Part shown: positions 1 through 64,000 of the stretch, one piece after another
Position numbering within the stretch: position 1 is the stretch's first letter
Layout of the letters: each line of letters opens with the position of its first letter
Source: a virus
Taxonomy: Duplodnaviria > Heunggongvirae > Uroviricota > Caudoviricetes
Strand: one strand, 5' to 3'
Length of the DNA stretch: 64,000 bases
Virus record (IMG/VR): IMGVR_UViG_3300037119_002976
Coordinates: 1-64,000 of that record
Position numbers and translations under genes: made by a program
The notes under the pieces: model-generated
Databases searched by the model: none
The model's input: only the letters and a program-made list of their open reading frames with translations
What the model was told of the DNA's origin: nothing

Positions 1-167
1 GGACCGACGGTCAGAACGAGATCATCCTCATGAAGGAAGAGCCAGAGGATCAGGCCGAGCTCGCCCGCGTCCGCGAGATCGAGATCAAGCAGGCCCACAG
101 GAAGGCTGCGGCCACCGCCGATCGCGCCCGTGAGGCGCAGGCCGAGCTAGACAGGCTGCTCGCATGA
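1..167 (+). CDS. hypothetical protein, 3' fragment (ORF enters from upstream of window)
   Basis: Frame open from window edge to TGA 165-167; Ala/Arg/Glu-rich helical C-terminus; stop overlaps next start (ATGA). Confidence 0.4.
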   Translation, partial: TDGQNEIILMKEEPEDQAELARVREIEIKQAHRKAAATADRAREAQAELDRLLA

Positions 168-367
168 CCTGGGGAGGCTTCGTCCTCGCCTTCGTCCTTG
201 GCTGGCTGGCCTGCTGGTACCTCTCGAGCTTCCTGGTCAAGCGCGTACTGCGAAAAGGCGACGCGATGATGACCGATGCCCTCAAAGGACTGCCTCAGAC
301 GTCTCTCGTGCGCATCTACAAGGCCGCCGGTGCCGAAATCGAGCACCGGAAGGCGGAAATCGACTGA
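164..367 (+). CDS. small membrane protein (67 aa)
   Basis: ATG 164 overlaps upstream stop; hydrophobic N-terminal segment FVLAFVLGWLACWYL; stop TGA 365-367. Confidence 0.45.
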   Translation: MTWGGFVLAFVLGWLACWYLSSFLVKRVLRKGDAMMTDALKGLPQTSLVRIYKAAGAEIEHRKAEID

Positions 368-378
368 AAGGAGCCCAC

Positions 379-879
379 ATGGGCCTGTTCGACAGCAAAA
401 CCGACCCGACGACCGAGCGTTTCGATGCTCTGATGGAGGAAATGGCCGATCTGAAGCGATCGGTGACCGAATTGAAGGGCGAGAGGGCCGCGACGAGCAA
501 GATTCGCGACATGGAGCGCGAATACGTCGACACGAAGCGCCAACTGACCGATCTCCAGATCGAATTCGACAAGGAGAAGGAGAAGCACGCCCGCGAGAAG
601 CGCGAAGTCGAGCATCTGGTCGGTCTGGAGCGAAAGCGCTCCGAATTCGAGCGCGAGGCGGCCGTGACCGAGGCGAAAGTGGCCGTCCGCGAGGAGAACC
701 TCTCGGCCGAGCAGCAGCGCTTCAAGGACCAGATGAAATTCATCACCGATCGCTTCGAGAAGGAGATCGACCAGTCGAAGGAGCTGATGATGGAGATCCT
801 CGCTCGTCTGCCCAAGGTCGAGGCGCTCATGAAGCTCCAGAGCGGAAACGGCTCCAAGGAGCCCGTGGGGGTGGAGTAG
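379..879 (+). CDS. coiled-coil protein (166 aa)
   Basis: RBS AAAGGAG 7 nt upstream of ATG 379; Glu/Lys/Arg-rich heptad-like sequence; TAG 877-879. Confidence 0.6.
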   Translation: MGLFDSKTDPTTERFDALMEEMADLKRSVTELKGERAATSKIRDMEREYVDTKRQLTDLQIEFDKEKEKHAREKREVEHLVGLERKRSEFEREAAVTEAKVAVREENLSAEQQRFKDQMKFITDRFEKEIDQSKELMMEILARLPKVEALMKLQSGNGSKEPVGVE

Positions 880-1080
880 ATGGGGTACTTCACCACCTAC
901 CCGTGGTCGTCCAGTGCGTCGGCGCAGACCATCCAGTTCAACTACAGCGGCAGCACGACGCCGTACTACTACCCCGCTCCGATCCATCCTCCGGCGTCCG
1001 TGGTCGAGATGCCCGAGGGCCCGGTGGAGTGGCTGCGACGGCGGGTCACCGAGATCACCGATCTGGCGTACGCGGCATGA
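880..1080 (+). CDS. hypothetical protein (66 aa)
   Basis: ATG directly follows TAG of the upstream gene; TGA 1078-1080. Confidence 0.4.
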   Translation: MGYFTTYPWSSSASAQTIQFNYSGSTTPYYYPAPIHPPASVVEMPEGPVEWLRRRVTEITDLAYAA

Positions 1081-1544
1081 GGTTCGCCGAAGGCGACTAC
1101 GACCATCCAGGCCAGTGGGCGCTCTGGGAGCACTCGCTGTTCCGTGCGATCAACGGCCAGCGCGGGCAGCGGGTGCTCAAGGACCTGGAGCAGGCGCTAC
1201 TCGAGCTCCCAGAGAAGGCCCTCATGGACGGCGGGCTGTCCGACGGGAAGAACGTCTGCGCGGTCGGCGCGTACGTCGCGAAGAAGCGAGTGGACGCTGG
1301 CGAGGACCGCGATGAGGTGCTGGTAGACATGATCGTCCCCCTCGATCACTGGGGCGACGTGGACGGCTGGGAGGTCGAGGACAGGACGATCACGAGCGGC
1401 CAGCACGCCGGGATGCAGCTCACCATGATCGTTGCGGTTGCGGGCCTGAACGACGACCTCTACAAAGCCACGCCGGAGCGGCGATACGAGATGATGCTCG
1501 CGTGGGTGCGGGAGCGGATCCTTCCAGAGAAGGTGTTGGCATGA
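1077..1544 (+). CDS. hypothetical protein (155 aa)
   Basis: ATG 1077 overlaps the upstream stop (ATGA); it is the 3' part of the long 276-1544 frame, the only part not overlapped by better-supported genes. Confidence 0.5.
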   Translation: MRFAEGDYDHPGQWALWEHSLFRAINGQRGQRVLKDLEQALLELPEKALMDGGLSDGKNVCAVGAYVAKKRVDAGEDRDEVLVDMIVPLDHWGDVDGWEVEDRTITSGQHAGMQLTMIVAVAGLNDDLYKATPERRYEMMLAWVRERILPEKVLA

Positions 1545-1675
1545 CCTTCCTTCACTGGCTCAGGACGGTCAAGCCCGGCGATGCGCTCAAGTGGGGCGCC
1601 GTCGTCTTCGCCTACTGCCTCGCCATTCTCTTCCTGATCTCGGTCACGATCGCGATCGTGGAGCAGCACTCATGA
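1541..1675 (+). CDS. small membrane protein (44 aa)
   Basis: ATGA overlap at both ends (1541 and 1672); one predicted TM helix AVVFAYCLAILFLISVTIAIV. Confidence 0.35.
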   Translation: MTFLHWLRTVKPGDALKWGAVVFAYCLAILFLISVTIAIVEQHS

Positions 1676-2148
1676 CCATAAGCCGAGTGTGGCCTCTCTT
1701 CTCCGTCTCGATCGAGCGAGAAGACATCGCGGTTGGCGTGATGCACTCGGTCAAGGTCCCCGACGAGAAATGGACGTTCGTCGACAAGGCCGGGCACGGG
1801 CACTTCTGGAGGCTCTATTCCAAGAAGCCCTCCGACATCCCCACCTGCAAGGAGGTCGTCACCGGCACGCAGTGGGTTGGCGACGAGATCGACGGCGAGA
1901 TCTACGAGATCAAGGAGTGGCAGTGCAGAACGTGCGGCCAGACGATCGAGCCTGGCTATCGCCAGCAGCAGCAGCCAACTCATGTCCCTGGCCCGACCTG
2001 GGTCACGATCACGATGGAGGGTCGCGAGTACATCGTCACTCCTGAGCAGTACGCCAAGTCGGTTGAGGCGTGGGAGAAGGCCCTGCGAAAGATCAGCGGG
2101 GGAACGCCCGACTCGATCGTCTTCAGCAAGACGGGCGAACAGAAATGA
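1672..2148 (+). CDS. hypothetical Cys-containing protein (158 aa)
   Basis: ATG 1672 in ATGA overlap; C..C / CRTCG pairs suggest zinc binding; TGA 2146-2148. Confidence 0.5.
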   Translation: MTISRVWPLFSVSIEREDIAVGVMHSVKVPDEKWTFVDKAGHGHFWRLYSKKPSDIPTCKEVVTGTQWVGDEIDGEIYEIKEWQCRTCGQTIEPGYRQQQQPTHVPGPTWVTITMEGREYIVTPEQYAKSVEAWEKALRKISGGTPDSIVFSKTGEQK

Positions 2149-2375
2149 CGGCCGCCGAGAAGGCACGCCGGCTTCTCCCGGAGGGGCGCCTCATGATCAA
2201 GCAGGTCGATCCCGAGATCGGCAGCGGTCTGGTCGTTGCTGAGTGCCGAGGCGACTCCGGCGAGGTGTACTCACTCGGACATGATCCGACGAAGGACGAG
2301 TGGCGATGCACCTGTCGCGAGATGAAGGGCAACTGCTCGCACCTGCAGGCGCTCAAGCTCGTGGTGGTCGTATGA
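2145..2375 (+). CDS. SWIM-type zinc-finger protein (76 aa)
   Basis: ATGA overlap at 2145; C-terminal WRCTCREMKGNCSHLQAL fits the CxCx(n)CxH SWIM pattern. Confidence 0.5.
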   Translation: MTAAEKARRLLPEGRLMIKQVDPEIGSGLVVAECRGDSGEVYSLGHDPTKDEWRCTCREMKGNCSHLQALKLVVVV

Positions 2376-2472
2376 AGATCGGGCGTGGCGGGACCCACCA
2401 ATGCGGTCAGTCGTTCGGCATGGCCTGCCATCGAATGACACCGTCGCGCCCGGTACATCCAAAGGAGGACCT

Positions 2473-2664
2473 ATGAGTCCAGCAGAGATCGCCGCGGCGA
2501 TCAGGGAACTGAGTGCGTCCGAGCTAGTCGAGCTCGGCAGGCACTTGCACGACGATGAAGGTTGGTGGGAGACTGCGGCTGTTCCTGCCAAGCCCGCACC
2601 CGAGTCTCCCGGCGATTCAGTCGCCCAAGGGCTTCCGGCTGACTACTGGGAGACGGCGGAATGA
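2473..2664 (+). CDS. hypothetical protein (63 aa)
   Basis: Strong RBS AAAGGAGG 4 nt upstream of ATG 2473; TGA 2662-2664 overlaps the next ATG. Confidence 0.55.
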   Translation: MSPAEIAAAIRELSASELVELGRHLHDDEGWWETAAVPAKPAPESPGDSVAQGLPADYWETAE

Positions 2665-3563
2665 GCAGCGCAACGAAGGATGTCGACGACCTGGTGCGAG
2701 CGATCCGGGCGACTGGCACGCACAACGTGCAGTCGAACGGCGCTCACCACAAGGTGCTCGACGGAGCGGGGCACACCGTGTACGTGCTGCCCAAGACGCC
2801 GAGCGATCGGCGCTGGCGAGAGAACGCGATCCACGAGCTGATCAAGCAGGGCGTGTTCGAGGGTGATCCGAAGAAGGCCAGGAAGGAGAAGGGTCGCTTG
2901 CGACTGACCGACCCTGACGTACAGGCGATGAAGGTTGCGGCCGTCAAGGCTCGAGCTGCGAGGCTCGCGGCCGATACGGCTGTCGTCCGTGATCGCATCC
3001 AGCCGCTGGTCACGAAGATCGGGGGCTGGGGGATGCGCGAGGGCCAGGTCACCGCGTCCGAGCTCGGCATGGTGGCGAAGCACTGGGGCCGCGATCGACC
3101 GGATGTGTGGAAGACGGACGGTGCTGCGAAGTCGTCGGCTCAGAACAACATGAAGCACGCTGGCGGCTGCTCCCCGCAGGCCCTCGGCTTCTGGGATGCC
3201 TTCGTCACCGACTGGGAGCTCGCCGATGATCCTCGACGCTGGTACTTCGATCTCGCTCGGGAGATGAAGGGCTTGGCCCCGATCGAAACGAAGGTCATCG
3301 TTGGTGGTGCCGAGCTCACCGAGACCACAACTACTTCGGCGAAGCCGAACCTTCGACGAGCCGGAAGAGTGAGGACATACAGAATGGAGGGAGAAGAGAA
3401 GCATCCACTGGAGCCAGACATCGTTGTCGGCCATCTCGCACTCAGAGCTGTTGCTCTGATGGCCGCCGGACGAGAGACAATCGACATTGAAGAGGTGCTC
3501 GAAGTCGGCGAGCAGATTCTCGCCCTCGAGAATCGAGCACAAACGGAAGGAGAGGAAGAGTGA
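2661..3563 (+). CDS. hypothetical protein with HicA-like N-terminal domain (300 aa)
   Basis: N-terminus [31 protein letters not shown]...IHELIKQGV resembles the HicA/YcfA fold; the rest is Ala/Arg-rich helical. Confidence 0.5.
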
Positions 3564-4132
3564 AAACGATCATCGTTGCAGCCCTGCTCGCGATCTGCGC
3601 AGGCCTGCTCAGCGTCACGCCCGCGATCGCGGGCGGTGGTGGCTACGAGTGCCACTGCGAGAAGGGGGAGCCTGGGCCTCCCGGTCCTCCCGGCCCGAAG
3701 GGCGACAAGGGCTACAAGGGCGACCAAGGCCCTCCCGGCCCTCCTGGGCAGGGTGAGCCAGGTCCGAAGGGTGATCCCGGTCCTGCCGGCCCTGCCGGAC
3801 CGAAGGGCGATACTGGGCCCGGTGGCCCAGGCGGCCCAGGCGGCCCCGCAGGACCTTCTGGCCCGAAGGGTGACGCAGGCCCTCCCGGCCCCGCAGGGCC
3901 TCCTGGAGAGGCGGGGCCTCCCGGCCCGGCAGGGAAGGTAGGCAAGTCCGGCACCGTGAAGCTCAAGCCGACGATCATCTACCGCACGGAGCCGGGTCTG
4001 CTCAAGCGGATCAAGCTGCTGGAGATCAAGATCCGCAAGCTGGAGAAGTGGTGTCCGATGCCGCCCGCACCATGCCCGAAGGGCTACACGCGCAACCCGA
4101 GCGGTGGCTGCTCGCCACAGGGAAGCGGTTAA
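3560..4132 (+). CDS. secreted collagen-like protein (signal peptide + Gly-Pro-X repeats + Cys-containing C-terminal domain)
   Basis: GTG 3560 overlaps the upstream TGA. Signal peptide [24 protein letters not shown], then about 100 aa of [22 protein letters not shown]... G-X-Y repeats, then a coiled/Cys C-terminus. Confidence 0.7.
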
Positions 4133-4153
4133 CTTCGATGAACGGGAGGGAAC

Positions 4154-4333
4154 ATGCGCAAGCTGATCGTGGCGATCTTCGTCACAGCTCTGCTCGTCCC
4201 GGCAACGGCGGCGGCGCAGCACGTCAAGACCAACTCGGCCAAGCCGAACCCGATCAGGGAGTACGGCAAGTACCGTCCGAACCCCGGCCCGAAGACGTAC
4301 CGCTTCGTCGGGGGAGCGCATCGGGCGCAGTAG
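4154..4333 (+). CDS. small secreted protein (59 aa)
   Basis: RBS GGGAGGGAAC before ATG 4154; signal-peptide-like MRKLIVAIFVTALLVPATAAAQ. Confidence 0.45.
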   Translation: MRKLIVAIFVTALLVPATAAAQHVKTNSAKPNPIREYGKYRPNPGPKTYRFVGGAHRAQ

Positions 4334-4394
4334 ACCCCGGCATCGCCGCCGCGCTCGACGTTGTTCATCGGGCGCGGCTCGACCAGGAGTGGGA

Positions 4395-4487
4395 GTGCGC
4401 TCGTTCCTGATCCTCGTCTCTCCGTGGGTGGTGGTGGCCGTCCTTCTCTGGATGTACGCCACCACCCCGGCAGGGGTCGAGCGATGA
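4395..4487 (+). CDS. tiny membrane peptide (30 aa), speculative
   Basis: GTG 4395 to TGA 4485-4487; one hydrophobic helix; coupled to the next tiny ORF by ATGA. Confidence 0.2.
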   Translation: MRSFLILVSPWVVVAVLLWMYATTPAGVER

Positions 4488-4555
4488 GCACCGTGATCGC
4501 CATCGTCGTCATTGCCTGGATCGTCATCCTCGCCTTCAACGGCTGGGAGTTCTGA
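4484..4555 (+). CDS. tiny membrane peptide (23 aa), speculative
   Basis: ATG 4484 (ATGA overlap) to TGA 4553-4555, which overlaps ATG 4555; sequence MSTVIAIVVIAWIVILAFNGWEF. Confidence 0.2.
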   Translation: MSTVIAIVVIAWIVILAFNGWEF

Positions 4556-4803
4556 TGTCCGCTTCCGAGAAGCTGAAGAACGCCGCGCCGTGGGATCAGT
4601 GGCGCGAATACTGCAACTCAGACGTCCTCGACCTGATCGAGTCGGACGACATGGATCGTCTGCTCAACGCTCTCCCGCAGATCGTGGCGGTGGTCGAGGC
4701 GGCGGAGACGCTCCCAATGCTCTTCGACGTTGTGGGAGGTTCGACCATCAAGACTCTCAGCTTTGTGCCGCTGCTTGATGCTCTCGAAGAGGCGCTGTCG
4801 TGA
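4555..4803 (+). CDS. hypothetical protein (82 aa)
   Basis: ATG 4555 overlaps the upstream TGA; acidic protein; TGA 4801-4803. Confidence 0.5.
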   Translation: MSASEKLKNAAPWDQWREYCNSDVLDLIESDDMDRLLNALPQIVAVVEAAETLPMLFDVVGGSTIKTLSFVPLLDALEEALS

Positions 4804-5018
4804 GCGAACAGAACGTGTCAAAGACGAAGAACGCCTACCGCGCCGAAGGCAAGATCATCCACGTCGGCACTCCGGGAATCTTCCACTTCCCTGCATCGGG
4901 ATCGAACGAGACACGATGCGGCTTCGACATGGCGGAGGCCCGTTCAACGGATCACCCGCTCAGTGAATACGAGCCCTGCGTCGTCTGCTTCGAGGACTGG
5001 GATCGGAGCCTGCCGTGA
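4800..5018 (+). CDS. hypothetical protein (72 aa)
   Basis: GTG 4800 in GTGA overlap; Cys pairs near the C-terminus (CGFD...CVVC). Confidence 0.45.
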   Translation: MSEQNVSKTKNAYRAEGKIIHVGTPGIFHFPASGSNETRCGFDMAEARSTDHPLSEYEPCVVCFEDWDRSLP

Positions 5019-5137
5019 CCACGGAACACAAACCACAGAATGTCTGCAAGCACGACGGCTACCTGGCCTCGACCCACTCGCGGCTCAAGAGCGAACTCAA
5101 GTGCATGAAGTGCGGGAAGGTCTGGAAGTCACGGTGA
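5015..5137 (+). CDS. small zinc-ribbon-like protein (40 aa)
   Basis: GTG 5015 in GTGA overlap; C..H...CxxC arrangement; the ORF ends just before the tRNA cluster. Confidence 0.35.
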   Translation: MTTEHKPQNVCKHDGYLASTHSRLKSELKCMKCGKVWKSR

Positions 5138-5223
5138 GTTCGGTCTCTTTGGTAGGCTCGCGCCGTGAAGTCGTTCCCATAGGGCCGCGCCCCTCCGATG
5201 GACTAGCTCACAGGCTGATGCTC

Positions 5224-5296
5224 GCCAGCTAGTTCAATGGTTAGAACACCTCACCTGATGTGGAGGAAATCCTTGGTTCGATTCCAGGGGCTGGCT
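5224..5296 (+). tRNA. tRNA-like gene; isotype unresolved and possibly degenerate
   Basis: Perfect 7 bp acceptor stem GCCAGCT/GGCTGGC, D-arm GTTC-AATGGTTA-GAAC and T-arm CTTGG-TTCGATT-CCAGG. The anticodon stem carries a mismatch and the candidate loop is CCTGATG with no U33. No encoded CCA. Confidence 0.35.
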
Positions 5297-5303
5297 CTCT
5301 CAT

Positions 5304-5372
5304 GCGGCTGCGTACTGGGTACCGAGTCGATTCTAAACCGGCCTCGGGCGGGTTCGATCCCCGTCAGCCGCT
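5304..5372 (+). tRNA. compact tRNA-like gene; candidate anticodon CUA (amber-reading); D-arm abnormally short
   Basis: Acceptor GCGGCTG/CAGCCGC (7 bp perfect) and T-arm GCGGG-TTCGATC-CCCGT. The anticodon arm GTCGA-TTCTAAA-CCGGC has U33 and A37 in place and CTA at positions 34-36, with one A.C mismatch. The D region is only GTAC-TGG-GTAC. Confidence 0.35.
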
Positions 5373-5409
5373 CTTGATGTAGTCCTGCCGTTCATCTAAC
5401 CTCGGAAGC

Positions 5410-5481
5410 CGCGGGCGACTCGGTCGGAGCAGAGGGTGCGCTCATAACGCACAGAACCGGGTTCGACTCCCGGGCCCGCTA
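5410..5481 (+). tRNA. tRNA-Met (anticodon CAT; could also be lysidine Ile)
   Basis: Anticodon arm GTGCG-CTCATAA-CGCAC is a perfect 5 bp stem with U33 and A37. T-arm CCGGG-TTCGACT-CCCGG; acceptor 6/7 paired with a 1-72 C.T mismatch; no CCA. Confidence 0.6.
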
Positions 5482-5485
5482 CTCG

Positions 5486-5683
5486 ATGCGAGTGTTGCGC
5501 TTCATCCATCGCTGGTTTACGAACCAGCCGCCTGCGTCGCTCGACGCGATCGTGTCGAGCGGTCGACTGACCGATGCGGAAGCTCGGTACCTGTGGGCGC
5601 TCTGTCGGAGCGGACGCAGGACGCCGGATTGGCTTGCCGACAAGATGGTCGGTCGCAACACCCAGGAGACGGTTCCGGGCTAA
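5486..5683 (+). CDS. hypothetical protein (65 aa)
   Basis: ATG 5486 sits 5 nt after the tRNA; TAA 5681-5683. Confidence 0.4.
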   Translation: MRVLRFIHRWFTNQPPASLDAIVSSGRLTDAEARYLWALCRSGRRTPDWLADKMVGRNTQETVPG

Positions 5684-5697
5684 GCCGGGGAGGACAC

Positions 5698-5913
5698 ATG
5701 GCGACGCCCAACCGTAACGGTGGGGCAGTCGTTCCGGTCCGCCTCACTGACATCGACATCAAGATCCGGCGCCGGCGGGGCAAGGCGCTGTACGAGGCCG
5801 CGGTCGCCGACCGCGACATCGACCTCGCCATGCGCCTCGACGCGGCGATCGAGCGTCCTTCGGATCAGGTCTACTGGCTGCCTGCGACGGCGGTGCGGAA
5901 GGCCCTGCCGTGA
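5698..5913 (+). CDS. hypothetical protein (71 aa)
   Basis: RBS GGGGAGGACAC before ATG 5698; TGA 5911-5913 overlaps the next GTG. Confidence 0.5.
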   Translation: MATPNRNGGAVVPVRLTDIDIKIRRRRGKALYEAAVADRDIDLAMRLDAAIERPSDQVYWLPATAVRKALP

Positions 5914-6281
5914 AGACGATCGAGCATCGACACGTCGAGCTCCCCTCGGCGAGCCTGTGCAACCCGAAGCTCACGGCAACGAAGATGGAGCACTCGTTCT
6001 GCCGCCTCGGCGACTGGCGCTGCGCCCGGATGACGCGACACCACCTCGTCCCGGAGTCCTGGTTCCTGCGTCAGCCCATGCACCTGCGACAGATCCGAAA
6101 CGCGCACGCGAACATCATCCCGCTCTGCCGCTGGCATCACGATCTCGTGGAGTCGAAGCATCCGGTAGTCCGCTTACAGGCGCGTCGACTTCTGCGTGCC
6201 TCGCTGCTGCAGGAGGAGATCGCGTTCGCCATCCAGCTGCGCGGAAGAGACTGGATCGACTCGGAGTATCCGGTCGTCTGA
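5910..6281 (+). CDS. HNH homing endonuclease (123 aa)
   Basis: GTG 5910 in GTGA overlap; HNH core TRHHLVPE...NIIPLCRWHHDLVE (H-N-H) with C..C zinc ligands. Confidence 0.65.
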   Translation: MKTIEHRHVELPSASLCNPKLTATKMEHSFCRLGDWRCARMTRHHLVPESWFLRQPMHLRQIRNAHANIIPLCRWHHDLVESKHPVVRLQARRLLRASLLQEEIAFAIQLRGRDWIDSEYPVV

Positions 6282-6294
6282 TTACCCTTCGGGC

Positions 6295-6558
6295 ATGGAT
6301 GAACACGAGGTTCGGGTCATCGTTCGCGAGGAGATCGCTTCGCTCGCAGGGAAGGCTCTACGCCGGACGCAGGACCGCAGTTACACGCGCTCGATCGAGC
6401 GGAACATGGCGATCGACGTCGCCAATGACGAGCTGGCGGAGTTCTGGGGCGAGGTGCTCTCGGAGTACGGGGACGTGATCATGGATGGCGACAAGGTCGT
6501 CGGCTGGCCGACCCCCGCCGAGTCCGTCGATATCCCCGCCGAGGCTTCCGACAAGTAG
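6295..6558 (+). CDS. hypothetical protein (87 aa)
   Basis: ATG 6295; acidic; TAG 6556-6558 sits 3 nt before the next ATG. Confidence 0.45.
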   Translation: MDEHEVRVIVREEIASLAGKALRRTQDRSYTRSIERNMAIDVANDELAEFWGEVLSEYGDVIMDGDKVVGWPTPAESVDIPAEASDK

Positions 6559-6561
6559 CCC

Positions 6562-7077
6562 ATGAGCCAGCTCGAGGAGCGCGAAGAGCGCCAGGAGCTC
6601 GCCGTCTCAGACATCACCGAGGCTGAGAAGGCCCAGTTCCTGCAGCTGGTCAGGCAGGGCCACGATCGCCAGGAGGCGGCGAAGATCCTCGGCTACAAGG
6701 CTCGGCCCTGGCGAGCAGTCTGTTCGCCGTCCTCGCCTCACTACGACGAGGACTTCGCGAACGCCTACGCCGAAGCGATCGGCTCGCCCGAGGCGAAGCT
6801 CTATTTCATCGAGCGCCTGCGCGAGGAGACTCTGCGGCGAGCGCTGACCGATTCCGATCGCCTCCTGGAGAAGCTCATGCTCGTTCACGACCCGGACTGG
6901 GTGCCTCTCCGGCAGAAGGATGTGAACGTGAACATCCACGCCTACATCCAGCAGCACTTCAAGGACCTGCCCACCGACCTCCTGGAGCAGCTGCTCGCAG
7001 CGCTCGACCGGGAGGCTGCCGGTGAGATCGTCGAAGGCGAGGTCAACGAGTTACCGCCCGGCGGTAATGACGACTGA
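6562..7077 (+). CDS. putative terminase small subunit (171 aa)
   Basis: Lies directly upstream of the large terminase gene and is of typical size. N-terminal helix-turn-helix-like segment KAQFLQLVRQGHDRQEAAKILGY. Confidence 0.45.
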   Translation: MSQLEEREERQELAVSDITEAEKAQFLQLVRQGHDRQEAAKILGYKARPWRAVCSPSSPHYDEDFANAYAEAIGSPEAKLYFIERLREETLRRALTDSDRLLEKLMLVHDPDWVPLRQKDVNVNIHAYIQQHFKDLPTDLLEQLLAALDREAAGEIVEGEVNELPPGGNDD

Positions 7078-7273
7078 CTCCTACGGTGGCACGAAGATCA
7101 AACGGCCCAGGTGGGCCATCAAAGAGCTGTGGCCCTGGGATGGGCCAGACAGGCTGTCTCTGTGGGAGCGCTGGCACGCCGATCCCAAGCGCCTCGGCCT
7201 CGAGCCCGAGCCTCTTCTATGGTGGGAGACCGACGTGGTGAGAAAGGAAGAAGAGTGGCCGCTGGCAGCGTGA
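7067..7273 (+). CDS. hypothetical protein (68 aa)
   Basis: ATG 7067 overlaps the end of the upstream gene; Trp-rich; TGA 7271-7273 overlaps the terminase GTG. Confidence 0.35.
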   Translation: MTTDSYGGTKIKRPRWAIKELWPWDGPDRLSLWERWHADPKRLGLEPEPLLWWETDVVRKEEEWPLAA

Positions 7274-8898
7274 AAGAACGCGAGGAGATGCGCCAGGCCT
7301 TGCGCCAGGAGATCGTCGATCGCAAGGTCTCGGATGAGGCCGAGCGTCTCGGCCAGTCGTTGAGTGCCTTCGTCAGGGAGGCGTGGCCGCACGTCAAGAA
7401 GCACGAGCAGTACCGGCACAACTGGCACCTCGACGCGATCAACATTCACCTGGAGGCCGTGAGCGCGGGCGAGATCCATCGCCTGCAGATCTGGGTCCCG
7501 CCGGGTTCGATGAAGTCGCTGTCGGTGTCCGTCTTCTGGCACGCCTGGGAGTGGACGACGCGGCCGTGGCTTCGCTACTGGTCGGCCTCGTACGAGACCC
7601 GCCTGGCGGGACGTCTCTCGGCGATGGCCCGCGACCTCATGCTGGAGCGCTGGTACCAGGAGCGCTGGGGCCCGCTCTTCAAGTTCAACCGCGACGCCGA
7701 GCACTACTACGGCAACGACCAGGGCGGCACGCGCCTGGCGACGTCACCGGACTCGTCAGGAACCGGCGAGCACGGGCACCGCATCATCATCGACGACCCG
7801 ATCAACGCAAAGGACGCCGACGCCACCTCGAAGTCGACGCTTGACACCGTGAATGGGTGGTTCGATGGCACCGTCCCCTCGCGCGGTCTCGACGGAGTCC
7901 TCTCGCCTGACGGCGATATCATCGACCACGCCCGCGTCATCATCATGCAGCGCCTGCACGAGGACGACCTCGCTGCTCACGCCCTCGAGAACGATCGCGA
8001 TTACGTCGTCCTGTGCATCCCGGAGCGCTACTACGCGGGCCATCCGTTCGCTTACCGCGGACAGGGCGGGCACACCTCGACTGAGGACCTCGGCTCGACG
8101 TTCGGGCCCGGAGATCCGCGCATCGAGGACGAGCTGCTGTGGCCGGATCGCCGTTCCGAGAAGGCATCGGATGCGCTCAAGGCCCAGCTGAAGCATCGCG
8201 CCGCGGGTCAGCTCCAGCAGATGCCCGCGCCGAAGGAAGGCCAGTCGCTCCTGCGCTCGTGGTGGCGCTTCTACGATCCGAACCTCTTCAACGACGTGAA
8301 GCGCCGCCCCCGCTGCTCGATGGTCGTTCAGTCGATCGACTGCCCGCTCAAGGACAAGCAGACGAACGACATGATCTCGATCCAGGCCTGGGGCTGCAAG
8401 GGCGCCGATCGCTACCTGATCGACATCCGCACGTCGCACATGAGTTACTCGCAGGCCAAGCGCGCCGTCATCGAGCAGGCGAGGTACGTCCGGGCGATGT
8501 ACCCGAAGGCTCGCCAGAAGATCCTCATCGAGAACGGCGGCTACGGGCCCGAGCTCATCGTCGACCTGAAGCGCATCCTTACCGGCGTCGAAAAGGTCAG
8601 CCCAGCCTCGGAGGGCGACAAGGAGATCCGCGCCGACTCGGCTGCCGACGACCTGCAGGCGGGCAACGTCTGGTTGCCGGGGATCGGCGCCGGCGCCGAT
8701 ACGACACTGGGCCCGGCGGGCACCGTCTCCAAGGACATCAACGACTTCATCGAGTCGTGCGCGGTCTTCCCCCACGGCAAGCACGACGACGATGTCGACG
8801 CCTGGTCGCAGGCGATGAACTGGCTGCGCTCGCAGATCATCATTCCCGGTCGCACTGGCAGTGCCTACAAGGGGATGCGCAAGCGGGTGGCGGCATGA
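7270..8898 (+). CDS. terminase large subunit (about 542 aa)
   Basis: N-terminal ATPase with P-loop-like WVPPGSMKS (Terminase_6-like) and a C-terminal nuclease-like region with acidic residues. GTG 7270 in GTGA overlap; ATG 7288 is an alternative start. Confidence 0.8.
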   Translation: MKEREEMRQALRQEIVDRKVSDEAERLGQSLSAFVREAWPHVKKHEQYRHNWHLDAINIHLEAVSAGEIHRLQIWVPPGSMKSLSVSVFWHAWEWTTRPWLRYWSASYETRLAGRLSAMARDLMLERWYQERWGPLFKFNRDAEHYYGNDQGGTRLATSPDSSGTGEHGHRIIIDDPINAKDADATSKSTLDTVNGWFDGTVPSRGLDGVLSPDGDIIDHARVIIMQRLHEDDLAAHALENDRDYVVLCIPERYYAGHPFAYRGQGGHTSTEDLGSTFGPGDPRIEDELLWPDRRSEKASDALKAQLKHRAAGQLQQMPAPKEGQSLLRSWWRFYDPNLFNDVKRRPRCSMVVQSIDCPLKDKQTNDMISIQAWGCKGADRYLIDIRTSHMSYSQAKRAVIEQARYVRAMYPKARQKILIENGGYGPELIVDLKRILTGVEKVSPASEGDKEIRADSAADDLQAGNVWLPGIGAGADTTLGPAGTVSKDINDFIESCAVFPHGKHDDDVDAWSQAMNWLRSQIIIPGRTGSAYKGMRKRVAA

Positions 8899-9098
8899 AG
8901 TTCCTCGGCCGCGGTCTCTCGAAGTCCGATGTGGACGCGCTCGAACGGTCGATCCCGACAAACGATCCGATCGCGCAGCGCAACCCGGAGCGCCCGCTCT
9001 ACTCCGGCACCCACGAGGAGATCGAAGAGGCACTCGTGCCCTGGCTTCGGCGGCGAAGGAGAGCAGCTCGCCAACGCTCTCGTCGGTCGATCTGGTGA
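8895..9098 (+). CDS. hypothetical protein (67 aa)
   Basis: ATGA overlap with the terminase stop; Arg-rich C-terminus; TGA 9096-9098 overlaps the next GTG. Confidence 0.4.
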   Translation: MKFLGRGLSKSDVDALERSIPTNDPIAQRNPERPLYSGTHEEIEEALVPWLRRRRRAARQRSRRSIW

Positions 9099-9781
9099 TC
9101 GCGATCCTCGTCCCGGTCCTCGGTAGACCGCAGAACGCACAGCCACTCGTCGACTCGATTAAGCAGGCGACGACGGTTCCTCACCGCATCCTCTTCCTCT
9201 GCACGCCGTTTGACGTCGATGAGATCAATGCCGTTCACGAGACCGGCGCCGACATCCACAACGTCCGCTGGGAAGCCGGTCCCGGTGACTGGGCGAAGAA
9301 GATCAACCAGGGCTATCGCCTGACGGAAGAGCCCTTCATCCTTCTCGCCGCCGATGACCTTCGCTTCCACACTGGCTGGGACACCGAGGTGCTCCGCGTG
9401 GCCGAAGAGACGGGCGCTGGCGTCATCGGCACGAACGATCTCGGTAACGCGACGGTCATGCGCGGGCTCCACTCGACGCACCCCGTCGTTCGTCGCTCCT
9501 ACGTGGACGAGTACGGGACGATCGACGAGCCCGGCAAGGTCCTGCACGAGGGCTACCGCCATCAGTGGGTCGACACCGAGCTCATCGCCACGGCGCAGAT
9601 GCGTCACCAGTGGGCGTTCGCGAAGGGATCGCATGTCGAGCACATGCACCCGTTCTGGAAGAAGGGAAAGATGGACGCGACGTACGAGAAGGCACTCTCA
9701 ACTCCGACCGAGGACTTCGCGCACTTCAACCAGCGCAAGCACCTGTGGTCCCGAGCAGCGATGAAAGCGAGGTCAGCATGA
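9095..9781 (+). CDS. glycosyltransferase, GT-A fold (228 aa)
   Basis: GTGA overlap start. N-terminus VIAILVPVLGRP is typical of GT2-like enzymes; DxD-type FILLAADDLRF; the motif is DxD-type. Confidence 0.6.
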   Translation: MIAILVPVLGRPQNAQPLVDSIKQATTVPHRILFLCTPFDVDEINAVHETGADIHNVRWEAGPGDWAKKINQGYRLTEEPFILLAADDLRFHTGWDTEVLRVAEETGAGVIGTNDLGNATVMRGLHSTHPVVRRSYVDEYGTIDEPGKVLHEGYRHQWVDTELIATAQMRHQWAFAKGSHVEHMHPFWKKGKMDATYEKALSTPTEDFAHFNQRKHLWSRAAMKARSA

Positions 9782-10107
9782 ACGACGTCAAGATCCACGT
9801 GAAGGGGATCGAGGGATCGAGCCTGGTCGAGAAGGACGGTGTTCCGGCGGCGCTCTTCGGAGCTGTGCTCGAAGTCGACGGCCACATCATCGAGACGGCC
9901 TTCAAGATCGAGGTCACCTTCGAGGAGGGCTTCGTCACGGTCACCCCTCACTTCTACCCCGGCACGTTCACCGTCGTCTCGCACGACAAGGAGTCCTGGC
10001 ACGAGTTCGCGGCGAGGATGGAGCTCGAGTACAACCAGAAGAAGACCGCTCGCGATGGACTTGGCCGGGCACTCGCCCGCGTGCTCAATGAGGATGGAGA
10101 TGGGTGA
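9778..10107 (+). CDS. hypothetical protein (109 aa)
   Basis: ATGA overlap at 9778; beta-rich sequence. Confidence 0.5.
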   Translation: MNDVKIHVKGIEGSSLVEKDGVPAALFGAVLEVDGHIIETAFKIEVTFEEGFVTVTPHFYPGTFTVVSHDKESWHEFAARMELEYNQKKTARDGLGRALARVLNEDGDG

Positions 10108-10330
10108 GCTGATCGAGTTCCCGCTGCATCGTCGCTTCCAGAACGATCCACCACCCGACTCCGTGCTCGATGTCGTCGCGCAAACGGACGAGTGCAGCGA
10201 GTACATCCATGTCTTCGTCGAGGTGCCTGGTCGCTGCAAGTGCGGCGAGAACGAATGGACGGAAGACCACACTCTGGAGCCCGAGGGCATCGGCATCCAC
10301 CACGTCTTCGACCCACCGCCCGCCTCCTGA
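10088..10330 (+). CDS. hypothetical Cys/His-containing protein (about 80 aa)
   Basis: Three in-frame ATGs at 10088, 10094 and 10100 overlapping the upstream stop; CSEY...CKCGENEW; TGA 10328-10330. Confidence 0.4.
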   Translation: MRMEMGELIEFPLHRRFQNDPPPDSVLDVVAQTDECSEYIHVFVEVPGRCKCGENEWTEDHTLEPEGIGIHHVFDPPPAS

Positions 10331-10484
10331 CTTCTCAGGACTGAGAAGACGGCCCGCTCCGGGGTTGGTTCGCCGGGGCCGCAAAGATTCCGAGGAGTCT
10401 TTGCACGCTGGCCAAGTCAGCTTCTCACCCACACGCCGAGCGGACCGTCCACCTACCAGTCCGGCTCGCGTGAGTGAGTTCTTA

Positions 10485-10557
10485 TGCCCGCCCCGGGACT
10501 CGAACCCGGAAACCTCCGTTTCTGAGACGGAGTGCTATGCCGATTCGCTAGACGGGC
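10485..10557 (-). tRNA. tRNA, candidate anticodon CAG (Leu-type anticodon on a class-I, short-variable-arm scaffold)
   Basis: Reverse complement gives acceptor GCCCGTC/GGCGGGC, T-arm CCGGG-TTCGAGT-CCCGG and anticodon arm TCCGT-CTCAGAA-ACGGA with U33 and A37. The variable region is only 5 nt; no CCA. Confidence 0.55.
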
Positions 10558-10559
10558 AA

Positions 10560-10629
10560 TGGGGCCCCGAGGAATCGAACCTCGTCCTGTCGGGTTACAG
10601 CCGAGCATGCGCCACTACACCAGGACCCC
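10560..10629 (-). tRNA. tRNA, candidate anticodon GUA (Tyr-type anticodon on a class-I scaffold)
   Basis: Reverse complement gives acceptor GGGGTCC/GGGCCCC, T-arm CGAGG-TTCGATT-CCTCG and anticodon loop CTGTAAC, with a 4 bp stem plus a C.C pair. It lies 2 nt from the neighbouring tRNA. Confidence 0.5.
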
Positions 10630-10830
10630 GTGGGGGCTAGGGAAGGCGCAGATACAACCGGCGAACCACGGCGCGAGCGTATCGAGGAATGGGCGCCGGC
10701 GCAACCGTGGAAGCCTCCCGAAGGAGTGTCCCGTCCGCAGTTAGCGTCGGCGCCCGCATGCAGTCTAATCCGACCCGAGGGTGTATATTTACCTCTGTCC
10801 CGTTCGTAATCGAACCGATGGAGGTTTGTG

Positions 10831-11799
10831 ATGGGTTGGATCGTTCTCACGGTGCTCGCCGTGATCCTGTTCTGGGTTGGAATCGGTATCTGGGTCTACG
10901 CACGCAAGCGCGATGCGGTTCTCGAGGCCGAGGGCCGCACATCTTCAGATCTCATGCCATCCGGGCTCGGGCTCTACGCCGCGATCGGGGTCGGCATCTG
11001 TTGGGTCTTCATGTCCTTCTTCTTCATGGTCCACACGGTGGGCCAGCGGGAGGTGGCGATCGTCTACAACTTCTCCGGCACGATCGCGGGGAAGAAGGAT
11101 CCCGGAGTCGTGACCACGTTCCCCTGGCAGCACGTTCGCAAGGAGAACGTCGGCATCCAGCACACCGAGTACGACTTTGGCGCGAACAACTCCGCTGTCT
11201 CCAAGGACCAGCAGAAGATCTTCGCGAAGCTGGCGGTCAACTACCAGATCGACTCCGTGAACGTCGTCGACCTGTACGAGCGGGTCGGGCCCTCGTGGAA
11301 GGACATCATCATCGAGGCCAGGGTGCCGCAGGTGTTCAAGGAAGTCACTGCGACGTTCCCGACGCCGAAGATCACCGAGGAGCGGGCCGAGCTGCGCGAG
11401 CAGACTCGCACGCGCCTCATCGCCGAGCTCAACCAGTACGACATCAAGGTGGTCGACGTCTTCATCACGAACCTCGGCTTCTCCGATCAGTACTCGCAGG
11501 CGATCGAAGAGAAGCAGCAGCAGGTTCAGGATGCGCAGCGTGCCGAGGCCAAGGTCAAGCAGGTCGAGGCCGAAGCTCGCCAGAAGGTCGCGCAGGCCGA
11601 GGGTGAGGCGAAGTCGAACGTCGCTCGCGCTCGTGGTGACGCTTCTGCCAACCGTCTGCGTCAGCGCTCGCTGACCCCACGCCTGATCCAGTGGGAGGCA
11701 ATCCAGAAGTTGAACCCCAATGTCCAGATCATCGTCTGCCCGCCGCAGTCGGTCTGTATCCCGAACTCGGCTGTCGTGCCGAACCCAGGAGGCAACTGA
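10831..11799 (+). CDS. SPFH / band-7 (stomatin/prohibitin/HflK-C family) membrane protein (322 aa)
   Basis: RBS GGAGG 6 nt before ATG 10831; N-terminal TM helix; SPFH core REVAIVYNFSGTIAGKKDPGVVTTFPW...; long C-terminal coiled coil (EEKQQQVQDAQRAEAKVKQVEAEARQK). Confidence 0.75.
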   Translation: MGWIVLTVLAVILFWVGIGIWVYARKRDAVLEAEGRTSSDLMPSGLGLYAAIGVGICWVFMSFFFMVHTVGQREVAIVYNFSGTIAGKKDPGVVTTFPWQHVRKENVGIQHTEYDFGANNSAVSKDQQKIFAKLAVNYQIDSVNVVDLYERVGPSWKDIIIEARVPQVFKEVTATFPTPKITEERAELREQTRTRLIAELNQYDIKVVDVFITNLGFSDQYSQAIEEKQQQVQDAQRAEAKVKQVEAEARQKVAQAEGEAKSNVARARGDASANRLRQRSLTPRLIQWEAIQKLNPNVQIIVCPPQSVCIPNSAVVPNPGGN

Positions 11800-11897
11800 T
11801 GATCCTTCCGACGAACGTCGATGCTCTGCTCAGGGACATGCAGAAGCTCGTGCAGACCGCCACTCGTCTGCTCACAAAGCTGGAGGAGAAGCTCTGA
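11799..11897 (+). CDS. small helical protein (32 aa)
   Basis: ATG 11799 overlaps the SPFH stop (TGATG); TGA 11895-11897 overlaps the next ATG. Confidence 0.3.
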   Translation: MILPTNVDALLRDMQKLVQTATRLLTKLEEKL

Positions 11898-12229
11898 TGC
11901 TCACGAAGCTCCGCGCCAGCCTGGACGATCCGTGGACTAAGGGCCTCGTCATCGCGGCAGTCGTCCTCGCCATCCTCGCCATCGTCCTCCTCCTCGCCGG
12001 GTGCGGGGAGGAGGGGGCGGAGGGAGCCAGCGGCGGTTGCACCGGAACGGTCACGAAGACGTACACGGAGTACAAGGCCGGGGTCGGGATTCAGTCCGGC
12101 AGTGTCACCATCCCGACCGGAAACACGCGCTACTACATCGCCGTCAAGCGCGACGACGGCACCTACTGCTCACAGCGACTCGACAAGAGCGAATGGCTCG
12201 CCGTCACGGAAGGAGACACCTATGGGTAA
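11897..12229 (+). CDS. putative lipoprotein with beta-rich C-terminal domain (110 aa)
   Basis: RBS GGAGGAG before ATG 11897; TM/signal segment and lipobox LLLAG-C; beta-strand-rich C-terminus of about 70 aa (possible NfeD-like OB fold). Confidence 0.55.
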   Translation: MLTKLRASLDDPWTKGLVIAAVVLAILAIVLLLAGCGEEGAEGASGGCTGTVTKTYTEYKAGVGIQSGSVTIPTGNTRYYIAVKRDDGTYCSQRLDKSEWLAVTEGDTYG

Positions 12230-12368
12230 GAGATTCCTGAGAGCGCTCGCGGAGTTCTTCAACCCGCGTGACTGGGTCCCCACGTTCCCGATCGTGCGCA
12301 AGCACGACCCGGACGCTCAGGGCTACCAGACGTTCGGGGAAGCGCTGCGCGGGTTCAAGAAGGACTGA
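12222..12368 (+). CDS. hypothetical protein (48 aa)
   Basis: RBS GGAAGGAGA before ATG 12222; overlaps the upstream stop. Confidence 0.4.
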   Translation: MGKRFLRALAEFFNPRDWVPTFPIVRKHDPDAQGYQTFGEALRGFKKD

Positions 12369-12370
12369 CC

Positions 12371-12604
12371 ATGTGGCCCTTCAGGAAGAAGAAGAGGCGC
12401 TCAAGCGACCCACCCGCCTCCGGGATCGCCGGTGACGTCGCTGACGCGATCATCATCAACGAGATCTTCGCTCCTGGCTCGACCGCGGCTGCGCTCGGTG
12501 CTGTCGCGGATGCGGCTGGAGCAGTGGGCGGCGCGGCCGTCGATGTGGCGGGTGCCGTCGCCGAAGTCGCTGGCGAAGCTCTGGACGGAGGGTTCGATGG
12601 CTAG
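12371..12604 (+). CDS. hypothetical Ala/Gly-rich protein (77 aa)
   Basis: ATG 12371 lies 3 nt after the upstream stop; TAG 12602-12604. Confidence 0.4.
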   Translation: MWPFRKKKRRSSDPPASGIAGDVADAIIINEIFAPGSTAAALGAVADAAGAVGGAAVDVAGAVAEVAGEALDGGFDG

Positions 12605-12728
12605 GGTCATGGAGCTCTTCGTGATCGTCAACGCGGCCTGCGGCATCGCGGCCTTCGTGATCGCGAAGGGGATGATCAAGCGAGCGAAGCGCAAGATCAC
12701 CGGAGAGGACGAGCGATCCGGCCCTTGA
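12597..12728 (+). CDS. small membrane protein (43 aa)
   Basis: ATG 12597; TM helix LFVIVNAACGIAAFVIA; TGA 12726-12728 inside the TTGA overlap with the next gene. Confidence 0.3.
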   Translation: MARVMELFVIVNAACGIAAFVIAKGMIKRAKRKITGEDERSGP

Positions 12729-13288
12729 CCGAAGCTCTCCTTCTCGCCCCGCACGGCGACGACGAGACCCTCTTCGCAGCGTTCACGTGCATGCGCTACG
12801 GCAAGCGCATGCACGTGATCGTCTGCACCCAGGACGCCGATCCGGCGATCCGCGGCGTTCGCTCGATGGAGACGAAGAGAGCCATCAGTCTCCTCGGTTG
12901 CACCCATCACGAGTGGCCCATGTCGGCCGACGAGCCCAACTGGGATTCCGCGAAGGAATGGCTGGGAGCGTGGGCCTCCGACAAGCTGTTCGCGACGAGA
13001 ATCGAGAAGGTGTTCGCGCCGGCGATCGAAGTCGAGGGCCACGAGCAGCACAATGCTGTCGGACTCCTAGCCCAAGATGTCTTCGGTGATCGCGTCACGC
13101 ACTACCTCACCTATGGCCCTCGTGGAGAGCGCTCCCAGCACGGCGTGGAGGTCGCACCCCCGACGGCGCACGAGATCGTTCGCAAGCTACGAGCTCTGTC
13201 CTGTTACGAGTCGCAGATCACGAACCCTTGCTCCATGCCCTGGTTCTTCGATCTGCTTGACATGAGAGAGTGGTGGGCGGCGGAATGA
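12725..13288 (+). CDS. PIG-L / LmbE-family de-N-acetylase (187 aa)
   Basis: TTG 12725 in TTGA overlap; N-terminal signature LLLAPHGDDETL (the HPDDE motif of the PIG-L family) and conserved His residues downstream. Confidence 0.65.
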   Translation: MTEALLLAPHGDDETLFAAFTCMRYGKRMHVIVCTQDADPAIRGVRSMETKRAISLLGCTHHEWPMSADEPNWDSAKEWLGAWASDKLFATRIEKVFAPAIEVEGHEQHNAVGLLAQDVFGDRVTHYLTYGPRGERSQHGVEVAPPTAHEIVRKLRALSCYESQITNPCSMPWFFDLLDMREWWAAE

Positions 13289-13686
13289 GCGGTCGCGAGC
13301 TGGTTGTCACCCGTCACGCGGTCGCGGCCTACTCTCGACGGCGCAACGACGCACGCTCACTGCGCCTGCTCGCCGCTGTCAACTGGAACCCAGACATCGT
13401 GCGCAGGTCGTACGGCGCGGAGACCGCCGACAGGCTCATCATCTTCTACAACGAGCTCGAGCGCGAGATCGCCGAATGTGTCCAGTACGCGCTGGACAAC
13501 GGACTCACCGAGAGGCGCAAGCCTCCAGGCTTCGTTCTCTACAGGCGCAAGCGCGATGCCTTGCCCGATGGGCAGAGGTTCGTTCGCTGTGAAGAGGACT
13601 CGCCGTACGGCTTCATCGTTCAGCGCGACCCCGGCGGGAAGGACGTTGTCCTGACGACCATCTCTCGCGTGGGGGTGCGGAAGTGA
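13285..13686 (+). CDS. hypothetical protein (133 aa)
   Basis: ATGA overlap start; TGA 13684-13686 overlaps the next GTG. Confidence 0.45.
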   Translation: MSGRELVVTRHAVAAYSRRRNDARSLRLLAAVNWNPDIVRRSYGAETADRLIIFYNELEREIAECVQYALDNGLTERRKPPGFVLYRRKRDALPDGQRFVRCEEDSPYGFIVQRDPGGKDVVLTTISRVGVRK

Positions 13687-14210
13687 GTCTCCGCGACCTG
13701 GAGCGCGAGTCGATCCGCAGCTTCGTCGCGCAGGCGGCATCCGAGGGCTACCTGCAGAGCGCTGTCCTCGATTACGGCTGCGGCAAGCAGCCCTACCGTG
13801 AGATCGTGGAGGCGCAGCTCCCGCTGGGCGGGGTGTATCAGCCCTTCGATCAGCAGCGCTTTCCGGGGAACGTCTCCGGCGAGAACATCGGTGAGGGTGA
13901 TCCACTCATCATGGAGGGGTGGGGCTCGATCCTCTGCACGCAGATCCTTCAGTTTGTCCCTGACGTGGAGGGTCTGCTCGGCAGGTTCTGGCACGTCCTG
14001 CGCGAGGGCGGCCATCTCGTGATGACGTACGTGACCAATTGGGCCGAGGTTGAGCCGGGTGATCTTCATCGCCACACGAGAGCGGGCATGGAGCGACTGC
14101 TGATCGAGTCCGGATTCAAGATCATCCAGCACACACCTCGGGAGATCGCCGCGGTCACGCTCGACGGCGAGAACCTGTACGCCGGGTACGGGGTGGTGGC
14201 CCGCGCCTGA
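13683..14210 (+). CDS. class I SAM-dependent methyltransferase (175 aa)
   Basis: GTGA overlap start; motif I VLDYGCGKQPY; acidic loop after beta2; typical length for a small O/N-methyltransferase. Confidence 0.65.
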   Translation: MSLRDLERESIRSFVAQAASEGYLQSAVLDYGCGKQPYREIVEAQLPLGGVYQPFDQQRFPGNVSGENIGEGDPLIMEGWGSILCTQILQFVPDVEGLLGRFWHVLREGGHLVMTYVTNWAEVEPGDLHRHTRAGMERLLIESGFKIIQHTPREIAAVTLDGENLYAGYGVVARA

Positions 14211-14629
14211 TGTGCTTCACCTGCACCCTCGAAGAGGTCACCGGGATCGACTCCCAGGACTTGGAGGATGGTTGGACGCCGGACATCGTCGCTGCCGTCC
14301 AGTGGCCTGCGGTCACCGACGACATGAAGCTCCTTGCTCGCCTGCGCTGGGTGCTCTACGAATGCACGAGCGCCTGCACGGGCGGGCCGATGCACATCTT
14401 CACCGACGACTACAACATCGAGGACTCCAACCTCGACTTCTGCGAGAAGGACACCCTCAACGACACGCACTGGGGCGTGACCGACTACCCAGACTGGCCG
14501 CTGGTGAAGGCGCTCACGCTCCGGATGATCGAGCTCGCGCGGCCGATGAACAACGCCGAGCGAGTCGTCTCACTGTCTCTGTCCTGGGGTGAGCTACAGC
14601 TCGACACGAACGGAAAGGTGGTCCGATGA
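14210..14629 (+). CDS. hypothetical protein (139 aa)
   Basis: ATG 14210 overlaps the upstream TGA by 1 nt; Cys/Trp-rich. Confidence 0.5.
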   Translation: MCFTCTLEEVTGIDSQDLEDGWTPDIVAAVQWPAVTDDMKLLARLRWVLYECTSACTGGPMHIFTDDYNIEDSNLDFCEKDTLNDTHWGVTDYPDWPLVKALTLRMIELARPMNNAERVVSLSLSWGELQLDTNGKVVR

Positions 14630-14805
14630 GGAACTTCATCGTCTTGCGGAAGATCGACTCCAGTGGAGTCTGGCAGGAGGTCACAGCGCTGCGGGCGTGG
14701 TCTCGGAAGGGGGCGCTGCGTCAGGTCGAGGAGGCGGGCACGCAGTTCGGCCAGTACGTCGCCGTCCCGCTCAGGCAGTGGCGTGTCATGGACATACCGC
14801 TGTGA
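14626..14805 (+). CDS. hypothetical protein (59 aa)
   Basis: ATGA overlap at 14626 and GTGA overlap at 14802-14805 bracket this ORF between two genes; frame differs from the 14589 ORF. Confidence 0.35.
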   Translation: MRNFIVLRKIDSSGVWQEVTALRAWSRKGALRQVEEAGTQFGQYVAVPLRQWRVMDIPL

Positions 14806-15299
14806 GCAAGATCGTCATCGACGTCGGGTGCGCACGCTACGGCGGCGACTACTCCATCGAGCGGTTGATCGAGAAGTTCGAGCCGGACGTGCTCTATGGC
14901 TTCGATCCATCGTGGGAGCCCGAGATGTACGACTTCGCCTCCAACCCCACTCCGGTGATTGTGTCAACCGAAGTGGCGTGGACACGGCGTGGACTCGTGC
15001 CCTTCATGGTGGACGGGCTGAACGGCCAGGTGGGCGACGCCGACTTCTGGCCGCGCCTTCGCTGCATTGATCTCGCTCGCTTCATTCGCAATCTTCCGGA
15101 TGGGGACGAGATCATCCTCAAGATGGACTGCGAGGGCTCCGAGTACGACCTGCTGGAGCACCTGATGAACAAGGGCGTCGATGAGCGCCTCTCTCTCGCA
15201 TGGATCGAGTGGCACCCGCGCGGAGTGCCCGATCCTGTTGAGCGCCGTGCGTCGATCGAGCGCCGGCTGCGCTGCCAAGTCGATGAATGGCTCTGGTGA
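14802..15299 (+). CDS. FkbM-family methyltransferase (165 aa)
   Basis: GTG 14802; motifs IVIDVGCARYGGDYS and LKMDCEGSEYDLLEHL (FkbM signature). Paralogue of 41567-42121. Confidence 0.65.
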   Translation: MSKIVIDVGCARYGGDYSIERLIEKFEPDVLYGFDPSWEPEMYDFASNPTPVIVSTEVAWTRRGLVPFMVDGLNGQVGDADFWPRLRCIDLARFIRNLPDGDEIILKMDCEGSEYDLLEHLMNKGVDERLSLAWIEWHPRGVPDPVERRASIERRLRCQVDEWLW

Positions 15300-15390
15300 G
15301 GAGTTCAATTGGCCGCTTCTGATCTCCCTGATCCTGTGCGTCCTGTTCTGGGCGATGGTGGTGGGCCTCCTGCTGTGGTGGGTTCTGTGA
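15283..15390 (+). CDS. tiny membrane peptide (35 aa), speculative
   Basis: ATG 15283 in the frame of the 15181 ORF; TM helix LLISLILCVLFWAMVVGLLLWWVL; its TGA 15388-15390 overlaps GTG 15387 of the next gene. Confidence 0.2.
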   Translation: MNGSGEEFNWPLLISLILCVLFWAMVVGLLLWWVL

Positions 15391-16043
15391 ACGTCACGGC
15401 GATCATCGTCACCCGCGGAGACGTCGACCTCACTCCGATCCTCGATTCGCTGCCCGTCGAGTGGGAGCGCATCGTCTGGGACAACGGCTATCACGGCTGG
15501 CCCCACGTCAATCACTACAAGGACGGGAACGACTGGCGCCCGGACGGCGTGCCGGGTGAGGTGCACGATCTCTCGGTGTACGGACGCTACGCCGCCATCC
15601 AGTATGCGAGCAACGACCTGATTTACGTCCAGGACGACGACTGCGTGGTGAGCGACCCGGGCCGCGTTATGTGGCACTGGCTGAATCAGCCGAACGCCCA
15701 GGCGGTCGTCTGCAACATGCCGCCGCAGTTCCGCTACGGCTTCTACGAGGAGCACGCGCTGGTCGGCTTCGGCGCTGCCTTCCACCGAGACGCGCCCGAG
15801 GAGGCGTTCAGTACCTTCTGGGAGGCGGTGACGCTCGGGCCTCTCGGGCCAACGGGCACGGACTTCTTCAACCGCACCTGCGACGTCGTCTTCACTGCGC
15901 TCACTCCTCGCGTCCTCGTCGACGTGCCCTACGAGGACCTCTCTTGGGCGACGGCCGACGATCGGATGTACCGCCAGCCCCAGCACCTGGGCGAGCGCTC
16001 GAAGATGCTCGAGCTGGCGTTCCGGGCGAAGGACGCGACGTGA
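15387..16043 (+). CDS. putative glycosyltransferase, GT-A-like (218 aa)
   Basis: GTG 15387; N-terminus VNVTAIIVTRGDVDLTPILDSL resembles GT-A NDP-sugar binding strands; acidic DxD-like LIYVQDDDCVV. Confidence 0.5.
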   Translation: MNVTAIIVTRGDVDLTPILDSLPVEWERIVWDNGYHGWPHVNHYKDGNDWRPDGVPGEVHDLSVYGRYAAIQYASNDLIYVQDDDCVVSDPGRVMWHWLNQPNAQAVVCNMPPQFRYGFYEEHALVGFGAAFHRDAPEEAFSTFWEAVTLGPLGPTGTDFFNRTCDVVFTALTPRVLVDVPYEDLSWATADDRMYRQPQHLGERSKMLELAFRAKDAT

Positions 16044-16633
16044 GCAGCAACCTGCGCCTCTACAACTCGGACGACGTTTGCAAGGACGGCTACCCGTTCG
16101 CCTGGCACAACGAGCACTGGCACGACGATCGTCGCTACCCGCCGATCAAGGACATGATCAGGGAGCTGAACGGACATCGCTGCGAACGCTGCGGGCATCC
16201 GTACAAGAAGGGCAATCCGGCGATCTCGGCCGGTGGTCAGTGGTCACCGTGCGACGCGGAATGCACTCACGGTGGACCTGGGCGCACCATCGAAGTCTTG
16301 GCAAAGAGTCCGCCGATCTACCGGCCCAGTGACGACATTCCAATCATCGAAGCTCAGTGGCGCATCCTTACCGTCCATCACCTGAACGGCATCAAGTGGG
16401 ACTGCCGTTGGTGGAACCTCGCCGCTCTCTGCCAGCGCTGTCACCTGACGGTCCAGGGCCGCGTTGTCATGGAGCGCGTCTGGGTCTGGGAGCACACCGA
16501 GTGGTTCAAGCCGCACGCCGCTGGCTGGTACGCCTTCGACTATCTCGGCGAAGAGCTCACCCGCGAGGAGACGATGGAGCGAATGGAAGAACTGCTCGCA
16601 CTGGAACGCGGCGGAGAGATCGGACCCTGCTGA
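16040..16633 (+). CDS. HNH homing endonuclease (197 aa)
   Basis: GTGA overlap start; zinc-finger pairs ERCGHPYKK / C..C; HNH core TVHHLNGIKWDCRWWNLAALCQRCH. Confidence 0.65.
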   Translation: MSSNLRLYNSDDVCKDGYPFAWHNEHWHDDRRYPPIKDMIRELNGHRCERCGHPYKKGNPAISAGGQWSPCDAECTHGGPGRTIEVLAKSPPIYRPSDDIPIIEAQWRILTVHHLNGIKWDCRWWNLAALCQRCHLTVQGRVVMERVWVWEHTEWFKPHAAGWYAFDYLGEELTREETMERMEELLALERGGEIGPC

Positions 16634-16824
16634 TGGAGCGCTCACGCGATGCTGCTCGACGCAAGAGGGAACAAGCGTTTCGCAAGCGCGAGAAGGAGCG
16701 CCTGGCGCGTGAGGCTCGTGAGGCTCGTTGCGCCGTCTGCGGTTTGGAGGTAACGATTGAGGATCGCTGCAATGACGGTCTCTACCTGCACCGGGAGTGC
16801 GCCTATGCCGAGTCCTCGCGATAA
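16633..16824 (+). CDS. small zinc-binding protein (63 aa)
   Basis: ATG 16633 overlaps the upstream TGA; CAVCG...C..C. Confidence 0.4.
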   Translation: MERSRDAARRKREQAFRKREKERLAREAREARCAVCGLEVTIEDRCNDGLYLHRECAYAESSR

Positions 16825-17020
16825 GACCCGCGAAGAGATCCTCTACGAGGAGATGTTCGGACGCCCGCCGTCCCGACTCCCCGATGATCACCCTGATGCG
16901 TGGCAGTGGGAGTACCGCGGGGGCAAGAAGGAGTACGAGGAGCTGCAGCTGAAGCTCGGTCTCGTGAAGGACGACGGCGGGCCCGTCAAGATCGACGGCC
17001 AGGAGGAGCTGTTCGGATGA
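16805..17020 (+). CDS. hypothetical protein (71 aa); start uncertain
   Basis: ATG 16805 (alternatives 16772 and 16853); TGA 17018-17020 inside the ATGA overlap with the next gene. Confidence 0.35.
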   Translation: MPSPRDKTREEILYEEMFGRPPSRLPDDHPDAWQWEYRGGKKEYEELQLKLGLVKDDGGPVKIDGQEELFG

Positions 17021-17724
17021 GCCTGGACATCCTCTACCTCTCGCGCAACCGACGCGAGTTCACCGAGTTCACGTTCTCGAAGCTCGTCGAGAACACGAAC
17101 TGGGGTCTCGCCGATCGTCTGATTGTCTACGACGACTCGTCGACTGACGGTGCCCTCGAGGAAATCCGATCTCGGATTGAAGACGTGCCCGTGCAGTACG
17201 AGATCCGCGAGCACGACATGGGCTCGCCGGTCGCCGTGATGAACGACTACATCGCGTCAACCGAGTCCGAGCGCTTCGCGAAGATCGACAACGACCTCGT
17301 CGTACCGCCAGCGTGGCTCGATCACATGGTCGACGTGATGAACGAAGACGAGAATCTCGTCCTGCTGGGGATGGAGAGCCCGTTCATGGGGCCGCCACAT
17401 CTCGACTGGGATGGCACCTATACATGGACGCCCTGGAAGCACATCGGCGGCGTGGGGCTCATGCGCACCGACTTCTTCCGGCAGACCGGGCCGATGGACG
17501 TCGACGGCTACCACGGCTTCACCGGACACCAGTGGAAGTACGGTCCTCGGCGCGGCTGGATCACTCCTGACCTCATGGTCTGCCTGCTCGATCGGGCTCC
17601 GGTTGAACCCTGGCAATCGCTGTCGGAGGAGTACGCGAAGCGCAACTGGCAGCGGCGCTGGAGGACGATGCCGGTCGAGTACTCCTGCTACTGGGACTGG
17701 TTCACCGAACAGGAGGCCGCATGA
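17017..17724 (+). CDS. glycosyltransferase family 2 (235 aa)
   Basis: ATGA overlap start; classic GT2 N-terminus LDILYLSRNRREFTEFTFSKLVENT...LIVYDDSSTDG; acidic motif DNDLVVPP. Confidence 0.75.
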   Translation: MSLDILYLSRNRREFTEFTFSKLVENTNWGLADRLIVYDDSSTDGALEEIRSRIEDVPVQYEIREHDMGSPVAVMNDYIASTESERFAKIDNDLVVPPAWLDHMVDVMNEDENLVLLGMESPFMGPPHLDWDGTYTWTPWKHIGGVGLMRTDFFRQTGPMDVDGYHGFTGHQWKYGPRRGWITPDLMVCLLDRAPVEPWQSLSEEYAKRNWQRRWRTMPVEYSCYWDWFTEQEAA

Positions 17725-18116
17725 GTGAAGTTTCCAAACCACACAAGGATCGCCGCGCCGAGGCGTGGTCACGGATCGACACAACCAAGACGGAGGACAT
17801 GGTGCCGTCGTCCGAACTTCGTGGCTGGCTGGTCGAGTACGTCAGCCTCTTTGAGCAGCTGGAGGCTCAGGAGGGTGCGCTCAAGATGATGGTCATGGCC
17901 GCTGATCTGATCCTGGCGCAGCAGCCAACCCCGGTTTCGGGTGACAGTAACGCGATGGTCGTGGACATCAAGGCGGGGCTGTATGCGCTAGGGCGTGCTG
18001 TCAAGCCTGCTCGCGCCCTGCTCGCCTCGAATCCAGCTAGTGAACCGGAGCGTCCGCGTCCGAGATTCCCGTTGTTCTCAAGCGGCGAATCGAACACAGA
18101 GTCGGAGTCGGCGTGA
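17721..18116 (+). CDS. hypothetical protein (131 aa)
   Basis: ATGA overlap start; helical; TGA 18114-18116 overlaps the next GTG. Confidence 0.5.
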   Translation: MSEVSKPHKDRRAEAWSRIDTTKTEDMVPSSELRGWLVEYVSLFEQLEAQEGALKMMVMAADLILAQQPTPVSGDSNAMVVDIKAGLYALGRAVKPARALLASNPASEPERPRPRFPLFSSGESNTESESA

Positions 18117-18859
18117 GACTCGTGGCTTCGATGATCGTGAAGGACGAGATGAAGCGCTACCTCCCGCTGGCGGTAGACCACCTCCTCACCTACGTCGACG
18201 AGATCCGCGTCCTCGATGACAGCTCAACCGACGGCACCTACGAGTACCTCGAAGCGAAGGACGGGGTGAACGTCATGCGCAACCCTGGGCCCGCCTTCTT
18301 CGAGCACGAGGGGAAGGCCCGGCAGTACCTCTACAAGTGGACGCTGCAGGGACTCCCGGACTACGTCCTGGCGATCGACGCCGACGAGTTCGTGACCGAT
18401 CCGACGTACCTGCGTGCCGCGATGGAGCAGGGCGCACCCGTCTACACGCTCTCCCTCGTCGAGGCCTGGGCGGTGTCGAACCGTGGCATCGACATCCGGG
18501 TCGACGGTCTCTGGGGACCGCGCAAGATCCCGATCCTCTACCAGATCATCCGGCAATCTCGAAACTGGCGGATCGCGCAGAAGCAGCTCGCCTGCGGGCG
18601 CGAGCCGGAGCAGGTCATCCAACGAGCTCGTCGCGCAACTGCCTCGGGCTCCTCGGTCATCCACTTCGGATGGGCGAACGAGGCCGAGCGCACCGTGCGG
18701 GCACAGCGCTACTACGACCACGACCAGGGCAAGTTCCATCAGAACCGTCACCTGCAGTCGATCCTCTGGGCAGACCGGCGGGTTCGGATGCGGCGCCTTC
18801 CCTGGCCGCCGAGCTTCGCCGAGCTCGAGGCCGGGCTCACGGCCGCTTCTCAGTCCTGA
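18113..18859 (+). CDS. glycosyltransferase family 2 (248 aa)
   Basis: GTGA overlap start; SMIVKDE...IRVLDDSSTDGT; DxD motif LAIDADEFV. Confidence 0.75.
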   Translation: MRLVASMIVKDEMKRYLPLAVDHLLTYVDEIRVLDDSSTDGTYEYLEAKDGVNVMRNPGPAFFEHEGKARQYLYKWTLQGLPDYVLAIDADEFVTDPTYLRAAMEQGAPVYTLSLVEAWAVSNRGIDIRVDGLWGPRKIPILYQIIRQSRNWRIAQKQLACGREPEQVIQRARRATASGSSVIHFGWANEAERTVRAQRYYDHDQGKFHQNRHLQSILWADRRVRMRRLPWPPSFAELEAGLTAASQS

Positions 18860-18901
18860 GAAGATCTACTCCGGCCGATCGCGGCGGTAGCCTCCGGCCA
18901 A

Positions 18902-19099
18902 GTGCCGAAGCCAAAGCCGGACAAGAAGGACGTTGCGGTGGTGTACGTCTACAACAGCCCGATGGGTTTTCGATACACCTGTCGCAACGACGAGGGCACG
19001 GTGATCTGGGACTCGATGACGACGTTTCGCTCGCGCTTCGATGCTCGCAAGGCGATCACGAAGGCTTGGCCCGATGCGAGAGTGACGTTCGAGGCGTGA
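18902..19099 (+). CDS. hypothetical protein (65 aa)
   Basis: GTG 18902; TGA 19097-19099 overlaps the next GTG. Confidence 0.4.
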   Translation: MPKPKPDKKDVAVVYVYNSPMGFRYTCRNDEGTVIWDSMTTFRSRFDARKAITKAWPDARVTFEA

Positions 19100-19434
19100 G
19101 CTCCCCCGGCTGGTACGGACTCTTGCTCGTCGGTGTCGCTGCGTGGCGCACGTTCCAGCTGCTCGCCCACGACGACATCCTTGACCGTCCTCGCCGCTGG
19201 GTTCTCCGGATGGGCTCGGAGTGGCAGAAGCAGGGCGATCCGGTGCCCGACGACTACCGCCTGAAGCCAGCGCTCTTCCTCGTTTGCCCGTACTGCGCGG
19301 GCTTCTGGATTGGCCTGGGGTGGTGGATCGCGTGGCAGATCTCACCCTTCTGGACGCAGGTATTCGCCGTTCCTTTCGTGATCAACGCGATCGTCGTCGG
19401 TGGATCGAAGATCCTGGGCAAGGACGACGAATAA
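19096..19434 (+). CDS. membrane protein (112 aa)
   Basis: GTGA overlap start; at least 3 predicted TM helices (GWYGLLLVGVAAW, LFLVCPYCAGFWIGLGWWIAW, VFAVPFVINAIVVG). Confidence 0.5.
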   Translation: MSSPGWYGLLLVGVAAWRTFQLLAHDDILDRPRRWVLRMGSEWQKQGDPVPDDYRLKPALFLVCPYCAGFWIGLGWWIAWQISPFWTQVFAVPFVINAIVVGGSKILGKDDE

Positions 19435-19469
19435 GGATGTCGTCCGCAGCCTCCCCCTAAGATTCGCTC

Positions 19470-19697
19470 GTGCCATGCGGGTGCGGTAAGAACGTCCCCC
19501 AACTCTCGGCTGAAGAAGTGGCCGCTCGTGCGGAGCGTCAGCAGATCGCCAGAGAGCAGCAGCTTGCGATGCGTGCGGAGCGCATCGCGGCGCGGGAGAA
19601 GAAGCGTGAGGCATCGGAGCAGCTCCGGCGCGAACGCCGTGAACGTCTGCTCCAGGTTCGTGCGGAGCGTGCAGCCGTGAACAGGCAGCAGCCCTAG
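19470..19697 (+). CDS. hypothetical Arg/Glu-rich protein (75 aa)
   Basis: GTG 19470; coiled-coil composition; TAG 19695-19697 overlaps the portal GTG. Confidence 0.4.
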   Translation: MPCGCGKNVPQLSAEEVAARAERQQIAREQQLAMRAERIAAREKKREASEQLRRERRERLLQVRAERAAVNRQQP

Positions 19698-21598
19698 TGG
19701 CAGTACCTCTTCGTCTCATCCCGCAGCGCCCACGCAGCGTCACCGCGTCCGCGGTGAAGATGACGCCGAAGACGACCTCGACGTTCCGCACGCGCAAGGG
19801 GCAGGCCTGGCAGAAGAAAGCGTTCCTCTTCTCCAAGATCATCCCCGAGCTCAACTACGCCTCGCGCTTCTACGCGAAGATGCTCACGAGGCTGCGCATC
19901 TACCCCGCCTTCCGCAATCCCTCGGACGAGACGACGCCGATCACCGAGGGCCCGCCGGTCGATCTTCTCGATCGCATCCAGGACCCCGGCGGGGGTCGCT
20001 CCGGGCTCCTCTCGTCGTACGGCCGGCTCATGTTCATCATCGGCGAGGGCTACCTCTTCGGTCGTGACCTCGACAAGCCGACCGAGCGCTGGGCCTTCGT
20101 CAACACCGAGGAGATCTCCTTCGACGGCAAGGCGATCCTGTGGACGCCGACGTCGTCGGCCGAGCCCATCCGCTTCTCACCGTCGCAGGCCGAGGCGTAC
20201 AGGATGTGGAATCCGGATCCCGAGTTCTCCGGCGAGGCCGAGTCTCCGATGCGGGCGATCATCGAGATCGCGCAGGAGCTCGACATCCTCACCAAGGCCG
20301 TCGCCTCGACGGCCGTCTCGCGCATGGTCAACGGCATCCTCAAGGTTCCGGCCGAGCTGTCCTTCGGCTCCGAGGAGCCCGGTATCGACGAAGACCCCGA
20401 GGCGAACCCGTTCCTGGCCGACTGGATCGAGCACATCATCGGGATCATCGAGAACGCCGGTTCCCCCGAAGCAGGGGCACCGTTCCTGGCCGAGGGAGCT
20501 CTGGAGTATCTCGCCGGCCTCGAGTGGATGAAGACCCATGATCCGGCGACGGACTACATGGAGCAGGCGATGCGCCGGGAGGCGATCGACCGTGCCGCGA
20601 TGGGCATGGACCTTCCACCGGAGATCCTCAAGGGCATGGCCGAGGCGAACCACTGGGGCGCTCGCCAGATCATGCACGACACCTGGCGCTCCCACGGCGC
20701 CGTCGTCGCCGAGCAGTTCTGCGACGACCTCGCCGATGCGTACCTGCGCCCCGCCCTGCGGGATGCGGGCTTCGATCGCTGGCGCGAAGTGGTAGTCGCC
20801 TACGACGACTCGAACGTCGTTGTTCCTCCCGACCGTACCGACGATGCCGACAAGGCTCACGATCGCGGTCAGGTGAACGATCCGGGCTATCGCACGATGA
20901 AGGGCATCCCGGAGTCGATGGCTCCCTCCGAAGAGGAGATGCGGATCAATCTCGCCATCCAGCTGCACGAGCCAGCCCTTCTGAAGGGCACGCGCTTCGA
21001 GATCGAGGAGCCGGAGCCCGCAGCGTTGCCGCCCGGCCCCGTCCCGACGACCGACGCGCCGCAGGATGCCGAGGAAGGGCCGCCAGCGCCGGGACCAGCC
21101 GGAACGTCTCGTCAGGAGTCTCGCGCCTCGATCGTCCAGGTCAACGGCGCCGCTTCCCTCGCGCTCATTCGTTGCCGCGAAGTCGCCGGCGCGAAGATCC
21201 GTCAGGGGATCCGCACCAAGTCACGCGGGGCGGTAGAGCTGGGGATGATCGACGGGATTCCGAACGCCGACGTCGCCTGCACTCTCGGCGAGGACCGGAT
21301 CAGGGCTCTTGGTCTTCCGCAGCCACTCGAGCTCGTTAAGTCGGGCACCGACGGCTTCTGCTCGCTGCTTCGTTCCTGGGACTTCGACGACCCTGGCGCA
21401 CGGGTGCTCGCGGAAATGCTCCTTGTGTTCGCAGCGAAGTCGCTGTATGACAAGGAAGTCCCGAAGCTGCCAGCTGGGTTCCTCGCCCAGGTGGAACGCC
21501 TGAAGGAACTGACCGAGGAGAAGATCGTGAGTCAGAACAACGATTCCCTGGCGATCATGGAGGAGATGCTCGGTGGCGTCAGGATCAAGGGAGGCTGA
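19697..21598 (+). CDS. portal protein (633 aa)
   Basis: Size, position downstream of terminase and sequence character match portal proteins, with an acidic C-terminal tail. GTG 19697 overlaps the upstream TAG; ATG 19760 is an alternative start. Confidence 0.75.
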   Translation: MAVPLRLIPQRPRSVTASAVKMTPKTTSTFRTRKGQAWQKKAFLFSKIIPELNYASRFYAKMLTRLRIYPAFRNPSDETTPITEGPPVDLLDRIQDPGGGRSGLLSSYGRLMFIIGEGYLFGRDLDKPTERWAFVNTEEISFDGKAILWTPTSSAEPIRFSPSQAEAYRMWNPDPEFSGEAESPMRAIIEIAQELDILTKAVASTAVSRMVNGILKVPAELSFGSEEPGIDEDPEANPFLADWIEHIIGIIENAGSPEAGAPFLAEGALEYLAGLEWMKTHDPATDYMEQAMRREAIDRAAMGMDLPPEILKGMAEANHWGARQIMHDTWRSHGAVVAEQFCDDLADAYLRPALRDAGFDRWREVVVAYDDSNVVVPPDRTDDADKAHDRGQVNDPGYRTMKGIPESMAPSEEEMRINLAIQLHEPALLKGTRFEIEEPEPAALPPGPVPTTDAPQDAEEGPPAPGPAGTSRQESRASIVQVNGAASLALIRCREVAGAKIRQGIRTKSRGAVELGMIDGIPNADVACTLGEDRIRALGLPQPLELVKSGTDGFCSLLRSWDFDDPGARVLAEMLLVFAAKSLYDKEVPKLPAGFLAQVERLKELTEEKIVSQNNDSLAIMEEMLGGVRIKGG

Positions 21599-21599
21599 A

Positions 21600-23147
21600 A
21601 TGGCCGTCGACACCAACAAGCTCTGGTACTTCACCGGACCATCCGACTGGACTCCTAACCTCATGTCCATGAACGCCGCCACGGGTCCGGTAATCGCTGA
21701 GGTCAGTTCTGCGTTCCTCGAAGAGGTGAAGGAGGAGCTGGAGAAGCGCATCGAGGATCCTGGGGTGGCTTCAGCAACGGTGTCGTCCAAGTTTGCCGTC
21801 GCTGCCGAAGAGCAGGTCGAAGCGCCCGAAGAGGGCGGCGCGATCTGGGAGGGGCTCCTCGCGATGGAGGGCGAGCCCACCAGCGATCGCCGCTACCTCA
21901 TGCCGGGCGAGATCAGCCATCGCGAGCTTCCGCTGTCGCTGATGGTGATGACCGTCACCGACGAGGGTCACAAGGGCGCGCAGCTCGGCGGGAAGATCAC
22001 CGAGATCTGGCGCGTCGAACGCGACGACGGTGTCACCGAGATCTGGGGCCGTGGCCCCTTCGACTCGTCCGACTTCGGCCGCGAGGCCGCCCGTCTCGTC
22101 TCCGAAGAGTTCCTGACCGGCGTCTCCATCGACCTCGCCGTCTCGGAGGTGCTCACGCTCGATCCCGATACGTTCGAGCCGATCGACCAGGAGGCGCTGG
22201 GACTCGAGGAGCTGCTGGCCGCCGACTTCCTCACGGGAGTCAAGGGCTCGATCATGGGAGCGACGCTCGTTCCCTTCGCCGCCTTCGAGGACACTCGCGT
22301 CACGGTCGTCACCGCGAGCGCGATGACCGTCGTCGAGGGAGCCAAGTGGGTGAACGATCAGGCCGAGCAGTTCGCGGCTCTGGTCGCGGCCGCGGGCCCG
22401 GTCAAGCCGCCGAAGAAGTGGTTCGAGGATCCGCTGCTCACCGAGCTCACGCCGCTCACGATCACGAAGGACGGTCGCGTCTACGGACACCTGGCCGACT
22501 GGGACGGCTGTCACACCGGCTTCCAGGGAGTGTGCGTTCCGCCCTTCCGCTCGTACACGAACTACGCCTACTTCAACGTCGGCGAGATCGAGACAGACGT
22601 CGGTGAGTGCATGCCGTGCGGGAAGATCATGTTCTGCATGGAGGGCAACGGGCACGCCTCGACTGACGAAGGAATGGGGATCGAGGATGTCCAGCGCTAC
22701 TACGACGATGCGACCAAGGTCGGCGCGTTCGTCCGCGCAGGGGCCGATCGCTTCGGGACATGGCTCGCCGGCGCTCTTCGTCCAGGACTGAACGATCTCG
22801 AAGTCCAGCATCTGCGCACGCATCCACCGTCCGGCGACTGGCGCCCGATCAAGGGTGGCCCGTCCGAGCTCGTGGCTGCCTTCTCGGTGCCGATCCCTGG
22901 CTTCCCGATCTCGCGTGGACGCGCACTCGTGGCGTCCGCTGGCGGCGACATCACGGCGATCATCTCTGCGCCGCTCGTCGTCTCCGGAGACATGGGCTAC
23001 AAGCGGCGTCGGCGCAAGAAGATCATGCTCGGGATGCGCCTGCACAACGCGCTCGGGGAGCGGCCTACGCCGAAGGCAGCCATCCGCCAGGCACGGATGA
23101 AGGAGCTTGCAGATTCAGGTAGTGGTCCAAGCTCACCCGTCGCGTAG
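21600..23147 (+). CDS. putative prohead (capsid maturation) protease / head morphogenesis protein (515 aa)
   Basis: RBS AGGGAGG 5 nt before ATG 21600; sits immediately after the portal; basic C-terminus KRRRRKK. Function assigned by synteny only. Confidence 0.55.
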   Translation: MAVDTNKLWYFTGPSDWTPNLMSMNAATGPVIAEVSSAFLEEVKEELEKRIEDPGVASATVSSKFAVAAEEQVEAPEEGGAIWEGLLAMEGEPTSDRRYLMPGEISHRELPLSLMVMTVTDEGHKGAQLGGKITEIWRVERDDGVTEIWGRGPFDSSDFGREAARLVSEEFLTGVSIDLAVSEVLTLDPDTFEPIDQEALGLEELLAADFLTGVKGSIMGATLVPFAAFEDTRVTVVTASAMTVVEGAKWVNDQAEQFAALVAAAGPVKPPKKWFEDPLLTELTPLTITKDGRVYGHLADWDGCHTGFQGVCVPPFRSYTNYAYFNVGEIETDVGECMPCGKIMFCMEGNGHASTDEGMGIEDVQRYYDDATKVGAFVRAGADRFGTWLAGALRPGLNDLEVQHLRTHPPSGDWRPIKGGPSELVAAFSVPIPGFPISRGRALVASAGGDITAIISAPLVVSGDMGYKRRRRKKIMLGMRLHNALGERPTPKAAIRQARMKELADSGSGPSSPVA

Positions 23148-23760
23148 CGAGCTTCACCCGCCCCTCATAGAGAGCCTCGCGCCGTTGCCGGTCGAGCTCT
23201 CGCTGCACTCGTCGAACCCTCCGAACCCGTGGGCTGGATACAAACTCGCGTTGCAGCGTGGAGTCGAACTTCCAACGGAAGCCACCCATCTGTTGGTTCT
23301 TCAGGACGACGTCATCGTCTGCGCCGACTTCCCGCTGGCGGTAACCGCGGCGATCGAGGAGCGCCCCGAGCAGGTCTTGAGCCTGTGGGTCGGCGCTCTC
23401 CCCGGCCGCACGCGCAAGGACTTCTGGATCGCCCAGGGGAAGCGAGAGCGCTGGTCACGGGTGTATTTCCGCGACATCTGTCACGTCGTCGGCCTCGTCT
23501 GGCCGCGCCCCCTCGCTGAAGACTTCCTCGAGTGGACGTCAGATCATCGTCTGCCTGGTGACTGCCGCCAGGTTCAGAGTGACGATGCCATCGTCGGAGC
23601 CTGGATGCGCCGAACGCATCAGACCGTTTGGGCTTGCGTGCCTTCTCTGGTCGAGCACAACGACGACGTCGAATCGACGATTGGGCGGCCAAGAGGTGAC
23701 AAGGGCCGGAGAGCGATCGCGTTCATCGACTCCCCAGCCCCTGAGTCACAGCTGACCTGA
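23107..23760 (+). CDS. hypothetical protein, possible GT-A-like glycosyltransferase (213-217 aa); start uncertain
   Basis: TTG 23107 or GTG 23122, overlapping the protease 3' end; THLLVLQDDVIVCADF resembles a GT-A acidic motif; TGA 23758-23760. Confidence 0.4.
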   Translation: MQIQVVVQAHPSRSELHPPLIESLAPLPVELSLHSSNPPNPWAGYKLALQRGVELPTEATHLLVLQDDVIVCADFPLAVTAAIEERPEQVLSLWVGALPGRTRKDFWIAQGKRERWSRVYFRDICHVVGLVWPRPLAEDFLEWTSDHRLPGDCRQVQSDDAIVGAWMRRTHQTVWACVPSLVEHNDDVESTIGRPRGDKGRRAIAFIDSPAPESQLT

Positions 23761-24242
23761 CCCAACCGCACCAGGCCCAGCCATAGCCGGTCGTGCCATT
23801 CCAGACCCCAGCAGAACTAGCCTTGCCCGACCGAGCCATGCCCAACCCAGCCCTGCCTTGCCGAACCTCACCTCACCGCACACCACCAGACCGCAGCGCA
23901 GCTCACCTGAGCGCGCCCACGCCAGAACGAACCAGAACCCGGCTCACCTCATCACGCCTGACCCTGCCGGACCGTACCCGTCCTTGCCCCAGCCGAGCTC
24001 GCCCAGCCAAGCCGAACCACAGCGCACCGAATGCGACCGCGCCGCGCCCGGCCAGACCACAGCGTGCCTAACCGAACCCTTGCATAACCGACCGCGCCAT
24101 ACCCCACCAGGCCTCACCTCAGCCCACCGTATCCGACCCTGTCGTACCAGGACCCGCCTTGCCGGACCCGACCCCGACCCACCGGAGCTTGGCCCACCCT
24201 GCCTCGACCAACCCGGCCATGCCACGTCCTACCGGGGCGGAT

Positions 24243-24880
24243 TCACGCTTCCTTCGTGGTGAAGGAAACAACTGCGAAACGCCCGTACGTCGGCCGCATG
24301 TCGGCCAAGCCGATCACGCGACCCGCGAGCGTCAGGATGTCAAGGAAGTCCATCGGCGCCACGTACTCGGGCAGCAGCACTGAGAAGTCGAACGTCGCCT
24401 TCCAGCCAGCATTGAAGGCAGGCCGACGACGTGTGATCCCCGCTCTCTGGACGGTGACACGGCGTGCGTCGATGAAGTCCCAGTTCGCCTTGCCGAGCGA
24501 TGCCAGCTCGGTGAGCGGTGCGATCGCCGCCTTGTAGAGATCCATCGCCGACTTCCGCGGGGAGCGCGGGTCCTGCCGGAACTTCGCAGCGTTGATCATC
24601 GCGCCGTGGACGTAGACACCGGGGATTGCGATCTTCCCCTTCTCATCGCGGTAGACGTAGCTCTCCACGTCGTCCGTCTTCTTGGCGGTGCTGCCCTTCT
24701 TCGCCGCGGCCTTCGCATCTACGGACTCTGTGTTCCATCGGTGCCAGAGGATGGGCGTCACTCCCTCGAGCGTGAACGTGCAGACGAACGGATACTCGTA
24801 TGCGATCAAGCCATCTGCGCCGGGGCTTACTCCGGCGAGAACTTCCGACTGACCATTGCGTGAGCGGGCCGTCGTAGCCA
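24243..24880 (-). CDS. hypothetical protein (212 aa); only reverse-strand gene inside the head module
   Basis: Reverse-strand ATG at 24880 with RBS GGAGGAAGG 6 nt upstream; stop at 24243-24245. It is the 3' end of the long antisense ORF 24243-26930, whose remainder is a GC artefact over the capsid gene. Confidence 0.55.
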
Positions 24881-24970
24881 TGAAGTACCTTCCTCTCCGC
24901 CGGGGCGCTTTTGTCTGAAGGGGCGAGGTGCCCCGGCACCTCTCGCTGGACGTTATCACTGCTTCGGTAG

Positions 24971-24999
24971 TTGACGCCGTCCGACGACCTGCGTACTCT
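24971..24999 (+). promoter_or_regulatory. candidate sigma-70-type promoter for the capsid gene (TTGACG-17 nt-TACTCT)
   Basis: -35 TTGACG at 24971-24976, a 17 nt spacer and -10 TACTCT at 24994-24999, about 90 nt upstream of capsid ATG 25092 and its RBS AGGAG. Confidence 0.4.
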
Positions 25000-25091
25000 C
25001 CTCTCACCTCGGTTACCGCATAGCGGTTCTGAGCCAGCGGAGCTCCATAGGACTCCGACGCCACTGGTGTCGAGTCAGAAGGAGATCCGAA

Positions 25092-26903
25092 ATGGCAAAG
25101 CAGACCGAGGTGGAGTCCTTGTTCCCGGCGCTTCCGGAGAGTCTCTCCGAGTTGAGCGACGACGAGCTGGGCACGCTTCTTCAGGAGCACGAGGTCGCAG
25201 CCGACCTCATCGACAAGGAAGACGAAGACTTCACGAGCGGCTTCGCAGGTGACGAGCTTCTCGAGCAGTACGAGGTCGGCGTCACGCAGATCGAGACCAT
25301 CCGTGCGGAGCAGGAGCTTCGCGTGGAGGCTCAGCAGGAGTACCTCGCCAAGAAGGCCGAACTCGCCGAGCGCCGCAAGGCCCACGCCGAGGCCGAGGGT
25401 GAGGGAGACGACGAGGGCGACGGTGACGAGGGCGACGGCGAAGAGGCCGCACCCGAGGAGGCCGCTGCCGAGCTCGCCGCAGAGGACGACAAGGAAGAGG
25501 CAGAGGTCGAGGAGGACGAGGTAGTCGAGGAGGAGGAGACGAAGGAAGTTGTCGTCGCCGCCGCGGCCGCTCCGCCCGCACCGCGCAAGCCGCTTCGTCG
25601 GCCACCCTCCCCGTCCAGGGAGCGCATGGCGTCCGTCACGTCGCAGGGCGCTCCGCTCGTCGCAGCCGCAGGCCTCCAGGAGGTTCGCGGTGGCACGGTG
25701 ATGGACCGCAAGTCGCTGGCCCAGGCCTACAAGGTCACGGCCACGCGGCGCGGTAAGCCGTCCAAGAGCAACTCCGGTGTCGAGGAGCGCATTCTCGTCG
25801 CCGCAGCGCACTTCCCGTTCCCCGAGGATCGCATCCTCGTCGCGGGCGACTACGAGGAGAACGCGGCCAAGATCGCCGCGAAGATCCCGAACTACATCCC
25901 GGGCCTGAACGGTCGGCTGCGCGGAGAGGCACTGGTCGCTTCCGGCGGTCTGTGCGCTCCGTTGGAGCCGATCTACACGATGCCGAACTTCGCATCGACG
26001 GCTCGCCCGGTGCGCGACGCCCTTCCGTCCTTCCAGGCGGATCGCGGCGGCGTCAACGTCCCGGCCGTCACCTACATCGCCGACATCGACACGGCGATCA
26101 CGGTGATCGAAGAGGCCGACGACGCCCTCGGAGGCACGTTCGCCACGAAGTCCTGTCAGGACATGGACTGCCCGGCGTACACCGAGGTGCCGGTGACCAT
26201 CATCAGCCACTGCCGTGAGTACGGGAACCTGAACGCGATGGCGTGGCCGGAGAAGATCGCGCACGAGAACGATCTCACGATGGCGGCCCACGCCCGGACG
26301 AGCGAGACGTACCTGCTCGACCGGATCAAGGCCCTGTCCCTCAACGTGACCCAGGCGGCGGTCGGATCGCAGATGAACGCGTTCGGCTCCCTGGTGCACG
26401 CGATCACGAAGGCAACGGCGGGAATCCGCTTCCGGCTCCGCGCAGACGGCGGTACGCGCTTCCGGGCTCTGTTCCCGATCTGGATCGGCGACATGCTCGC
26501 CGCCGACAACGCCCTCATGAACTTCGACCGCTACCAGGCACAGGCGCAGCTCACGTCGGCACTCGAGCGGTACGGGGTCTCGGTCTCGTACTACCTCGAT
26601 CCCGTCACGGGCGGCACCTCGCAGGGCTTCGCGGCCGAGACGGCGTCGGCGCTGGACGACTTCCCGGACGACGTGCAGTACGCGCTCTACGTCGAGGGGT
26701 CGTTCATCCATGTCGACTCGGGTTCGCTCGAGCTCGGACTCGTCCGTGACTCGACGCTCAACTCGACGAACGACTTCCAGCTGTTCGGGGAGTCCTTCGA
26801 GAACGTGGCACGGCTCGGGCCGGAGCAGGGAGCCCTCTGGGTCACCCAGGACGTCTGCCCGAACGGTGTCTTCCCGGCCCTCGGGACGGCACTGACCTGC
26901 TGA
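25092..26903 (+). CDS. major capsid protein with N-terminal acidic scaffold-like (delta) domain (603 aa)
   Basis: RBS AGGAG 8 nt before ATG 25092. About 200 aa of acidic coiled-coil (EAEGEGDDEGDGDEGDGEE...), then a roughly 380 aa HK97-like capsid body. It is the largest structural gene after the portal. Confidence 0.8.
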   Translation: MAKQTEVESLFPALPESLSELSDDELGTLLQEHEVAADLIDKEDEDFTSGFAGDELLEQYEVGVTQIETIRAEQELRVEAQQEYLAKKAELAERRKAHAEAEGEGDDEGDGDEGDGEEAAPEEAAAELAAEDDKEEAEVEEDEVVEEEETKEVVVAAAAAPPAPRKPLRRPPSPSRERMASVTSQGAPLVAAAGLQEVRGGTVMDRKSLAQAYKVTATRRGKPSKSNSGVEERILVAAAHFPFPEDRILVAGDYEENAAKIAAKIPNYIPGLNGRLRGEALVASGGLCAPLEPIYTMPNFASTARPVRDALPSFQADRGGVNVPAVTYIADIDTAITVIEEADDALGGTFATKSCQDMDCPAYTEVPVTIISHCREYGNLNAMAWPEKIAHENDLTMAAHARTSETYLLDRIKALSLNVTQAAVGSQMNAFGSLVHAITKATAGIRFRLRADGGTRFRALFPIWIGDMLAADNALMNFDRYQAQAQLTSALERYGVSVSYYLDPVTGGTSQGFAAETASALDDFPDDVQYALYVEGSFIHVDSGSLELGLVRDSTLNSTNDFQLFGESFENVARLGPEQGALWVTQDVCPNGVFPALGTALTC

Positions 26904-26914
26904 GAGGACGGAGA

Positions 26915-26966
26915 CGGGTGAGAGGAGCAATGGAGATCAACATGAACCAGACGCTCCTCTCACCCG
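26915..26966 (+). terminator. GC-rich stem-loop immediately 3' of the capsid gene (14 bp stem, 24 nt loop, no U-tract)
   Basis: CGGGTGAGAGGAGC (26915-26928) pairs perfectly with GCTCCTCTCACCCG (26953-26966); begins 12 nt after the capsid TGA. Confidence 0.5.
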
Positions 26967-27001
26967 CTTTCACGAACGCCAGCCTTAAGGAGGCGATCTA
27001 G

Positions 27002-27658
27002 ATGGCGAACTGTGGAGTCTCCTTCGGCCTCTGCGCAGTCAGAGTGACGAGGGTGGACGCAACCGGCGTCGCGGTAGGCGGAGCCGGCAACTCGTATGTG
27101 ACCGACAAGCCGATCTCGATCGGGCTCAGCCCGAACATCGAGACCGGAAACACGTTCTCCCTGCGCAACGGCTGCGGGTGCTCGATCAGCCGTTTCAAGT
27201 CCAACGACATCTTCAACTGGTTCGAGTTCACGTTCGCGGACGGAGCACTCGAGCCGGAGATGATGGCGATCATGCTGGGCCAGGACCTCATCGCCGACGG
27301 CGCTGATCAGGTCGGTATGCACTTCGGTGCGGCCTTGGAGTGCGACGAAGACGAGCCCGCTGTCGGTCTGGAGTTCTGGACCAAGCACATCGTTGGCTCG
27401 GCCCAGGACGCCGCGTTCCCGTGGGTGCACTGGGTGTTCCCGAAGACCGTGTGGCAGCTCGGCGACAACACCGCCGAGGAGGACTTCCTGCAGACGGCTC
27501 TCTCGGGCTTCTCGCGCACCAACAACCTCTGGGGCTCCGGTCCCTGGGGCGACGGTCCTCCGGATGGCTCGGACGTCGTCGAAGGTGCCTACTGGAAGAC
27601 CGACGTCGACCCGCCATCGGCCTCTTGCGCCAGCGGTTCGGTCACGCCGGGTAGCTGA
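27002..27658 (+). CDS. virion structural protein (218 aa), function unassigned
   Basis: Strong RBS TAAGGAGG 9 nt before ATG 27002; beta-rich with Trp/Gly-rich C-terminus; sits right after the capsid gene. Confidence 0.55.
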   Translation: MANCGVSFGLCAVRVTRVDATGVAVGGAGNSYVTDKPISIGLSPNIETGNTFSLRNGCGCSISRFKSNDIFNWFEFTFADGALEPEMMAIMLGQDLIADGADQVGMHFGAALECDEDEPAVGLEFWTKHIVGSAQDAAFPWVHWVFPKTVWQLGDNTAEEDFLQTALSGFSRTNNLWGSGPWGDGPPDGSDVVEGAYWKTDVDPPSASCASGSVTPGS

Positions 27659-27683
27659 GTCGAGACGGTAAGGGGGTCGCAAG

Positions 27684-28523
27684 GTGTCCGTAACCGCGGT
27701 AGGGCCTGCCCTAGACCTTGATGGCCCCCTGCCCGTCGCCCGCCGGCACGCCCTTCTGGGTGCGCCGGGGGTCGACGTCGTCTATGACGACAGTGGCAGG
27801 TGGACCAACGGGGTGAACGTCATCGGCTACCCAGACGGGCCGCCGAAGCTGTGGGAGCCGTGTTCGACCGGAACCTTCCGTGTGAAGGAGGAAGGCGACG
27901 AGGCTCCGCAAGATCGGTTCGATCCGATCGCTGTGTACTTCCCTCTCCCCTGCTCGACGTTGGGGATGGGCGACTACGACGTGTTCGCGAAGCGTGCCGA
28001 GCTCGCGCTCGAAGCGACGCTCTCGCATGGAATCGAAGAGGCACTCGCTGGTGGAGTGCTGACATCGAACAATCCCTTCCTCGGCGACACTGGTCTCACT
28101 GCCCTCGCGGGCGGCGTGGCTGTCTCTCCGAGCGTGGGGCGCGGGTATCTCGAAAACGCGATCGGCTCGTTGACCGCTCGCCAGGGCCTCATCCATGCCA
28201 CTCCCGCTGTTGTCAGCGAGTGGGGCGAGGGTCTGGGCCTGCGCGATGTCGATGAGCTGCGCACCAGGGCCGGGACGCCAGTCATCTCGGGCTCGGGCTA
28301 CATCGGGATCGACCCGACAGGCAAGACGGCCTCGGGCGCTACGACGGATTGGGTCTATGCAACAGGCCCGGTCACGGTCAAGATCAGCCCGTTCGTCACC
28401 ACCTCGGTCGATGAGACCGTCGATCGCTCTGACAACTCCGTCGTCGTACGGGCGGAGCGCTACGTCCTGGTCGAGTGGGATACCGCTCTTCAGGTGGGCG
28501 TCCTCATCGACTGGTCGCTGTGA
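27684..28523 (+). CDS. virion structural protein (279 aa), function unassigned
   Basis: GTG 27684 with RBS AGGGGG; Gly/Thr-rich beta protein. Confidence 0.5.
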   Translation: MSVTAVGPALDLDGPLPVARRHALLGAPGVDVVYDDSGRWTNGVNVIGYPDGPPKLWEPCSTGTFRVKEEGDEAPQDRFDPIAVYFPLPCSTLGMGDYDVFAKRAELALEATLSHGIEEALAGGVLTSNNPFLGDTGLTALAGGVAVSPSVGRGYLENAIGSLTARQGLIHATPAVVSEWGEGLGLRDVDELRTRAGTPVISGSGYIGIDPTGKTASGATTDWVYATGPVTVKISPFVTTSVDETVDRSDNSVVVRAERYVLVEWDTALQVGVLIDWSL

Positions 28524-28596
28524 GCAAGGAGATCTACCGCTGAGCTCTGGCACTGCCCCGTAGCACGCGGGGCGGTGCCGAGACGCGGAGGCGCTC

Positions 28597-33315
<4,719 letters not shown>

Positions 33316-33325
33316 GAGCGCCCTG

Positions 33326-35020
33326 ATGAACCTCGTCAAACTCGCGGAGACACCGACCACGATCACGCTCGGCTGGACACCGCCAGCAGGTGTCGGCGGC
33401 TACGTCTTCTACGCGAACGGCGTGGCCGTCTCGACGGCCTCTCCGAACCTCAAGGACGGCACCCCGCGCGACTCGGTGAAGTTCTCCAAGACGACGCCAG
33501 GCCCGCCCTTCCAGGTCGCCGCGGTGTGCAGGCAGGGCGGAGTCATCGTGCTCGAGCAAGCGACGTACTCGGAGGCTCCTCCGCCATCCGTGATTCCGAA
33601 GTACGTGGCCGACTTCGAGACCGGCGACTTCTCGCAGGTGCTCTCCCTCCAGCAGATCACGGCTGGGCGCATGAGCGTCCTTACCTCCGGCGCTTTGGAG
33701 GGCACGCGCTCGGCTCTCGTTCGTAATGAGTTCTCCGACTACCCCGTGGCGCAGGGGCAGCGCACGGAGATGGTCACGGACGACATCAACAGTCTCATCG
33801 GCGTGAGTGGCTCGATGCAGGGGCGCGAGACGTGGTGCGAGTGGAAAGAGAAGTTGCTGCCGGGCTTCGAGATCTCGCCTGCCTGGTGCATCATCCACCA
33901 GTGGCACGGCGGCACTGGTTCGCCCGTGTTCGCGATCGAGGCCAACGGCCCTGCGCCCGGCACTCTCAACTGCGTGATCCGTGGAGGCCCGGCCAACGGC
34001 AACTACCGCATCCATGAGATCGCGGACCCCGTTCCGATCAACACGCTCCTGCACTTCCGAGCGTACCGTCGGTGGGATACGGGGCCGGGCGGTCGAACGA
34101 AGGTGTGGCTGAACGGGACTCTGGTCGTCGACGACACCGGCCCGAATCTCTACGTCGGCGGTGAGTCGGCGGCGTATCAGAAGTGCGGCATCTACCGCTC
34201 CCATGTGACGACTCCCGGCGTCGAGTCGCAACTGCTCTACGACGGCATCCGCTGGTACGACGCAGACCCAGGCTGGACGAATGCACCTCCAGTCCCGCCA
34301 ACCGGAATCCTGATCTGGAACGGCGATCTCGATACCGGCGACGAGTCGCAGTACGACACCTACATCCGAAACGCGCCCGACCGCTGGCGCGTGACGACGC
34401 AGGACGGCGCGGTGACGCCGAGGCAGGGCACGCACATGGCCCGCGTCGAGTGTCGGCAGGGCGAGGCCGCGAGCTGGGGAGCGAGCCTGAGCGCAACGCT
34501 CGCGCTGCGCAACGGCCTGCCCTACGGCTTCGACAAGGCGAACAAGGACGGCTACCTCGCGTGGTCGGCCTGGATCCCGTCCGACTATCCGTGGTCAGAT
34601 CCGGGCAAGCACTCCGACTTCATGGAGTGGCACGGCGTTGGCGGGATGGATCAAGCGCCCGTCCACTGGGGCATCATCGCGCAGACGGGCCGCTTCTACA
34701 TCGACCTGCACCGTGATGTCGCCGGGTACACGCCGGTGTTCCAGCCGCAGTTCGAGAAACTGTCCGATCCGGGCATGGCGAACACCTGGCACGACTACGT
34801 CGTGCGCGTCCTGTGGAGTCAAGGCCCAGACGGGCGCTTCCAGTTCTGGAGGGACGGAGACTTGAAGCACGACTACACCGGACCGACCGCGCCGAAGTCG
34901 GGCGAGGGGTTGAAGCTCCAGATGGGGATCTACTGCCGCAACGGTCCGCCTGCGTCGAAGCACATCTACCTCGACGAGATCAAGCTCGGGACGACGCGCG
35001 AGATCGTCACGCCGGGCTAA
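33326..35020 (+). CDS. fibre-associated protein with N-terminal FN3-like domain and C-terminal lectin/glycan-lyase-like domain (564 aa)
   Basis: ATG 33326. N-terminus TTITLGWTPPAGVGGYVFYANGVAVS is a fibronectin-III-like signature; C-terminus is beta-rich and Trp/Gly-rich. Paralogue of 36459-37553 in the N-terminal domain. Confidence 0.6.
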   Translation: MNLVKLAETPTTITLGWTPPAGVGGYVFYANGVAVSTASPNLKDGTPRDSVKFSKTTPGPPFQVAAVCRQGGVIVLEQATYSEAPPPSVIPKYVADFETGDFSQVLSLQQITAGRMSVLTSGALEGTRSALVRNEFSDYPVAQGQRTEMVTDDINSLIGVSGSMQGRETWCEWKEKLLPGFEISPAWCIIHQWHGGTGSPVFAIEANGPAPGTLNCVIRGGPANGNYRIHEIADPVPINTLLHFRAYRRWDTGPGGRTKVWLNGTLVVDDTGPNLYVGGESAAYQKCGIYRSHVTTPGVESQLLYDGIRWYDADPGWTNAPPVPPTGILIWNGDLDTGDESQYDTYIRNAPDRWRVTTQDGAVTPRQGTHMARVECRQGEAASWGASLSATLALRNGLPYGFDKANKDGYLAWSAWIPSDYPWSDPGKHSDFMEWHGVGGMDQAPVHWGIIAQTGRFYIDLHRDVAGYTPVFQPQFEKLSDPGMANTWHDYVVRVLWSQGPDGRFQFWRDGDLKHDYTGPTAPKSGEGLKLQMGIYCRNGPPASKHIYLDEIKLGTTREIVTPG

Positions 35021-35026
35021 CGGCTG

Positions 35027-36412
35027 ATGCCTGACTCGCTGTTCTTCGACGGCGTCGATGACTACCTCCTCTTCGACGTGGGGCAGTTCGCCGCGTCGGG
35101 GGCTTACACATTCGCCTGTGTCGTCAAACGCGCCGGCGCAGATGACAACGTCTACCAACTCGTCATGGGCATCGTCGGAGGAGCGAGCAACGGCGGCATG
35201 TCTCACAGCAGCAGCTCGCCGGGCGGCCAGTTGTTCATCTGGGACGCGACGCACAACACCTTTGCAGCCGACCCGCGCATCGGGCAGACGGACGGCTGGT
35301 TGTTCCTGGCGATCACGAAGGGCGCGGGCACAGTTCAGGGGCGCATCCACCGCTACAGTTGGGGCTCTCCTGGCTGGTTCCACGGCGACACATCCACGGT
35401 GGGTCAATCCTGCGCCAGCCCGACCCTGAATGGCTCATCGCGAGTAGGTTTCGCCGGAGACGGTCCATCGTCGCCGACATGGTTCATGGGCAACTACCTC
35501 ATCGGGGGCGTGTGGGATTCACAACTCTCCGATGCGGAGATCGAGACGCTCATCGGAGGGCTTCGAGCTTGGCGCACGCTCGAGCCGAAAGAGGCTTGGC
35601 GGCTAAACATTGAAAGCGCCATCTCTTCCTTCGCGCTCAGCGGCACGAGCGTAGAGACCGCAAGAAGCGGGGCTACGCTAGACGCTGGCGATGCCCCGAC
35701 AGGTTGGGTTGACAGCTTCCCGCCGGCCGTGGAAGAAGACAACTTCGATCGGGCGGACGGGGATATCGACGGCGACACGACCAGCGGTGGCGGCTGGACA
35801 TGGGCATCCCCGATGCACTCGGGCGACAGCAACCGGCGCATCGTTTCCAACGCTTGTGCGGCCAATGGCTCGGCTCAGCAGTTCGACAACGCCTGCATCA
35901 ACCACGACTTCGGTTCGGACATTCGCGTCTCGTACAGGATCACGACCATCGGTGGCTCGTCGGGTGACTCGTTCAACGTGTGTGTCCGTATTCCGTACTC
36001 GGCGTTCCCGGCGTCGTTCGGAGCGGCGTCCGATTACTACCGACTCGATATTTCTCAGCTTGGTGGTAACGACAACTTCTCCGTGTATCGAGTGCTGAAT
36101 GGAGGTTTCACTCAGCTAACACCGGTCTCCGGCTCGGAGACGATTCCCGGAGACTGGGCGGTGAACGACGAGGTGGCGTTCGAGTGCTACGAGGAGGGCG
36201 GCGCGACCAAGCTCAAGGTCTACCGCAAGCCCGCTGCGGGCATCTGGGCACTCGCCGCGACCTACTCGGACTCCACGGTCGGACGCCCAACGGCGGGCCA
36301 GAAGGTGGCGATCGAGGGAGACAGCAACGTGGGCAGCGATCCCTCCAACTGGATCATCGACAACCTCGGGGTCGAGACTTACGGCGCTTCCGTGTTCTGG
36401 GTGGGAGCATGA
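35027..36412 (+). CDS. LamG / concanavalin-A-like lectin domain protein (461 aa)
   Basis: ATG 35027; N-terminal FFDGVDDYLLFD motif typical of LamG/ConA-like jelly-rolls; paralogue of 37550-38260 (FDGVDDEINF). Confidence 0.6.
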   Translation: MPDSLFFDGVDDYLLFDVGQFAASGAYTFACVVKRAGADDNVYQLVMGIVGGASNGGMSHSSSSPGGQLFIWDATHNTFAADPRIGQTDGWLFLAITKGAGTVQGRIHRYSWGSPGWFHGDTSTVGQSCASPTLNGSSRVGFAGDGPSSPTWFMGNYLIGGVWDSQLSDAEIETLIGGLRAWRTLEPKEAWRLNIESAISSFALSGTSVETARSGATLDAGDAPTGWVDSFPPAVEEDNFDRADGDIDGDTTSGGGWTWASPMHSGDSNRRIVSNACAANGSAQQFDNACINHDFGSDIRVSYRITTIGGSSGDSFNVCVRIPYSAFPASFGAASDYYRLDISQLGGNDNFSVYRVLNGGFTQLTPVSGSETIPGDWAVNDEVAFECYEEGGATKLKVYRKPAAGIWALAATYSDSTVGRPTAGQKVAIEGDSNVGSDPSNWIIDNLGVETYGASVFWVGA

Positions 36413-36456
36413 GCGATCCACGCCGGATGCAGATCTATAGTTCGCACTCGAGTTAG
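36409..36456 (+). other. 15-codon relic ORF (MSDPRRMQIYSSHSS) marking a duplication junction
   Basis: ATG 36409 in ATGA overlap. Its first 13 nt (ATGAGCGATCCAC) are identical to the start of the GT gene at 38257. Its last 10 codons parallel the collagen gene C-terminus MRIYSSHSN (33283-33315). Confidence 0.4.
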
Positions 36457-36458
36457 AG

Positions 36459-37553
36459 ATGGCGCTCAATCCGAAAATCACAGACCAGGGCGACAAGGTG
36501 AAGCTCGAATGGACGCCTGATCTCACCGGCCAGGGCTACCGGCTGTACGTCGACGGCGTTGCTGTCTCACGCACCTTCAAGTCCGATGCGAAGTCCACGA
36601 CCTTCGCCAAGCCGGACACCGCCTCTCACCGCTACGGCGTGCAGAAGATGGACGTGGTGGATGCGTTGGAGGAAGTCGCGTGGCCTGCGGCTCCGCCTCC
36701 TCCGGCGGGCGCTCTCAAGTGGAAGCCCCCCGGCTATCCCGACTACGTCGGCTACACGCACATCAACGTCACGAACGCGAACGCTCGGCCATCACTTTCG
36801 ACGACCACGGATTACGTCGTCCACATCACCGAGAAGATCACGGTCGACGGCGGGGTGATGTTGAACGGCGGGCGGAACATCGTCGTCATCGGCGGCGAGA
36901 TCGAGGACACGACGGTGCTCACGAAAGCACAGGCTCAGGCCAATGAGCTCTGGCGGCAGATCGGTCTCTACCTTCCGAACGTCAAGGGCATCGCTCACAT
37001 CGAGGGGCTCCATATCCACGGTGTCGGTTGCGGAGATGCGATCCAGACGGGATCGGGTGCAGGTGGAGCCACCATCCAGATCCAGAACTGCCGCATCAAC
37101 CCGATGCACCCGGTTCAGAACATGGCGCAGACCGGCTGGGAGGGCGCGCATCCGGACGCCTTCCAGTGCTACGCGGGGCCGGCCATCTGGCGCATGTATC
37201 AGGACACTGTCATCTCGGGCGGCACGATCCGCACCTGGCAGCCCACGGAGTTCGGGCCGAACATCCAGTCGGTCGATATCCGCCGCCAGAACTGGAAGGC
37301 GCAGCAACTCCCCGGCACCTACGTCATCTGGGACGACTCGCCGCTGTGGCCCGAACACCACGAGGACATCTGGCTCTCCTACGGTGGCAGCGGCAACTTC
37401 CATCGCAACGGTGACATCACTCACGCCCAGTTCGACCCGCCGAACGGAAACATCTCGGGGGAGGCGATCAAGTACGGCGTGAGGCCCGAGGGTGACTGGG
37501 TGCCCGCCAGCATGGTCGCGCAGGGCGCGTACGTCTCACCTGGGTATCAATGA
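36459..37553 (+). CDS. FN3-like + beta-helix (pectate-lyase-like) protein (364 aa)
   Basis: ATG 36459; N-terminus KVKLEWTPDLTGQGYRLYVDGVAVS is FN3-like and paralogous to 33326; the central region has repetitive Gly/Ile/His beta-helix-like rungs (IHGVGCGDAIQTGSGAGGATIQIQNCRI). Confidence 0.6.
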   Translation: MALNPKITDQGDKVKLEWTPDLTGQGYRLYVDGVAVSRTFKSDAKSTTFAKPDTASHRYGVQKMDVVDALEEVAWPAAPPPPAGALKWKPPGYPDYVGYTHINVTNANARPSLSTTTDYVVHITEKITVDGGVMLNGGRNIVVIGGEIEDTTVLTKAQAQANELWRQIGLYLPNVKGIAHIEGLHIHGVGCGDAIQTGSGAGGATIQIQNCRINPMHPVQNMAQTGWEGAHPDAFQCYAGPAIWRMYQDTVISGGTIRTWQPTEFGPNIQSVDIRRQNWKAQQLPGTYVIWDDSPLWPEHHEDIWLSYGGSGNFHRNGDITHAQFDPPNGNISGEAIKYGVRPEGDWVPASMVAQGAYVSPGYQ

Positions 37554-38260
37554 CCCAGATCGCCTACGCACGTTCGTTCGACGGGGTCGACGACGAGATC
37601 AACTTCACCCTCGGCGGTCTGTCGGGAGCGTGGAGCGGCGTGACGGTCATGGCAATCGTCAAGCCGGACTCGACGCAGACTGACAGCGCATCCACGATCA
37701 TCCACCTAGCCGACGCCGTGTCCGTGGTGTTCGACAAGGACTCCAATATCTTCTACGGCTTCGAGGTCGAGGACTATGACTCCTACGGCAATGACCCGGT
37801 GGTCGAGAACGAGTGGTGGGCTTTGGGATTCTCTAAGGCGGCAGGATCATCCACTGCTCGCCTGCATAGCTACCGCTACTCAACTACCACTTGGTCGCAT
37901 ACGAATGGAGAAGGAGGCGCCCTCCCCGACCCTGGCAGCCCGACTGCCGTCATCATGGGTTCCGACCCCGGAGGAAGCCACTACAAGGGGCTGATCGCCT
38001 GCGTTGGAGTGTGGAAGGCGTCTGCACTCTCGGATGGGAATGTCGAGACCCTGGAGGACGACATCGCGAACTGGACGGCGCTCTCGCCGACCTCCCTGTG
38101 GCGGCTCAACCAGACGAGCGTCGCCGACGACGTGCTTGACCTTGTGGGCAACTCGCACGAGAGCAGCATCACCGGCACAACCGCGACTGCTGTCTCCGAT
38201 CTTCCGTTCGAGGTGGGCGGTGCTTCCGATACTCCTGCACTAGCCTGGCTGACAGGATGA
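37550..38260 (+). CDS. LamG / concanavalin-A-like lectin domain protein (236 aa)
   Basis: ATGA overlap start; SFDGVDDEINFTLGG motif; shorter paralogue of 35027-36412. Confidence 0.55.
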   Translation: MTQIAYARSFDGVDDEINFTLGGLSGAWSGVTVMAIVKPDSTQTDSASTIIHLADAVSVVFDKDSNIFYGFEVEDYDSYGNDPVVENEWWALGFSKAAGSSTARLHSYRYSTTTWSHTNGEGGALPDPGSPTAVIMGSDPGGSHYKGLIACVGVWKASALSDGNVETLEDDIANWTALSPTSLWRLNQTSVADDVLDLVGNSHESSITGTTATAVSDLPFEVGGASDTPALAWLTG

Positions 38261-38976
38261 GCGATCCACAGATCATCATCGGCGGCGACCTCGGGTTCCA
38301 CAACCGCGAGCTCAAGCGCTCGAACGAGAGGCTGAAGAAGGGGAAGCAGTACCGCGATCTCTCGACCGTCTGCGTCATCCCCACGCGAGGCCTGATCCCC
38401 GCGCGTGTCGTCGAGAGCTGGATGGGACTGATCGCCCCGATGAACAACGCCTTCCTGCGCATCTTCGTGCAGGGCATGGAGGTCGGGGACGCCTACAACC
38501 AGGCGGTCGAGTTGATCCTCGGGCACGAACAGATCCGCGACTTCAAGTACCTGCTCACGCTCGAGGAGGACAACGTGCCGCCTCCCGACGGCCTGCTCAA
38601 GCTCTACGAGTCGATGGACGACTACCACGCGGTCGGCGGTCTCTACTGGACGAAGGGTGAAGGCGGCCAGCCGATGATCTACGGCGACCCGAAGGGCATC
38701 CTCGCGTTCCAGCCCCAGCAGGTGCAGGTCGACACCGTCCAGGAGTGCAACGGCCTCGGGATGGGCTTCACGCTCTTCCGCATGGAGCTCTTCAGGGACG
38801 AGAAGATCGAGAAGCCCTGGTTCAAGACCGTGCAGGAGTGGACTCCGCATGGAGGCACCGCGATGGGCACGCAGGACCTCTACTTCTTCGGGAACGCCCG
38901 ACGCGCCGGATACCGTGTCGCCTGTGATACGCGAGTGAAGGTCGGTCATGTGGACCAGGACGGAATGGTTTGGTGA
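38257..38976 (+). CDS. glycosyltransferase, GT-A fold (239 aa)
   Basis: ATGA overlap start (MSDPQ...); LSTVCVIPTRGLIP N-terminal strand; acidic motif LEEDNVPPP; beta-rich C-terminus. Confidence 0.65.
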   Translation: MSDPQIIIGGDLGFHNRELKRSNERLKKGKQYRDLSTVCVIPTRGLIPARVVESWMGLIAPMNNAFLRIFVQGMEVGDAYNQAVELILGHEQIRDFKYLLTLEEDNVPPPDGLLKLYESMDDYHAVGGLYWTKGEGGQPMIYGDPKGILAFQPQQVQVDTVQECNGLGMGFTLFRMELFRDEKIEKPWFKTVQEWTPHGGTAMGTQDLYFFGNARRAGYRVACDTRVKVGHVDQDGMVW

Positions 38977-39176
38977 CTCTCACCGATCGAATCTTCTGGC
39001 AGGAGTTTCGATACACGCGAGCCCTGTACGGATCGCGCAGACGCTGGTTGGAGGTGAAGCTCTGGCCGATCGAGCGGTTCTTCCGTAGGCGCTGCTGCGC
39101 CAAGCACGGCCACGATCATTTCGTGGGGCCGCCTATGACATGGAAGACTTACTGCCGGAGATGCGGAGCGGCATGA
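38973..39176 (+). CDS. small zinc-ribbon protein (67 aa)
   Basis: GTG 38973 (or TTG 38970) overlaps the upstream TGA; CCAKHGHDH...CRRCG. Confidence 0.35.
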   Translation: MTLTDRIFWQEFRYTRALYGSRRRWLEVKLWPIERFFRRRCCAKHGHDHFVGPPMTWKTYCRRCGAA

Positions 39177-39772
39177 GCACGAAGACGCAGGCAGTGGAGA
39201 GCAACGGCAAGGACGTGAAACAGCAGATCTTCTCGCCTCGCCGCCTGGACATCGCCTGCGGCCAGAACAAGCAGCAGGGCTTCAAGGGCATCGACATCGC
39301 TGGCGACGCGGACATCGTCTGGGACCTGAACGAGATCCCCTGGCCGATCCGCACGAGCTCGGTGCGCGAGGCCTACTGCGCCCACTACGTGGAGCACATC
39401 CCGCACGAGCGACCAGGCTGGGACCGCGACGGCTGGTTCCGCTTCTTCGACGAGCTCTACCGCGTCATGGCCGGCGGTGCGACTGCTCAGTTCATCCACC
39501 CGTACTCGCGGCACGACCGTGCCTTCTGGGACCCGACGCACGTGCGCTTCATCAACGAGACGACGTGGTACTACCTCGACAAGCAGTGGCGGGAGATGCA
39601 GGGGCTCGACCACTACCCCGTCGAGTGCGACTTCGAGATCATCACGGTCGACGCGATCGGTCTCTCCAACGAGTTCATGTCGCGCAGCGCGGACACTCAG
39701 AACTTCGCGCGGGCGCACTACTTCAACGTGATCCCCGATCTGCGCGCCCTTCTCAAATCACGGAAAGGCTAG
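39173..39772 (+). CDS. class I SAM-dependent methyltransferase (199 aa)
   Basis: ATGA overlap start; motif I LDIACGQNKQQGFKGIDI; acidic motif II region. Confidence 0.6.
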   Translation: MSTKTQAVESNGKDVKQQIFSPRRLDIACGQNKQQGFKGIDIAGDADIVWDLNEIPWPIRTSSVREAYCAHYVEHIPHERPGWDRDGWFRFFDELYRVMAGGATAQFIHPYSRHDRAFWDPTHVRFINETTWYYLDKQWREMQGLDHYPVECDFEIITVDAIGLSNEFMSRSADTQNFARAHYFNVIPDLRALLKSRKG

Positions 39773-39774
39773 TG

Positions 39775-40506
39775 ATGGCCGACTCCACTTCTACGCTTGG
39801 CGGCATGCAACCCGACTCCATCCTCGGCTTCATCACCGGGAGCTCGGTCAACTTCTGGTTCATGCACTCGGTGCTGAACCTGTTCAAGAACGACCCGGCC
39901 AATCGCTTCAACTCGGACTGGCTGCTCGTCTTCGGGCCGTACATCCACGCGAACCGCAACCAGCTCCAGGACCAGTTCATGGACACGGGGCGCGAGTGGC
40001 TGCTGTCGGTCGACAACGACATGGTCTTCACGCCTGGTGACGTCTTCGCGCTGTACGACGAGGCTGCGAAGCGCGGCCCCGGTGTGTACGCCGGCACGTA
40101 CGTTCTCGAGAACGGATTCCAGGTCTGCGGACTCTGGAACGACGACGAGCCGATGGTCTACCACAACCTCGTCCAGCTCCCCGAGAAGCCGACCGAGATC
40201 GGCGTCGTCGGCATGGGCTTCACGCTCATTCACCGCAGCGTCTTCGAGGCGATCGGGCCAGGAGCGTTCTGGCCTGTCAACGAGCAGCGCTCGACCGGAG
40301 AGGACTTGTCCTTCTCCTGGCGCGCACGCGAGGCGGGCTTCACACCGATTCTCGTCCCAGCCTGCAACCCAGGCCACCACAAGACGATGGTGGTCTACCC
40401 GCATGGCTCGATCCGCAACGCGATCGGAGAGGACATCAATCTCGTCGAACTCGACGAGGAGCTCAAGGAGCTCAACCGCGAGATGATGGAGGAGGTGAAA
40501 AGCTAA
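39775..40506 (+). CDS. glycosyltransferase, GT-A fold (243 aa)
   Basis: ATG 39775 is 3 nt after the upstream TAG; DxD motif LLSVDNDMVF; C-terminal GEDLSFSWRAREAG is typical of GT2-like enzymes. Confidence 0.65.
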   Translation: MADSTSTLGGMQPDSILGFITGSSVNFWFMHSVLNLFKNDPANRFNSDWLLVFGPYIHANRNQLQDQFMDTGREWLLSVDNDMVFTPGDVFALYDEAAKRGPGVYAGTYVLENGFQVCGLWNDDEPMVYHNLVQLPEKPTEIGVVGMGFTLIHRSVFEAIGPGAFWPVNEQRSTGEDLSFSWRAREAGFTPILVPACNPGHHKTMVVYPHGSIRNAIGEDINLVELDEELKELNREMMEEVKS

Positions 40507-40841
40507 TGGCTGCTTACAATCCAGCTGCCCTCGTGCCTGCGATGACGTCGGTCACTTCGACCGCGGCGTACCAGACCTCGACGGCGGCGAACACGGGCGT
40601 CCTGCGCACGATCCACGCGCAGAGCTCGGCGGCGTCACACTCGATCACGGTCACGGCGGGTGGTCAGGACGCGGCGGCGACCCGTCTGTTCGATGCGTAT
40701 GCGTTGACGGCGCTCGTCCCGGCGATCTTCAACGGCTGGTGGGTCGTGCCCGCGACCGTCGTGTCGTGGCTCGGCTACAAGTCGGATACGGCAACCGGGT
40801 CGATCGTGATGCTGACGATCGGTGGCTACATCTATAGCTGA
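40506..40841 (+). CDS. Ala/Thr/Ser-rich small protein (111 aa)
   Basis: ATG 40506 overlaps the upstream TAA; low-complexity hydroxyl-rich sequence ending ...TIGGYIYS. Confidence 0.4.
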   Translation: MAAYNPAALVPAMTSVTSTAAYQTSTAANTGVLRTIHAQSSAASHSITVTAGGQDAAATRLFDAYALTALVPAIFNGWWVVPATVVSWLGYKSDTATGSIVMLTIGGYIYS

Positions 40842-40862
40842 CAGTTCAGGTATGCTGCCCAA

Positions 40863-41354
40863 GTGGGTGACGAACGCGCTTGGGCAGCAGGCCTGTTCGA
40901 CGGCGAAGGCTCAGTTGGCTGTTACGGAAGACCGGACGGCCGGAAGCGACGAGGGAGCTACTGGCACATTCGCCTCAGTGTTGCCCAGCACCACGATCGC
41001 GAAGTGCTCGACCGCTTCGTCGCTGCTGTCGGAGTTGGGAAGGTCTACGGCCCGTACCAGGGCCACAAGTACAGCGTTCAGGTCGTCGGGAAGAACGCCG
41101 AGATCGTCATCCAGGCGATCTGGCCGTGGCTCTCTGGGCCGAAGAGAAAGCAGATCGAGGCGGCGAGGGCGAAGTTCGAGGCACGCGGAGAGTCGGCCAA
41201 GGGTGGCCGCGTCTGTCCTCCCGACTGCCAATGTGGTCGACACAAGTGGAAGACCGAGGACGTGTTGCCGGAGATTCAGCTCAAGAGAGAGAAGCAACGT
41301 GAGTACCAGCGCCGCCATCGAGCGAAGGAGAGACATGAAACACCACACGCCTGA
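40863..41354 (+). CDS. LAGLIDADG homing endonuclease, single-motif (163 aa)
   Basis: GTG 40863; motif WAAGLFDGEGSVG near the N-terminus; basic C-terminus. Confidence 0.7.
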   Translation: MGDERAWAAGLFDGEGSVGCYGRPDGRKRRGSYWHIRLSVAQHHDREVLDRFVAAVGVGKVYGPYQGHKYSVQVVGKNAEIVIQAIWPWLSGPKRKQIEAARAKFEARGESAKGGRVCPPDCQCGRHKWKTEDVLPEIQLKREKQREYQRRHRAKERHETPHA

Positions 41355-41583
41355 GCGCTGGTGGGCGATCAAGATCCTCCGTGAGGAGAAGAGGTTGACG
41401 TACAAGCAGATTGGGGATTTCTTCGACCTCTCCACCGAGAGAGTTCGGCAGATCTATCTTCATCCCCAGCCTCCCGCTCGACCTCTGGGTGGGAACTATC
41501 TCTTCCCCTCTGGACGGCACGAGTCAGAGTCATACGCCTTGGGCGTCTACCCATTGATGAGGCGCCATGACCACCATCTCTAG
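41335..41583 (+). CDS. small HTH DNA-binding protein (82 aa)
   Basis: RBS AAGGAG 4 nt before ATG 41335; RLTYKQIGDFFDLSTERVRQI resembles a sigma-70 region-4 / LuxR-type HTH. Confidence 0.5.
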   Translation: MKHHTPERWWAIKILREEKRLTYKQIGDFFDLSTERVRQIYLHPQPPARPLGGNYLFPSGRHESESYALGVYPLMRRHDHHL

Positions 41584-42121
41584 GGAGAGCAACGCGGTCA
41601 GCACCGTGACGACGTTCGACACGGACATCGTCGTTGACATCGGCTGCTGCAGCTATCAGCGCGGCACTCGAGTCGAGGACTCGATCCACACGCTCATCAA
41701 GCGCTTCAAGCCGTCAGTCCTCTTCGGCTTCGATCCTCACCCCGGTCTGCCGGACGCGGTGGGTCAGGTGTACGGCACCACCGTCATCACCTCGCGGCGA
41801 GCTGCCTGGACGCACGACGAGGAGGTGGGCCTCTGCCTCCAGGGCAACTGCACCCATGTCGACCTCGATGAGGAACAGAGGGCCAAGGCCTTCGACATCG
41901 CTGCCTGGGTCAGGACTCTGCCCGAGGCTCGGATCGTGCTCAAGGTCGACGTCGAGGGAGCCGAATACGTGCTCCTGCCGCATCTGATTCGTCATGGCCT
42001 GATGGACAGGTTCTCACACGTGCTGGTCGAGTGGCACACGGGTGAGTACGCGAACGGGCACGAGTCCGATCGCGACGAGATCCTCGCTGGGATCCCCTGC
42101 CCGGTGGAGGTCTGGCAATAG
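41567..42121 (+). CDS. FkbM-family methyltransferase (184 aa)
   Basis: ATGA overlap start; motifs IVVDIGCCSYQRG and LKVDVEGAEYVLLPHL. Paralogue of 14802-15299 with the same motif order. Confidence 0.65.
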   Translation: MTTISRESNAVSTVTTFDTDIVVDIGCCSYQRGTRVEDSIHTLIKRFKPSVLFGFDPHPGLPDAVGQVYGTTVITSRRAAWTHDEEVGLCLQGNCTHVDLDEEQRAKAFDIAAWVRTLPEARIVLKVDVEGAEYVLLPHLIRHGLMDRFSHVLVEWHTGEYANGHESDRDEILAGIPCPVEVWQ

Positions 42122-42207
42122 ACCTCACGGCCTTCAGTCAAGCGCACGGCCACGAGAAGTACGACTGGTACTTCCCCTTCTTCGACGCGTGCCTGGACTG
42201 GTACGAC

Positions 42208-42693
42208 GTGAACCGCTTGCTCGAGATCGGCGTGAGCAAGAGGTCTCTGGTCACCTGGCTGGAGTGCTTCCCTGACGCCGAGGTCGTCGGCCTCGACACC
42301 GAGCCGAACGGCCCGACCAACACCGACGACATCGCCGGCATCGAGAACGACCGGCTGACATTCGTTCTGGGAGATCAGACCGACGTCGATCTCCTGGAGT
42401 CTCTCGGTGCTTTCGACGCCATCTTCGACGACGGTGGCCATCACTCTCGCCAGCAGATCGCGAGCTTCATGACGCTCTTCCCGCGCATGAACTCAGGCGG
42501 CTGGTACTTCATCGAGGACATCCACTGCTCGTACATGGCGGGCTATCAGGACGACGGCCTCACCACGATGGACTTCATTCAGTTTCTGCTCGACGACATG
42601 CACTCCCGCTACATGACGCCGCCGGGGACACAAGAGTGGCCGATCAGCGAGGTACGCTTTGTCGATTCCGTGGCTGCCTTCCGACGATCATGA
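42208..42693 (+). CDS. class I methyltransferase, TylF/CmcI-like (161 aa); start uncertain
   Basis: GTG 42208 is the first start codon, but the frame is open back to 42046 and the upstream residues look protein-like. LEIGVSKRSLVTW...FDDGGHHSRQQIASF matches the macrocin-O-MT / CmcI family. Confidence 0.55.
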   Translation: MNRLLEIGVSKRSLVTWLECFPDAEVVGLDTEPNGPTNTDDIAGIENDRLTFVLGDQTDVDLLESLGAFDAIFDDGGHHSRQQIASFMTLFPRMNSGGWYFIEDIHCSYMAGYQDDGLTTMDFIQFLLDDMHSRYMTPPGTQEWPISEVRFVDSVAAFRRS

Positions 42694-42971
42694 CCGAGCT
42701 TCGCGAGACTGATGGAGTCCCGATCTGGCTCCCGAATCACCAGGAGCCGCATCTGGTGAAGAGAGAGCGCCGGGCCTACGACTCAGAGGACGACGGCGGT
42801 CAGGCGAAGGCGCTGATCGAGACGGGCCTCTTCGAGACCGGGTCAGGTTTCGTGTTCCGCTGCCCGCTGTGTGGGCGTCAGGAGCGAAACGACCAGAGGA
42901 TGGAGCCCATGTGCACGGGGCCGGGTTGGACGGACGATCACCCGCCCGAAGTAATGGTCTGCGTGGCGTGA
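42690..42971 (+). CDS. hypothetical Cys-containing protein (93 aa)
   Basis: ATGA overlap start; CPLCG...C zinc-ribbon-like. Confidence 0.4.
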   Translation: MTELRETDGVPIWLPNHQEPHLVKRERRAYDSEDDGGQAKALIETGLFETGSGFVFRCPLCGRQERNDQRMEPMCTGPGWTDDHPPEVMVCVA

Positions 42972-44095
42972 GCTACACGCTCCACGTCGTCTCCCTCCCG
43001 CACACGACGCTCACCGAGAAAGACGCGCAGTGCGCGTACTCGATGAAGGTGCTCAAGTTCGTGCCGATGATGCAGGACCAGGGCTGCAAGGTCATCCTGT
43101 ACGGGCCCGACCAGATCGACTGCTCTCCCGACGAGCACGTCGTCGTCACGACCGAGGCTGATCGCCTGCGCTGGGGATACGGAGGGCCCACGGGCTACGA
43201 CACCACGAAGGCGTTCGAGTGGGACGGCTCCCAGCCGTACTGGTTCGAGTCCTGTCAGCGAACGATCGACGCGATGCGCGAGCGCATGCCGAAGGATCGG
43301 CGCGGGCACTACATCTGCCTCGCGACGTCCACGCAGGCGGCCATCCCGGATGCGGTCGCAGGGCCGAGCTGGAACGCGCCGATCACGCTCGAGTGGGGCG
43401 TCGGCTACATCGGGGTCGACATGCGCTCCTGGCATGCCTACGAGTCCTACGCCTGGATGCACCAGGTCTACGGTATCCGCAACATCGGCGACGGCCGCGC
43501 CTTCGACCAGGTGATCCCGAACTTCTTCGACGTCTCGCAGTTCTCGGTCGCCAAGAACCCGAGCGCCGACTACGTCCTCTTCATCGGGCGCTGCATCATG
43601 CGCAAGGGGCCGCACGTGGCCGCCGAGATCGCGAAGCGCATCGGTCTGCCGCTCGTGGTCGCCGGGCCGGGCGCTGTCGAGGCTGGCGGCGTCCTGCACA
43701 CACAGGAGGGCGTGCCGATCACGGGCGAGGTCGACTACGTCGGATCCGTCGGGTTCGCCGAGCGCAACGAGCTCATGTCGAACGCCGCCGCGACGATCGT
43801 GCCCACGCTCTACATCGAGCCCTTCGGTGGCGTCGCTGTCGAGGCGATGCTCGCCGGCAGTCCGGTGATCGCATCGGACTGGGGCTCGTTCACCGAGATC
43901 GTCACGCCAGACGTGGGCGCACGCTTCCGCACGCCGCTCCAGGGCGCCGCGGCCTTCGAGGAGGTTCAGAAGTTGAAGCGCCCGGCTATCCGCAAGGCAG
44001 CGAAGGCACGGTTCTCACAGGAGGCCGTCGGGCCGATGTTCATGCGCTGGTTCGACCAGCTGGACCTGCTCTGGGAGAAGGGATGGGATCAGTGA
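42968..44095 (+). CDS. glycosyltransferase family 4 (GT-B, group 1) (375 aa)
   Basis: GTGA overlap start; C-terminal Rossmann domain with FIGRCIMRKGPHVAAEI and EPFGGVAVEAMLAGSPVIASDWG (E-x7-E GT4 signature). Confidence 0.8.
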   Translation: MSYTLHVVSLPHTTLTEKDAQCAYSMKVLKFVPMMQDQGCKVILYGPDQIDCSPDEHVVVTTEADRLRWGYGGPTGYDTTKAFEWDGSQPYWFESCQRTIDAMRERMPKDRRGHYICLATSTQAAIPDAVAGPSWNAPITLEWGVGYIGVDMRSWHAYESYAWMHQVYGIRNIGDGRAFDQVIPNFFDVSQFSVAKNPSADYVLFIGRCIMRKGPHVAAEIAKRIGLPLVVAGPGAVEAGGVLHTQEGVPITGEVDYVGSVGFAERNELMSNAAATIVPTLYIEPFGGVAVEAMLAGSPVIASDWGSFTEIVTPDVGARFRTPLQGAAAFEEVQKLKRPAIRKAAKARFSQEAVGPMFMRWFDQLDLLWEKGWDQ

Positions 44096-44292
44096 CGGTC
44101 GCTCCAGTGAATACGGCGGGCTCGCGCATCTGGACGTGCGATGACTGCGGCCAGAGGTTTACGTGGACGAGCGCGAGTTACTGGTTCGGGTCGTACAAGG
44201 ATCTCGATGAAGGGAACTGGTCGACGGTTCAGGTCTACTGCGGCTGTCGCCCGATGCCAGAAGGCGAGAGAGTGCGCGAGGTGGAGATGTGA
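44092..44292 (+). CDS. small zinc-ribbon protein (66 aa)
   Basis: GTGA overlap start; CDDCG...CGC. Confidence 0.4.
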   Translation: MTVAPVNTAGSRIWTCDDCGQRFTWTSASYWFGSYKDLDEGNWSTVQVYCGCRPMPEGERVREVEM

Positions 44293-44405
44293 CCAAGGTG
44301 AAACTAAAAGTGGTGAGCATCAAGACCACAAAGGTCGATACGCGCAAGTGGCCTGACGACTTTCGCGGCTTCGGCACGAACGTCCGCCCGAAGAAGCAGA
44401 AGTGA
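44289..44405 (+). CDS. small Lys-rich protein (38 aa), speculative
   Basis: GTG 44289 overlaps the upstream TGA; TGA 44403-44405 overlaps the next GTG; low-GC island. Confidence 0.25.
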   Translation: MTKVKLKVVSIKTTKVDTRKWPDDFRGFGTNVRPKKQK

Positions 44406-44983
44406 GCTTCGACGAAGCCGAGTGGTGGGCGGACTGCGCGAACACGCTCCACGAGGAGCAGAAGCAGCTCGTGTACGCGACGCGCATGGGCCTGATCGCG
44501 AACTGGTCATGCGCGCATCCACCTGAGTTCGACATCGAGGGACGCTCGGTGCTCGACATCGGCGGCGGCCCCGTCTCCCTCCTACTGAAGTGCGTGAACC
44601 GAGGGCGCTGCGTGGTAGTCGACCCGAGTGACTTCCCACTGTGGGTGTTCGAGCGCTACCGCCACTGCAAGATCGACTTCTGGCACGGGCCGGCGGAGGA
44701 GATCACCGACGAGAAGCTGCACTTCGACGAGGCCTGGATCTACAACGTGCTCCAGCACGTCGGCGACCCGGCCGAGGTGATCGAGAGAGCTCGCAAGCAT
44801 GCGAGCACCGTCCGCGTCTTCGAGTGGATCGACATCGACCCGTACCCCGGTCACCCGCATCGTCTCGAGCGCGAGGGGCTCGACGAGTGGCTTGACGGTC
44901 ACGGATTCGTCGCCCAGCTCAACGAACGTGGCTGCGTCGGGACGGCGTACTACGGCGTGTTTCAGGGTGCGCTGACCGACTAG
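44402..44983 (+). CDS. class I SAM-dependent methyltransferase (193 aa)
   Basis: GTGA overlap start; motif I VLDIGGGPVSLL; acidic strand VVVDPSDF. Confidence 0.6.
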   Translation: MSFDEAEWWADCANTLHEEQKQLVYATRMGLIANWSCAHPPEFDIEGRSVLDIGGGPVSLLLKCVNRGRCVVVDPSDFPLWVFERYRHCKIDFWHGPAEEITDEKLHFDEAWIYNVLQHVGDPAEVIERARKHASTVRVFEWIDIDPYPGHPHRLEREGLDEWLDGHGFVAQLNERGCVGTAYYGVFQGALTD

Positions 44984-45003
44984 CGGCCTACAATCCCGCT
45001 CCG

Positions 45004-46083
45004 GTGGACGTTACTGCCGGACTTCCCTTTGAGGCCGTCTTCGAGTCTGGTCTGACGGGGCTCGTCCCTGGAGTCGAAGTGGCGATCATCGACAACGTCG
45101 GAAACGTCGTTCTGGCAGCCTCCGGCGTCGGCATCACCGAGCAGGTAATCGACGGGAATCCCGACACGGGAATCTACGCGGTTGTCCTGACGGCACCAGC
45201 CAACGAGGGTCAGTACACGCTCGTGTGGTCGACGGACGGCTCCTTCGATCAGGAGACCGTCACGGTTGAGAGCCTGGTGGTGCGCGAGCTCGGCACCGTC
45301 CTTCCCCCGATCGGCATCCCTGCTTCCGGTGTCTCTCTCGGGCCGTGCTCGATGTGGGCCGACATCAATGAGATCGGCACCTGTTGCCCCGTCGTCACGG
45401 AGGGCGTGGATCCGTTCGTCCTGATCGCCACGCTGACGTCCGCGATGACTGCCGCCTCAGAGGTGCTCTACCTCGCCTCCGGCAAGCAGTTCGCCGGGGC
45501 CTGTCAGCGCACTGTGTACCCCAGCCAGGGGGAATGCGTGTGCGGCATTCAGATCCTCTCTCGCGGGTACGTCATCCAGCAGGATGGTTTCTTCAACAAC
45601 TGCTGCAGCGTGAAGCTCCCCGGAACGGTGCGCGAGGTCACCGAGGTGACAGTGGACGGCGATGTCGTCGATCCTGACGCCTACGAAGTTCGGGAGCGCC
45701 GCCACCTCGTGCGCATCGACGGAAGCCACTGGCCTTGCTGCCAGCAGGAGTGCGCTCCGCGGTCGTTCGCAGTCACCTACGTCTACGGGAAGACGCCGCC
45801 CCAGATCGGGGCGAACGCCGCGCTCGCCCTCGCCTGCGAGATCTACAAGTCATGCCCGATTTCTGGCTCTGCCGACTGCGCTCTCCCCACCGGTGTGACC
45901 CGCGTAACACGTCAGGGGATCACAATCGAGCGCACCTTCATGCAGCAGGACGCTCACGGCGTCTGGCGCACGGGGATCGCCGCTGTCGATCTCTTCCTGA
46001 ACACGGTCAACCCGGCGGGAATCTCTCGCCGCGGGACCGTCTGGAGCCCGAGCTCTTCGGCGCGTTACGCGCGGGGCGCATGA
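45004..46083 (+). CDS. Cys-rich virion structural protein (359 aa), function unassigned
   Basis: GTG 45004; 16 Cys; beta-rich. Position between the sugar island and neck genes suggests a head-tail or neck component. Confidence 0.5.
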   Translation: MDVTAGLPFEAVFESGLTGLVPGVEVAIIDNVGNVVLAASGVGITEQVIDGNPDTGIYAVVLTAPANEGQYTLVWSTDGSFDQETVTVESLVVRELGTVLPPIGIPASGVSLGPCSMWADINEIGTCCPVVTEGVDPFVLIATLTSAMTAASEVLYLASGKQFAGACQRTVYPSQGECVCGIQILSRGYVIQQDGFFNNCCSVKLPGTVREVTEVTVDGDVVDPDAYEVRERRHLVRIDGSHWPCCQQECAPRSFAVTYVYGKTPPQIGANAALALACEIYKSCPISGSADCALPTGVTRVTRQGITIERTFMQQDAHGVWRTGIAAVDLFLNTVNPAGISRRGTVWSPSSSARYARGA

Positions 46084-46445
46084 GCTCCGTCGTCATCTAC
46101 GAGCGCGCCCTGAATCGGTTGCTCTATTCCCGGACCGGGACAGTCGGAAGGATCATCGACCAGAAGGCCGACGCAATCTTCAAGAACGCAGAGCTGAATA
46201 TCCAGGAGACGTTCGAGTCGCGAACGGGAGATCTCGAAGGTGGCCTTCGGAAGATCCCGAAGGAGAGCCGGACTGGGTACCACGTTGTCGTCGGCTCGGG
46301 GGCTACGCACCGGGGTTTCCCGTATGCGAGGGCTCTTGAGACCGGGATCAACCCGCTCACGGGCGCCGCTATGAACTTCAAGGAAGACAAGGCCTTCATG
46401 GTCCCCGCTGTGAAGCGGGCTGGTTTCCGTCTGCGAAAGGCCTAG
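46080..46445 (+). CDS. HK97-gp10-like neck / tail-completion protein (121 aa)
   Basis: ATGA overlap start; motif GFPYARALETGINP resembles the YA..EfGT core of HK97 gp10-family proteins. Confidence 0.5.
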   Translation: MSSVVIYERALNRLLYSRTGTVGRIIDQKADAIFKNAELNIQETFESRTGDLEGGLRKIPKESRTGYHVVVGSGATHRGFPYARALETGINPLTGAAMNFKEDKAFMVPAVKRAGFRLRKA

Positions 46446-46994
46446 ATGGCTGACATCGGCGATCTCCAGCTTCTGTCTCAGGCGCTCCTCGATGCGTGCG
46501 CCGAGGCGCTGGACACCATCCCCGCCTGGGACGCTTCGCTTCTTGGAGCACCGGATCGGCAATTCGTCTCTGCGGGCCTGCCGGTCTGGGACTGCTGCGA
46601 GCAGCTCGTCGTCCACGTCGTAGGCCTGCTCGAGGGCGACACGAGCCCTGGCGGACTGCCTTCTGGGAAGCGTGGCCTGTACGGCCGCATCAACCACGTC
46701 CTGCTGAACGCGACTATCACTCGCTGCATCTCGACCGGCGTGGAGTCACCCGGCGGGGCCTACAGCGCGCCCTCCGTAGCGAACCTCTCGGCGGACGCTG
46801 TGCAGCACAACGCCGATGGCTGGGCGCTCTGGAATCACCTCTACAACCTGCAGTCGTCCGGGCTGTTTCTTAATCTCTGCGACGAAGTGTTCTTCGAGGG
46901 GATCACGTCTGCCATTCCTGCAGGGGGTTGCGCGGGATGGGTCGTGGCCGTTCGCGCATACCTCGGCGGCTACAACGAGACCCTCACTACCTAG
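46446..46994 (+). CDS. virion protein, possible tail terminator / tube component (182 aa)
   Basis: ATG 46446 is immediately after the upstream TAG and upstream of the chaperones; assigned by synteny only. Confidence 0.45.
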   Translation: MADIGDLQLLSQALLDACAEALDTIPAWDASLLGAPDRQFVSAGLPVWDCCEQLVVHVVGLLEGDTSPGGLPSGKRGLYGRINHVLLNATITRCISTGVESPGGAYSAPSVANLSADAVQHNADGWALWNHLYNLQSSGLFLNLCDEVFFEGITSAIPAGGCAGWVVAVRAYLGGYNETLTT

Positions 46995-47005
46995 AAAGGA
47001 AGTGA

Positions 47006-47491
47006 ATGGCTAAGGACCAGGCACCAGAGAACTTCGATTCTCTCTACAACGGGAATCGTGCATTCATCCTCGGCGGCGTGACTTTCCACTGGGAGCCGTT
47101 GCACTGGCGCGAGTGGGGTGCAACAATCGACGCCCGCGCTGCCGAAGAGGTGGAGAAGGAGAAGAAGCTCCGCGCCGAGCTCGAGCGCCTGAAGGGTGTT
47201 GGGGTGCCGGATGACGAGGCCGAGATCCAGGCCGACGAGATCATCAACGATGAGACTCTCATACAGACGTACGAGAGGCTCGTCGATCGCGCCGTGATCT
47301 ACGTGCTCGACAGCGAAGAGGAGAGTTTCCGGGCGGTGGTCAACGACCCGGACAAGAAGGTCACGATCGCGCAGCTGAATGCACTTCTGGTCTGGCTTCA
47401 GGAGGTCCAGACCCCTGAGCGCCCTACGACACCGCAACCAACCTCTTCGTCTGGGGCTGGGAAAACAGGAGCTACCTCGCCGGCTGCATAA
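47006..47491 (+). CDS. tail assembly chaperone (G-like, 161 aa)
   Basis: RBS GAAAGGAAG before ATG 47006; lies immediately upstream of the tape measure gene; acidic; TAA 47489-47491. Confidence 0.55.
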   Translation: MAKDQAPENFDSLYNGNRAFILGGVTFHWEPLHWREWGATIDARAAEEVEKEKKLRAELERLKGVGVPDDEAEIQADEIINDETLIQTYERLVDRAVIYVLDSEEESFRAVVNDPDKKVTIAQLNALLVWLQEVQTPERPTTPQPTSSSGAGKTGATSPAA

Positions 47492-47517
47492 GCCTCCAGG
47501 GCGGAGATGCAGAGGCC

Positions 47518-47775
47518 ATGACGCTCAACCAGTTCCTCGATGCTGCCTACGCCCTGCTGGTCGATGAGTACCGGCGTCTCGGCTCGGGCCTGGTCGAGGC
47601 GCTTGATCGGACCCGCGAGTACGCCGCGGGGTATCGCATCGAACCGCTTACCGCCAGCGGTAACGAGGGGGCAGCCACGCCAGTCCGCAAGCAGCCTGAT
47701 CTCACTCCCGAAGAGCTCGAGAACGAGAGGATGCTGGCCGCGTTCGAGTCGATGATGGGTGATGTGAAGTTCTGA
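47518..47775 (+). CDS. tail assembly chaperone T-like segment (85 aa as stand-alone ORF); probably expressed as a -1 frameshift fusion with 47006
   Basis: Its frame is -1 relative to 47006 and is open continuously from 47419, so it overlaps the last 24 codons of the G-like ORF. A GGGAAAA motif sits at 47459-47465. The stop overlaps the tape measure ATG. Confidence 0.45.
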   Translation: MTLNQFLDAAYALLVDEYRRLGSGLVEALDRTREYAAGYRIEPLTASGNEGAATPVRKQPDLTPEELENERMLAAFESMMGDVKF

Positions 47776-50700
47776 TGTCCGAATTCGTCGCTGGCGCATT
47801 CGTCGATGTCAAGCCAGACGCCAAGGGCTTTCGTGATGACCTGAAGAAGAAGGTCAACGCCTCGATCAAGAGTGCGGGGACGTTCAAGGTCCCGATCGAG
47901 TTCGACGTCAAGTCCTTCAAGAAGAAGCTCCAGACCGAGGCACGAGGTGCGAAGGTCAGGATCCCGATCGAGGTCGGAGGCAACGTCGCTGATCTTCGGA
48001 AGGCTCTCAACGCCAAGATCAGGTCGGCCACGGAGGGGATCAAGATCAAGGTCCCTGTGGAATTCCAGCAGGCCGGTGCGGGGGCTCGTGGTGGACCCGG
48101 CAGCGGGACTCCGGGCGGGGGTGGCACGGGGCGGGCTGGTACATCCAACACGGCCAAGCAGACCGCGCTGGAGAAGGAGCGGGCCAAGGTCCAAAAGACC
48201 CTGATCGACCTCGACACTCGCGCCTCGGTGACGCAGGACCTGCTCTCCTCCTCCACGGACAAGAACATCACGGTCGAGGAGAAGGCGCAGCGCTTGCGTG
48301 ACGCTCGTGTGGCTGCCAGCGCCTCCGTGCGGCAAGCGACAACTCAGCTCGCTGCGTCCTCCGCCATTCTCACCGCTGAGCAGCGCAAGGGTCTGGAGAC
48401 AGCGAAGGCCGAAGCAGTTGCCGCTCGTGCAACCGTAATTCAGAAGCAGAAGGACCTCGCCACTTCGGTCGCTCAGAGCAAGGCCGTCAGCACGGCCACG
48501 AAGGCCAGGGCAGAAGCCACGGTTGCGTTGCAGGTCGAGGTGAGGAGCCTCACCAGTCTTAACGCTCTGCACGCGATCGAGAATGATCTTCTCGCGACAG
48601 AGGCAGCTCTCAAGAGGGCCACCACCAGGGCCCGCGAGCTCGGCCTCACCGCCGAAGTCGCAGAGAACCAAGCCCTCTTGCGCAAGATCGAGCTGCAGAA
48701 GGCGGCGATCATCACCCAGCGCAACGAGATCAAGGGTGAGGGCAAGCGCCTGACCCAGCAGAAGACTGGACTCCGCGGAGCCGCGGCCACCATCCTTTCC
48801 CTGCTAGGCCTTCGTGGCGCGACGCTGGCCGCCAGCGGCGCGTTCCTCGGTGGTGCGGTCGCAGCTGCGACGTTCACAAAAAGCCTCGCGGCGTTCGCGG
48901 GCTTCGAGCGCGAGCTCAACACCTTCCAGGCGATCACAGGAGCCTCGGCCGAGGAGATGGAGCACGCCTCCGATGTTGCAAAGCAGCTCGGCGAGGACAT
49001 CCATCTGCCGTCTGTCAGCGCTGCTGATGCCGCGTCGGCAATGACCGAACTCGCCCGCGCCGGGCTTGACGTGACCAACTCGCTGAACGGTGCTCGCGGT
49101 GTGCTTGAGTTGGCGGCCGCCGCACAGATCGAGAACGCCGAGGCGGCGACTCTCGTGGCGAGCGGCCTGAACGCTTTCCAGCTCGAGGGAGAGGACGCCG
49201 TCCACGTCGCCGACCTCCTGGCCAATGCGGCCAATGCTGCCCAGGGCTCGATCTCGGAGATGGGCGCCGCGTTGCAGCAGGCGGCCGCGATCGCCCACCA
49301 GGTGGGCATCTCACTCGATGACACGGTGGGGATCCTCACGATCTTCGCTCAGCGCGGCCTGCGCGGATCGGACGCTGGTACGTCGTTCCGTACCGCGATG
49401 GCGCGGCTCATTGCCCCCACGAAGAAGGCGGGTGAAGTCATCGACCTGCTCGGCCTGCAGATCCGTGATGCCGAGGGCAACATCCGGCCCGAGGTCTTCG
49501 CCGACTTCGGTAAGGCCACCAAGGATCTCCCGCCAGCGCTGCGTGACATGGCCGCCGAGATCATCGCGGGCCAAGATTCCATCCGTGCCTTTGCGATCGG
49601 CGCCAGTGCGGGTGAGCGCGGCCTTGAGCGCGTCCGGCTCCAGATGCAGCAGGAGGGCGCTGCGTCTCGTGTCGCTTCTGCTCGCACCAAGGGACTGGCC
49701 GGGGCCTTTAATGCTCTCGGATCGAACGTCGAGACGCTGGGCATCACTCTCGGTGGTTTTGCGGCAGGGCCAGTACAGACCACTACGCAGTCCCTGACCG
49801 ACATGGTCGGTGTATTGAACAAGCTCCTGGCGGGTGACTTCAGTGGGTTTGCAGAGGGCCTGGAATCAGGATTCGACAGGTCGGTCGAGGGAGTCGACGC
49901 CAAGATCAAGGGCATCGACTCACTCGTGAGGGGTATCGGCACGGGCAACTTCGACAAGATCAAGGAGGGCCTGTCAGGGATCTTCCAGGCCGTGCCGAAG
50001 GACCCAACGAAGGTCGAGCTCCTCCTGGAGGCTCTGGAGAAGTTCCAGACCCTGCGCCTGCAGGCATTCGACGTCGGGATCGACATCGGGCCGATCACGC
50101 AGCAGCTGAAGTTCCTCCAGGGTGAGCTGAAGAAGGCGAAGATCGACGCCGGTCTCCTGATCCCGGTCACTCCGCTCGAGAAAGCTCTGTTCCCGCTCAA
50201 GCAGGCCTTGGCCACAGCGAAGGAGATCAGGGCTGAAGCTCTCAGGGCGACCGGTGGGAGGCCCACCGACGCGACCAGGGATCTCGACAGGATCATTTCT
50301 CAGGTCAACGCTCGCATCAAGGTCACGACCCAGGGCTTCAAGGCCAACGTCAAGGAAGCTCTCTCGGGCAAGGATCTCGCGAGGGGCTTCCATCAGACGT
50401 TCCAGCTGATCGCCGAGGAACCCAAGCTCGCCACTCCGGAGACGCTTGAGGGGATCGACAAGCTGATCCGCAAGATCGGGAAGGTCCCGGTTGGGAGCGC
50501 CCCAGCGTCGCTGGGTAAGAAGATCGTCAAGTCCCTGCAGCTCGCGATCAACGCGGCTGTCGACGCAGACGACCCCGAGCTCGCTGCCGCTCTTCAGGAG
50601 AAGGCTAAGAAGATCGCAGCTCTCTTCGGAATCTCGCTCGCGGAGGCCTTCAAGAGCATCAAGGTCCCCTTGACGTCTGACGACGTTGCGGAGGCAGTGC

Positions 50701-51989
50701 TTCCCGAGCAAATTGCTGGGCTCCGTGCCGAGGCGTTCGGGACTGTCACTGAGCAGATCGCTGCGAAGGAAGCAGAGCTGGCGGGATTGACCGAGGGCCT
50801 CAAAGGTGTACGCAAGGGGACGCAGGACGAGGCGGACATCCTCCAAGACATCATCGGCGTCCAGGGCGAGATCAAGTCTCTCAAGGAGGACGCCGGCTCT
50901 GGCGCAGACGCGATCCTTGACGCCATTTCCGGCAAGGAGCAGCGGCTCCTGAACCAGCGCTCGCTCGCGGAACTGACGGAGACGTTCGACGATGACCTCA
51001 AGGCCGAGCGTCAGCTGCGTGCTTTCTACGTCAAGCAGATCGAGATCATCCGCAACACCATCAAGGACAAGGAGAAGCGCAACGACGCTATCGCCGACAT
51101 TAAGCAGAAGCTGTTCGAGCTCGACCTCGACATCGTCGGGACGATCAGCGACAAGGCCGACAAGATCTTCGACGATGCTGCAGAGGCAGCCGCGGAGACC
51201 GTCTCGCTCCAGGACGATCTCAACGTCGCGAATCGCAAAGTCCGCTTCTGGGAGCGTCAGGTGAAGATCGTCGAGGGTCTCGTCAAGAAGCGGAAGGCCA
51301 CCGTGGCCCAACTGCAGGCGGCCCAGGACAAGCTCGATCAGGCCGAGGAGGACGCGAAGCAGGCTCGCCGGGACAGGCGTCAGCAGCAGCGCGAGAACCG
51401 GCAGGAGCGCTTCGACCTCCAGATCCAGATCGCGCAGTCGAACGGGAACATCAAGGCCGAGATCCGCTTCCGCGAGGCTCAGATCAAGAACACCCAGGCG
51501 CTCATTCGCCAGACCCGCAAGGGCTCACTGCAGCGGCTGCGCTTGATCGCCCAGCTTCGCCAGGAGCAGTCGGAGCTGCGCGATCTCAAGAAGGAGAAGG
51601 AGGCAGCCAACGACGCCCAGGCTGCGCTGTTCTTCGAGTTCCTGCAGCGTCAGCAGGGGTTCGCAGCCAACCTGCTCGGCAACCTCATCCCCGGATTCGC
51701 TGCCCGCGGGCTCGTGGGCACAACTTCCGCTCCCGGCTCCACCGCGGCGGGGGCAGGGGACTTCTTCGGAGGCCCGCCCAACGCAGCTGAGATCAATACG
51801 AAGGCCTCCTCGAACGCTGCCATTGCTTCCTCGACGGAGCGCAACGTCCGCCCCGTCCAGGTGGACACCACGAACACCATCCTTCGCCAGATCCTCTCGG
51901 AGCTGCGCGGGCGTCGCACCAACCCCCCGGAGATCGGGCGTAACAAGGCTGAAATGAGCGCCTCCTTCGACACACTCGGTGGTGTGTAG
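47775..51989 (+). CDS. tail tape measure protein (1404 aa)
   Basis: Size; Ala/Leu/Gln/Glu-rich coiled-coil; Gly-rich segment GGPGSGTPGGGGTG; hydrophobic segments in the middle; classic position after the chaperones. Confidence 0.85.
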   Translation: MSEFVAGAFVDVKPDAKGFRDDLKKKVNASIKSAGTFKVPIEFDVKSFKKKLQTEARGAKVRIPIEVGGNVADLRKALNAKIRSATEGIKIKVPVEFQQAGAGARGGPGSGTPGGGGTGRAGTSNTAKQTALEKERAKVQKTLIDLDTRASVTQDLLSSSTDKNITVEEKAQRLRDARVAASASVRQATTQLAASSAILTAEQRKGLETAKAEAVAARATVIQKQKDLATSVAQSKAVSTATKARAEATVALQVEVRSLTSLNALHAIENDLLATEAALKRATTRARELGLTAEVAENQALLRKIELQKAAIITQRNEIKGEGKRLTQQKTGLRGAAATILSLLGLRGATLAASGAFLGGAVAAATFTKSLAAFAGFERELNTFQAITGASAEEMEHASDVAKQLGEDIHLPSVSAADAASAMTELARAGLDVTNSLNGARGVLELAAAAQIENAEAATLVASGLNAFQLEGEDAVHVADLLANAANAAQGSISEMGAALQQAAAIAHQVGISLDDTVGILTIFAQRGLRGSDAGTSFRTAMARLIAPTKKAGEVIDLLGLQIRDAEGNIRPEVFADFGKATKDLPPALRDMAAEIIAGQDSIRAFAIGASAGERGLERVRLQMQQEGAASRVASARTKGLAGAFNALGSNVETLGITLGGFAAGPVQTTTQSLTDMVGVLNKLLAGDFSGFAEGLESGFDRSVEGVDAKIKGIDSLVRGIGTGNFDKIKEGLSGIFQAVPKDPTKVELLLEALEKFQTLRLQAFDVGIDIGPITQQLKFLQGELKKAKIDAGLLIPVTPLEKALFPLKQALATAKEIRAEALRATGGRPTDATRDLDRIISQVNARIKVTTQGFKANVKEALSGKDLARGFHQTFQLIAEEPKLATPETLEGIDKLIRKIGKVPVGSAPASLGKKIVKSLQLAINAAVDADDPELAAALQEKAKKIAALFGISLAEAFKSIKVPLTSDDVAEAVLPEQIAGLRAEAFGTVTEQIAAKEAELAGLTEGLKGVRKGTQDEADILQDIIGVQGEIKSLKEDAGSGADAILDAISGKEQRLLNQRSLAELTETFDDDLKAERQLRAFYVKQIEIIRNTIKDKEKRNDAIADIKQKLFELDLDIVGTISDKADKIFDDAAEAAAETVSLQDDLNVANRKVRFWERQVKIVEGLVKKRKATVAQLQAAQDKLDQAEEDAKQARRDRRQQQRENRQERFDLQIQIAQSNGNIKAEIRFREAQIKNTQALIRQTRKGSLQRLRLIAQLRQEQSELRDLKKEKEAANDAQAALFFEFLQRQQGFAANLLGNLIPGFAARGLVGTTSAPGSTAAGAGDFFGGPPNAAEINTKASSNAAIASSTERNVRPVQVDTTNTILRQILSELRGRRTNPPEIGRNKAEMSASFDTLGGV

Positions 51990-52453
51990 TGGCTGACGTC
52001 GGCGTCGTCTACACGCTCACCACCCCGGGGACGGACATCACGTTCAACCAGTTCACCGACCCCCTCACCGGTCAGGACCAGTACTACATCACCACGATCC
52101 GCGGGCTCGAGTCCCCGGACATGCGCACCCCGGTTGACCCGGTACCGCTGGGGGATGGAGCGCTCATCCACGACTTCTACTACGGGGCCCGCCACATCGC
52201 GATCGAGGGCCTGATCCTGGTGACGTCCACGATGGTGATGAACGACATCGTGGAGATCCGCAACGACATGACGGACGATCTCGTGAGCGCCCTGGGGGCG
52301 ATTCTGAGGGCGGACGGAACGCTTGCCTTCACCCCGCAGGGAGGCTCCCCAACGTCCTACACGGTGCGCTATGAGGTGGGGCTCGAGACGACGCACGGGG
52401 ACAACTACACCTCGCTGCAATTCTCCTTCGGCCTGATCGCAGGTACCCCGTGA
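51989..52453 (+). CDS. minor tail protein, putative distal tail protein (154 aa)
   Basis: GTG 51989 overlaps the TMP stop; beta-rich; position after the TMP. Confidence 0.55.
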   Translation: MADVGVVYTLTTPGTDITFNQFTDPLTGQDQYYITTIRGLESPDMRTPVDPVPLGDGALIHDFYYGARHIAIEGLILVTSTMVMNDIVEIRNDMTDDLVSALGAILRADGTLAFTPQGGSPTSYTVRYEVGLETTHGDNYTSLQFSFGLIAGTP

Positions 52454-53766
52454 GCGACCTTCAGGTTCATCTGGATGGCGTGGACTTCTCGGGTTGCGCG
52501 ATCGAGGGAAGCGCCACCCGCCGCCTCAATCGTCCATCCCAGGCCCAGATCAAGATCCCGATGGACTGCGCGGCCGGTTGCTCGGGGCCTGGCCAGAGGC
52601 TCAAGATCTCCTTCGACGCTGGCGCCTCCCTCTTCTTCCACGGCATGGTGATGGACTGGGAGCTCGACGGCGGCGAGGACATGGGCTACATCACGATGAA
52701 CGCGATGGACCCGATGGAGCTGTGGCTGCACCGTGTAGCGCGTGACGGGCCAGGCTCAGCGGATCCCGGTGACTTCTCGAATCCAGGCATGTTCACCGGT
52801 CTCGACTACACGCCCACCGGGCCGGCGATCATCGAGCAGATGCTCCTGCAGTCGTTGGACGATTCCGATCCTCAATTCGGAGACGGGTCGCTGTTCCTCG
52901 ATCTCGGCTCGTTCGCCACCGGAGGTGTCCCGTTGGAGGCCGGTCCACAGGACTGGCCGATGACGATCGCGGAGGTCGTGAACCTGCTCGTCTCCACCGG
53001 AGAGGTGGACGTGATCATCACTCCCAGTGACCCAGGAGGCGGGATCATGGGCACGGTTGACGTCTACAACGGCGCCTACGGAACGAATCTGTCGCCCTAC
53101 GGGGGAACGGGGACAGTCCACTTCGAGTACGGAACGGGCGCGAAGAACGTGCGCGCCATGCGCTGGAACCAGGACATGTCGAACGTCTGCAACAAGCTCT
53201 GGTACTACGGCGGCCCAAAGATCGCGACCATCGCTGACCCTGATGCGATACAGCACTGGTGCTGGAACATCCAAGGTGACGACTGCTGCTTTACGGGCAC
53301 AGACAACCCCCCGCACTGTGTGTGCGTGAGTCCGAGCTCCACTGAGATGCAGGCAGCGTGGGCAAGCATCGACGCTTGCCGTGGTGATAGCCCTGATCCT
53401 GCCCCCGGCACTTCGCGCGATGTCTACGGCGTACGGATGGAGGTCCAGATCTTCGACGCAGCCTCCGACAACTGCATCGGCAAGGGCGGCTTCGACGTGG
53501 AGCGCGACCTCTACCGCTGGAACTGGCTGGCGGAGTCGTGGGCTCGCTGCAACCCGCGCTCGCTCGTTCACATCACTCCCACTCGAGGAACGGCGATCGG
53601 CGCCTTCGACATCGGCGACATCGTGGGCGTAGAGATCGGCTCGGGGGTCTGCGGAGGCGCGGCAGGAGCACAGCGCGTCTACGAGTACACGGTCTCCTGG
53701 GGCGTCGACGGCCCCTTCGAGCTCAGCGAGCTGCAGACATCCTCCGATGCGGGGATCCCATCATGA
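52450..53766 (+). CDS. minor tail protein (438 aa)
   Basis: GTGA overlap start; beta-rich Gly/Asp-rich protein with Cys cluster CWNIQGDDCCFTGTDNPPHCVCV. Confidence 0.6.
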   Translation: MSDLQVHLDGVDFSGCAIEGSATRRLNRPSQAQIKIPMDCAAGCSGPGQRLKISFDAGASLFFHGMVMDWELDGGEDMGYITMNAMDPMELWLHRVARDGPGSADPGDFSNPGMFTGLDYTPTGPAIIEQMLLQSLDDSDPQFGDGSLFLDLGSFATGGVPLEAGPQDWPMTIAEVVNLLVSTGEVDVIITPSDPGGGIMGTVDVYNGAYGTNLSPYGGTGTVHFEYGTGAKNVRAMRWNQDMSNVCNKLWYYGGPKIATIADPDAIQHWCWNIQGDDCCFTGTDNPPHCVCVSPSSTEMQAAWASIDACRGDSPDPAPGTSRDVYGVRMEVQIFDAASDNCIGKGGFDVERDLYRWNWLAESWARCNPRSLVHITPTRGTAIGAFDIGDIVGVEIGSGVCGGAAGAQRVYEYTVSWGVDGPFELSELQTSSDAGIPS

Positions 53767-54401
53767 GCCGCCCCATCTACGAGCCCTCGCTGCAGCGCAC
53801 GGACGCGCGGCTGGGGTACGGGAGCGCACAGCTCTTCCGTCGGCCGCCGAGGTTGTCGACGATTCCATTCGGACTGGTCCAATTCGAGGGAGAGTTCGAC
53901 TTCGTCAGTGACTCATACCCTGACTGGAACTGGGGGCCAGCCGATCTCACGTCTCTCTATACGAATGATGACGCAACCTTCGTGCTGGACGGCAGCGGCG
54001 CGTTCATCTCCATCTTGGCTGGCTTCTATACAGCGGGCCTTCACATGAGGTACCAGGTCGACGGGCAGTTCCTTGACCTACCGCCGCAGGCTGGCACGAC
54101 GCGCACGAACCCAGGGAATCTCGGGAGCAAGATCAAACTGGAGATCGCCGGGACGGGGGCGGATCTGGATTTCGACTACTACGTGGGTGAGGAGGACTAC
54201 GAAACCAGCGCCGAGTTGGGCGCACTCGGTCTGTTCGATATCCACCTTGGTGGAATCGTCGGCGCTACGTTTGACACAATCGCCTACCCCACGATCTTGT
54301 CCAAGGATGCCCTGATCGGTCCCAACGACACCGGCTCCTTCCCCGAGAATCCTCCGGTCTACTCGGGCTCGATGTGGCTCGCCAGACTGGGGACCTTCTA
54401 G
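53763..54401 (+). CDS. minor tail protein (212 aa)
   Basis: ATGA overlap start; beta-rich; TAG 54399-54401. Confidence 0.55.
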   Translation: MSRPIYEPSLQRTDARLGYGSAQLFRRPPRLSTIPFGLVQFEGEFDFVSDSYPDWNWGPADLTSLYTNDDATFVLDGSGAFISILAGFYTAGLHMRYQVDGQFLDLPPQAGTTRTNPGNLGSKIKLEIAGTGADLDFDYYVGEEDYETSAELGALGLFDIHLGGIVGATFDTIAYPTILSKDALIGPNDTGSFPENPPVYSGSMWLARLGTF

Positions 54402-54403
54402 TC

Positions 54404-54574
54404 GTGACCCAGACGACTGCACAGGTCCTGTTGACGGTGATCCTTCTGGCCGGTGCCGTCATCTTCGTGCTGCTCGGTGAGACCAACCTCGCCATCGGTC
54501 TCGTCGGTGCGCTCGCCGGGCAGGGTGCCAGCGCGGGCGTGCGCTCGGCGGTGAACGGGGCGAACGGGAAATGA
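54404..54574 (+). CDS. small membrane protein (56 aa), holin-like
   Basis: GTG 54404 is 3 nt after the upstream TAG; two hydrophobic segments (VLLTVILLAGAVIFVLL, LAIGLVGALAG). Confidence 0.4.
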   Translation: MTQTTAQVLLTVILLAGAVIFVLLGETNLAIGLVGALAGQGASAGVRSAVNGANGK

Positions 54575-55014
54575 CTCTCGCGTCTCTAGCTTTCGGTCTC
54601 GAGCTTCAAGAATGGGCGCTGCTCGTCACGGGCGTGTTCGTCGCGGCCGAGATCAGTGGCTTCTCACGCTCGGGACGAACTGCTCGGAAGGACAACGCCG
54701 ACCTGCGCGAGCGCAACGCCACGCTGGAGGGCGAGGTGCGCACGCTGGAGGAGAAGGCGTCGTCCCAGCAGCGCCAGATCGACATGCTGACGAAGCAGAT
54801 CGACGAGTTGAAGGAGCGCAACGTGGACGCGCTCTGGGCGGCGTACCGCGAGCACGACCAGCGCGTGACCGAGGGACACGCTGCGCTCGGTGCCACCATG
54901 ACCCGGCTGGCGGAGAACATCACCCTCCACGAGGACCAGGCATCAGGACGCCACCGCGCGATGCTCGTCATCCTGGAGCGAATCGCCGAGAAGGTCGACG
55001 GCGGGGAAGCATGA
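54571..55014 (+). CDS. membrane-anchored coiled-coil protein (147 aa)
   Basis: ATGA overlap start; N-terminal TM helix, then a coiled coil (LEGEVRTLEEKASSQQRQIDMLTKQIDELKER). Confidence 0.45.
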   Translation: MTLASLAFGLELQEWALLVTGVFVAAEISGFSRSGRTARKDNADLRERNATLEGEVRTLEEKASSQQRQIDMLTKQIDELKERNVDALWAAYREHDQRVTEGHAALGATMTRLAENITLHEDQASGRHRAMLVILERIAEKVDGGEA

Positions 55015-56465
55015 TCGACCTCTACCGCACCGGCATGTACCTGCGTAAGCCGGGCGGCAACGTCGAGGTGCCGGTGGAACAGAAGGCCGCCGGCATGGAG
55101 TGGGCGCTGCTCAACATCGGCGGCGACGTCGGCCGCGACCCGACCGTCTGGGATCACCAGCGCAAGCTCTACCGACAGGCGGACGTACCGATCGGCCCGT
55201 GGATGCACGTGCGCTCGATGGACGACCTCACCTTCCTGCTCGGTGTGGCAGTCGACTGGCAGGCAGACATCATCGGCCCGAACGTGGAGGACGTCGTCGA
55301 CGACAAGCTCTCTCTCCAGGAGATCGGCGGCTACCTCCTCGACTTCTGGGTGAACCCCTACGGGAAGCCCGTCCACATGGCGACCTTGCCCTGGCTGCAG
55401 AACGGGCAGGGCTGGCAGTACGTCGCGTTCGCGTATATCGCGCTCGAGCTCTTCCCGCTGGAGACACCGCTGTACCTGGCCGAGTACGAGGCCTGCATTC
55501 AGCACGCCTTCAACGAGGGATGCAAGAAGGTCACGCTGCTCTACTCGACGACTTCCCCGCGGTCGACCTATCCGCCCGACATCGCACACTGTCTCTACAC
55601 CGCCGACAACGTGACCAACTGGCCGGACTGGAAGGACACCGTCCCACAGCTCCCGCCGAAGCCCAAGGAGGACCCACCCGTGCCCCCGAACCCGCCCTCG
55701 CTCACCATCAAGCAGTTCCCGTACACCGGGCCGCTCGTCGTCGGTGACACGAACCGCGATACGTGCAAGGGACTGAAGCGCGGACTGATCCGCGGTGGGT
55801 ACATGGCCCTGGCGCTCGGCTCCGAGACCGACGACTTCGGCCCTGAGCTCGAGGCCGCGCTCAAGAAGCTCCAACGCGACAAGAACATCAAGCCTGCCTC
55901 CGGCAAGTACGGCCGCGATAGCTGGCTGGCCATGCGCTCCCTGCACGTCCCGGCCGAGTCGCCGAACGCTGGCAAGTACGCGATGGACGCGAAGGCGCTC
56001 GCCTATGTGAAGCTCGACACGCTGAAGATGTGTTACCCGCATCCGAAGGACGCGCTCTCGGAGATCTGTCAGGGCCCGCACGAGACGGACGGGCTGTACG
56101 GCAACTGGGCGATCGACTTCTGCGCTCCCGGTGGCACGAAGGTGCTGGCGGTCGAGCGGGCCACCATCCGCAAGCTCTCCGGGCGCTCGCCGTCCCAGGG
56201 CTGGTACGGACCTGGCGTCTTCGGCTACTCGATCCACTACGAGACGCCGGAGGGCTACCGCTACTTCTCGACGCACTACGGATCGCGGTCGAAGCTCACG
56301 GTCGGTCAGGTCGTCGAAGTCGGGCAGGTGCTCGGGACGGTGGGCCACTGGCCAGGAGATCCGTCGCGCTCGCACACGCACCTCGGCGTCACCTCTCCGT
56401 TCGGCGAGGCGGATGCGCGCAAGCACATCACGGCGGTCTCGGAAGCAGTGCATCTCGTCGCCTGA
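55011..56465 (+). CDS. endolysin: N-terminal catalytic domain (type unresolved) + PG_binding_1-like domain + C-terminal M23 peptidase-like domain (484 aa)
   Basis: ATGA overlap start; central LKRGLIRGGYMALALG...FGPELEAALKKLQRDKNIKPASGKYGRDSW matches the peptidoglycan-binding repeat; C-terminal HxH (SHTHLG) and DFCAPGG motifs match an M23/LytM fold. Confidence 0.8.
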   Translation: MIDLYRTGMYLRKPGGNVEVPVEQKAAGMEWALLNIGGDVGRDPTVWDHQRKLYRQADVPIGPWMHVRSMDDLTFLLGVAVDWQADIIGPNVEDVVDDKLSLQEIGGYLLDFWVNPYGKPVHMATLPWLQNGQGWQYVAFAYIALELFPLETPLYLAEYEACIQHAFNEGCKKVTLLYSTTSPRSTYPPDIAHCLYTADNVTNWPDWKDTVPQLPPKPKEDPPVPPNPPSLTIKQFPYTGPLVVGDTNRDTCKGLKRGLIRGGYMALALGSETDDFGPELEAALKKLQRDKNIKPASGKYGRDSWLAMRSLHVPAESPNAGKYAMDAKALAYVKLDTLKMCYPHPKDALSEICQGPHETDGLYGNWAIDFCAPGGTKVLAVERATIRKLSGRSPSQGWYGPGVFGYSIHYETPEGYRYFSTHYGSRSKLTVGQVVEVGQVLGTVGHWPGDPSRSHTHLGVTSPFGEADARKHITAVSEAVHLVA

Positions 56466-56516
56466 TCGTCCGGCTGAAATCTCATAATCCTGGGCGCTAG
56501 CTAGCGAAGGAGGAGC

Positions 56517-56885
56517 ATGAAGGTCGACCAGTACTTCAAGGCGATCGTGGCGCTCGCGGTGGCAATCATCGCGGCGCTCGTGACCGCCCTGGGAACGGGC
56601 GCGACTGACTTCTCGGACATCGACACCCAGACGTGGCTCATCACCGCGGGGACGATCCTCGGATCGGGCGCCCTGGTCTGGTGGGTCAAGAACATTCCGG
56701 GTGTCGCTGGCGGCATCATCAAGGGCGTCGTAGCAGGACTGGGGGCCGCGATCGCGACCCTCGTCACGGCGCTCGATGACGACGTGCTGTCACAGGTCGA
56801 GAGGCTCACAGCTCTGTCAGCGTTCCTGGTGGCGCTCAGCGCCGTCTACCAGGTCCCGGGCCCAGACCCAGAACCCAACGCCTAG
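56517..56885 (+). CDS. holin-like membrane protein (122 aa)
   Basis: RBS GAAGGAGGAG before ATG 56517; 3-4 predicted TM segments; sits immediately downstream of the endolysin. Confidence 0.55.
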   Translation: MKVDQYFKAIVALAVAIIAALVTALGTGATDFSDIDTQTWLITAGTILGSGALVWWVKNIPGVAGGIIKGVVAGLGAAIATLVTALDDDVLSQVERLTALSAFLVALSAVYQVPGPDPEPNA

Positions 56886-56891
56886 AGAAGT

Positions 56892-56930
56892 ACGAAGGGC
56901 GCCGGCAGTGGGAGTACCGGCGCCCTTCGT
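56892..56930. terminator. bidirectional intrinsic-terminator-like hairpin between convergent genes
   Basis: Perfect 14 bp GC-rich inverted repeat ACGAAGGGCGCCGG (56892-56905) / CCGGCGCCCTTCGT (56917-56930) with an 11 nt loop. It lies between the holin stop (56885) and the reverse-strand HNH stop (56964). Confidence 0.55.
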
Positions 56931-56963
56931 GTGCCCAATAACGAAGCCCCGAAAGGATCCGCG

Positions 56964-57320
56964 CTACGAGACTACCCGGAGCCCCCGCTGTCGCATCCAT
57001 TCAGCGGCTGCTGTGAAGCCTCCGAGGCGAGCTGCCAGGTAGGCGATGGTGTCTCCCCGCTCGGTCTCCAGATAGCGCCCCAGGGCTGCACAGGCGTCCT
57101 TCTCAGCCCCTTCGACGAGTCCGTGGCACCCAGTTGTCCCTGATCCGCAGAGGGCTACGAGGTTCGCGCGCACGTCATCTCCTCCCTGCGAACGCTTGAG
57201 CACGTGGTGGACGGAGAAGAGGACGTCGCCGCAGATACAGCATTCCTCGAACTCGAAGTGCATCCGGCGGACGAGCTCGGGATCGCGGATGCGCTTTTCG
57301 CGCTTTGGATCAGGAGTCAT
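56964..57320 (-). CDS. HNH endonuclease (118 aa)
   Basis: HNH core ECCICGDVLFSVHHVLKRSQGGDDVRANLVALCGSGTTGCH. Confidence 0.65.
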   Translation of the reverse strand: MTPDPKREKRIRDPELVRRMHFEFEECCICGDVLFSVHHVLKRSQGGDDVRANLVALCGSGTTGCHGLVEGAEKDACAALGRYLETERGDTIAYLAARLGGFTAAAEWMRQRGLRVVS

Positions 57321-57389
57321 TCGGGCGCGGGACCGGCCGATGGATTGCGTCGACCCCGCATCTCGTGAACAAACCCGCGCCCGAATCTT

Positions 57390-57758
57390 TCAATGGCAGC
57401 CGCCGCCTGCCCAGTGGTGACGCATACCGTGGGTAATCCCCCACGCGCCGGCGAGCGCTTGCCCGAGCGTCGAGTACCAGGAGGCCGACTCGGGAGGTAC
57501 GCGGAAACCGCGAGACCGCACGTCGTCGACAGCGTGGCGGTAGAACCCTGACCACGTGCCCGGCATGAACTGCAGCCAGCCCCCGACGCCGGAGCCCTGA
57601 GAGTTCGGGACCCAGCGTCCGTGGCCACCCTCTGAGGCTGAGCAGGAGAGGAGCCATCCTTCGGTGCCAGGATAGGCACGTTGGACTTCCTTCACCGCCC
57701 GGTGCCAGGCGTGGTTTCCGTCCCTCACCTCGAAGTCATCCAGGGTGAGAGCTTCCAT
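57390..57758 (-). CDS. lytic-transglycosylase (SLT)-like protein; the annotated ATG gives 122 aa, but the frame continues upstream and encodes a signal peptide
   Basis: GGWLQFMPGTW resembles the SLT GLMQ motif. The in-frame region up to 58078 encodes IVFAIVLTLIVPAASSAEQ but has no ATG/GTG/TTG; only ATT (rc of 58076-58078) with GGGAGAAGG upstream. Confidence 0.5.
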   Translation of the reverse strand: MEALTLDDFEVRDGNHAWHRAVKEVQRAYPGTEGWLLSCSASEGGHGRWVPNSQGSGVGGWLQFMPGTWSGFYRHAVDDVRSRGFRVPPESASWYSTLGQALAGAWGITHGMRHHWAGGGCH

Positions 57759-58172
57759 CTTCTTGAGGTGAACGATCGTCTTCTGGCGTTCCGCGTATGA
57801 GCGTTTCGCCCAGACGTTCGCGAGGTACCTGGCGTCGGCACAATTACGAGGCCTGCGCCAGTCGGGGAGTGAGGCCCCCCGCTGGATCGTCCAGTGGACG
57901 AAGCGGCCTCGATAGAACGAGAGGCCGAGGTGGGCGTAGGGACAGCCAGACTGGGGAGCCGCACGAACGTCAGGGCGTGCGGCCTGTCTGGCTGGCCTGT
58001 CTGGCTTCTGCTCGGCGGACGATGCCGCCGGGACGATCAGGGTAAGAACAATGGCGAATACGATTGTTTGTGCAAAGCGAATGACACCTTCTCCCTGTTA
58101 GCTGACGAGGCCTCGCGGTCATGAGGGGACCGCGGCTTGCAGGTGGGGTCTTTCGTTGTTCGGTGAATCCTG

Positions 58173-58607
58173 TCAGGTGATGTGGACGGACGGCAATGGT
58201 TCGACCGTCCTTTTGTGCCTCTCGATGATCTCTGCGTACGCGGCGTTCGCGCCGGCAGCGCGGCGAGCTCGGGTTCCGTCGACCTTCCACGAGACCTGCT
58301 CGACCACGATCTCCCGGATCACTTCCTCCGGACAGCCTGCTTCACGAAGCTCTTCCTCGAGCGCCTGGGGGTCGGGGTAGTCCACGCGGGTCGTCCCCTT
58401 GAGCTCCACCTTCCCCACGCCGTCGATGTGGAACGTCTTGGTCGCGAGGATCTCTGAGCGGTAGCGCATCGCTTCACGCAGGACGCGCTCGGCGTCCAGC
58501 ACCTGGTCCTTCAGCTTCTTCAGATCTCGGTAGGCGATCGCGATCTCGCGCTCGTCCTCGAGGTTGACCAGGACGCCTGACGCAGGCAGAACGAGGGCCG
58601 AGCCCAT
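58173..58607 (-). CDS. hypothetical protein (144 aa)
   Basis: Internal ATG at 58607 (reverse strand) of the longer 58173-58841 ORF, whose N-terminal Ser/Thr/Arg part overlaps the upstream gene. Confidence 0.35.
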   Translation of the reverse strand: MGSALVLPASGVLVNLEDEREIAIAYRDLKKLKDQVLDAERVLREAMRYRSEILATKTFHIDGVGKVELKGTTRVDYPDPQALEEELREAGCPEEVIREIVVEQVSWKVDGTRARRAAGANAAYAEIIERHKRTVEPLPSVHIT

Positions 58608-58626
58608 CTCGGCGACCTCGGGTCCT

Positions 58627-59187
58627 TCAGCGGCCACGCTTGATCCCGAAGTCACGCCCCTTGATCTTGGCCATGCGTCCGTCGGGGTGATGGAAGACGA
58701 TGCCCTCCCAATCGGTCTCCGAGAGGAAGTCTTTGATGCCGTCGAACGACCGATCGAGATTGCCGACGCCCTCCGCGAAGTCGTGGCGGACGAGCTCGTG
58801 CTGGTCGAACTTCTCCGGGTTCCCTTGCACCTTCGGCCCAACGAGCTCGTACGTGCCCTCGTCGAGCGGCTCGGTGCGGCGAGCGATCGCGTCTCGGTAC
58901 CACTTGTCCTCGGGCCCGTAGCCGACGGCGACCCAGCCGATCACCTTGCCGGTGTTCATGTCGTCGTCCACCTGCTGGAAGCCCTCCGGCGGCGCCTTGC
59001 CACCACGCAGCTCGAGCCGCTTGAAGAGGTTCCCCTCGACGTCGACGTACACGGCCGTCCCGTCGTACTTGCGGATCGCGTTGCCCTCGCCCACGAAGAC
59101 CCACTCGCAGCCAGGAGTCGGGATCGGCAGAACGCGGCTGCGGTCGCCGTCCCAGTCTCTCTCGAAGATGGTCGGAATCTTCTTCAT
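58627..59187 (-). CDS. minimal nucleotidyltransferase of the ligase superfamily (RNA/DNA-ligase-like, KxDG motif I) (186 aa)
   Basis: Motif I AIRKYDGTAVYVD (K-x-D-G); downstream acidic and basic motifs (EGIVFHHPDGRMAKIKGRD) consistent with ligase motifs IV-V; small size. Confidence 0.5.
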   Translation of the reverse strand: MKKIPTIFERDWDGDRSRVLPIPTPGCEWVFVGEGNAIRKYDGTAVYVDVEGNLFKRLELRGGKAPPEGFQQVDDDMNTGKVIGWVAVGYGPEDKWYRDAIARRTEPLDEGTYELVGPKVQGNPEKFDQHELVRHDFAEGVGNLDRSFDGIKDFLSETDWEGIVFHHPDGRMAKIKGRDFGIKRGR

Positions 59188-59314
59188 GGTGTGGAGAAAT
59201 GGATTCGCCGAGCCCGCATCTCCCTTTCGTCCACTTCCCTTACTGACTTTCGGGTCCCCCCTACAGCCAGTCCGAGAAGCATCAACCTACCGGGGCGCGG
59301 TTTTCGGCGCTCGG

Positions 59315-59344
59315 GGAATCTACCACTTCTCCACCATCTGTCAA
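59315..59344 (-). promoter_or_regulatory. candidate sigma-70 promoter on reverse strand (TTGACA-18 nt-TAGATT)
   Basis: Reverse complement of 59339-59344 is TTGACA and of 59315-59320 is TAGATT. It lies in the 150 bp gap upstream of the ligase-like gene. Confidence 0.4.
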
Positions 59345-59655
59345 GCGGCCTGGAGCCCGCGGTTGAGGCGCTCCTCACACAGCTGCCGGCCCTGCTCGTA
59401 GGGGTGGTAGTGCGAGCACTTCTTCCACACTGGGCGACGCTTGAGGATCGCGCGGCGGATCGACTCCAGCATCGGGTGATGACGGTGGCAGAGCGTGAGC
59501 AAGTTGTCGTCCTCGTCCGTTCCACCCTCGCGGCGAGAGACGATGTGATGCACGTCAAGGACGGCGGAGCACTCTCCGCCGAGGAAGCGACCGCTACAGC
59601 GGTGCTGATCGCGCTCGAGGACGCGATCCCGGATGTCTTCCCAGCGCTCTGGCAT
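59341..59655 (-). CDS. HNH endonuclease (104 aa)
   Basis: HNH core CSAVLDVHHIVSRREGGTDEDDNLLTLCHRHH. Confidence 0.65.
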   Translation of the reverse strand: MPERWEDIRDRVLERDQHRCSGRFLGGECSAVLDVHHIVSRREGGTDEDDNLLTLCHRHHPMLESIRRAILKRRPVWKKCSHYHPYEQGRQLCEERLNRGLQAA

Positions 59656-59701
59656 TGCAACTCACGCTGCAAATGATGCCATAACACATCGGATGTCGGC
59701 G

Positions 59702-59926
59702 TCAAATCAGGGAGTCCTGTCCAGGAGATATCCCACTTTTCAACTTCCGGATGCAGTTGTCACAGGCGTACACCTCGATCGTTTCACGCAGGGAGATGTC
59801 GGAGCCGCCGCGGCGGGTAGAGCTCATGTGCGCTTTGCGCTCCCAGCCCTGGACGCGACGCCAGGTGTAGCGCGACGTCGGATCGACTGGCGTTCCGCAG
59901 TAGGTGCAGGGGGCGGTCATGTCCAT
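59702..59926 (-). CDS. zinc-ribbon protein (74 aa)
   Basis: CTYCG...CDNC four-Cys arrangement. Confidence 0.4.
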   Translation of the reverse strand: MDMTAPCTYCGTPVDPTSRYTWRRVQGWERKAHMSSTRRGGSDISLRETIEVYACDNCIRKLKSGISPGQDSLI

Positions 59927-60147
59927 CGAAACCCCTTTCGTCGGAAGAGTGGACGGGCAGCGCCGGGCACCTTCTTCATCTCCAGCACGCCCTTCTCGAC
60001 GAGACGATGGACGTGGTAGTGAACGCTCCCCTTCGACGAGAGCCCCAGGAAGAGACCGATCTGGTCGTAGCTCGGGCTCGTCCAGTACTCCGTCCAGTAC
60101 GAGTCGATGAATGCGAGGAGCTCGGCTTCTGTGCGCGTCCCGATCAC
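59917..60147 (-). CDS. winged-HTH DNA-binding protein, LexA-N-terminal-domain-like (76 aa)
   Basis: SPSYDQIGLFLGLSSKGSVHYHVHRLVEKGVL matches the LexA DNA-binding domain consensus; no protease domain. Confidence 0.45.
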   Translation of the reverse strand: MIGTRTEAELLAFIDSYWTEYWTSPSYDQIGLFLGLSSKGSVHYHVHRLVEKGVLEMKKVPGAARPLFRRKGFRWT

Positions 60148-60317
60148 GACTTCGTCGCGAACTCTTCGAGGCTTGGCTGCGCGGCCTTGGTGTCCTGGGT
60201 TGTGATCTTATTCGAGAGGTTCTTCAGGTCCTGCACCAGCTGCGGATCGTCGGCGAAGATACGCGCGACCAGCAGCACGCAGTACACGACGATCTGCTGC
60301 CTCCAGGTGACGTTCAT
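60144..60317 (-). CDS. small membrane protein (57 aa)
   Basis: RBS GGGAGGAGA before the reverse-strand ATG 60317; TM helix QQIVVYCVLLVARIF. Confidence 0.35.
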   Translation of the reverse strand: MNVTWRQQIVVYCVLLVARIFADDPQLVQDLKNLSNKITTQDTKAAQPSLEEFATKS

Positions 60318-60763
60318 GGGGTCTCCTCCCAGGTGATGATGTGGAACCGGTCGTCGAGGATTCCAGCGATGAAGGGCCCCACGATGTCGTAGGAGAGCTG
60401 GCCGTTTCCACAGCCCGGCCGCGGCACGACGCAGATTTCCCAGTCCTCGCGATCGGCCGCCTCCATCGCCTCCTTGCACGATCGCTCGATCAGAGCGAGG
60501 TCGGCGGGCTGGTGCCAGTGATGCTTCACCGGGAAGGTGATCAGGTCCTTCATCCCGACCCAGTTCTTGAAGCAGAAGACGTGGTTGCCGTTCGCGATGA
60601 TCGAAGCTCCCACGGCCAGCGGCAGACCCGGCCAGAGGTCGGCGGCCTCCTTCGCACAGCCCGCGCCCATGACGGCACGCCCGTCCTTGCGCACAAAGCC
60701 GTTCGTCGTGATCGCGATCGCGCTCGCTGAGTACTCGAAGAGATCTCCGTAGACGTCGATCAT
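60314..60763 (-). CDS. macro-domain protein (TARG1/DarG-like ADP-ribose hydrolase fold) (149 aa)
   Basis: N-terminus IDVYGDLFEYSASAIAITTNGFVRKDGRAVMGAGCAKEAADLWP follows the GDLF...MGAGIA consensus of OARD1/TARG1/DarG macro domains. Confidence 0.6.
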   Translation of the reverse strand: MIDVYGDLFEYSASAIAITTNGFVRKDGRAVMGAGCAKEAADLWPGLPLAVGASIIANGNHVFCFKNWVGMKDLITFPVKHHWHQPADLALIERSCKEAMEAADREDWEICVVPRPGCGNGQLSYDIVGPFIAGILDDRFHIITWEETP

Positions 60764-61113
60764 GCGGGCCTCCCCTCGCAGTAGAGCTCGATCGGGATGC
60801 CATGCTTCTCGGCGAGGTCGACCATCATCGACGTGCCACTGGATCGCCCATCCCAGAAGGCGATACAGAGATCAGCGCCGATGACCGCCATGCGCTCGTT
60901 GCGGATGAAGCCAGCGCGCTTGCCGTAGTAGTCCCAGTCGGCCGGATGCTCCTCGACCAGGAGACCGAGCTTGGCGGCCTCTTCTCCCGCGATGCGATCG
61001 GCCCCCTTCGCCTTCCCGTGGACGATGACCGTGTCCGTAGGCAGGTCGAAGAGACGGTTCGCGATCGCCTCGCGATCCGTCCAGTCTCGGGATCCGCAGA
61101 CGATGACTCTCAC
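60760..61113 (-). CDS. SLOG-superfamily (DUF2493/YspA-like) Rossmann protein (117 aa)
   Basis: RVIVCGSRDWTD...VIVHGKAKGADRIAGEEAAKLG...GFIRNERM matches the DUF2493 pattern. 4 nt overlap with the macro-domain gene. Confidence 0.5.
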   Translation of the reverse strand: MRVIVCGSRDWTDREAIANRLFDLPTDTVIVHGKAKGADRIAGEEAAKLGLLVEEHPADWDYYGKRAGFIRNERMAVIGADLCIAFWDGRSSGTSMMVDLAEKHGIPIELYCEGRPA

Positions 61114-61520
61114 TTCCCCGGCTTCGCGTGGGGAGTCACTTCGGTAGCGATCACGCCTGCCAGCTCTTCGCGTGTGAGCTCGGGCTGATAGAGCAGGCCA
61201 TAGTGGATGTCCTTGAGTATCCCTTCCAGGAGCCGCTCCCGATCGTCGCGCTCTACGGTCCTCACCTCGTACCGCTGTATCTCGTGAGCGAGTGCTGCTC
61301 GCACTCTCTTCACTTCGTCCTCAAGATCATGCAGTTGCTTCGCGCGATCGCGGTCGGCCTGGCGGCTGACCTTGTCGGCCTCGTCACGACGAGCTACTTC
61401 CTGCGCGCAGCCTTCGAGCTTCGCGGTCAGGCGCTCGAGCTCCTCGACGAGGATCTTCACCTCGCTCGTCGACAGGACGCTGCCGTGACGGACGCGCTCC
61501 ACGAGGAAGCTGAGCGTCAT
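61110..61520 (-). CDS. coiled-coil protein (136 aa)
   Basis: Internal ATG at 61520; the N-terminal 200 aa of the 61110-62117 ORF is Arg-rich GC artefact overlapping the next gene. Confidence 0.4.
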   Translation of the reverse strand: MTLSFLVERVRHGSVLSTSEVKILVEELERLTAKLEGCAQEVARRDEADKVSRQADRDRAKQLHDLEDEVKRVRAALAHEIQRYEVRTVERDDRERLLEGILKDIHYGLLYQPELTREELAGVIATEVTPHAKPGK

Positions 61521-61999
61521 GACCCCGCCGGCAGCGCGAGCCGCAGGTCGCCGGGCATGACGCCCGTCTCGTACACCTCGTTCAGCTGGGGAGCGATCCA
61601 CTCGCCGACGGTCTCTCCGCCAGGGAGCATCGTGTACGCGAGGAACTCGTCCTCGAACGTCGCGATGCCTGCGTCGATGGCCTCGAGCTTCGCCTTGATC
61701 ACGAGCAGGAGCGCTCGCCAACGCGATCGCTGTGCCTGCTCCCAGTGCTTGGTGATCTGCTCGGGCGACCGCCAACGTCCGGCGGGCGACTTGTTGAAGT
61801 CCTCGCGCGGCGGTACGTGTACGCGGAAGCGCACCTGCCGCATCTCGCCGGAGCCCTCGTTGTGGACGACGAACGCGATGACGGCTTCCTCGCGGTCCCA
61901 GCCGTACATGAACTTCGAGGCGCCGTAGCGCTGCAGGGTGCGCTCGATCTCCGCCCGAGAGCGTTCGACCGAAACGGATGTCTGATTCGCGTACGCCAT
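61517..61999 (-). CDS. hypothetical protein (160 aa)
   Basis: ATGA overlap with the downstream gene; mixed alpha/beta. Confidence 0.45.
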   Translation of the reverse strand: MAYANQTSVSVERSRAEIERTLQRYGASKFMYGWDREEAVIAFVVHNEGSGEMRQVRFRVHVPPREDFNKSPAGRWRSPEQITKHWEQAQRSRWRALLLVIKAKLEAIDAGIATFEDEFLAYTMLPGGETVGEWIAPQLNEVYETGVMPGDLRLALPAGS

Positions 62000-62490
62000 C
62001 AGAAGGTGCGCCCACAGTGCGGGCAGGTGGTCTTGTCCTTGCCGGGCGGAAGCTCACCGATCGGCTCGCCCTGCATGGCTCGACGGGCCTCGCGCATTTC
62101 CTCGCGCTTCCAGTCACCGGCCACAGCTCGAGAGATCAGCTCGTCGCGTTGCGCTGGCGGGAGGTAGGCGACTTCGGAGATCACGGTCATGTGCAAACCT
62201 CGTCGTCGAGCTGGAGGGACGTGCTTCGCCACCGACTTGTAGTTGGCGAGTGTCTGCGGCGAGTGCGGGAACGATGCCTCGATCTGAGCGAACTGCTCGC
62301 CGAACACGTCCTCTCCGGTGTTGAGGAAGTCGCCGACCCACCACGGGTATCCGCGGCCGAGGCCGCCGAGGAAGCGACCGAGGTCCTCGTACTTGTCCCA
62401 CGTGAGCCCCTCCGGGTTTGTGATCCGGAGGGACGTGTCGGAAACAACAGCGCCGGCGGCTTCCAGCGCCGAAAGGTCGGTCGAGGGCAA
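61999..62490 (-). CDS. hypothetical protein with C-terminal CxxC (163 aa)
   Basis: TTG start at 62490; Trp-rich; C-terminal TTCPHCGRTF. Confidence 0.4.
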   Translation of the reverse strand: MPSTDLSALEAAGAVVSDTSLRITNPEGLTWDKYEDLGRFLGGLGRGYPWWVGDFLNTGEDVFGEQFAQIEASFPHSPQTLANYKSVAKHVPPARRRGLHMTVISEVAYLPPAQRDELISRAVAGDWKREEMREARRAMQGEPIGELPPGKDKTTCPHCGRTF

Positions 62491-62494
62491 AGCC

Positions 62495-62794
62495 CTACTG
62501 CCAGGTGATCGTCGTCTGAGTCTCGACCTTCGGGGACAGCGGCTGCCAGTAGCGCTCTGCGACGGCGACGTAACTCGCGGTCGGACTGGCGTCGTCGCCG
62601 AGTGAGCTCAGGGCACTCTTGACGTCTGAGGCGGTGACGTTCTTGACCTTGCTCCACGGACCGTCCTTGGCCCGCTGCTCGAGGATGACGTACTCGCGCT
62701 CTGACGTTCCCTTGTCCTTGTCCGACTCCGGCTCCTGCTCCTGCGGCTCGGTCGGCTCTGTCGGCGCGAGCTGGTCCTGCTGGATGGTGCTCAT
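62495..62794 (-). CDS. acidic protein (99 aa)
   Basis: RBS AAGGAG 8 nt before the reverse-strand ATG 62794; very acidic N-terminus (PTEPTEPQEQEPESD). Confidence 0.45.
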   Translation of the reverse strand: MSTIQQDQLAPTEPTEPQEQEPESDKDKGTSEREYVILEQRAKDGPWSKVKNVTASDVKSALSSLGDDASPTASYVAVAERYWQPLSPKVETQTTITWQ

Positions 62795-63132
62795 GATGGG
62801 ACACTCCTTGGTCGTCGGGTCGGCGAGTAGTCGCCGAGGCCGTAGTGGGCAGCGAGGACGCTGATCACGATTCCTCGCACAACTGTGCGCTGGTCGATGG
62901 CGGCGGTCATGCGCAGCTTCAGGTGCAGCGACTCGTCCACCCTGAGCTTGAACTGCGGTGCCATCTTTCGGTAGGGCTTCCCGGACAACTCCCACTGAAG
63001 CCCGAAGTACTCGGCGAGGATCGACCCGGCGACATCGTTCAGAGTCACGTTCTCTTCGGACGCCTCCTGGTCAAGGGCTGCTCGCAGGTCATCTGGGAGA
63101 ACCTCGTTCAGGATTAGAGCTCCTCGCGCCAT
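62791..63132 (-). CDS. putative ribbon-helix-helix-type DNA-binding protein (113 aa)
   Basis: Two repeats of a beta-alpha-alpha-like pattern (VTLNDVAGSILAEYFG; LHLKLRMTAAIDQRTVVRGIVISVLAAHYG). Confidence 0.45.
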   Translation of the reverse strand: MARGALILNEVLPDDLRAALDQEASEENVTLNDVAGSILAEYFGLQWELSGKPYRKMAPQFKLRVDESLHLKLRMTAAIDQRTVVRGIVISVLAAHYGLGDYSPTRRPRSVPS

Positions 63133-63149
63133 CGGAGTAAATCTACTCC

Positions 63150-63482
63150 TTACACCGGACGACGCCGAAAGCTCACCCCGAAGATGTTGTACGCCATCAT
63201 CTCGATCTGCCTGCGACGCACTGGCTCGATGTGCTTGGTGACGAGGCTGTCGACGTGGCGATCGAATGCTGGTCGCATCGTCCGAGACAGTGTTGTCGCC
63301 AGGCGCCCGTTCGCAAGCGGGATCGTTTTCTGCGTGAGTTCGACGAGGAGCGGCTCAGCCTGCAGGCCAAGTCGCTGCACGTAGGGGATGAACGTCTCGT
63401 CGCCGAGCGGCTCCGGCAAGCCCTCGTCCAGGGCCCAGCGCGGTGGCTCGGGACGCAGGCCAAAGTCTTTCAATCTAGGCAT
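63150..63482 (-). CDS. hypothetical protein (110 aa)
   Basis: ORF with ATG at 63482. Confidence 0.4.
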   Translation of the reverse strand: MPRLKDFGLRPEPPRWALDEGLPEPLGDETFIPYVQRLGLQAEPLLVELTQKTIPLANGRLATTLSRTMRPAFDRHVDSLVTKHIEPVRRRQIEMMAYNIFGVSFRRRPV

Positions 63483-64000
63483 CGGGCTCCAGTGTCAGAA
63501 GGGAGAGCTGCTGCAGACGATCCGCGATCTGATCGCAGTACTCGTCCGAGAGCTCGATGAGCAAGGAGTGCCGTTCGAGCGAGCGAGCGACGAGCGCGGT
63601 CGTCCCGGCGCCGGCGAATGGATCCATGACGATGCCTGCCCGGAAGTCGTCGTGGCCGCAGTCCGTCCAGCCGACCGTCTTCGGCGGATGGGCGTCGCGC
63701 CAGTCCTGCATCTTCTGGCCGCCGAGATCAGACGTCGTCTCATGCCAGTCGTAGGAGTGCGGCTTGTTCTTCTCAGACTCGGGCACGGGCTCCGTCTCGA
63801 CGATCCGCTCGCGCGGGGCCCCGCACGTCCGGCATACCCACTCCGGGCACCCCGCGAGGATGCAGCGGCGCGGCAGCTCCTCGGGGAAGGTGGCGAAGTG
63901 GGCCTCGGGATACGGCTGCGTCGGGATCGTCCACACCGAGCGGATGTTCTTACCGCCAGCGGTAGCCAGGAGCTTCTCCCTTGACTGCGGCTTGATCCAG
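63475..64000 (-). CDS. DNA methyltransferase (N4-C/N6-A, beta class), C-terminal part; gene continues beyond the window
   Basis: HFATFPEELPRRCI (conserved cofactor-region motif of pfam01555 methylases) followed by motif I DPFAGAGTT; the reverse frame is still open at position 64000. Confidence 0.6.
   Translation of the reverse strand, partial: WIKPQSREKLLATAGGKNIRSVWTIPTQPYPEAHFATFPEELPRRCILAGCPEWVCRTCGAPRERIVETEPVPESEKNKPHSYDWHETTSDLGGQKMQDWRDAHPPKTVGWTDCGHDDFRAGIVMDPFAGAGTTALVARSLERHSLLIELSDEYCDQIADRLQQLSLLTLEPDA

Follow-up and report, generated by a model that had tools for sequence, protein, structure and literature searches.

Phage-encoded tRNAs with a CUA anticodon have been described in recoded phages (crAss-like, Lak and others), which encode no synthetase of their own (Borges et al., 10.1101/2021.08.26.457843). 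These are low-GC gut phages in which TAG is rare as a stop codon and occurs in frame in late genes (10.1101/2021.08.26.457843). Compact tRNAs are known as decoders, examples being tRNAPyl and mt-tRNASer(UCN), and they combine a single linker nucleotide with a short D loop, a short variable loop and a long anticodon stem that can even be bulged on its 3′ side (PMC7609411). tRNAPyl is defined by a CUA anticodon, a 0–1 nt linker separating the acceptor stem from the D stem, a 4–5 nt D loop, a 3-nt variable loop, a 6-bp anticodon stem and the absence of G18-G19 and T-psi-C (PMC7609411), while the mammalian mt-tRNASer(UCN) shares the compact core and keeps G18-G19 and T-psi-C (PMC7609411). Phage tRNAs with altered anticodon arms are also known to escape tRNA-targeting defences, as exemplified by the tRNAs of phage T5, which counter PARIS and retron effectors (PMC10264068, PMC11464382, PMC11555353). 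Such immunity-evading tRNAs replace sense-codon tRNAs that have been destroyed by nucleases.

The locus described here has elements of each of these systems. It belongs to a phage with a GC content of 64%, the relatives of which are ~104 kb and the source samples soil or freshwater. Like the recoded phages, it carries a CUA tRNA, and the window (the whole 64-kb stretch of DNA analysed) yielded no gene for a synthetase or a release factor; charging of the tRNA would therefore depend on the host. Unlike them, it is GC-rich and not of gut origin, TAG makes up 18% of its stop codons and in-frame TAG is absent from the DNA examined, which amounts to ~70 kb (the window and 6.4 kb to its left) of the expected ~104 kb. 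Its CUA tRNA also differs from those of the recoded phages in being structurally non-canonical and missed at default settings. The cluster fills a 348-bp intergenic gap (5138–5485) and is co-directional with the neighbouring plus-strand open reading frames at 5015–5137 and 5486–5683/5698–5913. Its features, and those of a second tRNA site in the same phage, are as follows.

5146–5223, plus strand: conserved leader before the first tRNA (~77% identity to the relatives L012 and L015)
5224–5296, plus strand: tRNA gene 1, anticodon GAU, U73 (ARAGORN Ile(gat); Rfam RF00005, 39.2 bits)
5304–5372, plus strand: tRNA gene 2, compact, 69 nt, anticodon CUA at 5333–5335 (relaxed ARAGORN, homologues, covariation)
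5373–5409, plus strand: spacer between tRNAs 2 and 3, partly conserved in L012, with no structure or model matches
5410–5482, plus strand: tRNA gene 3, initiator-like, anticodon CAU, A73, loop CUCAUAA (ARAGORN Met(cat), default settings)
10484–10629, minus strand: second tRNA cassette site, tRNA(GUA) at 10560–10629 and tRNA(CAG) at 10484–10558 (ARAGORN; Rfam, 49.2 and 45.2 bits)

The three tRNA-like genes are all on the plus strand, at the positions given in the initial annotation, which had described them as non-canonical tRNA genes without an encoded CCA; inspection of the loops and 3′ ends and comparison with the homologues bear this description out. The T loops of genes 1, 2 and 3 are TTCGATT, TTCGATC and TTCGACT, respectively, and none of the genes is followed by CCA. 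The chances are judged about even that the region is a same-strand phage tRNA operon, in which the conserved leader precedes three functional but atypical tRNA genes, the second being a natural amber-reading tRNA. If so, the three genes would be expressed as one transcript, from which host RNase P and 3′ processing enzymes would separate the tRNAs (the spacers between the tRNA genes range from 1 to 37 nt across the family). Since CCA is not encoded, the host CCA-adding enzyme is proposed to finish the 3′ ends.

The acceptor stem of gene 2 (GCGGCUG/CAGCCGC) is followed by U73, and C8 is the sole linker nucleotide. The D arm (GUAC-UGG-GUAC) has a 4-bp stem and a GG-containing loop, which is 3 nt long in the window copy and 3–5 nt across the copies. 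The anticodon arm is formed by CGAG and UCGA on the 5′ side and by CCGG and CUCG on the 3′ side, with the loop UUCUAAA, such that it contains 7–8 bp (about 8) interrupted by a single bulged base on the 3′ side, C5342. The variable region is ~2 nt and the T arm, (G)CGGG-UUCGAUC-CCCG(U), has a canonical T loop. Gene 2 therefore combines a 7-bp acceptor stem, a 7-nt anticodon loop and a canonical T loop with several departures from the standard cloverleaf dimensions, namely the 1-nt linker, the bulged ~8 bp anticodon arm, the 2-nt variable region and the 3-nt D loop. To our knowledge, no ordinary elongator tRNA has so long an anticodon arm (~8 bp, on a D stem of 4 bp), a point against its being a working decoder. 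The anticodon loop is that of an amber-reading tRNA, with CUA at positions 34–36, U33 and a purine at position 37. The compact 69-nt tRNA with CUA at these positions had been proposed in the initial annotation, and the prediction tools and three independent homologues agree with it; the placement of CUA within the anticodon arm was correct, but the arm itself is longer than proposed, at ~8 bp with C5342 bulged out.

The window copy of gene 2 is not called by ARAGORN at default settings and is below the threshold of the Rfam tRNA model (29 bits), its best match in the clan being tRNA-Sec with 18.5 bits against a cut-off of 47. ARAGORN calls it only at relaxed settings (-ps80/-ps85), a search that had been recommended earlier and that returned the expected CTA for 5304–5372; these settings give 39 calls per 64 kb, so that a call of this kind carries no weight on its own. 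By contrast, the homologues in L015 and L024 are called with CTA at default settings. Including the window, there are four copies of the gene, the others being at 7828–7896 in L012, at 4727–4798 (minus strand) in L015 and at 9313–9383 (minus strand) in L024. The consensus cloverleaf of the four (alifold) has 23 pairs with 96.7% of the pair cells paired, compared with 27–45% in controls in which the 3′ partner was slid. Compensatory double changes are present at five pairs, a covariation signal that comes from four sequences of a single narrow clade. The anticodon loop (YUCUAAA) is invariant from U33 through A38 in all four copies while the surrounding stems vary by compensatory substitutions, and the D-loop GG and T-loop UUCGA, which are tertiary-contact bases, are likewise kept in all of them. 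The pair closing the anticodon loop is C-G in L015, U.G in L024 and A.C in L012 and the window, and among the copies that of the window, with this A.C pair and its 3-nt D loop, is the weakest. In L015 and L024 the minimum-energy fold is the cloverleaf, which in the window copy lies 4.1 kcal/mol above the minimum-energy fold (z-score −1.15). Gene 2 is judged to be real because of this conservation, as seen in the homologues, the pairing and the compensatory changes.

Neither the window nor 28 loci contained additional copies when scanned with a covariance model built for gene 2, pattern scans for genes 1, 2 and 3 had no matches in IMG/VR and the gene 2 pattern had none in the JGI metagenomes. 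The pattern from its anticodon loop to its T arm was unmatched among 185,579 species genomes. DNA searches of GenBank phages, both near and distant, gave no homologues of the cluster other than a weak match to gene 1, the tRNA-Thr(ggt) of a Microbacterium phage. The single match to the leader pattern in the JGI metagenomes falls inside a decarboxylase gene and was put down to chance.

Gene 1 is the only one of the three genes above the Rfam tRNA cut-off (39.2 bits against 29). It is called by ARAGORN at default settings as 5224–5297 (GAT). Its anticodon stem (CCUC-A-C/GGAGG) contains a bulged A30 and had been described as defective; the stem is identical, with the same bulge, in all four homologues, and on this comparison the bulge is a conserved feature rather than a sign of decay. 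The four copies are 93% identical and have compensatory changes at 5:68, 49:65 and 50:64. Position 37 is a G, replaced by C in L012.

Genes 1 and 2 invariably go together and form a two-tRNA cassette. Together with the leader, the pair occupies two different genome sites among the relatives: in L015 and L024 it is found at the second site, where the window has tRNA(GUA) and tRNA(CAG), the equivalence of these sites being based on a shared downstream element. The cassette is absent from most relatives, and relatives in IMG/VR with TerL proteins of ~52% identity have no tRNAs. The idea that the cassette is an attP remnant was dropped, the genes being full cloverleaves with compensatory changes. 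The leader is conserved in L015 although the cassette there occupies a different site and the opposite strand. Neither covariation (in the homologue alignment) nor a sigma-70-like consensus nor a match to tRNA covariance models was found in it. Part of the leader (5190–5223) had been interpreted as a degenerate D-arm fragment; the stretch is indeed conserved in L012 and L015, but in the absence of covariation and of a tRNA-model match the leader was rejected as a fourth tRNA. Within it, ACTAGCT (5201–5207) is complementary to AGCTAGT (5227–5233), and the counterpart pair in L015 is ACTAGG/CCTAGT. The leader may be a promoter, a processing region or the remnant of the 5′ half of a tRNA.

The stop codons of the ~93 called genes are TGA in 69, TAG in 17 and TAA in 7, and the TAG-terminated genes include those for proteins of 1572 and 1404 amino acids. 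Under the standard code the long open reading frames are intact and the genes tightly packed. No in-frame TAG was found in the coding frames of the ~70 kb examined; as antisense shadow frames are also high in GC3, the screen required GC1 > GC2 in addition to a high GC3. Carriers of the CUA tRNA are not depleted in TAG, which accounts for 14% of their stops compared with 12% in relatives whose sampled DNA lacks it (p = 0.65). The sequences downstream of the 17 TAG stops either lack a coding signal or just correspond to the gene that follows, so that the search for conserved extensions suggested in the initial annotation yielded no readthrough candidates, and the stop-codon recoding which it had linked to the tRNA fails on all of these counts. 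Individual sites were also considered. The 73-codon extension after the TAG of 4154–4333 consists of non-coding intergenic sequence and then a tiny membrane ORF, and the TAG of 6295–6558 was rejected as a readthrough site, TerS being in frame with it in the window but not in L012. The TAG-ATG junctions at 879/880 and 46445/46446 are natural for tightly packed genes with TAG stops, and the same packing explains why the in-frame junction at 877–882 is conserved in L025.

The best reading of gene 2 is that it represents a new structural variant of the natural amber-suppressor tRNAs, with the proposed decoding based on its loop and fold. Most likely it would compete with release factor 1 by entering the ribosomal A site at UAG codons. 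In all four homologues the acceptor end has G1-C72, C2-G71, G3-C70 and U73. These are the acceptor determinants of bacterial tRNAGly, whose identity also requires C35 and C36 (PMC9976931). The anticodon determinants C35 and C36 are absent from gene 2 (C34 U35 A36). Given the glycine-type acceptor end, the likeliest charger would be an enzyme that tolerates the changed anticodon, and glycyl-tRNA synthetase (GlyRS) is the leading guess for the predicted charging. The outcome would be partial readthrough of TAG stops of the host, the phage or both with the genetic code unchanged; partial readthrough is proposed rather than recoding because TAG is a true stop and in-frame TAG is absent from the 70 kb examined. 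It speaks against the suppressor reading that, were suppression efficient, 18% of the proteins of the phage itself would be lengthened or fused. We tentatively suggest, at well below even confidence, that gene 2 and its three homologues form an undescribed structural class of UAG-decoding tRNA, borne on a cassette with a bulged-stem GAU tRNA in standard-code, high-GC phages that have RtcB and anticodon-loop methylation genes, and that they cause readthrough or disarm tRNA-directed defence without a change in the phage's own code.

Several other explanations were weighed against the amber-suppressor reading. A TAG-recoded code (code 15-like) with gene 2 as the enabling tRNA would be in keeping with a CUA tRNA encoded by the phage, as in the recoded gut phages (10.1101/2021.08.26.457843), but the intact long reading frames, the stop-codon counts, the lack of in-frame TAG and the 64% GC, as opposed to the low-GC, TAG-depleted recoded lineages, refute it for the 70 kb examined and leave it next to no probability. 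It is highly improbable that gene 2 is a tRNAPyl homologue, charged by a PylRS from the host or from the rest of the phage genome. The two are alike in architecture: gene 2 has the compact core of tRNAPyl (1 nt in the linker, 3–5 nt in the D loop and as few as ~2 nt in the variable region), the CUA anticodon and an elongated anticodon stem with an unpaired base on the 3′ side, as in the tRNAPyl of Methanomethylophilus alvus (PMC7609411), and U73 is present in some bacterial tRNAPyl (PMC9976931). However, gene 2 retains G18-G19 and the T-psi-C loop, both missing from tRNAPyl but kept by mt-tRNASer(UCN), and it is distinct from both of these tRNAs in its anticodon arm of 7–8 bp (about 8) rather than 6, its glycine-like acceptor with U73 instead of the usual G73 and its phage setting. 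Neither the proteins of 90 or more amino acids in the window nor nine of the larger proteins encoded on the adjoining 6.4 kb to the left include a class II synthetase or a pyl gene product, TAG is commonly used as a stop in this phage and the gene 2 pattern is unmatched in the species genomes. Genes 1 and 2 could also be decaying pseudogenes or chance folds, retained either because they serve RNase P/Z as processing signals or because they hitch-hike beside the initiator-like tRNA. The failure of the window copy of gene 2 with default ARAGORN and the Rfam tRNA model, its poor folding when taken alone, the many false calls at relaxed settings and the lack of the cassette in most relatives would all fit such an origin; it is nonetheless improbable in view of the compensatory double substitutions in the D stem, anticodon arm, T stem and acceptor, the anticodon loops that remain invariant while the stems vary, and the integrity of the cassette at two genome sites.

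A role for genes 1 and 2 in counter-defence, with no decoding of UAG, is unlikely, though less so than the explanations above. The two tRNAs would then be nuclease-resistant replacements, decoys or inhibitors directed at the tRNA-cleaving immune nucleases of the host, such that the bulged anticodon arms block or trap the nuclease and the CUA loop mimics a host loop, for example the CUCUUAA of tRNALys(CUU). An RtcB RNA ligase gene (217.6 bits) lies in the same phage ~1.7 kb beyond the left edge of the window; RtcB joins the ends that anticodon nucleases produce, and its presence provides some context that points to a conflict over tRNA cleavage. The carrier relative L012 encodes a TrmJ/TrmL-like anticodon-loop 2′-O-methyltransferase. 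The conserved bulges in the anticodon stems of both cassette tRNAs and the lack of any TAG readthrough target are consistent with the same role, and the T5 tRNAs are comparable in having non-standard anticodon arms (PMC10264068, PMC11464382, PMC11555353), tRNAs of this kind sharing the genome with an RtcB gene in the present phage. The T5-like mechanism, however, requires a replacement tRNA to read a sense codon; CUA reads none, and the CUA tRNA therefore replaces nothing. The exact loop of U33, CUA and A37-A38, together with the intact acceptor, T loop and D-loop GG, is typical of decoding on the ribosome and not a demonstrated need of a decoy. The link to RtcB is, moreover, a co-occurrence in a single genome. 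A TerL scan of genomes for the host returned only relatives of 42–55% identity, from MAGs that belong to three phyla.

Decoding of UAG by gene 2 would mean that suppressor tRNAs also exist outside the low-GC phages with a recoded or nearly recoded code, and a phage could carry a suppressor yet rely on TAG as a stop, which raises the question of what role controlled readthrough has in infection. The range of tRNA shapes accepted by the ribosome and by a host synthetase would also be wider, and the tRNA would be a possible orthogonal-tRNA scaffold for high-GC bacteria. If it is instead a decoy, a tRNA mimic with a stop anticodon would be a new kind of counter to tRNA-cleaving immunity. In either case these are conserved phage tRNAs which default tRNA finders miss. 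Suppressor tRNAs were found in only 35–40% of recoded phages, and missed tRNAs were suspected as the reason (Borges et al., 10.1101/2021.08.26.457843).

The third gene of the cluster had been considered the only one to fold canonically, which is not fully the case: it has a C1.U72 mismatch and an atypical D arm, and its score does not reach the Rfam tRNA cut-off, with tRNA-Sec as its best match (24.6 bits against a cut-off of 47). The U11:A24 pair, present in all nine homologues, is a further difference from bacterial initiator tRNA(fMet), which has A11:U24, and the mismatch at 1:72 is C.U in seven of the nine, U.C in L018 and C.C in L014 rather than C.A. The likeness to tRNA(fMet) lies in this unpaired 1:72 (9/9), the CAU anticodon in the loop CUCAUAA, the 5′ CGCGGG and A73, and possibly in the three G/C pairs adjoining the anticodon loop. 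At these pairs (29–31:39–41) GGG:CCC is present in L018 only; the window has G-C, C-G and G-C, with the middle pair flipped, L014 and L026 have one G.U each, and all of the pairs are either strong or wobble. Compensatory changes are present at five pairs of the gene. The neighbouring 252-amino acid ORF has no relatives in IMG/VR. Gene 3, by contrast with the cassette, is present in every relative, always upstream of the block comprising a 71-amino acid gene, HNH, TerS and TerL, and is an initiator-like phage tRNA fixed across the whole clade.

The tRNA cluster occupies a 348-bp gap flanked by plus-strand genes, 1.8 kb 5′ of TerL, in a window of 63-69% GC that carries the packaging and structural module of a phage. 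Directly 3′ of the cluster is a conserved block comprising a 71-aa gene, an HNH endonuclease, an 87-aa gene and TerS. No close relative at the DNA level was found among GenBank phages, where the top TerL match has 33% identity; nearer relatives (TerL 62-100% identity) are present only in metagenome assemblies, some contigs of which are ~104 kb.

Features of the window
5146-5223, plus strand: conserved leader
5224-5296, plus strand: tRNA gene 1 (GAU)
5304-5372, plus strand: tRNA gene 2 (CUA)
5410-5482, plus strand: tRNA gene 3 (CAU)
6562-7077: TerS-like protein
7255-8898: TerL
10335-10462, minus strand: structured-RNA-like element, adjoining the second tRNA cassette site
10484-10558, minus strand: tRNA Leu(CAG), 45 bits
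10560-10629, minus strand: tRNA Tyr(GTA), 49 bits
47775-51989: tape-measure-type protein
Elsewhere within the window: collagen-like proteins, glycosyltransferases, methyltransferases

With default settings ARAGORN called gene 1 (5224-5297, GAT) and gene 3 (5410-5482, CAT), and two further minus-strand tRNAs at 10484-10629. Within the cluster gene 1 alone passed the Rfam tRNA model (39.2 bits), the best scores of genes 3 and 2 being 24.6 and 18.5 bits, respectively, both with tRNA-Sec and below threshold. At 80-85% of its thresholds ARAGORN called 5304-5373 with the anticodon CTA, a call that carries no weight by itself because these settings gave 39 calls in 64 kb. The same anticodon had been proposed in the initial annotation, and default ARAGORN calls CTA in the homologues from L015 and L024 (L numbers denote DNA loci of related phages). 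The perfect acceptor stems, the T loops TTCGATT, TTCGATC and TTCGACT, the lack of an encoded CCA and the 3-nt D loop are all as originally described.

Homologues and covariation indicate that gene 2 is a real gene. L012 (TerL 85%) has the same three-gene arrangement; in L015 (85%) and L024 (82%) a unit of leader, gene 1 and gene 2 lies on the opposite strand, 3′ of TerL. When the four copies, all from one narrow clade, were aligned, a single cloverleaf fitted them all. The 7-bp acceptor stem (GCGGCUG/CAGCCGC) is followed by one linker nucleotide and a 4-bp D stem (GUAC/GUAC, GCGC/GCGC or GCAC/GUGC), the loop of which has 3-5 nt with GG in every copy. The anticodon arm abuts the D stem and consists of 4 plus 3-4 pairs, broken on the 3′ strand by a single unpaired base, and a YUCUAAA loop; two unpaired nucleotides then precede a T stem of 4-5 bp with a UUCGA loop, and the discriminator is U73. 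In the four copies 96.7% of pair cells are paired, versus 27-45% with the 3′ partners slid; five pairs show changes on both sides, and the observed covariation score was reached by none of 500 shuffles. The cloverleaf is the minimum-energy structure in L015 (z-score -2.9) and L024 (z-score -2.2). In the window copy, the weakest of the four, it lies 4.1 kcal/mol above the minimum-energy fold. U33-C34-U35-A36-A37-A38 are constant in the four copies while the stems drift, the pattern to be expected if the loop serves as an anticodon. Decay or a chance fold is an improbable account of genes 1 and 2. With a covariance model derived from the four gene 2 copies, no additional ones were found in the window or 28 related loci.

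The nearest functional class to gene 2 is the phage amber-suppressor tRNA, and the nearest architecture is that of the compact-core group (tRNAPyl and mt-tRNASer(UCN)); in M. alvus tRNAPyl an unpaired base on the 3′ side interrupts the anticodon stem (PMC7609411). Unlike tRNAPyl, however, gene 2 keeps G18-G19 and T-psi-C, its anticodon stem is ~8 bp long where that of tRNAPyl has 6, and a scan of the window proteins of 90 aa or more, together with nine of the larger proteins on the 6.4 kb to the left of the window, showed no pyl genes; aminoacyl-tRNA synthetase and release factor genes were likewise not detected in that set. On these three points, and because it fails the standard tRNA model, gene 2 appears to lie outside both families; that it is a tRNAPyl homologue is very unlikely.

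The stop-codon recoding raised in the initial annotation was not borne out. Genes were called with a codon-usage caller trained on the window, which agrees with database calls wherever both exist; the ~93 genes end in TGA (69), TAG (17) or TAA (7). Reading TAG as sense gave no convincing longer coding frames in the window, every candidate that passed the true coding signature (GC1 > GC2 plus high GC3) being a gene plus the next same-frame gene, or a non-coding tail. A 73-codon extension past 4154-4333 was rejected as readthrough: its sequence is of low complexity and closes with a 23-aa membrane ORF. TAG ends 14% of genes in phages with the CUA tRNA and 12% in relatives whose sampled DNA lacks it (p = 0.65). 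Across the ~70 kb covered of the ~104-kb genome TAG is not recoded, the likelihood of the contrary being negligible; recoded gut phages, in contrast, are low-GC and TAG-poor, with in-frame TAG within late genes (10.1101/2021.08.26.457843). At window 877-882 and 46443-46448, and at L025 143-148, a TAG stop is immediately followed by the in-frame ATG of the next gene, and the 879/880 junction is kept in L025, a locus of a phage that has the CUA tRNA. These junctions probably reflect tight gene packing; readthrough at them would join both proteins.

It is an even chance that the cluster works as follows. All three tRNA genes would be transcribed from the conserved leader, and the tRNAs excised and CCA-tailed by the host; gene 2 would be charged via its acceptor end and would read UAG against RF1 competition, giving partial readthrough and no new code. 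The acceptor end of gene 2 has U73, G1-C72, C2-G71 and G3-C70, the bacterial glycine acceptor set; GlyRS also uses C35 and C36 (PMC9976931), both absent from gene 2.

The main rival to such partial readthrough is that the cassette (leader, gene 1 and gene 2) does not decode and acts as a decoy or inhibitor in a tRNA arms race, which is possible though doubtful. Contig L032 overlaps window 1-3973, with mismatches at 3 positions, and reaches 6.4 kb further left. Two genes point to a conflict over tRNAs:

L032 3360-4676, ~1.7-3.0 kb left of window position 1: RtcB RNA ligase (Pfam PF01139, 217.6 bits)
L012 1545-2078: SpoU-family methyltransferase, 177 aa (best matches TrmJ and TrmL, below family cut-offs)

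RtcB is encoded by the same phage as the tRNA cluster. RtcB ligates 2′,3′-cyclic-phosphate or 3′-phosphate ends to 5′-OH ends, which are the products of many anticodon nucleases, and TrmJ and TrmL 2′-O-methylate anticodon-loop positions 32 and 34. Among the matches listed for upstream DNA sampled from the non-carriers L014, L018 and L020, none was to SpoU. Altered anticodon arms let phage tRNAs escape tRNA-cleaving defences (PMC10264068, PMC11464382, PMC11555353), and by analogy with these, given RtcB and the methyltransferase, an anti-defence role is plausible for gene 1 and perhaps for gene 3. This context, however, leaves the retained stop anticodon of gene 2 unexplained.

Gene 1 shows 93% conservation across four homologues, with compensatory changes in the acceptor (5:68) and T stem (49:65, 50:64). 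Its anticodon stem, previously regarded as defective, is CCUC-A-C/GGAGG with a bulged A in all four and is therefore a feature rather than damage. With G or C at position 37, U at 73 and A4-U69 in place of C4-G69, gene 1 lacks most bacterial isoleucine determinants (PMC9976931) except the anticodon; its body is similar to that of a phage tRNA-Thr(GGU). The leader motif ACTAGCT (5201-5207) is perfectly complementary, in antiparallel orientation, to AGCTAGT (5227-5233), which extends from the end of the acceptor strand into the first part of the D stem of gene 1; in L015 both sides change jointly, to ACTAGG/CCTAGT. The two stretches could form an alternative leader-tRNA hairpin or be what is left of a duplicated tRNA 5′ half.

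Gene 3 has homologues in all nine relatives covering the site. Position 1 is unpaired with 72 in every one (C.U, U.C or C.C), the loop is CUCAUAA, the three loop-adjacent pairs are G/C-rich (GGG:CCC in L018) and five pairs covary. It is best described as a putative phage initiator-type tRNA, differing from the bacterial initiator in having U:A, not A:U, at 11:24.

The leader, GAU tRNA and CUA tRNA behave as a cassette (window 5138-5372; L015 4727-4952 and L024 9313-9453, both minus strand). In the window and L012 it lies 5′ of the CAU tRNA; the site it occupies in L015 and L024 holds the Tyr and Leu tRNAs in the window and is tRNA-free in L012, L014 and L016. The variable region of these Leu(CAG) and Tyr(GTA) tRNAs is merely 4-5 nt; as a long variable arm is normal in bacterial tRNALeu and tRNATyr, they are atypical for their anticodons. 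The adjoining element at 10335-10462 is present in all relatives covering the site, with or without flanking tRNAs (L012 13903-13992, L014 13250-13347, L015 4598-4689, L016 4931-5023, L022 5952-6062, L024 9166-9282). It has a 13-bp closing stem, then internal loops and a variable tip, with compensatory changes in 8 of 27 predicted pairs; G.U pairs favour the minus strand, and there was no Rfam match at E<5.

Elsewhere in the window, a collagen triple-helix match (E 1.6e-119) came from one protein of a batch that included the 1572-aa ORF at 28597-33315, most likely its source; GC is 69% across the stretch holding this ORF. A second collagen-like, tail-fibre-type protein (190 aa, 3560-4132) was confirmed directly. 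Between called genes, 23793-24240 (~450 bp) has several frames whose translations are solely proline/arginine-rich, and a ~215-aa minus-strand gene at roughly 24243-24900 was overlooked by the codon-usage caller. At 12700-19400, after a Band_7/SPFH gene (10831-11799), lie glycosyltransferase, methyltransferase and PIG-L deacetylase genes in a run common to the relatives, which may be a sugar-modification module.

Follow-up and report, generated by a model that had tools for sequence, protein, structure and literature searches.

Enzyme genes between terminase and portal

The window, i.e., the whole 64-kb stretch of DNA analysed, belongs to a novel contig of an uncultivated phage, high in GC content (64%); an INPHARED DNA search with it returned no match except 52 bp of terminase, and its proteins recur, identical, on a 100.9-kb metagenomic contig. 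A sequence-only reading had described a glycan-synthesis toolkit at 9.1-45.0 kb, and the gene model derived from GC3 gives the same coordinates. Profile searches agree with its census of eight glycosyltransferases (GTs; seven GT-A-like and one GT-B/GT4), six SAM methyltransferases (MTs; two FkbM paralogs, one macrolide-sugar-O-MT-like and three class I enzymes) and a single PIG-L/LmbE-family de-N-acetylase, 15 enzymes whose coding sequences fill 9.9 kb of the region. As predictions from sequence and modelled folds, the family assignments hold: GT_c, GT_d, PIG-L, GT4, MT_c and MT_d reach a curated Pfam cut-off (tier 1), GT_b, MT_b, GT_e, GT_a, FkbM_a and FkbM_b have strong independent evidence (tier 2), and GT_f, GT_g and MT_a are probable (tier 3). 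The enzymes are indeed placed among virion genes and on their strand, with terminase, portal, capsid, fibre and adaptor genes located around them and TMP at 47775-51989. The enzyme genes are tightly packed with these co-oriented structural genes, and the proposed translational coupling fits well within the islands, where 11 of 16 island-1 junctions and several in island 2 overlap or abut, but less so at the island edges, with gaps of 196 bp between TerL and island 1 and 319 bp ahead of the portal gene.

All features whose coordinates follow are on the plus strand, except for two tRNAs. Island 1 is bounded on the left by the large terminase gene TerL (7255..8898; Pfam Terminase_6C, 29 bits), orthologs of which sit ahead of the cassette in relatives. 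The first cassette gene encodes GT_a (9095..9781), a GT-A-like enzyme recognized by phrog_14945 ('glycosyltransferase', E 1.7e-11), a weak Pfam GT2 match and weak PDB profile matches to GT-A enzymes only; its ortholog lies immediately 3' of TerL in 16 of the 22 cassette loci and also in loci L003, L005 and L007. The PIG-L/LmbE-family de-N-acetylase (12725..13288) scores 29.9 bits against a Pfam cut-off of 28.2, its residues H10, D12, D13, H106 and H109 are invariant in 14 orthologs, and the family profile matches diacetylchitobiose deacetylases, LmbE and BshB. Next come MT_a (13683..14210), a probable class I SAM MT with an LDYGCG motif, a Methyltransf_23 match under the cut-off (E 2.6e-4) and PDB profile matches that are nearly all SAM MTases (best E 9e-4), kept in 13/22 cassette loci, and FkbM_a (14802..15299), an FkbM-family MT with weak PF05050 and TIGR01444 matches, the former profile being matched by 15 of 20 FkbM family members. 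For GT_b (15387..16043), which has 895 metagenomic homologs and an invariant D83-D84-D85 (DDD) motif, the AF2 model (pLDDT 89.4) predicts a GT-A fold, its Foldseek neighbours being the GT-A enzymes EXTL2, EXT1/2, TarP, SpsA and PBCV-1 A64R. Two GT2 glycosyltransferases complete the array, GT_c (17017..17724; Pfam Glycos_transf_2, 39.1 bits) in all 22 cassette loci and GT_d (18113..18859; Pfam Glyco_tranf_2_4, 45.5 bits) in 21 of them.

Non-glycan genes are interspersed with the enzymes of both islands, contrary to the picture first drawn. These comprise tRNA-Leu(CAG) and tRNA-Tyr(GTA) on the minus strand (10484..10629; ARAGORN and Rfam), an SPFH/Band-7 membrane protein (Pfam Band_7, 80.6 bits) with two small membrane proteins recognized by their TM segments, one of them carrying a lipobox-like LLLAGCG (10828..12728), an HNH endonuclease-like insert that separates GT_b from GT_c (16040..16633; weak Pfam HNH_3), a small membrane protein of the DUF1360 family directly 5' of the portal gene (19096..19434; 24.2 bits) and, in island 2, a small HTH protein. 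The DUF1360 gene is found in 18/22 cassette loci; the SPFH region is specific to the window and missing from cassette relatives, and homologs of the HNH-like insert occupy other positions in L012, L027 and L046. Since unrelated genes (tRNAs, SPFH, HNH and HTH) have entered them, the island slots are general insertion hot spots as well, which counts against the virion reading proposed below. An ORF called at 10170-10640 is spurious.

Head module, giant fibre and island 2

Downstream of island 1 lie the portal gene (19754-21598) and that of a MuF-like head protein (together 19754..23147; phrog_776, 8e-83, and phrog_859, 8e-71). Between MuF and the capsid gene stands GT_e (23107..23760), which had been listed only as a possible GT and proves to be one by profile: it matches phrog_854 ('glucosyltransferase') at 7e-19, aligns with Che8 gp110 and Corndog gp38 (hhalign 98.1%, E 6.7e-14; phmmer 1.2e-7 and 7.6e-7, respectively) and shares with them the motifs VLQDDxIVC and SLVEHxDD. 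It is syntenic among relatives and belongs to the lineage core. The major capsid protein (MCP; 25092..26903; phrog_777, 1.5e-66) is a candidate glycan acceptor, as are a major-tail-like protein (phrog_792) and a conserved phrog_779 protein (27044..28523), whose genes are swapped in order relative to relatives.

The fibre (28597..33315) is a collagen-like protein of 1572 aa, identified by Pfam Collagen (390 bits) and by composition, in which G-X-Y collagen repeats extend over about 970 aa, with Thr at 59% of the Y positions, and give way to a repeat domain rich in Ser and Thr ('ITLSQ/TISIS'); the fibre is the main candidate acceptor for the island-2 enzymes. Four putative fibre-associated proteins, v1-v4, follow (33326..38260): v1 has a polysaccharide-lyase-fold domain (Pfam Polysacc_lyase, 130 bits) and v2 and v4 are LamG-like paralogs (E 2e-12), whereas v3 received no assignment.

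Overlapping the v4 gene by 4 bp, island 2 opens with GT_f (38257..38976), a probable GT-A-like enzyme (phrog_12406 GT, 1.1e-6) whose family profile has viral GT A197 as its sole PDB match (E 0.0016). Its partner MT_b (39140..39772) probably starts at 39140 rather than at the 39173 given previously; it has 333 homologs and a predicted class I SAM MT fold (AF2 pLDDT 84.7), for which Foldseek retrieved SAM MTases, the sugar O-MTs RebM and AtmM among them. The probable GT-A-like GT_g (39775..40506; phrog_34859 GT, 2e-6) is akin to the GT_f family (hhalign 85.8%; DND/GMGFTL motifs in common). It is accompanied by u10 (40506..40841), a small conserved protein with homologs in L003 and L088, and, beyond the small HTH (sigma-70 region 4-like) gene (41335..41583; Pfam Sigma70_r4, 25.5 bits; start and RBS), by FkbM_b (41567..42121; TIGR01444, E 2.7e-4), which is a paralog of FkbM_a as had been proposed (37% blastp identity, E 1e-25). 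MT_c (42208..42693) is a Methyltransf_24 enzyme (26.3 bits, equal to the Pfam cut-off; phrog_21658 MT, 2.8e-20) that had been labelled TylF/CmcI-like. Its PDB matches (3ssm, 1.2e-10; 8ia9, a demethylmacrocin O-MT, 7.4e-9) make MycE/TylE-like the better description, and this resemblance to macrolide deoxysugar O-methyltransferases fits the suggested sugar O-methylation. The small Cys-rich protein u11 (42690..42971), conserved 5' of GT4 and found too in L076, L077 and L088, precedes the GT4-type GT-B glycosyltransferase (42968..44095; Pfam Glycos_transf_1, 54.9 bits; PDB profile matches to GT-B enzymes) and its frequent partner MT_d (44402..44983), a class I SAM MT (Pfam Methyltransf_12, 31.1 bits). 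The head-tail adaptor gene (45004..46083; phrog_783, 4.8e-45) bounds the island on the right.

Conservation of the cassettes across viral loci

The toolkit is not the one-off that its description as exceptionally large implied, given that, of 22 diverged viral contigs, 20 carry the island-1 array (GT_a, PIG-L, MT, FkbM, GT_b, GT_c and GT_d) in colinear form and that island-2 cassettes also occur elsewhere; a cyanomyovirus carrying 13 GTs has already been published (PMC12801897). Over the 22 loci, median identity is 40-50% for the cassette enzymes, compared with 34% for portal, 38% for MuF, 41% for TerL and 42% for MCP. By these values, selection maintains the island-1 cassette as strictly as the core genes of the virion. 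Among 50,697 deposited phage records, GT_b and PIG-L had zero matches. In relatives without the cassette, its slots are occupied by different glycan enzymes, namely GT2s, FkbM, an NDP-sugar epimerase/dehydratase and a Stf0 sulfotransferase. Synteny within one lineage may be explained by shared descent rather than function.

Island 2 shows a different pattern. The GT_f and MT_b pair occurs in 17 of 18 loci, and in 11 of the 18 it is adjoined by a homolog of fibre residues ~1167-1485, i.e., of the Ser/Thr-rich repeat domain. GT4 lies near a collagen-like ORF in 50/67 loci but in only 4/41 controls (Fisher p=2.8e-11), counted over loci of at least 5 kb that are partly non-independent and of proven viral origin for only some of the metagenomic ones, with controls drawn from the head module and the fibre slot of a single lineage. 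Against a functional reading of this linkage, collagen-like and accessory genes alike tend to gather in tail-fibre regions. The GT4-collagen loci range in GC content from 36 to 70%, from cyanomyoviruses through high-GC siphoviruses, and their collagen-like (G-X-Thr) genes have Thr at Y in 57% of 5,072 triplets. MT_d adjoins GT4 in L011, L012, L018, L019, the cyanophage locus L022 (45% identity) and 19 of 80 metagenomic loci. The gene order in cyanophage ACG-2014f is collagen protein, gp016, gp017, GT4 homolog, 2OG-Fe(II) oxygenase and tail fibre; gp016 and gp017 are hypothetical-protein genes, the latter an MT_d homolog. Island-2 genes of L019 are 78-93% identical to those of the window (FkbM_b 78%, u11 82%, GT_g 90% and u10 93%), whereas the structural genes are 42-47% identical, and this contrast points to recent modular exchange of island-2 genes. 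Island 2 is thus put together, mosaic-like, from gene pairs that are mobile.

Probable glycosylation of virion proteins and alternative readings

We consider it fairly probable, on the basis of homology and gene linkage, that the two islands form a modular phage-encoded system by which the phage glycosylates proteins of its own virions. The reactions would take place in the cytoplasm at a late stage of infection, with sugar nucleotides and SAM supplied by the host. The membership of GT_e in the gp110/gp38 family, which is reported to be essential for mycobacteriophage capsid glycosylation (PMC12363180; also PMC11256854 and PMC11600133), supports virion glycosylation. In Corndog an MT and three GTs lie between portal and protease/capsid, likewise in the structural module, and the GTs of Sixama are also placed within it. 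The link to mycobacteriophages that had been drawn stands through GT_e; the other enzymes are not Che8 or Corndog orthologs, counterparts of Che8 gp108/109 or Corndog gp35-37 were not found here, and GT_e is the sole enzyme with homology to a virion-glycosylation enzyme that has been studied by experiment. No gene for sugar-nucleotide synthesis is present in the window; therefore, the donors must be host-derived, and the glycan can hardly be called synthesised by the phage itself. TM segments were found in none of the GTs or MTs, the enzymes are predicted to be soluble, and promoter- or terminator-like sites were not over-represented.

The targets are most likely the capsid and the collagen-like fibre, each of them proposed from homology or linkage. 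GT_e would, judging from homology, glycosylate capsid and/or tail proteins; the clade-wide GT_a, PIG-L, MT_a, FkbM_a, GT_b, GT_c and GT_d would, judging from conserved synteny, build and tailor a glycan by adding sugars, de-N-acetylating HexNAc to an amino sugar and methylating; and, in view of gene linkage over many loci, the island-2 pairs may act on the giant fibre. GT4 and MT_d would modify the Thr residues in the G-X-Thr triplets of the collagen stalk, GT_f and MT_b the Ser/Thr-rich repeat domain, and GT_g, FkbM_b and MT_c may add further sugars and O-methyl groups. We speculate that such glycans stabilise the hydroxyproline-free collagen helix and shield or tune the virion surface. The toolkit would then represent, in enlarged form, a phage trait that came to light only recently, with cassettes common to environmental phages of a large but unstudied group.

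Alternatively, the substrates of the enzymes may be polysaccharides of the host's cell wall or surface, modified in the infected cell to block superinfection, keep progeny off debris or alter receptors. TarP, a wall-teichoic-acid GT, and Gtr are prophage enzymes that modify the host surface, and the structure search with GT_b retrieved TarP; bacterial pathways for the cell envelope often include PIG-L/LmbE and FkbM enzymes, and island 2 has a protein with a polysaccharide-lyase fold encoded next to it. Moreover, modification of the host O-chain or cell wall is the published reading of GT-rich fibre regions, or 'host recognition clusters', in marine T4-like pelagi- and cyanomyophages (PMC7029224, PMC12801897). 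We nevertheless regard such envelope remodelling as unlikely, because a flippase, a polymerase and a lipid-carrier GT are all absent, the enzymes lack membrane anchors, and the genes, unlike typical conversion morons, lie inside late virion operons and are conserved like portal and capsid over 22 loci. In addition, the GT_e family is tied experimentally to capsid glycosylation, and a GT4-collagen link that spans such different hosts is hard to reconcile with their wall chemistry.

Rather less probable still is the proposal of the sequence-only reading that all 15 enzymes make one large branched, methylated and partly de-N-acetylated oligosaccharide on capsid and tail proteins, as an enlarged Che8-type cassette. 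In its favour, Che8 and Corndog have enzymes of like kinds (GTs with an O-MT), the window has GT_e as its member of the gp110/gp38 family and the number of GTs would permit a long glycan, but gene counts cannot reveal branching, and the cassettes differ in evolutionary history and linkage: island 1 is clade-wide, GT_f-MT_b, GT4-MT_d and GT_g-u10-FkbM_b-u11 are each found independently elsewhere, by different fibre domain types, and the comparison with L019 indicates recent modular exchange of island-2 genes. Since the cassettes differ in what they are linked to, be it the head module or one of two types of fibre domain, we favour several separate methylated glycans, on capsid/tail and fibre, as the likelier products.

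Finally, decoration of hydroxymethylated genome bases by the GTs, MTs and deacetylase before packaging would account for the terminase/portal position, and some phage GTs are known to build sugars on 5hmC, from mono- to oligosaccharides (bioRxiv 10.1101/2023.12.21.572611), yet even with ~37 kb of the 101-kb genome lying outside the window we find this highly improbable, since hydroxymethylase, TET/JBP-type and thymidylate-synthase-like genes were not found in the 64 kb, the only DNA-type methylase (N6_N4_Mtase) is in the distant leftward early region, the island MTs are of small-molecule/sugar type (FkbM, MycE/TylE-like and RebM-like fold) without DNA-target domains, GT_e homologs act on capsid proteins and the GT4-collagen linkage is unrelated to DNA.

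Enzyme complement of the structural region

The window is part of an uncultivated tailed phage with 64% GC, for which, save 52 bp of the terminase, no nucleotide match was found among 50,697 deposited phages. Metagenome contigs from JGI and Logan, of up to 100,931 bp, encode proteins identical to its own, and extending the sequence past the window ends brought in only small genes, RtcB and similar ones. Our gene model, built on GC3, reproduced the coordinates of an earlier sequence-only reading, and PHROG and Pfam searches fixed the framework genes: the large terminase (7255-8898), portal (19754-21598), a MuF-like protein (21600-23147), the major capsid protein (25092-26903; only about 35% identical to capsids of Arthrobacter, Gordonia and Microbacterium phages), a major-tail-like protein (phrog_792) with its conserved partner (phrog_779; together 27044-28523), a collagen-repeat fibre of 1572 aa (28597-33315), four more fibre-region proteins, v1-v4 (33326-38260), the head-tail adaptor (45004-46083) and the tape measure (47775-51989), followed by Dit and lysin. 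Compared with three capsid-level relatives (L003, L004 and L005), the phrog_792 and phrog_779 genes have exchanged places.

Within this framework the sequence-only reading had counted at least eight glycosyltransferases (GTs), six methyltransferases (MTs) and one deacetylase. Profile, PHROG and fold searches bore this count out (9.9 kb of coding sequence in total), although two of the GTs, GT_f (38257) and GT_g (39775), and the class I MT MT_a (13683) are only probable members of their families. The curated Pfam cut-offs were reached by six enzymes, i.e., GT_c (17017) and GT_d (18113; both GT2), the PIG-L-type deacetylase (12725), the enzyme GT4 (42968; Glycos_transf_1), MT_c (42208; Methyltransf_24) and MT_d (44402; Methyltransf_12). 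All seven GT-A-like sequences combine a profile or fold match with an acidic motif of the DxD type (DD, DDD, DND, DAD, DD, EED and DND), above the Pfam cut-off in GT_c and GT_d and as probable members only in GT_f and GT_g. GT_a (9095) and GT_e (23107) match PHROGs annotated as glycosyl-/glucosyltransferase (1.7e-11 and 7e-19). GT_b (15387), whose GT2 Pfam match scores only 16.8 bits, belongs to a family of at least 895 metagenomic proteins or protein clusters in which the DDD motif is invariant; AF2 predicts a GT-A fold (pLDDT 89), and the best Foldseek matches are EXTL2, EXT1/2, TarP and SpsA, as well as the PBCV-1 capsid GT A64R. GT_f and GT_g match GT-annotated PHROGs at about 1e-6 and are distantly related to each other, with acidic and GMGFTL motifs in common; the sole PDB match of their family profile is the STIV viral glycosyltransferase A197, and no relation of GT_f to the GT_b family was detected. 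GT4 falls among the GT-B/GT4-like enzymes by both PF00534 (54.9 bits, cut-off 26.4) and PDB profile matches (7fg9 at 3.5e-31, BH4 glucosyltransferases and PimA).

The deacetylase is placed in the PIG-L/LmbE family by PF02585 (29.9 bits, cut-off 28.2) and by a conserved His/Asp...HxxH metal site; H10, D12, D13, H106 and H109, which we take to be the metal ligands by comparison with MshB and LmbE, are invariant in the family. A phmmer search of the PDB with this protein returned nothing, whereas the family profile found diacetylchitobiose deacetylases, LmbE and BshB. Among the MTs, MT_b (39140) has 333 homologs and a predicted class I SAM methyltransferase fold (pLDDT 85), with RebM and AtmM, both sugar O-methyltransferases, among its structural neighbours. 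FkbM_a (14802) and FkbM_b (41567) are paralogs (37% identity, E=1e-25), the same region of each weakly matching TIGR01444; the FkbM-type window proteins score 17.7-21.4 bits, i.e., below the cut-offs of both PF05050 and TIGR01444 (22.7 and 37.7). PF05050 is the sole family matched by 15 of 20 family members, the relative in L004 scores 43 bits, an NCBIfam search gave weak FkbM matches and nothing further, and the FkbM profile found no match in the PDB. The label 'TylF/CmcI-like' given to MT_c in the sequence-only reading was right in so far as the protein is sugar-O-MT-like, since its closest matches are macrolide deoxysugar O-methyltransferases (3ssm; 8ia9, a demethylmacrocin O-MT), yet it had to be replaced by MycE/TylE type, as neither PF05711 (TylF) nor PF04989 (CmcI) was matched, only PF13578 (Methyltransf_24). 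For u1, u5-u9, u10 and u11, further ORFs of the two enzyme islands, no Pfam or PHROG function was obtained.

The terminase-portal cassette and its variable slots

Scanning IMG/VR with the GT_b family alignment yielded 26 loci of 60-70% GC. The terminase, GT_a, PIG-L, MT_a, an FkbM-type MT, GT_b, GT_c, GT_d, DUF1360, portal, MuF, GT_e and major capsid protein genes are shared by 22 of them, and are colinear in 20 of these 22. Hence, the enzyme set between terminase and portal (island 1) recurs in other uncultivated phages, and the toolkit is not a one-off. The median amino acid identity across the cassette loci is 40-50% for the enzymes, a level that at least equals those of the portal (34%), MuF (38%), the terminase (41%) and the capsid protein (42%); the cassette behaves like a core gene set rather than a recent moron. 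The seven-gene cassette was found in uncultivated phages only. Searches of 50,697 deposited phage records by tblastn with GT_b and PIG-L gave no match, and the relatives of GT_a among deposited phages are confined to Arthrobacter jumbo phages (22% identity). Matches to the GT_b cassette in genome collections (L073-L075) lie on MAG contigs binned as Acidobacteriota (two) and Actinomycetes (one), which are probably mis-binned phage contigs.

The relatives recognized by their capsids (L003-L007, 44-59% identity) keep only GT_a and GT_e of the cassette, and carry, in the same two slots, additional GT2s, an NDP-sugar epimerase/dehydratase, a strong FkbM MT, a Stf0-type sulfotransferase and a GT2 directly upstream of the adaptor. 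Thus, the two slots are lineage-wide 'glycan slots' with variable content. In L004 (496-2447) and L005 (3459-4358), the sulfotransferase scores 49 bits, the FkbM MT 43 bits and the epimerase/dehydratase 148 bits; possibly, the glycans of these relatives are sulfated or deoxy-sugar variants.

In the window, 11 of the 16 junctions of island 1 overlap or abut. Promoter- and terminator-like sites showed no excess over shuffles, in a scan that says little for this kind of host; a terminator-like hairpin (41472-41494) lies inside a small HTH gene that is part of island 2, between the fibre genes and the adaptor. Besides its glycan enzymes, island 1 contains two tRNAs, a DUF1360 protein, an HNH endonuclease and an SPFH protein accompanied by two small membrane proteins. 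The tRNAs, tRNA-Leu(CAG) and tRNA-Tyr(GTA), occupy 10484-10629 on the minus strand, opposite to every neighbouring gene, and ORF 10170-10640, which overlaps both and has an Arg/Ser/Pro-rich alternate-frame composition, was rejected as spurious. Composition likewise removed the long N-terminus of ORF 40822-41583, the likely gene being 41335-41583. The SPFH group (10828-12728) interrupts the otherwise conserved cassette in the window only; it consists of the SPFH/Band-7 membrane protein itself (80 bits), a small protein that weakly matches DUF7489 and has a lipobox-like LLLAGCG, and a single-TM protein, and may have a membrane or exclusion function. The HNH endonuclease-like gene between GT_b and GT_c (16040-16633), whose homologs (47-62% identity) occupy other positions in four further loci (L012, L027, L034 and L046), looks like a mobile homing-type element.

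Fibre-linked enzyme pairs and collagen repeats

G-X-Y repeats make up about 970 residues of the fibre, 191 of their 324 triplets having Thr at Y, and are followed by a Ser/Thr-rich domain of 'ITLSQ/TISIS' repeats. Judging from the gene order at other loci, island 2 is a mosaic of mobile pairs tied to fibre domains. A search with the MT_b alignment recovered the GT_f-MT_b pair in 17 of 18 loci; just upstream of it, 11 of the 18 encode a homolog of fibre residues ~1167-1485 without the collagen repeats, and several show the order p792 ... fibre-like gene, GT_f, MT_b, adaptor.

The relatives of GT4 among deposited phages are found only in Synechococcus myoviruses, where the gene adjoins a 2OG-Fe(II) oxygenase in a tail-fibre module and comes two genes after the one for a collagen triple-helix protein; the 'hypothetical' gene that precedes it is a homolog of MT_d (45% identity). 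Scans of IMG/VR and JGI metagenomes with GT4 gave 91 loci of 36-70% GC, the viral origin of the metagenomic ones being proven for only part. A run of at least eight G-X-Y triplets was present in 50 of the 67 loci that reach at least 5 kb, compared with 4 of 41 controls, which were head-module and fibre-slot loci of one lineage (Fisher p=2.8e-11, a value that treats the GT4 loci as independent, which phylogenetically they are not). The run usually lies about 1 kb off on the same strand, Thr occupies Y in 57% of 5,072 triplets, and MT_d adjoins GT4 in 19 of 80 metagenomic loci. In a limited literature search, this link of GT4 and its MT to G-X-Thr collagen appears undescribed. It offers a concrete, testable hypothesis on three points: how hydroxyproline-free phage collagen fibres may be stabilized or diversified, what role the unexplained GTs of marine phage tail-fibre regions play, and how phage fibres might be engineered for host range or for their recognition by the immune system. 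In Synechococcus phage ACG-2014f (L010), the 2OG-Fe(II) oxygenase gp019 (13067-13660) directly follows the GT4 homolog, close to a collagen-repeat protein, and recalls, by analogy, collagen prolyl/lysyl hydroxylases and Mimivirus L230; no oxygenase of this kind was seen in the window.

The same genes stand together on an 83-kb contig (L019; IMGVR_UViG_3300005836_000011, 7071-11794), in the order giant collagen fibre, GT_g, u10, FkbM_b, u11, GT4, MT_d, adaptor and tape measure, u10 and u11 being small conserved proteins. Identity to the window is 90% for GT_g, 93% for u10, 78% for FkbM_b, 82% for u11, 59% for GT4 and 65% for MT_d. Its structural genes are distant (adaptor 42%, tape measure 47%; adaptor, tape measure and Dit all within 42-48%), and the 78-93% identity of the GT_g/u10/FkbM_b/u11 genes therefore points to a recent exchange of the glycan module between diverged phages. 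Further partial copies of this module occur at two other loci (L076 and L088). Of the other fibre-region proteins, v1 carries a polysaccharide-lyase-fold domain (130 bits), and an 'FDGVDD' motif is found in v2 and v4, which are paralogous and LamG-like; all three may function as depolymerases or as lectin-like proteins of the fibre. In L047, the island-1-type cassette includes a v1 homolog of 55% identity (at about 3272).

Predicted targets of the enzymes and related systems

Among cultured phages, GT_e (23107-23760) has its nearest relatives in the right-end GTs of cluster F mycobacteriophages. Homology to Che8 gp110, Corndog gp38 and Sixama gp92 was detected by phmmer (1e-7 to 4e-6; gp110 1.2e-7, gp38 7.6e-7), and the place of GT_e in the gp110/gp38 family is borne out by hhalign (98.1% probability, E=6.7e-14, 192 columns; VLQDDxIVC and SLVEHxDD motifs in common) and phrog_854. 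No ortholog of Che8 gp108 or gp109, or of the Corndog gp35 O-MT, gp36 or gp37, was found among all window proteins (phmmer --max, E<0.05), and the GTs and MTs accompanying GT_e belong to families other than those of Che8/Corndog. Phage-encoded virion glycosylation was reportedly shown only in 2023, when Freeman et al. are said to have described small cassettes in a few mycobacteriophages (Che8 gp108-110 and Corndog/cluster O gp35-38) that shield the particles from antibodies. The region between portal and protease/capsid encodes an O-MT and three GTs in Corndog, and Sixama has two GTs between adaptor and tail genes, so that GTs within a structural module have precedent. Later reports name gp110 and gp38 as the two essential GTs for capsid glycosylation (PMC12363180) and describe, for Che8, Rita and cluster O phages, both glycosylated capsids and tail tubes and a shield of glycans (PMC11256854, PMC11600133). 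The window resembles Che8/Corndog in its own GTs and O-MT, its gp110/gp38-family GT, its predicted virion targets and, as in Corndog, a gene position between portal and capsid, but has 15 enzymes against 3-4. It goes beyond them with the PIG-L deacetylase, the FkbM MTs, the MycE/TylE-like MT, the GT-B enzyme and the fibre-linked cassettes, which are not described for mycobacteriophages. By analogy, the system would work like that of Che8/Corndog, one enzyme family being common to both; the two differ in scale, in repertoire and in the fibre-linked cassettes of the window.

From the enzyme families, synteny, conservation and linkages observed, we infer substrates, an order of steps and a biological role. 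In this model, virion proteins would be glycosylated, before assembly or in its course, by soluble, late-expressed enzymes of the phage that draw on host sugar nucleotides and SAM. No genes for sugar-donor synthesis were seen in the window, and the earlier claim of a glycan synthesized by the phage itself is to be narrowed to this extent. If GT_e behaves like gp110 and gp38, its targets would be capsid and tail proteins. Sugars would be added and tailored by the island-1 pathway; in one plausible step, a HexNAc is transferred, then de-N-acetylated to an amino sugar, and methylated. A GT acting before a PIG-L enzyme is the order known from the synthesis of mycothiol, bacillithiol and GPI. The fibre would be decorated by the island-2 pairs, its G-X-Thr stalk by GT4/MT_d and its Ser/Thr-rich domain by GT_f/MT_b, with GT_g, FkbM_b and the MycE/TylE-like MT supplying more sugars and O-methyl groups. 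In place of the single branched oligosaccharide proposed before, this model predicts several glycans on different proteins. We consider virion proteins to be rather probable targets, and the fibre a possible, still tentative, target of GT4/MT_d in particular. The comparative evidence is solid, and the hypotheses drawn from it are testable.

The main alternative is that the enzymes remodel the host envelope. Marine T4-like cyano- and pelagimyophages carry a GT-rich 'host recognition cluster' (PMC7029224), and the 13 GTs of S-SCSM2R (PMC12801897) mean that the GT number of the window alone is no record; GTs in these fibre regions have been interpreted as modifiers of host LPS or DNA (PMC7029224, PMC12801897). 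They share with the window several GTs among tail-fibre genes and true homologs of GT4 and MT_d (34% and 45% identity), but are myoviruses of about 200 kb without the island-1 cassette. Extending the envelope reading to the window seems unlikely to us. A hydropathy scan found TM segments only in the SPFH protein, u3, u4 and the DUF1360 protein, plus one in the MuF-like head protein, and none in any GT or MT; a flippase, polytopic GT or TM-anchored lipid-carrier GT, as in Gtr/serotype conversion, was absent from the window. Prophage Gtr/TarP systems likewise use phage-encoded GT-A enzymes, TarP being a structural neighbour of GT_b; they are, however, sets of 1-3 genes near lysogeny modules whose products act on the host envelope and require a lipid carrier or membrane partner, whereas the window enzymes lack membrane components and lie in a late structural operon. 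Moreover, conservation like that of core genes within late operons, and a GT4-collagen linkage spanning hosts as unlike as cyanobacteria and high-GC bacteria, speak against an envelope target. Hypermodification of phage DNA seems very unlikely. Within the 64 kb of the ~101-kb genome that make up the window, no enzyme that hydroxymethylates bases (dCMP/dUMP hydroxymethylase, or MT plus TET) was found, and the sole DNA-type methylase of the window, an N6/N4 methylase fragment (53 bits; 63475-63936, minus strand), belongs to the leftward early region, far off at the window's right end.

Virion glycosylation, the reading that we prefer, has parallels beyond phages. Giant viruses (chlorovirus PBCV-1 A064R/A061L, Mimivirus/Megavirinae fibril clusters) possess clade-specific, exchangeable clusters of 6-33 genes, whose cytoplasmic GTs and class I sugar O-methyltransferases make methylated capsid or fibril glycans; Mimivirus L230 acts on a collagen-like protein, and collagen-like viral proteins are glycosylated (PMC9614988). 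The window is similar in its clade-specific exchangeable clusters, class I sugar O-MTs and collagen-like candidate acceptor, and PBCV-1 A64R is structurally near GT_b. Giant viruses differ in their eukaryotic hosts, genomes of at least 300 kb and, usually, their own sugar-nucleotide synthesis, the window having a prokaryotic host, a genome of about 101 kb, no donor-synthesis genes seen and enzymes interleaved with head and tail genes. BclA of the Bacillus exosporium has a hair-like, G-X-Thr-rich collagen stalk, with O-methylated deoxysugars in its O-glycans and dedicated GTs and MTs encoded nearby. It is described as a collagen-like G-X-Thr glycoprotein with methylated rhamnose/anthrose oligosaccharides (PMC6222408; Daubenspeck 2004, as cited in PMC9614988). 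BclA is a surface protein of a bacterial spore, not of a virion, and its likeness to the window fibre would be one of mechanism alone.

On the widest view, which we put forward tentatively, the 3-4-gene cassettes of mycobacteriophages may greatly understate how elaborate and how common virion glycosylation is in environmental phages: a large, high-GC uncultivated clade would have a core terminase-portal pathway of seven genes (four GTs, two MTs and one HexNAc de-N-acetylase), and GT4, with or without its methyltransferase, would be a dedicated O-glycosylation system for the Thr of G-X-Thr fibres, from marine cyanomyoviruses to soil-type siphoviruses. If true, whole environmental clades would put at least 10% of the structural region into complex, methylated, amino-sugar-containing glycans, and particular parts of the virion would have exchangeable cassettes of their own; many phage 'collagen-like tail fibres' would be BclA-type glycoproteins, and the GTs of marine phage host-recognition clusters would modify fibres rather than the host.

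Several minor features lie outside the two islands. A 1.3-kb insert between GT_e and the capsid gene (23760-25092), absent from the relatives, includes a minus-strand gene of 188 aa (24243-24809; phrog_4652, function unassigned, E 3e-16) and about 480 bp without a convincing coding signal. A weak Macro-domain match lies at 60314-60763 on the minus strand, and tRNA-Ile(GAT) and tRNA-Met(CAT) are encoded on the plus strand upstream of the terminase (5224-5482).

Follow-up and report, generated by a model that had tools for sequence, protein, structure and literature searches.

A DarG2-type macrodomain gene beside a YAcAr-family SLOG gene in an uncultured actinobacteriophage

The 64,000-nucleotide stretch of DNA analyzed here (the window) comes from an uncultured actinobacteriophage and carries on its minus strand a gene whose predicted product, as judged by profile and structure comparisons, is an orphan, stand-alone macrodomain of the DarG2 type, the closest relatives by both measures being the macrodomains of DarG antitoxins. 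The gene forms an accessory cassette that some close relatives have and others lack, and it directly follows a gene for a SLOG protein of the YAcAr family, a Rossmannoid protein without a characterized close relative. The best explanation of the locus, to which we give an even chance, is that the macrodomain protein would remove ADP-ribose from DNA in the manner of DarG2 and of the phage protein AdfM, with the SLOG protein as a partner in the same pathway. The association of Macro and SLOG domains in phages has been known since 2022, and the locus extends that known class rather than representing a new kind of system.

Arrangement of the locus and the facultative cassette

The features of the locus are listed in Table 1. 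Both open reading frames described in an earlier note on this DNA are present at the coordinates that it gave, but they lie on the minus strand and the note had their order reversed; because the stop codon of the SLOG gene overlaps the start codon of the macrodomain gene, the SLOG gene is the upstream member and the macrodomain gene the downstream one. The translation of the macrodomain ORF begins with MIDVYGDLFEYS and ends with VMGAGCAKEAAD. The coding nature of both ORFs is clear (GC3 of 0.87 and 0.83, as compared with an overall GC content of 64.5%), and the database contains 1444 homologues of the macrodomain protein and 365 of the SLOG protein.

Table 1. Positions in the window of the genes, junction elements, and catalytic codons discussed in the text
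Feature	Coordinates	Strand	Remarks
YAcAr-family SLOG gene, upstream member of the pair	60760..61113	minus	117 aa, GTG start, protein start MRVIVCGSRDW
Predicted orphan DarG2-type (AdfM-like) macrodomain gene, downstream member	60314..60763	minus	149 aa, ATG start
ATGA overlap of SLOG stop (TGA) and macrodomain start (ATG), 4 nt	60760..60763	minus	Read from sequence
Shine-Dalgarno-like GGGGAGG, 5 nt before the macrodomain ATG, within the SLOG 3' end	60769..60775	minus	Read from sequence
57-aa ORF with hydrophobic segment; downstream cassette boundary, conserved flank	60144..60317	minus	No family match
Macrodomain gene body, absent in L092, facultative cassette	60331..60756	minus	blastn against L092
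Asn21 codon (ITTN motif), equivalent to TaqDarG N22 and PhiKZ AdfM N23	60701..60703	minus	Alignments; invariant in 30 homologues and in fusions
Lys80 codon (FPVKHHW motif), equivalent to DarG K80, TARG1 K84, and AdfM K78	60524..60526	minus	Alignments; invariant in homologues and in fusions

The 4-nucleotide overlap that had been described between the two genes is present, but its direction is the opposite, since it is not the macrodomain stop that takes part in it. It is no evidence of a specific coupling because every junction nearby carries one: a GTGA overlap joins the upstream ORF to the SLOG gene (61110–61113), the macrodomain stop shares an ATGA overlap with the start of the 57-residue ORF (60314–60317), the latter overlaps the HTH gene by 4 nucleotides (60144–60147), and a further overlap of the same length lies at 62791–62794 in the same gene array. 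The overlaps, and with them any translational coupling, are a trait of the whole array and not of this pair in particular. A scan of the region from 56.8 to 64 kb for promoters and terminators gave counts at chance level and defined no operon boundaries.

A syntenic relative, L092, retains the SLOG gene and cleanly lacks the macrodomain gene. At 76–79% nucleotide identity, blastn aligns positions 61519 to 60757 of the window with positions 2305–3071 of L092 (76%) and positions 60330 to 59601 with positions 3053–3804 (79%), and in L092 nothing separates the SLOG stop from the orthologue of the 57-residue ORF. An orthologue of this ORF is also present in a second syntenic relative, L001. A megablast search with the 3.2-kb region gave no match in 50,697 phage records, and no sequenced phage among them is a close relative. 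The phage, whose contig is ∼100 kb long, encodes a terminase, a portal protein, and a major head protein, together with a putative tape-measure ORF recognized by its length only; the relatives of its capsid protein are all from actinobacteriophages.

Identity and catalytic residues of the macrodomain protein

The macrodomain protein belongs to phrog_335 (E = 1.5e-18). When its profile (A1) was compared with the PDB, the matches included the DarG proteins of Mycobacterium tuberculosis (6.8e-16) and T. aquaticus (7.9e-14), the DarTG of T. africanus (1.1e-11), and TARG1 (6.8e-8). The AF2 model (pLDDT 95.3) matched dozens of macrodomains with a Foldseek probability of 1.0; the top four matches in the PDB were DarG macrodomains with TM scores of 0.81, followed by TARG1 at 0.73–0.75, and DarG was the only match in PADLOC and NCBIfam. 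The assignment is made from profile and structure and not from Pfam because the score with the Pfam Macro family (PF01661), 18.1 bits over residues 72–128 only, is below the gathering threshold of 22, which is passed by several close homologues and by the fusion protein P0241. The protein is not a full-length DarG: it has 149 residues and no C-terminal DarT-binding domain, and with the DarG equivalog model NF048014 it scores 45.2 bits, against a cutoff of 250, over model positions 6–138 of 338. The neighboring ORFs tested included no member of a DarT family, and neither did the precomputed Pfam annotation of L001, the syntenic relative.

The two Gly-rich ADP-ribose-binding loops, VMGAGCA and PGCGNGQL, are invariant in an alignment of 30 homologues, and Asn21 and Lys80 align with the corresponding residues of DarG; the offset in numbering of the PDB constructs for these two positions was verified on the printed alignments. 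The catalytic role of the Asn is taken from the study of AdfM (PMC13309987). The second loop, GCGNGQL, resembles the GxGNGGL of DarG and differs from the GCGLDRL of TARG1, so that the position of TARG1 Asp125 is occupied by Gly121, as it is by Gly in DarG. The test that had been set for the macrodomain assignment, alignment of the Gly-rich loops and of the catalytic residues, is therefore passed in the DarG sense. TARG1/OARD1 (PDB 4J5Q/R/S) has a macrodomain of the same class and its Lys84 position is kept, but its similarity to the window protein is below that of DarG, and membership in the TARG1 group was rejected because Asp125 is missing, which leaves the Lys84-Asp125 dyad with the Lys only.

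The DarG2 proteins of DarTG2 from T. aquaticus and M. tuberculosis (PDB 5M31/5M3E/5M3I and 7OMU) share with the window protein the ADP-ribose loops, N22, and K80, at an overall identity of 21–25%. The window protein differs from them in being encoded by a phage, in lacking the C-terminal DarT-binding domain, and in having no DarT gene among the neighbors examined. Its divergence from DarG and the rank of TARG1 as the next-best relative in structure and sequence would be compatible with a reversal of protein or RNA ADP-ribosylation, either by TARG1-like removal from Glu/Asp or in response to RNA-targeting ADP-ribosyltransferase defenses, as would an RNA ligase gene 1.1 kb downstream of the macrodomain gene (phrog_14301, 2e-55). 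We regard this as improbable because of the replacement of Asp125 by Gly, the action on DNA of the nearest characterized relatives, DarG and AdfM (PMC13309987), and the dominance of DNA polymerase, SSB, and helicase genes in the contexts of the family. The same RNA ligase, which is part of the same gene array, and the annotation of phrog_335 as "phosphatase" could instead suggest an ADP-ribose-1''-phosphate phosphatase that disposes of an RNA repair by-product in concert with the ligase, an activity that would be the source of this label. Such a role is very improbable, given that neither the neighbors tested nor the Pfam annotation of L001 included a 2'-phosphotransferase (Tpt1/KptA) and that L092 is without the macrodomain gene while blastn still aligns the sequence downstream of it. 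To our knowledge, the DarG/TARG1 class is also not that of the known Appr1p phosphatases.

Among characterized phage proteins, AdfM (gp104 of PhiKZ), the macrodomain anti-DarT factor of chimalliviruses, removes the ADP-ribose added by DarT2 from DNA and neutralizes DarTG2 (Cell Rep 2026, PMC13309987). The window protein is 32% identical to it over 140 residues (BLASTP 6e-13; hhalign 98.8%), and both are stand-alone phage macrodomains of ∼150–160 residues in phrog_335 that have the catalytic Asn and Lys and no DarT-binding domain. AdfM is, however, much nearer to bacterial DarG, with scores of 133–138 bits against the DarG models as compared with 40–45 for the window protein; it is imported into the phage nucleus, and it has no SLOG neighbor within the 35 kb examined, whereas the window protein has one. 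The window protein is a member of a distinct clade, in which an insertion separates the Asn from the first Gly loop (NGFVRKDGRAVMG in place of NVVGVMG in AdfM). Because of this insertion and the far lower DarG-model scores, its substrate could differ from that of AdfM. The suggestion that a phage macrodomain protein neutralizes DarT thus holds for the homologue AdfM with respect to DarTG2 (PMC13309987) and extends to the window protein as a prediction from homology.

A functional parallel is offered by AdfN, a NADAR protein of T4-like phages that acts as an orphan antitoxin against DarTG1 by removing guanine-linked ADP-ribose (PMC11825919). There too the hydrolase domain of the antitoxin is present in the phage as an orphan copy, and some polypeptides combine NADAR domains with members of the macrodomain family and SLOG domains, but the fold is unrelated and the specificity is for ADP-ribose linked to guanine. 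ICP1 AdfB was rejected as a relative since it mimics the DarT-binding domain of DarG and not the macrodomain, and a preprint on Thoeris in Migulavirinae was set aside because the macrodomain described there is that of the host ThsA and not of the phage. The family of the window protein comprises >1400 clusters at 90% identity, is present in 127 phage records, and is almost exclusively viral: a scan of 185,579 species genomes found 23 loci, all of them in metagenome-assembled genomes and none in the genome of an isolate.

The SLOG protein and its association with macrodomains

As with the macrodomain, the domain assignment made earlier for the SLOG protein is upheld, here by a score of 55.8 bits with Pfam YAcAr (PF10686, formerly DUF2493; gathering threshold 28.2), and the protein has the Rossmannoid fold of that family. 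Comparison of folds does not discriminate between DprA, YpsA, ThsA, and LOG. Matches to DprA in the PDB (E values of 0.2–0.5) are not significant, and there is no match to Pfam DNA_processg_A (PF02481), a family that is matched by some of the more distant YAcAr neighbors of macrodomains; with only 117 residues, the protein is without the extra domains of other DprA proteins, and its residues were mapped onto the ssDNA pocket of DprA by a weak alignment. Phosphoribohydrolases of the LOG type have the motif PGGxGTxxE, which includes the catalytic Glu. In the SLOG family considered here the motif is FWDGxSxGTxxM, and LOG-type catalysis was rejected because the Glu is replaced by the invariant Met97. 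Both proteins of the pair are acidic (pI of 5.0 and 5.3), which does not suggest strong nonspecific DNA binding. A search of the literature on DUF2493, YAcAr, or SLOG domains in connection with anti-defense brought up no experiments on a YAcAr protein from a phage.

In the nearest relatives, the macrodomain and SLOG genes are adjacent with 4-nucleotide overlaps and occur in both orders. The two genes are also carried by cultivable phages such as Klebsiella phage KpCHEMY26 and Pylas. At least 19 proteins contain both domains, 14 with the macrodomain first and five with the SLOG domain first; they share ≤50% identity with one another, and both halves keep every invariant residue of the window proteins. 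Multidomain proteins that join Macro, NADAR, and YpsA-type SLOG domains were also found. A SLOG gene is nevertheless present within 3 kb of only ∼8% of macrodomain loci (7 of 85 viral loci and 1 of 23 in metagenome-assembled genomes), and closely related SLOG genes usually have no macrodomain neighbor, as in five such contigs. The link between the two is real but not obligatory, and the low co-occurrence, together with the five contigs, indicates that a good part of the biology of each gene is independent of the other. The functional pair that the earlier note envisaged is accordingly retained as a link, seen in adjacency and in fusions of both orders, and not as an obligate two-gene unit, in view of the SLOG gene without a macrodomain in L092 and the many macrodomain loci without SLOG.

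Alternatively, the two proteins might be neighbors without a functional relationship, the SLOG protein being a DprA-like core recombination or ssDNA protein next to which an independent anti-defense cassette was inserted by chance. In keeping with this, the SLOG gene persists alone in L092 and in the five related contigs, SLOG proteins are present in 1752 phage records as compared with 127 for the macrodomain, they are annotated as "DprA-like" in mycobacteriophages, HelB of ICP1 is a fusion of a YAcAr domain with an SF1B helicase, and the 4-nucleotide overlaps are generic in the array. A chance association of this kind is unlikely; it does not readily account for 19 divergent fusions with both domain orders, for the position of the macrodomain on either side of the SLOG protein in different lineages, for the Macro, NADAR, and SLOG multidomain proteins, or for the retention in the fusion halves of all of the invariant residues.

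Neighborhoods and fusions of Macro, NADAR, SLOG, and DUF4326 domains in phages were described computationally as ADP-ribose-processing systems by Iyer, Burroughs, Anantharaman, and Aravind in 2022 (PMC9503650), and a survey of jumbo phages (PMC7824862) is also a source for such Macro/SLOG neighborhoods. The locus conforms to their module, in which tailed phages have a SLOG protein of the YpsA-like clade (YAcAr) beside a Macro domain or fused to it; neither paper describes the clade of the window protein or the polymorphism of the cassette. Both predict that the substrates are soluble ADP-ribose signals. On that reading the pair would destroy or sequester signals or toxins such as the gcADPR of Thoeris, His-ADPR, or ADPr-1''-phosphate, the SLOG protein binding the signal or cleaving the adenine N-glycosidic bond and the macrodomain processing the distal ribose, a division of labor proposed by Iyer et al. 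(PMC9503650) for phage combinations of SLOG, Macro, and NADAR, and type II Thoeris effectors do sense His-ADPR through a macro domain. We consider a role in soluble signaling quite unlikely in the present case. The macrodomain is nearest to the DNA-specific macrodomains of DarG and keeps their catalytic pair, the macrodomain of Thoeris is absent from the top 50 structural matches, the position of the LOG Glu is an invariant Met in the SLOG family, and the Macro and NADAR families have since been shown, in the experiments on AdfM and AdfN, to act on ADP-ribosylated DNA (PMC13309987, PMC11825919).

The genomic contexts of the family likewise point to DNA replication modules rather than to soluble signals. 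The macrodomain gene directly follows a UDG-PolA polymerase gene in 12 of 90 loci, and likewise in Listeria phage LIS04; macrodomain-SLOG fusions adjoin genes for SSB and a RecQ-like helicase; and one macrodomain is fused to the finger and HHH domains of Pol III α.

Proposed function and its implications

We infer that the substrate is ADP-ribosylated DNA and that the defense opposed is DarTG2-like. The macrodomain protein would be a DarG2-type ADP-ribosyl glycohydrolase that stands alone as an orphan antitoxin, as AdfM does; its gene lies in a leftward arm of nonstructural genes and is presumably expressed early. ADP-ribose would be bound by the two Gly-rich loops, and Lys80 and Asn21 would hydrolyze the bond between ADP-ribose and base, most likely at N3 of thymidine in phage ssDNA that had been modified by a DarT2-type toxin of the host; its removal would restore replication. 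The SLOG protein, a conserved small Rossmannoid protein presumed to bind nucleotides, would act in the same pathway, most likely as a partner that recognizes a nucleic acid or nucleotide by binding ssDNA or the modified nucleotide in a pocket like that of DprA; alternatively, it may be a second hydrolase. Because it persists where the macrodomain is missing, it probably also has a role that is independent of the macrodomain.

A more specific, and unlikely, version of this scheme makes the SLOG protein a dedicated accessory of phage anti-DarT hydrolases, in which a conserved pocket formed by R9, R71, N72, and G93 would grip a base of ssDNA, possibly the ADP-ribosylated thymidine, and present it to the Macro or NADAR domain, or would itself cleave a third type of linkage between ADP-ribose and base. 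An accessory of this type would explain the fusions to DarG-type macrodomains in both orders, the polyproteins with Macro, NADAR, and SLOG domains, and the fusions to helicases and nucleases found elsewhere.

If the macrodomain protein works like AdfM, counter-defense by orphan DarG2-type proteins would extend beyond the jumbo phages of Pseudomonas and Erwinia that form a nucleus, to ordinary siphovirus-like actinobacteriophages and to the whole of this large, predominantly viral family. The finding is relevant to these phages because DarTG2 occurs in actinobacteria, as exemplified by the DarG of M. tuberculosis (PDB 5M3I). The SLOG protein is the more useful point, since YAcAr genes, which are functionally uncharacterized, are carried by ∼1750 sequenced phages, the well-studied cluster A mycobacteriophages among them. 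Unfused pairs and fusions, each in both orders, and a near-isogenic relative in which the macrodomain gene alone is missing give a handle on whether the role of YAcAr proteins concerns DNA or soluble signals. Should the SLOG protein prove to be an accessory of the anti-DarT hydrolases, the phage Macro/NADAR/SLOG network would be a repair kit for the de-ADP-ribosylation of DNA and not one for the degradation of signals.

The phage and the two-gene junction

The macro gene and the SLOG gene, a member of the YAcAr family (PF10686, formerly DUF2493), sit among small non-structural genes in a leftward arm that extends from ~64 kb down to 57 kb and also contains a DNA methyltransferase, a HicB/RHH-like protein, a LexA-like HTH protein, two HNH endonucleases, and an RNA ligase, for which no Tpt1/KptA-like partner was present among the ORFs tested. 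The tailed-phage structural genes, the relatives of the capsid protein (all from actinobacteriophages, at ~35% identity), and an identical macro protein on metagenomic contigs as long as 100.9 kb identify the source as an actinobacteriophage, uncultured and about 100 kb in size. There was no nucleotide match to 50,697 phage records.

Features of the phage sequence, in order of position
Feature	Position	Strand	Details
Four tRNA genes	5224-5482; 10484-10629	plus; minus	Ile-GAT, Met-CAT, Leu-CAG, Tyr-GTA
Large terminase	7111-8898	plus	
Lipoprotein-like gene	10828-11799		phrog_200
Portal	19697-21598	plus	
MuF-like head protein		plus	
Major head protein	25092-26903	plus	603 aa
Glycosyltransferase	42869-44095	plus	408 aa; phrog_3408, 3e-55
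Putative tape measure	47775-51989	plus	1404-aa ORF; named from length alone
RNA ligase	58627-59187	minus	186 aa; phrog_14301, 2e-55; weak Pfam RLIG1
Zinc-ribbon-looking protein	59702-59926	minus	74 aa; two CxxC pairs
LexA-type winged-helix protein	59917-60147	minus	76 aa; PF01726, 2.6e-8
57-aa ORF	60144-60317	minus	hydrophobic stretch, QQIVVYCVLLVARIF; directly after macro
Macro gene	60763 to 60314	minus	149 aa; ATG start; MIDVYGDLFEYS...VMGAGCAKEAAD...
SLOG gene	61113 to 60760	minus	117 aa; GTG start; MRVIVCGSRDW...
HicB-like/FitA-like ribbon-helix-helix protein	62791-63132	minus	113 aa; weak matches

Only residues ~180-600 of the major head protein match known actinobacteriophage capsids, and therefore the protein has an N-terminal extension of ~180 residues. 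The glycosyltransferase gene lies amid the structural genes, and the interval between the terminase and portal genes, which holds tRNA genes and the lipoprotein-like gene, is unusually wide at ~11 kb. The fold of the HicB/FitA-like protein is that of an antitoxin, and no toxin is evident beside it; it may serve as a further orphan antitoxin or as a regulator. The LexA-type and two-CxxC genes are kept downstream of SLOG in relatives, macro-less ones included; the 57-aa ORF, which has no family match, is kept in two syntenic loci, L001 and L092.

Both ORFs of the pair are clearly protein-coding, with third-position GC of 0.83 for SLOG and 0.87 for macro (64.5% GC for the window overall) and, in the metagenome database, 365 and 1444 homologue clusters, respectively. 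The 4-nt overlap described in the earlier note is present (ATGA, 60760-60763), but the gene order is the reverse of that proposed, SLOG being the upstream gene whose stop overlaps the macro start. A GGGGAGG ribosome-binding site precedes the macro ATG by 5 nt. Overlaps of 4 nt also occur between the upstream ORF and SLOG (GTGA), macro and the 57-aa ORF (GGGAGGAGACCCCATGA), the 57-aa ORF and the HTH gene, and the HicB-like gene and the next gene. Therefore the overlap is a sign of a tightly packed operon rather than of a special bond between SLOG and macro, and translational coupling is not specific to the pair.

The macro protein and its relatives

Profile, structure, and motif comparisons bear out the assignment of both domains. 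The macro protein scores 18.1 bits with the Pfam Macro model, below the threshold of 22, but every stronger comparison agrees. A profile of 30 homologues matches DarG from M. tuberculosis (6.8e-16) and T. aquaticus (7.9e-14) and a T. africanus DarTG fusion (1.1e-11), with TARG1 (6.8e-8) next. The best four PDB matches of its AlphaFold model (pLDDT 95.3) are DarG macrodomains (TM 0.81), followed by TARG1 (0.73-0.75). DarG is the only model matched in PADLOC (1e-10) and NCBIfam (7e-12), with coverage of the macro part only. As judged from printed alignments and a 10-residue offset of the crystallized construct, N21 (ITTN) and K80 (FPVKHHW) align with the catalytic N22 and K80 of T. aquaticus DarG (PMC13309987); both are invariant across the 30 homologues. 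The second loop, GCGNGQL, resembles the GxGNGGL of DarG, whereas the position of TARG1 Asp125 (in GCGLDRL) is occupied by Gly. These comparisons identify the protein as DarG-type and not TARG1-type, and the macro assignment survives, in the DarG sense, the alignment check set as a refutation in the earlier note. Unlike DarG, it lacks a C-terminal DarT-binding domain.

The stand-alone phage macrodomain AdfM (PhiKZ gp104), described in 2026, strips DarT2-made ADP-ribose from DNA and shields chimalliviruses from DarTG2 (PMC13309987). AdfM and the window macro share phrog_335, 32% identity over 140 residues (E=6e-13), and a profile-profile probability of 98.8%. However, AdfM is nearer to bacterial DarG (133-138 bits on DarG models versus 40-45), and in the clade of the window macro an insertion that AdfM lacks separates the Asn from the first Gly loop. 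By sequence, the macro protein is a homologue of this validated anti-DarT2 enzyme in a separate clade.

Only 23 loci of the subfamily occur in 185,579 species-representative genomes, all on MAG contigs from very different phyla, archaeal bins included. This distribution points to an essentially viral family, with phage contigs probably present in the bins. Database labels in the family are "phosphatase," "membrane protein," or "ADP ribose binding protein."

The YAcAr protein and its association with macro genes

In the YAcAr family an invariant Met takes the place of the catalytic Glu in the LOG motif (PGGxGTxxE), which makes LOG-like chemistry unlikely. The nearest protein by motifs (GSR, GxAxGxDxxA, RN, SG[T/S]) is DprA, without statistical significance. 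The pocket of H. pylori DprA holds an ssDNA thymine through R52, R143, N144, and G164 (PMC3950713), and in a weak profile alignment the invariant R71, N72, and G93 fall on the last three; a similar pocket in SLOG is putative, and a lead only. YAcAr genes are named inconsistently ("GTP binding protein," "GTP-binding domain" (phrog_289), "DprA-like DNA processing chain A," "hypothetical protein"), as in Klebsiella phage KpCHEMY26 (L123, 631-951) and mycobacteriophage records. Literature searches found no experimental study of any phage YAcAr protein, and no experimental basis was found for the labels of either family.

Phage neighborhoods and fusions of Macro, NADAR, SLOG, and DUF4326 have been described by Iyer, Burroughs, Anantharaman, and Aravind in 2022 (PMC9503650), and the association is thus already known as a computational prediction. 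The closest relatives of the macro all have a YAcAr neighbor with a 4-nt overlap, in the order SLOG-macro in the window and L001 and macro-SLOG in L002 and L003-L005. The L002 SLOG (P0130) is ~83% identical to that of the window and its macro (P0005) only 56%, as though the same SLOG had acquired a different macro allele on its opposite flank. In cultured KpCHEMY26, an N4-like phage, a YAcAr gene precedes the macro gene at a distance of 2.5 kb. In viral locus L082, Macro and YAcAr are fused in one 270-aa protein that exceeds both Pfam thresholds; searches with this fusion and then with a five-fusion profile against 1.84 billion representatives gave 19 two-domain proteins (14 macro-SLOG and 5 SLOG-macro). 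When the two window proteins are concatenated, the fusions align with them colinearly at 38-44% identity, all key residues being invariant. Macro is also fused to YpsA-type SLOGs and, in metagenomic proteins, to NADAR plus SLOG (P0433, 551 aa: Macro, a weakly matched DarT1-type NADAR, and YpsA-SLOG) and within DUF4326-Macro-NADAR-YpsA-SLOG (P0362, 634 aa). Both chains carry both known kinds of anti-DarT hydrolase domain.

SLOG lies within 3 kb of macro in only 7 of 85 viral loci and 1 of 23 MAG loci. Macro is absent from five long contigs whose SLOGs are close relatives (62-78% identity) and from L092, whose flanks on both sides are syntenic with the window (76-79% nucleotide identity) and which lacks precisely the macro gene; there the SLOG stop directly adjoins the 57-aa ORF orthologue. 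The pair proposed in the earlier note thus holds as a recurrent, selected association, found in both orders and in the 19 fusions, but not as an obligatory unit: each gene can do without the other, SLOG being the conserved gene and macro a facultative cassette. Near-repeat junctions, GGGGAGGCCCGCATGATCGAC and GGGAGGAGACCCCATGAACGTC, flank the macro gene (60331-60756), and L092 has a single junction, GGAAGGAGCCCCATGATCGTCACC (3053-3071), where the small protein starts MIVTW, an apparent blend of the macro start (MIDVY) with that of the 57-aa ORF (MNVTW). Together these suggest gain or loss of the cassette, in either direction, by recombination at RBS-ATGA microhomology.

The likely substrate

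For such phage combinations, Iyer et al. proposed degradation of soluble ADP-ribose-derived signals (PMC9503650). That role is the less likely one for macro and SLOG here. Orphan NADAR and macro proteins, the T4-like phage NADAR AdfN (PMC11825919) and the macro AdfM (PMC13309987), have since been shown to de-ADP-ribosylate DNA, and the contexts point the same way. In 12 of 90 loci, and also in Listeria phage LIS04, macro comes directly after a UDG-PolA DNA polymerase; SSB and RecQ-like helicase genes adjoin the fusions; one macro (P0435, metagenomic, 680 aa) shares its chain with Pol III alpha finger and HHH domains; and in ICP1 HelB, YAcAr is fused to an SF1B helicase. The favored reading is that the macro would act on ADP-ribosylated ssDNA, with SLOG as a partner in the same pathway. 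The macro protein joins a kind of protein now known experimentally through AdfM, its activity here being predicted, and the natural variants found here make the function of YAcAr SLOG proteins testable.
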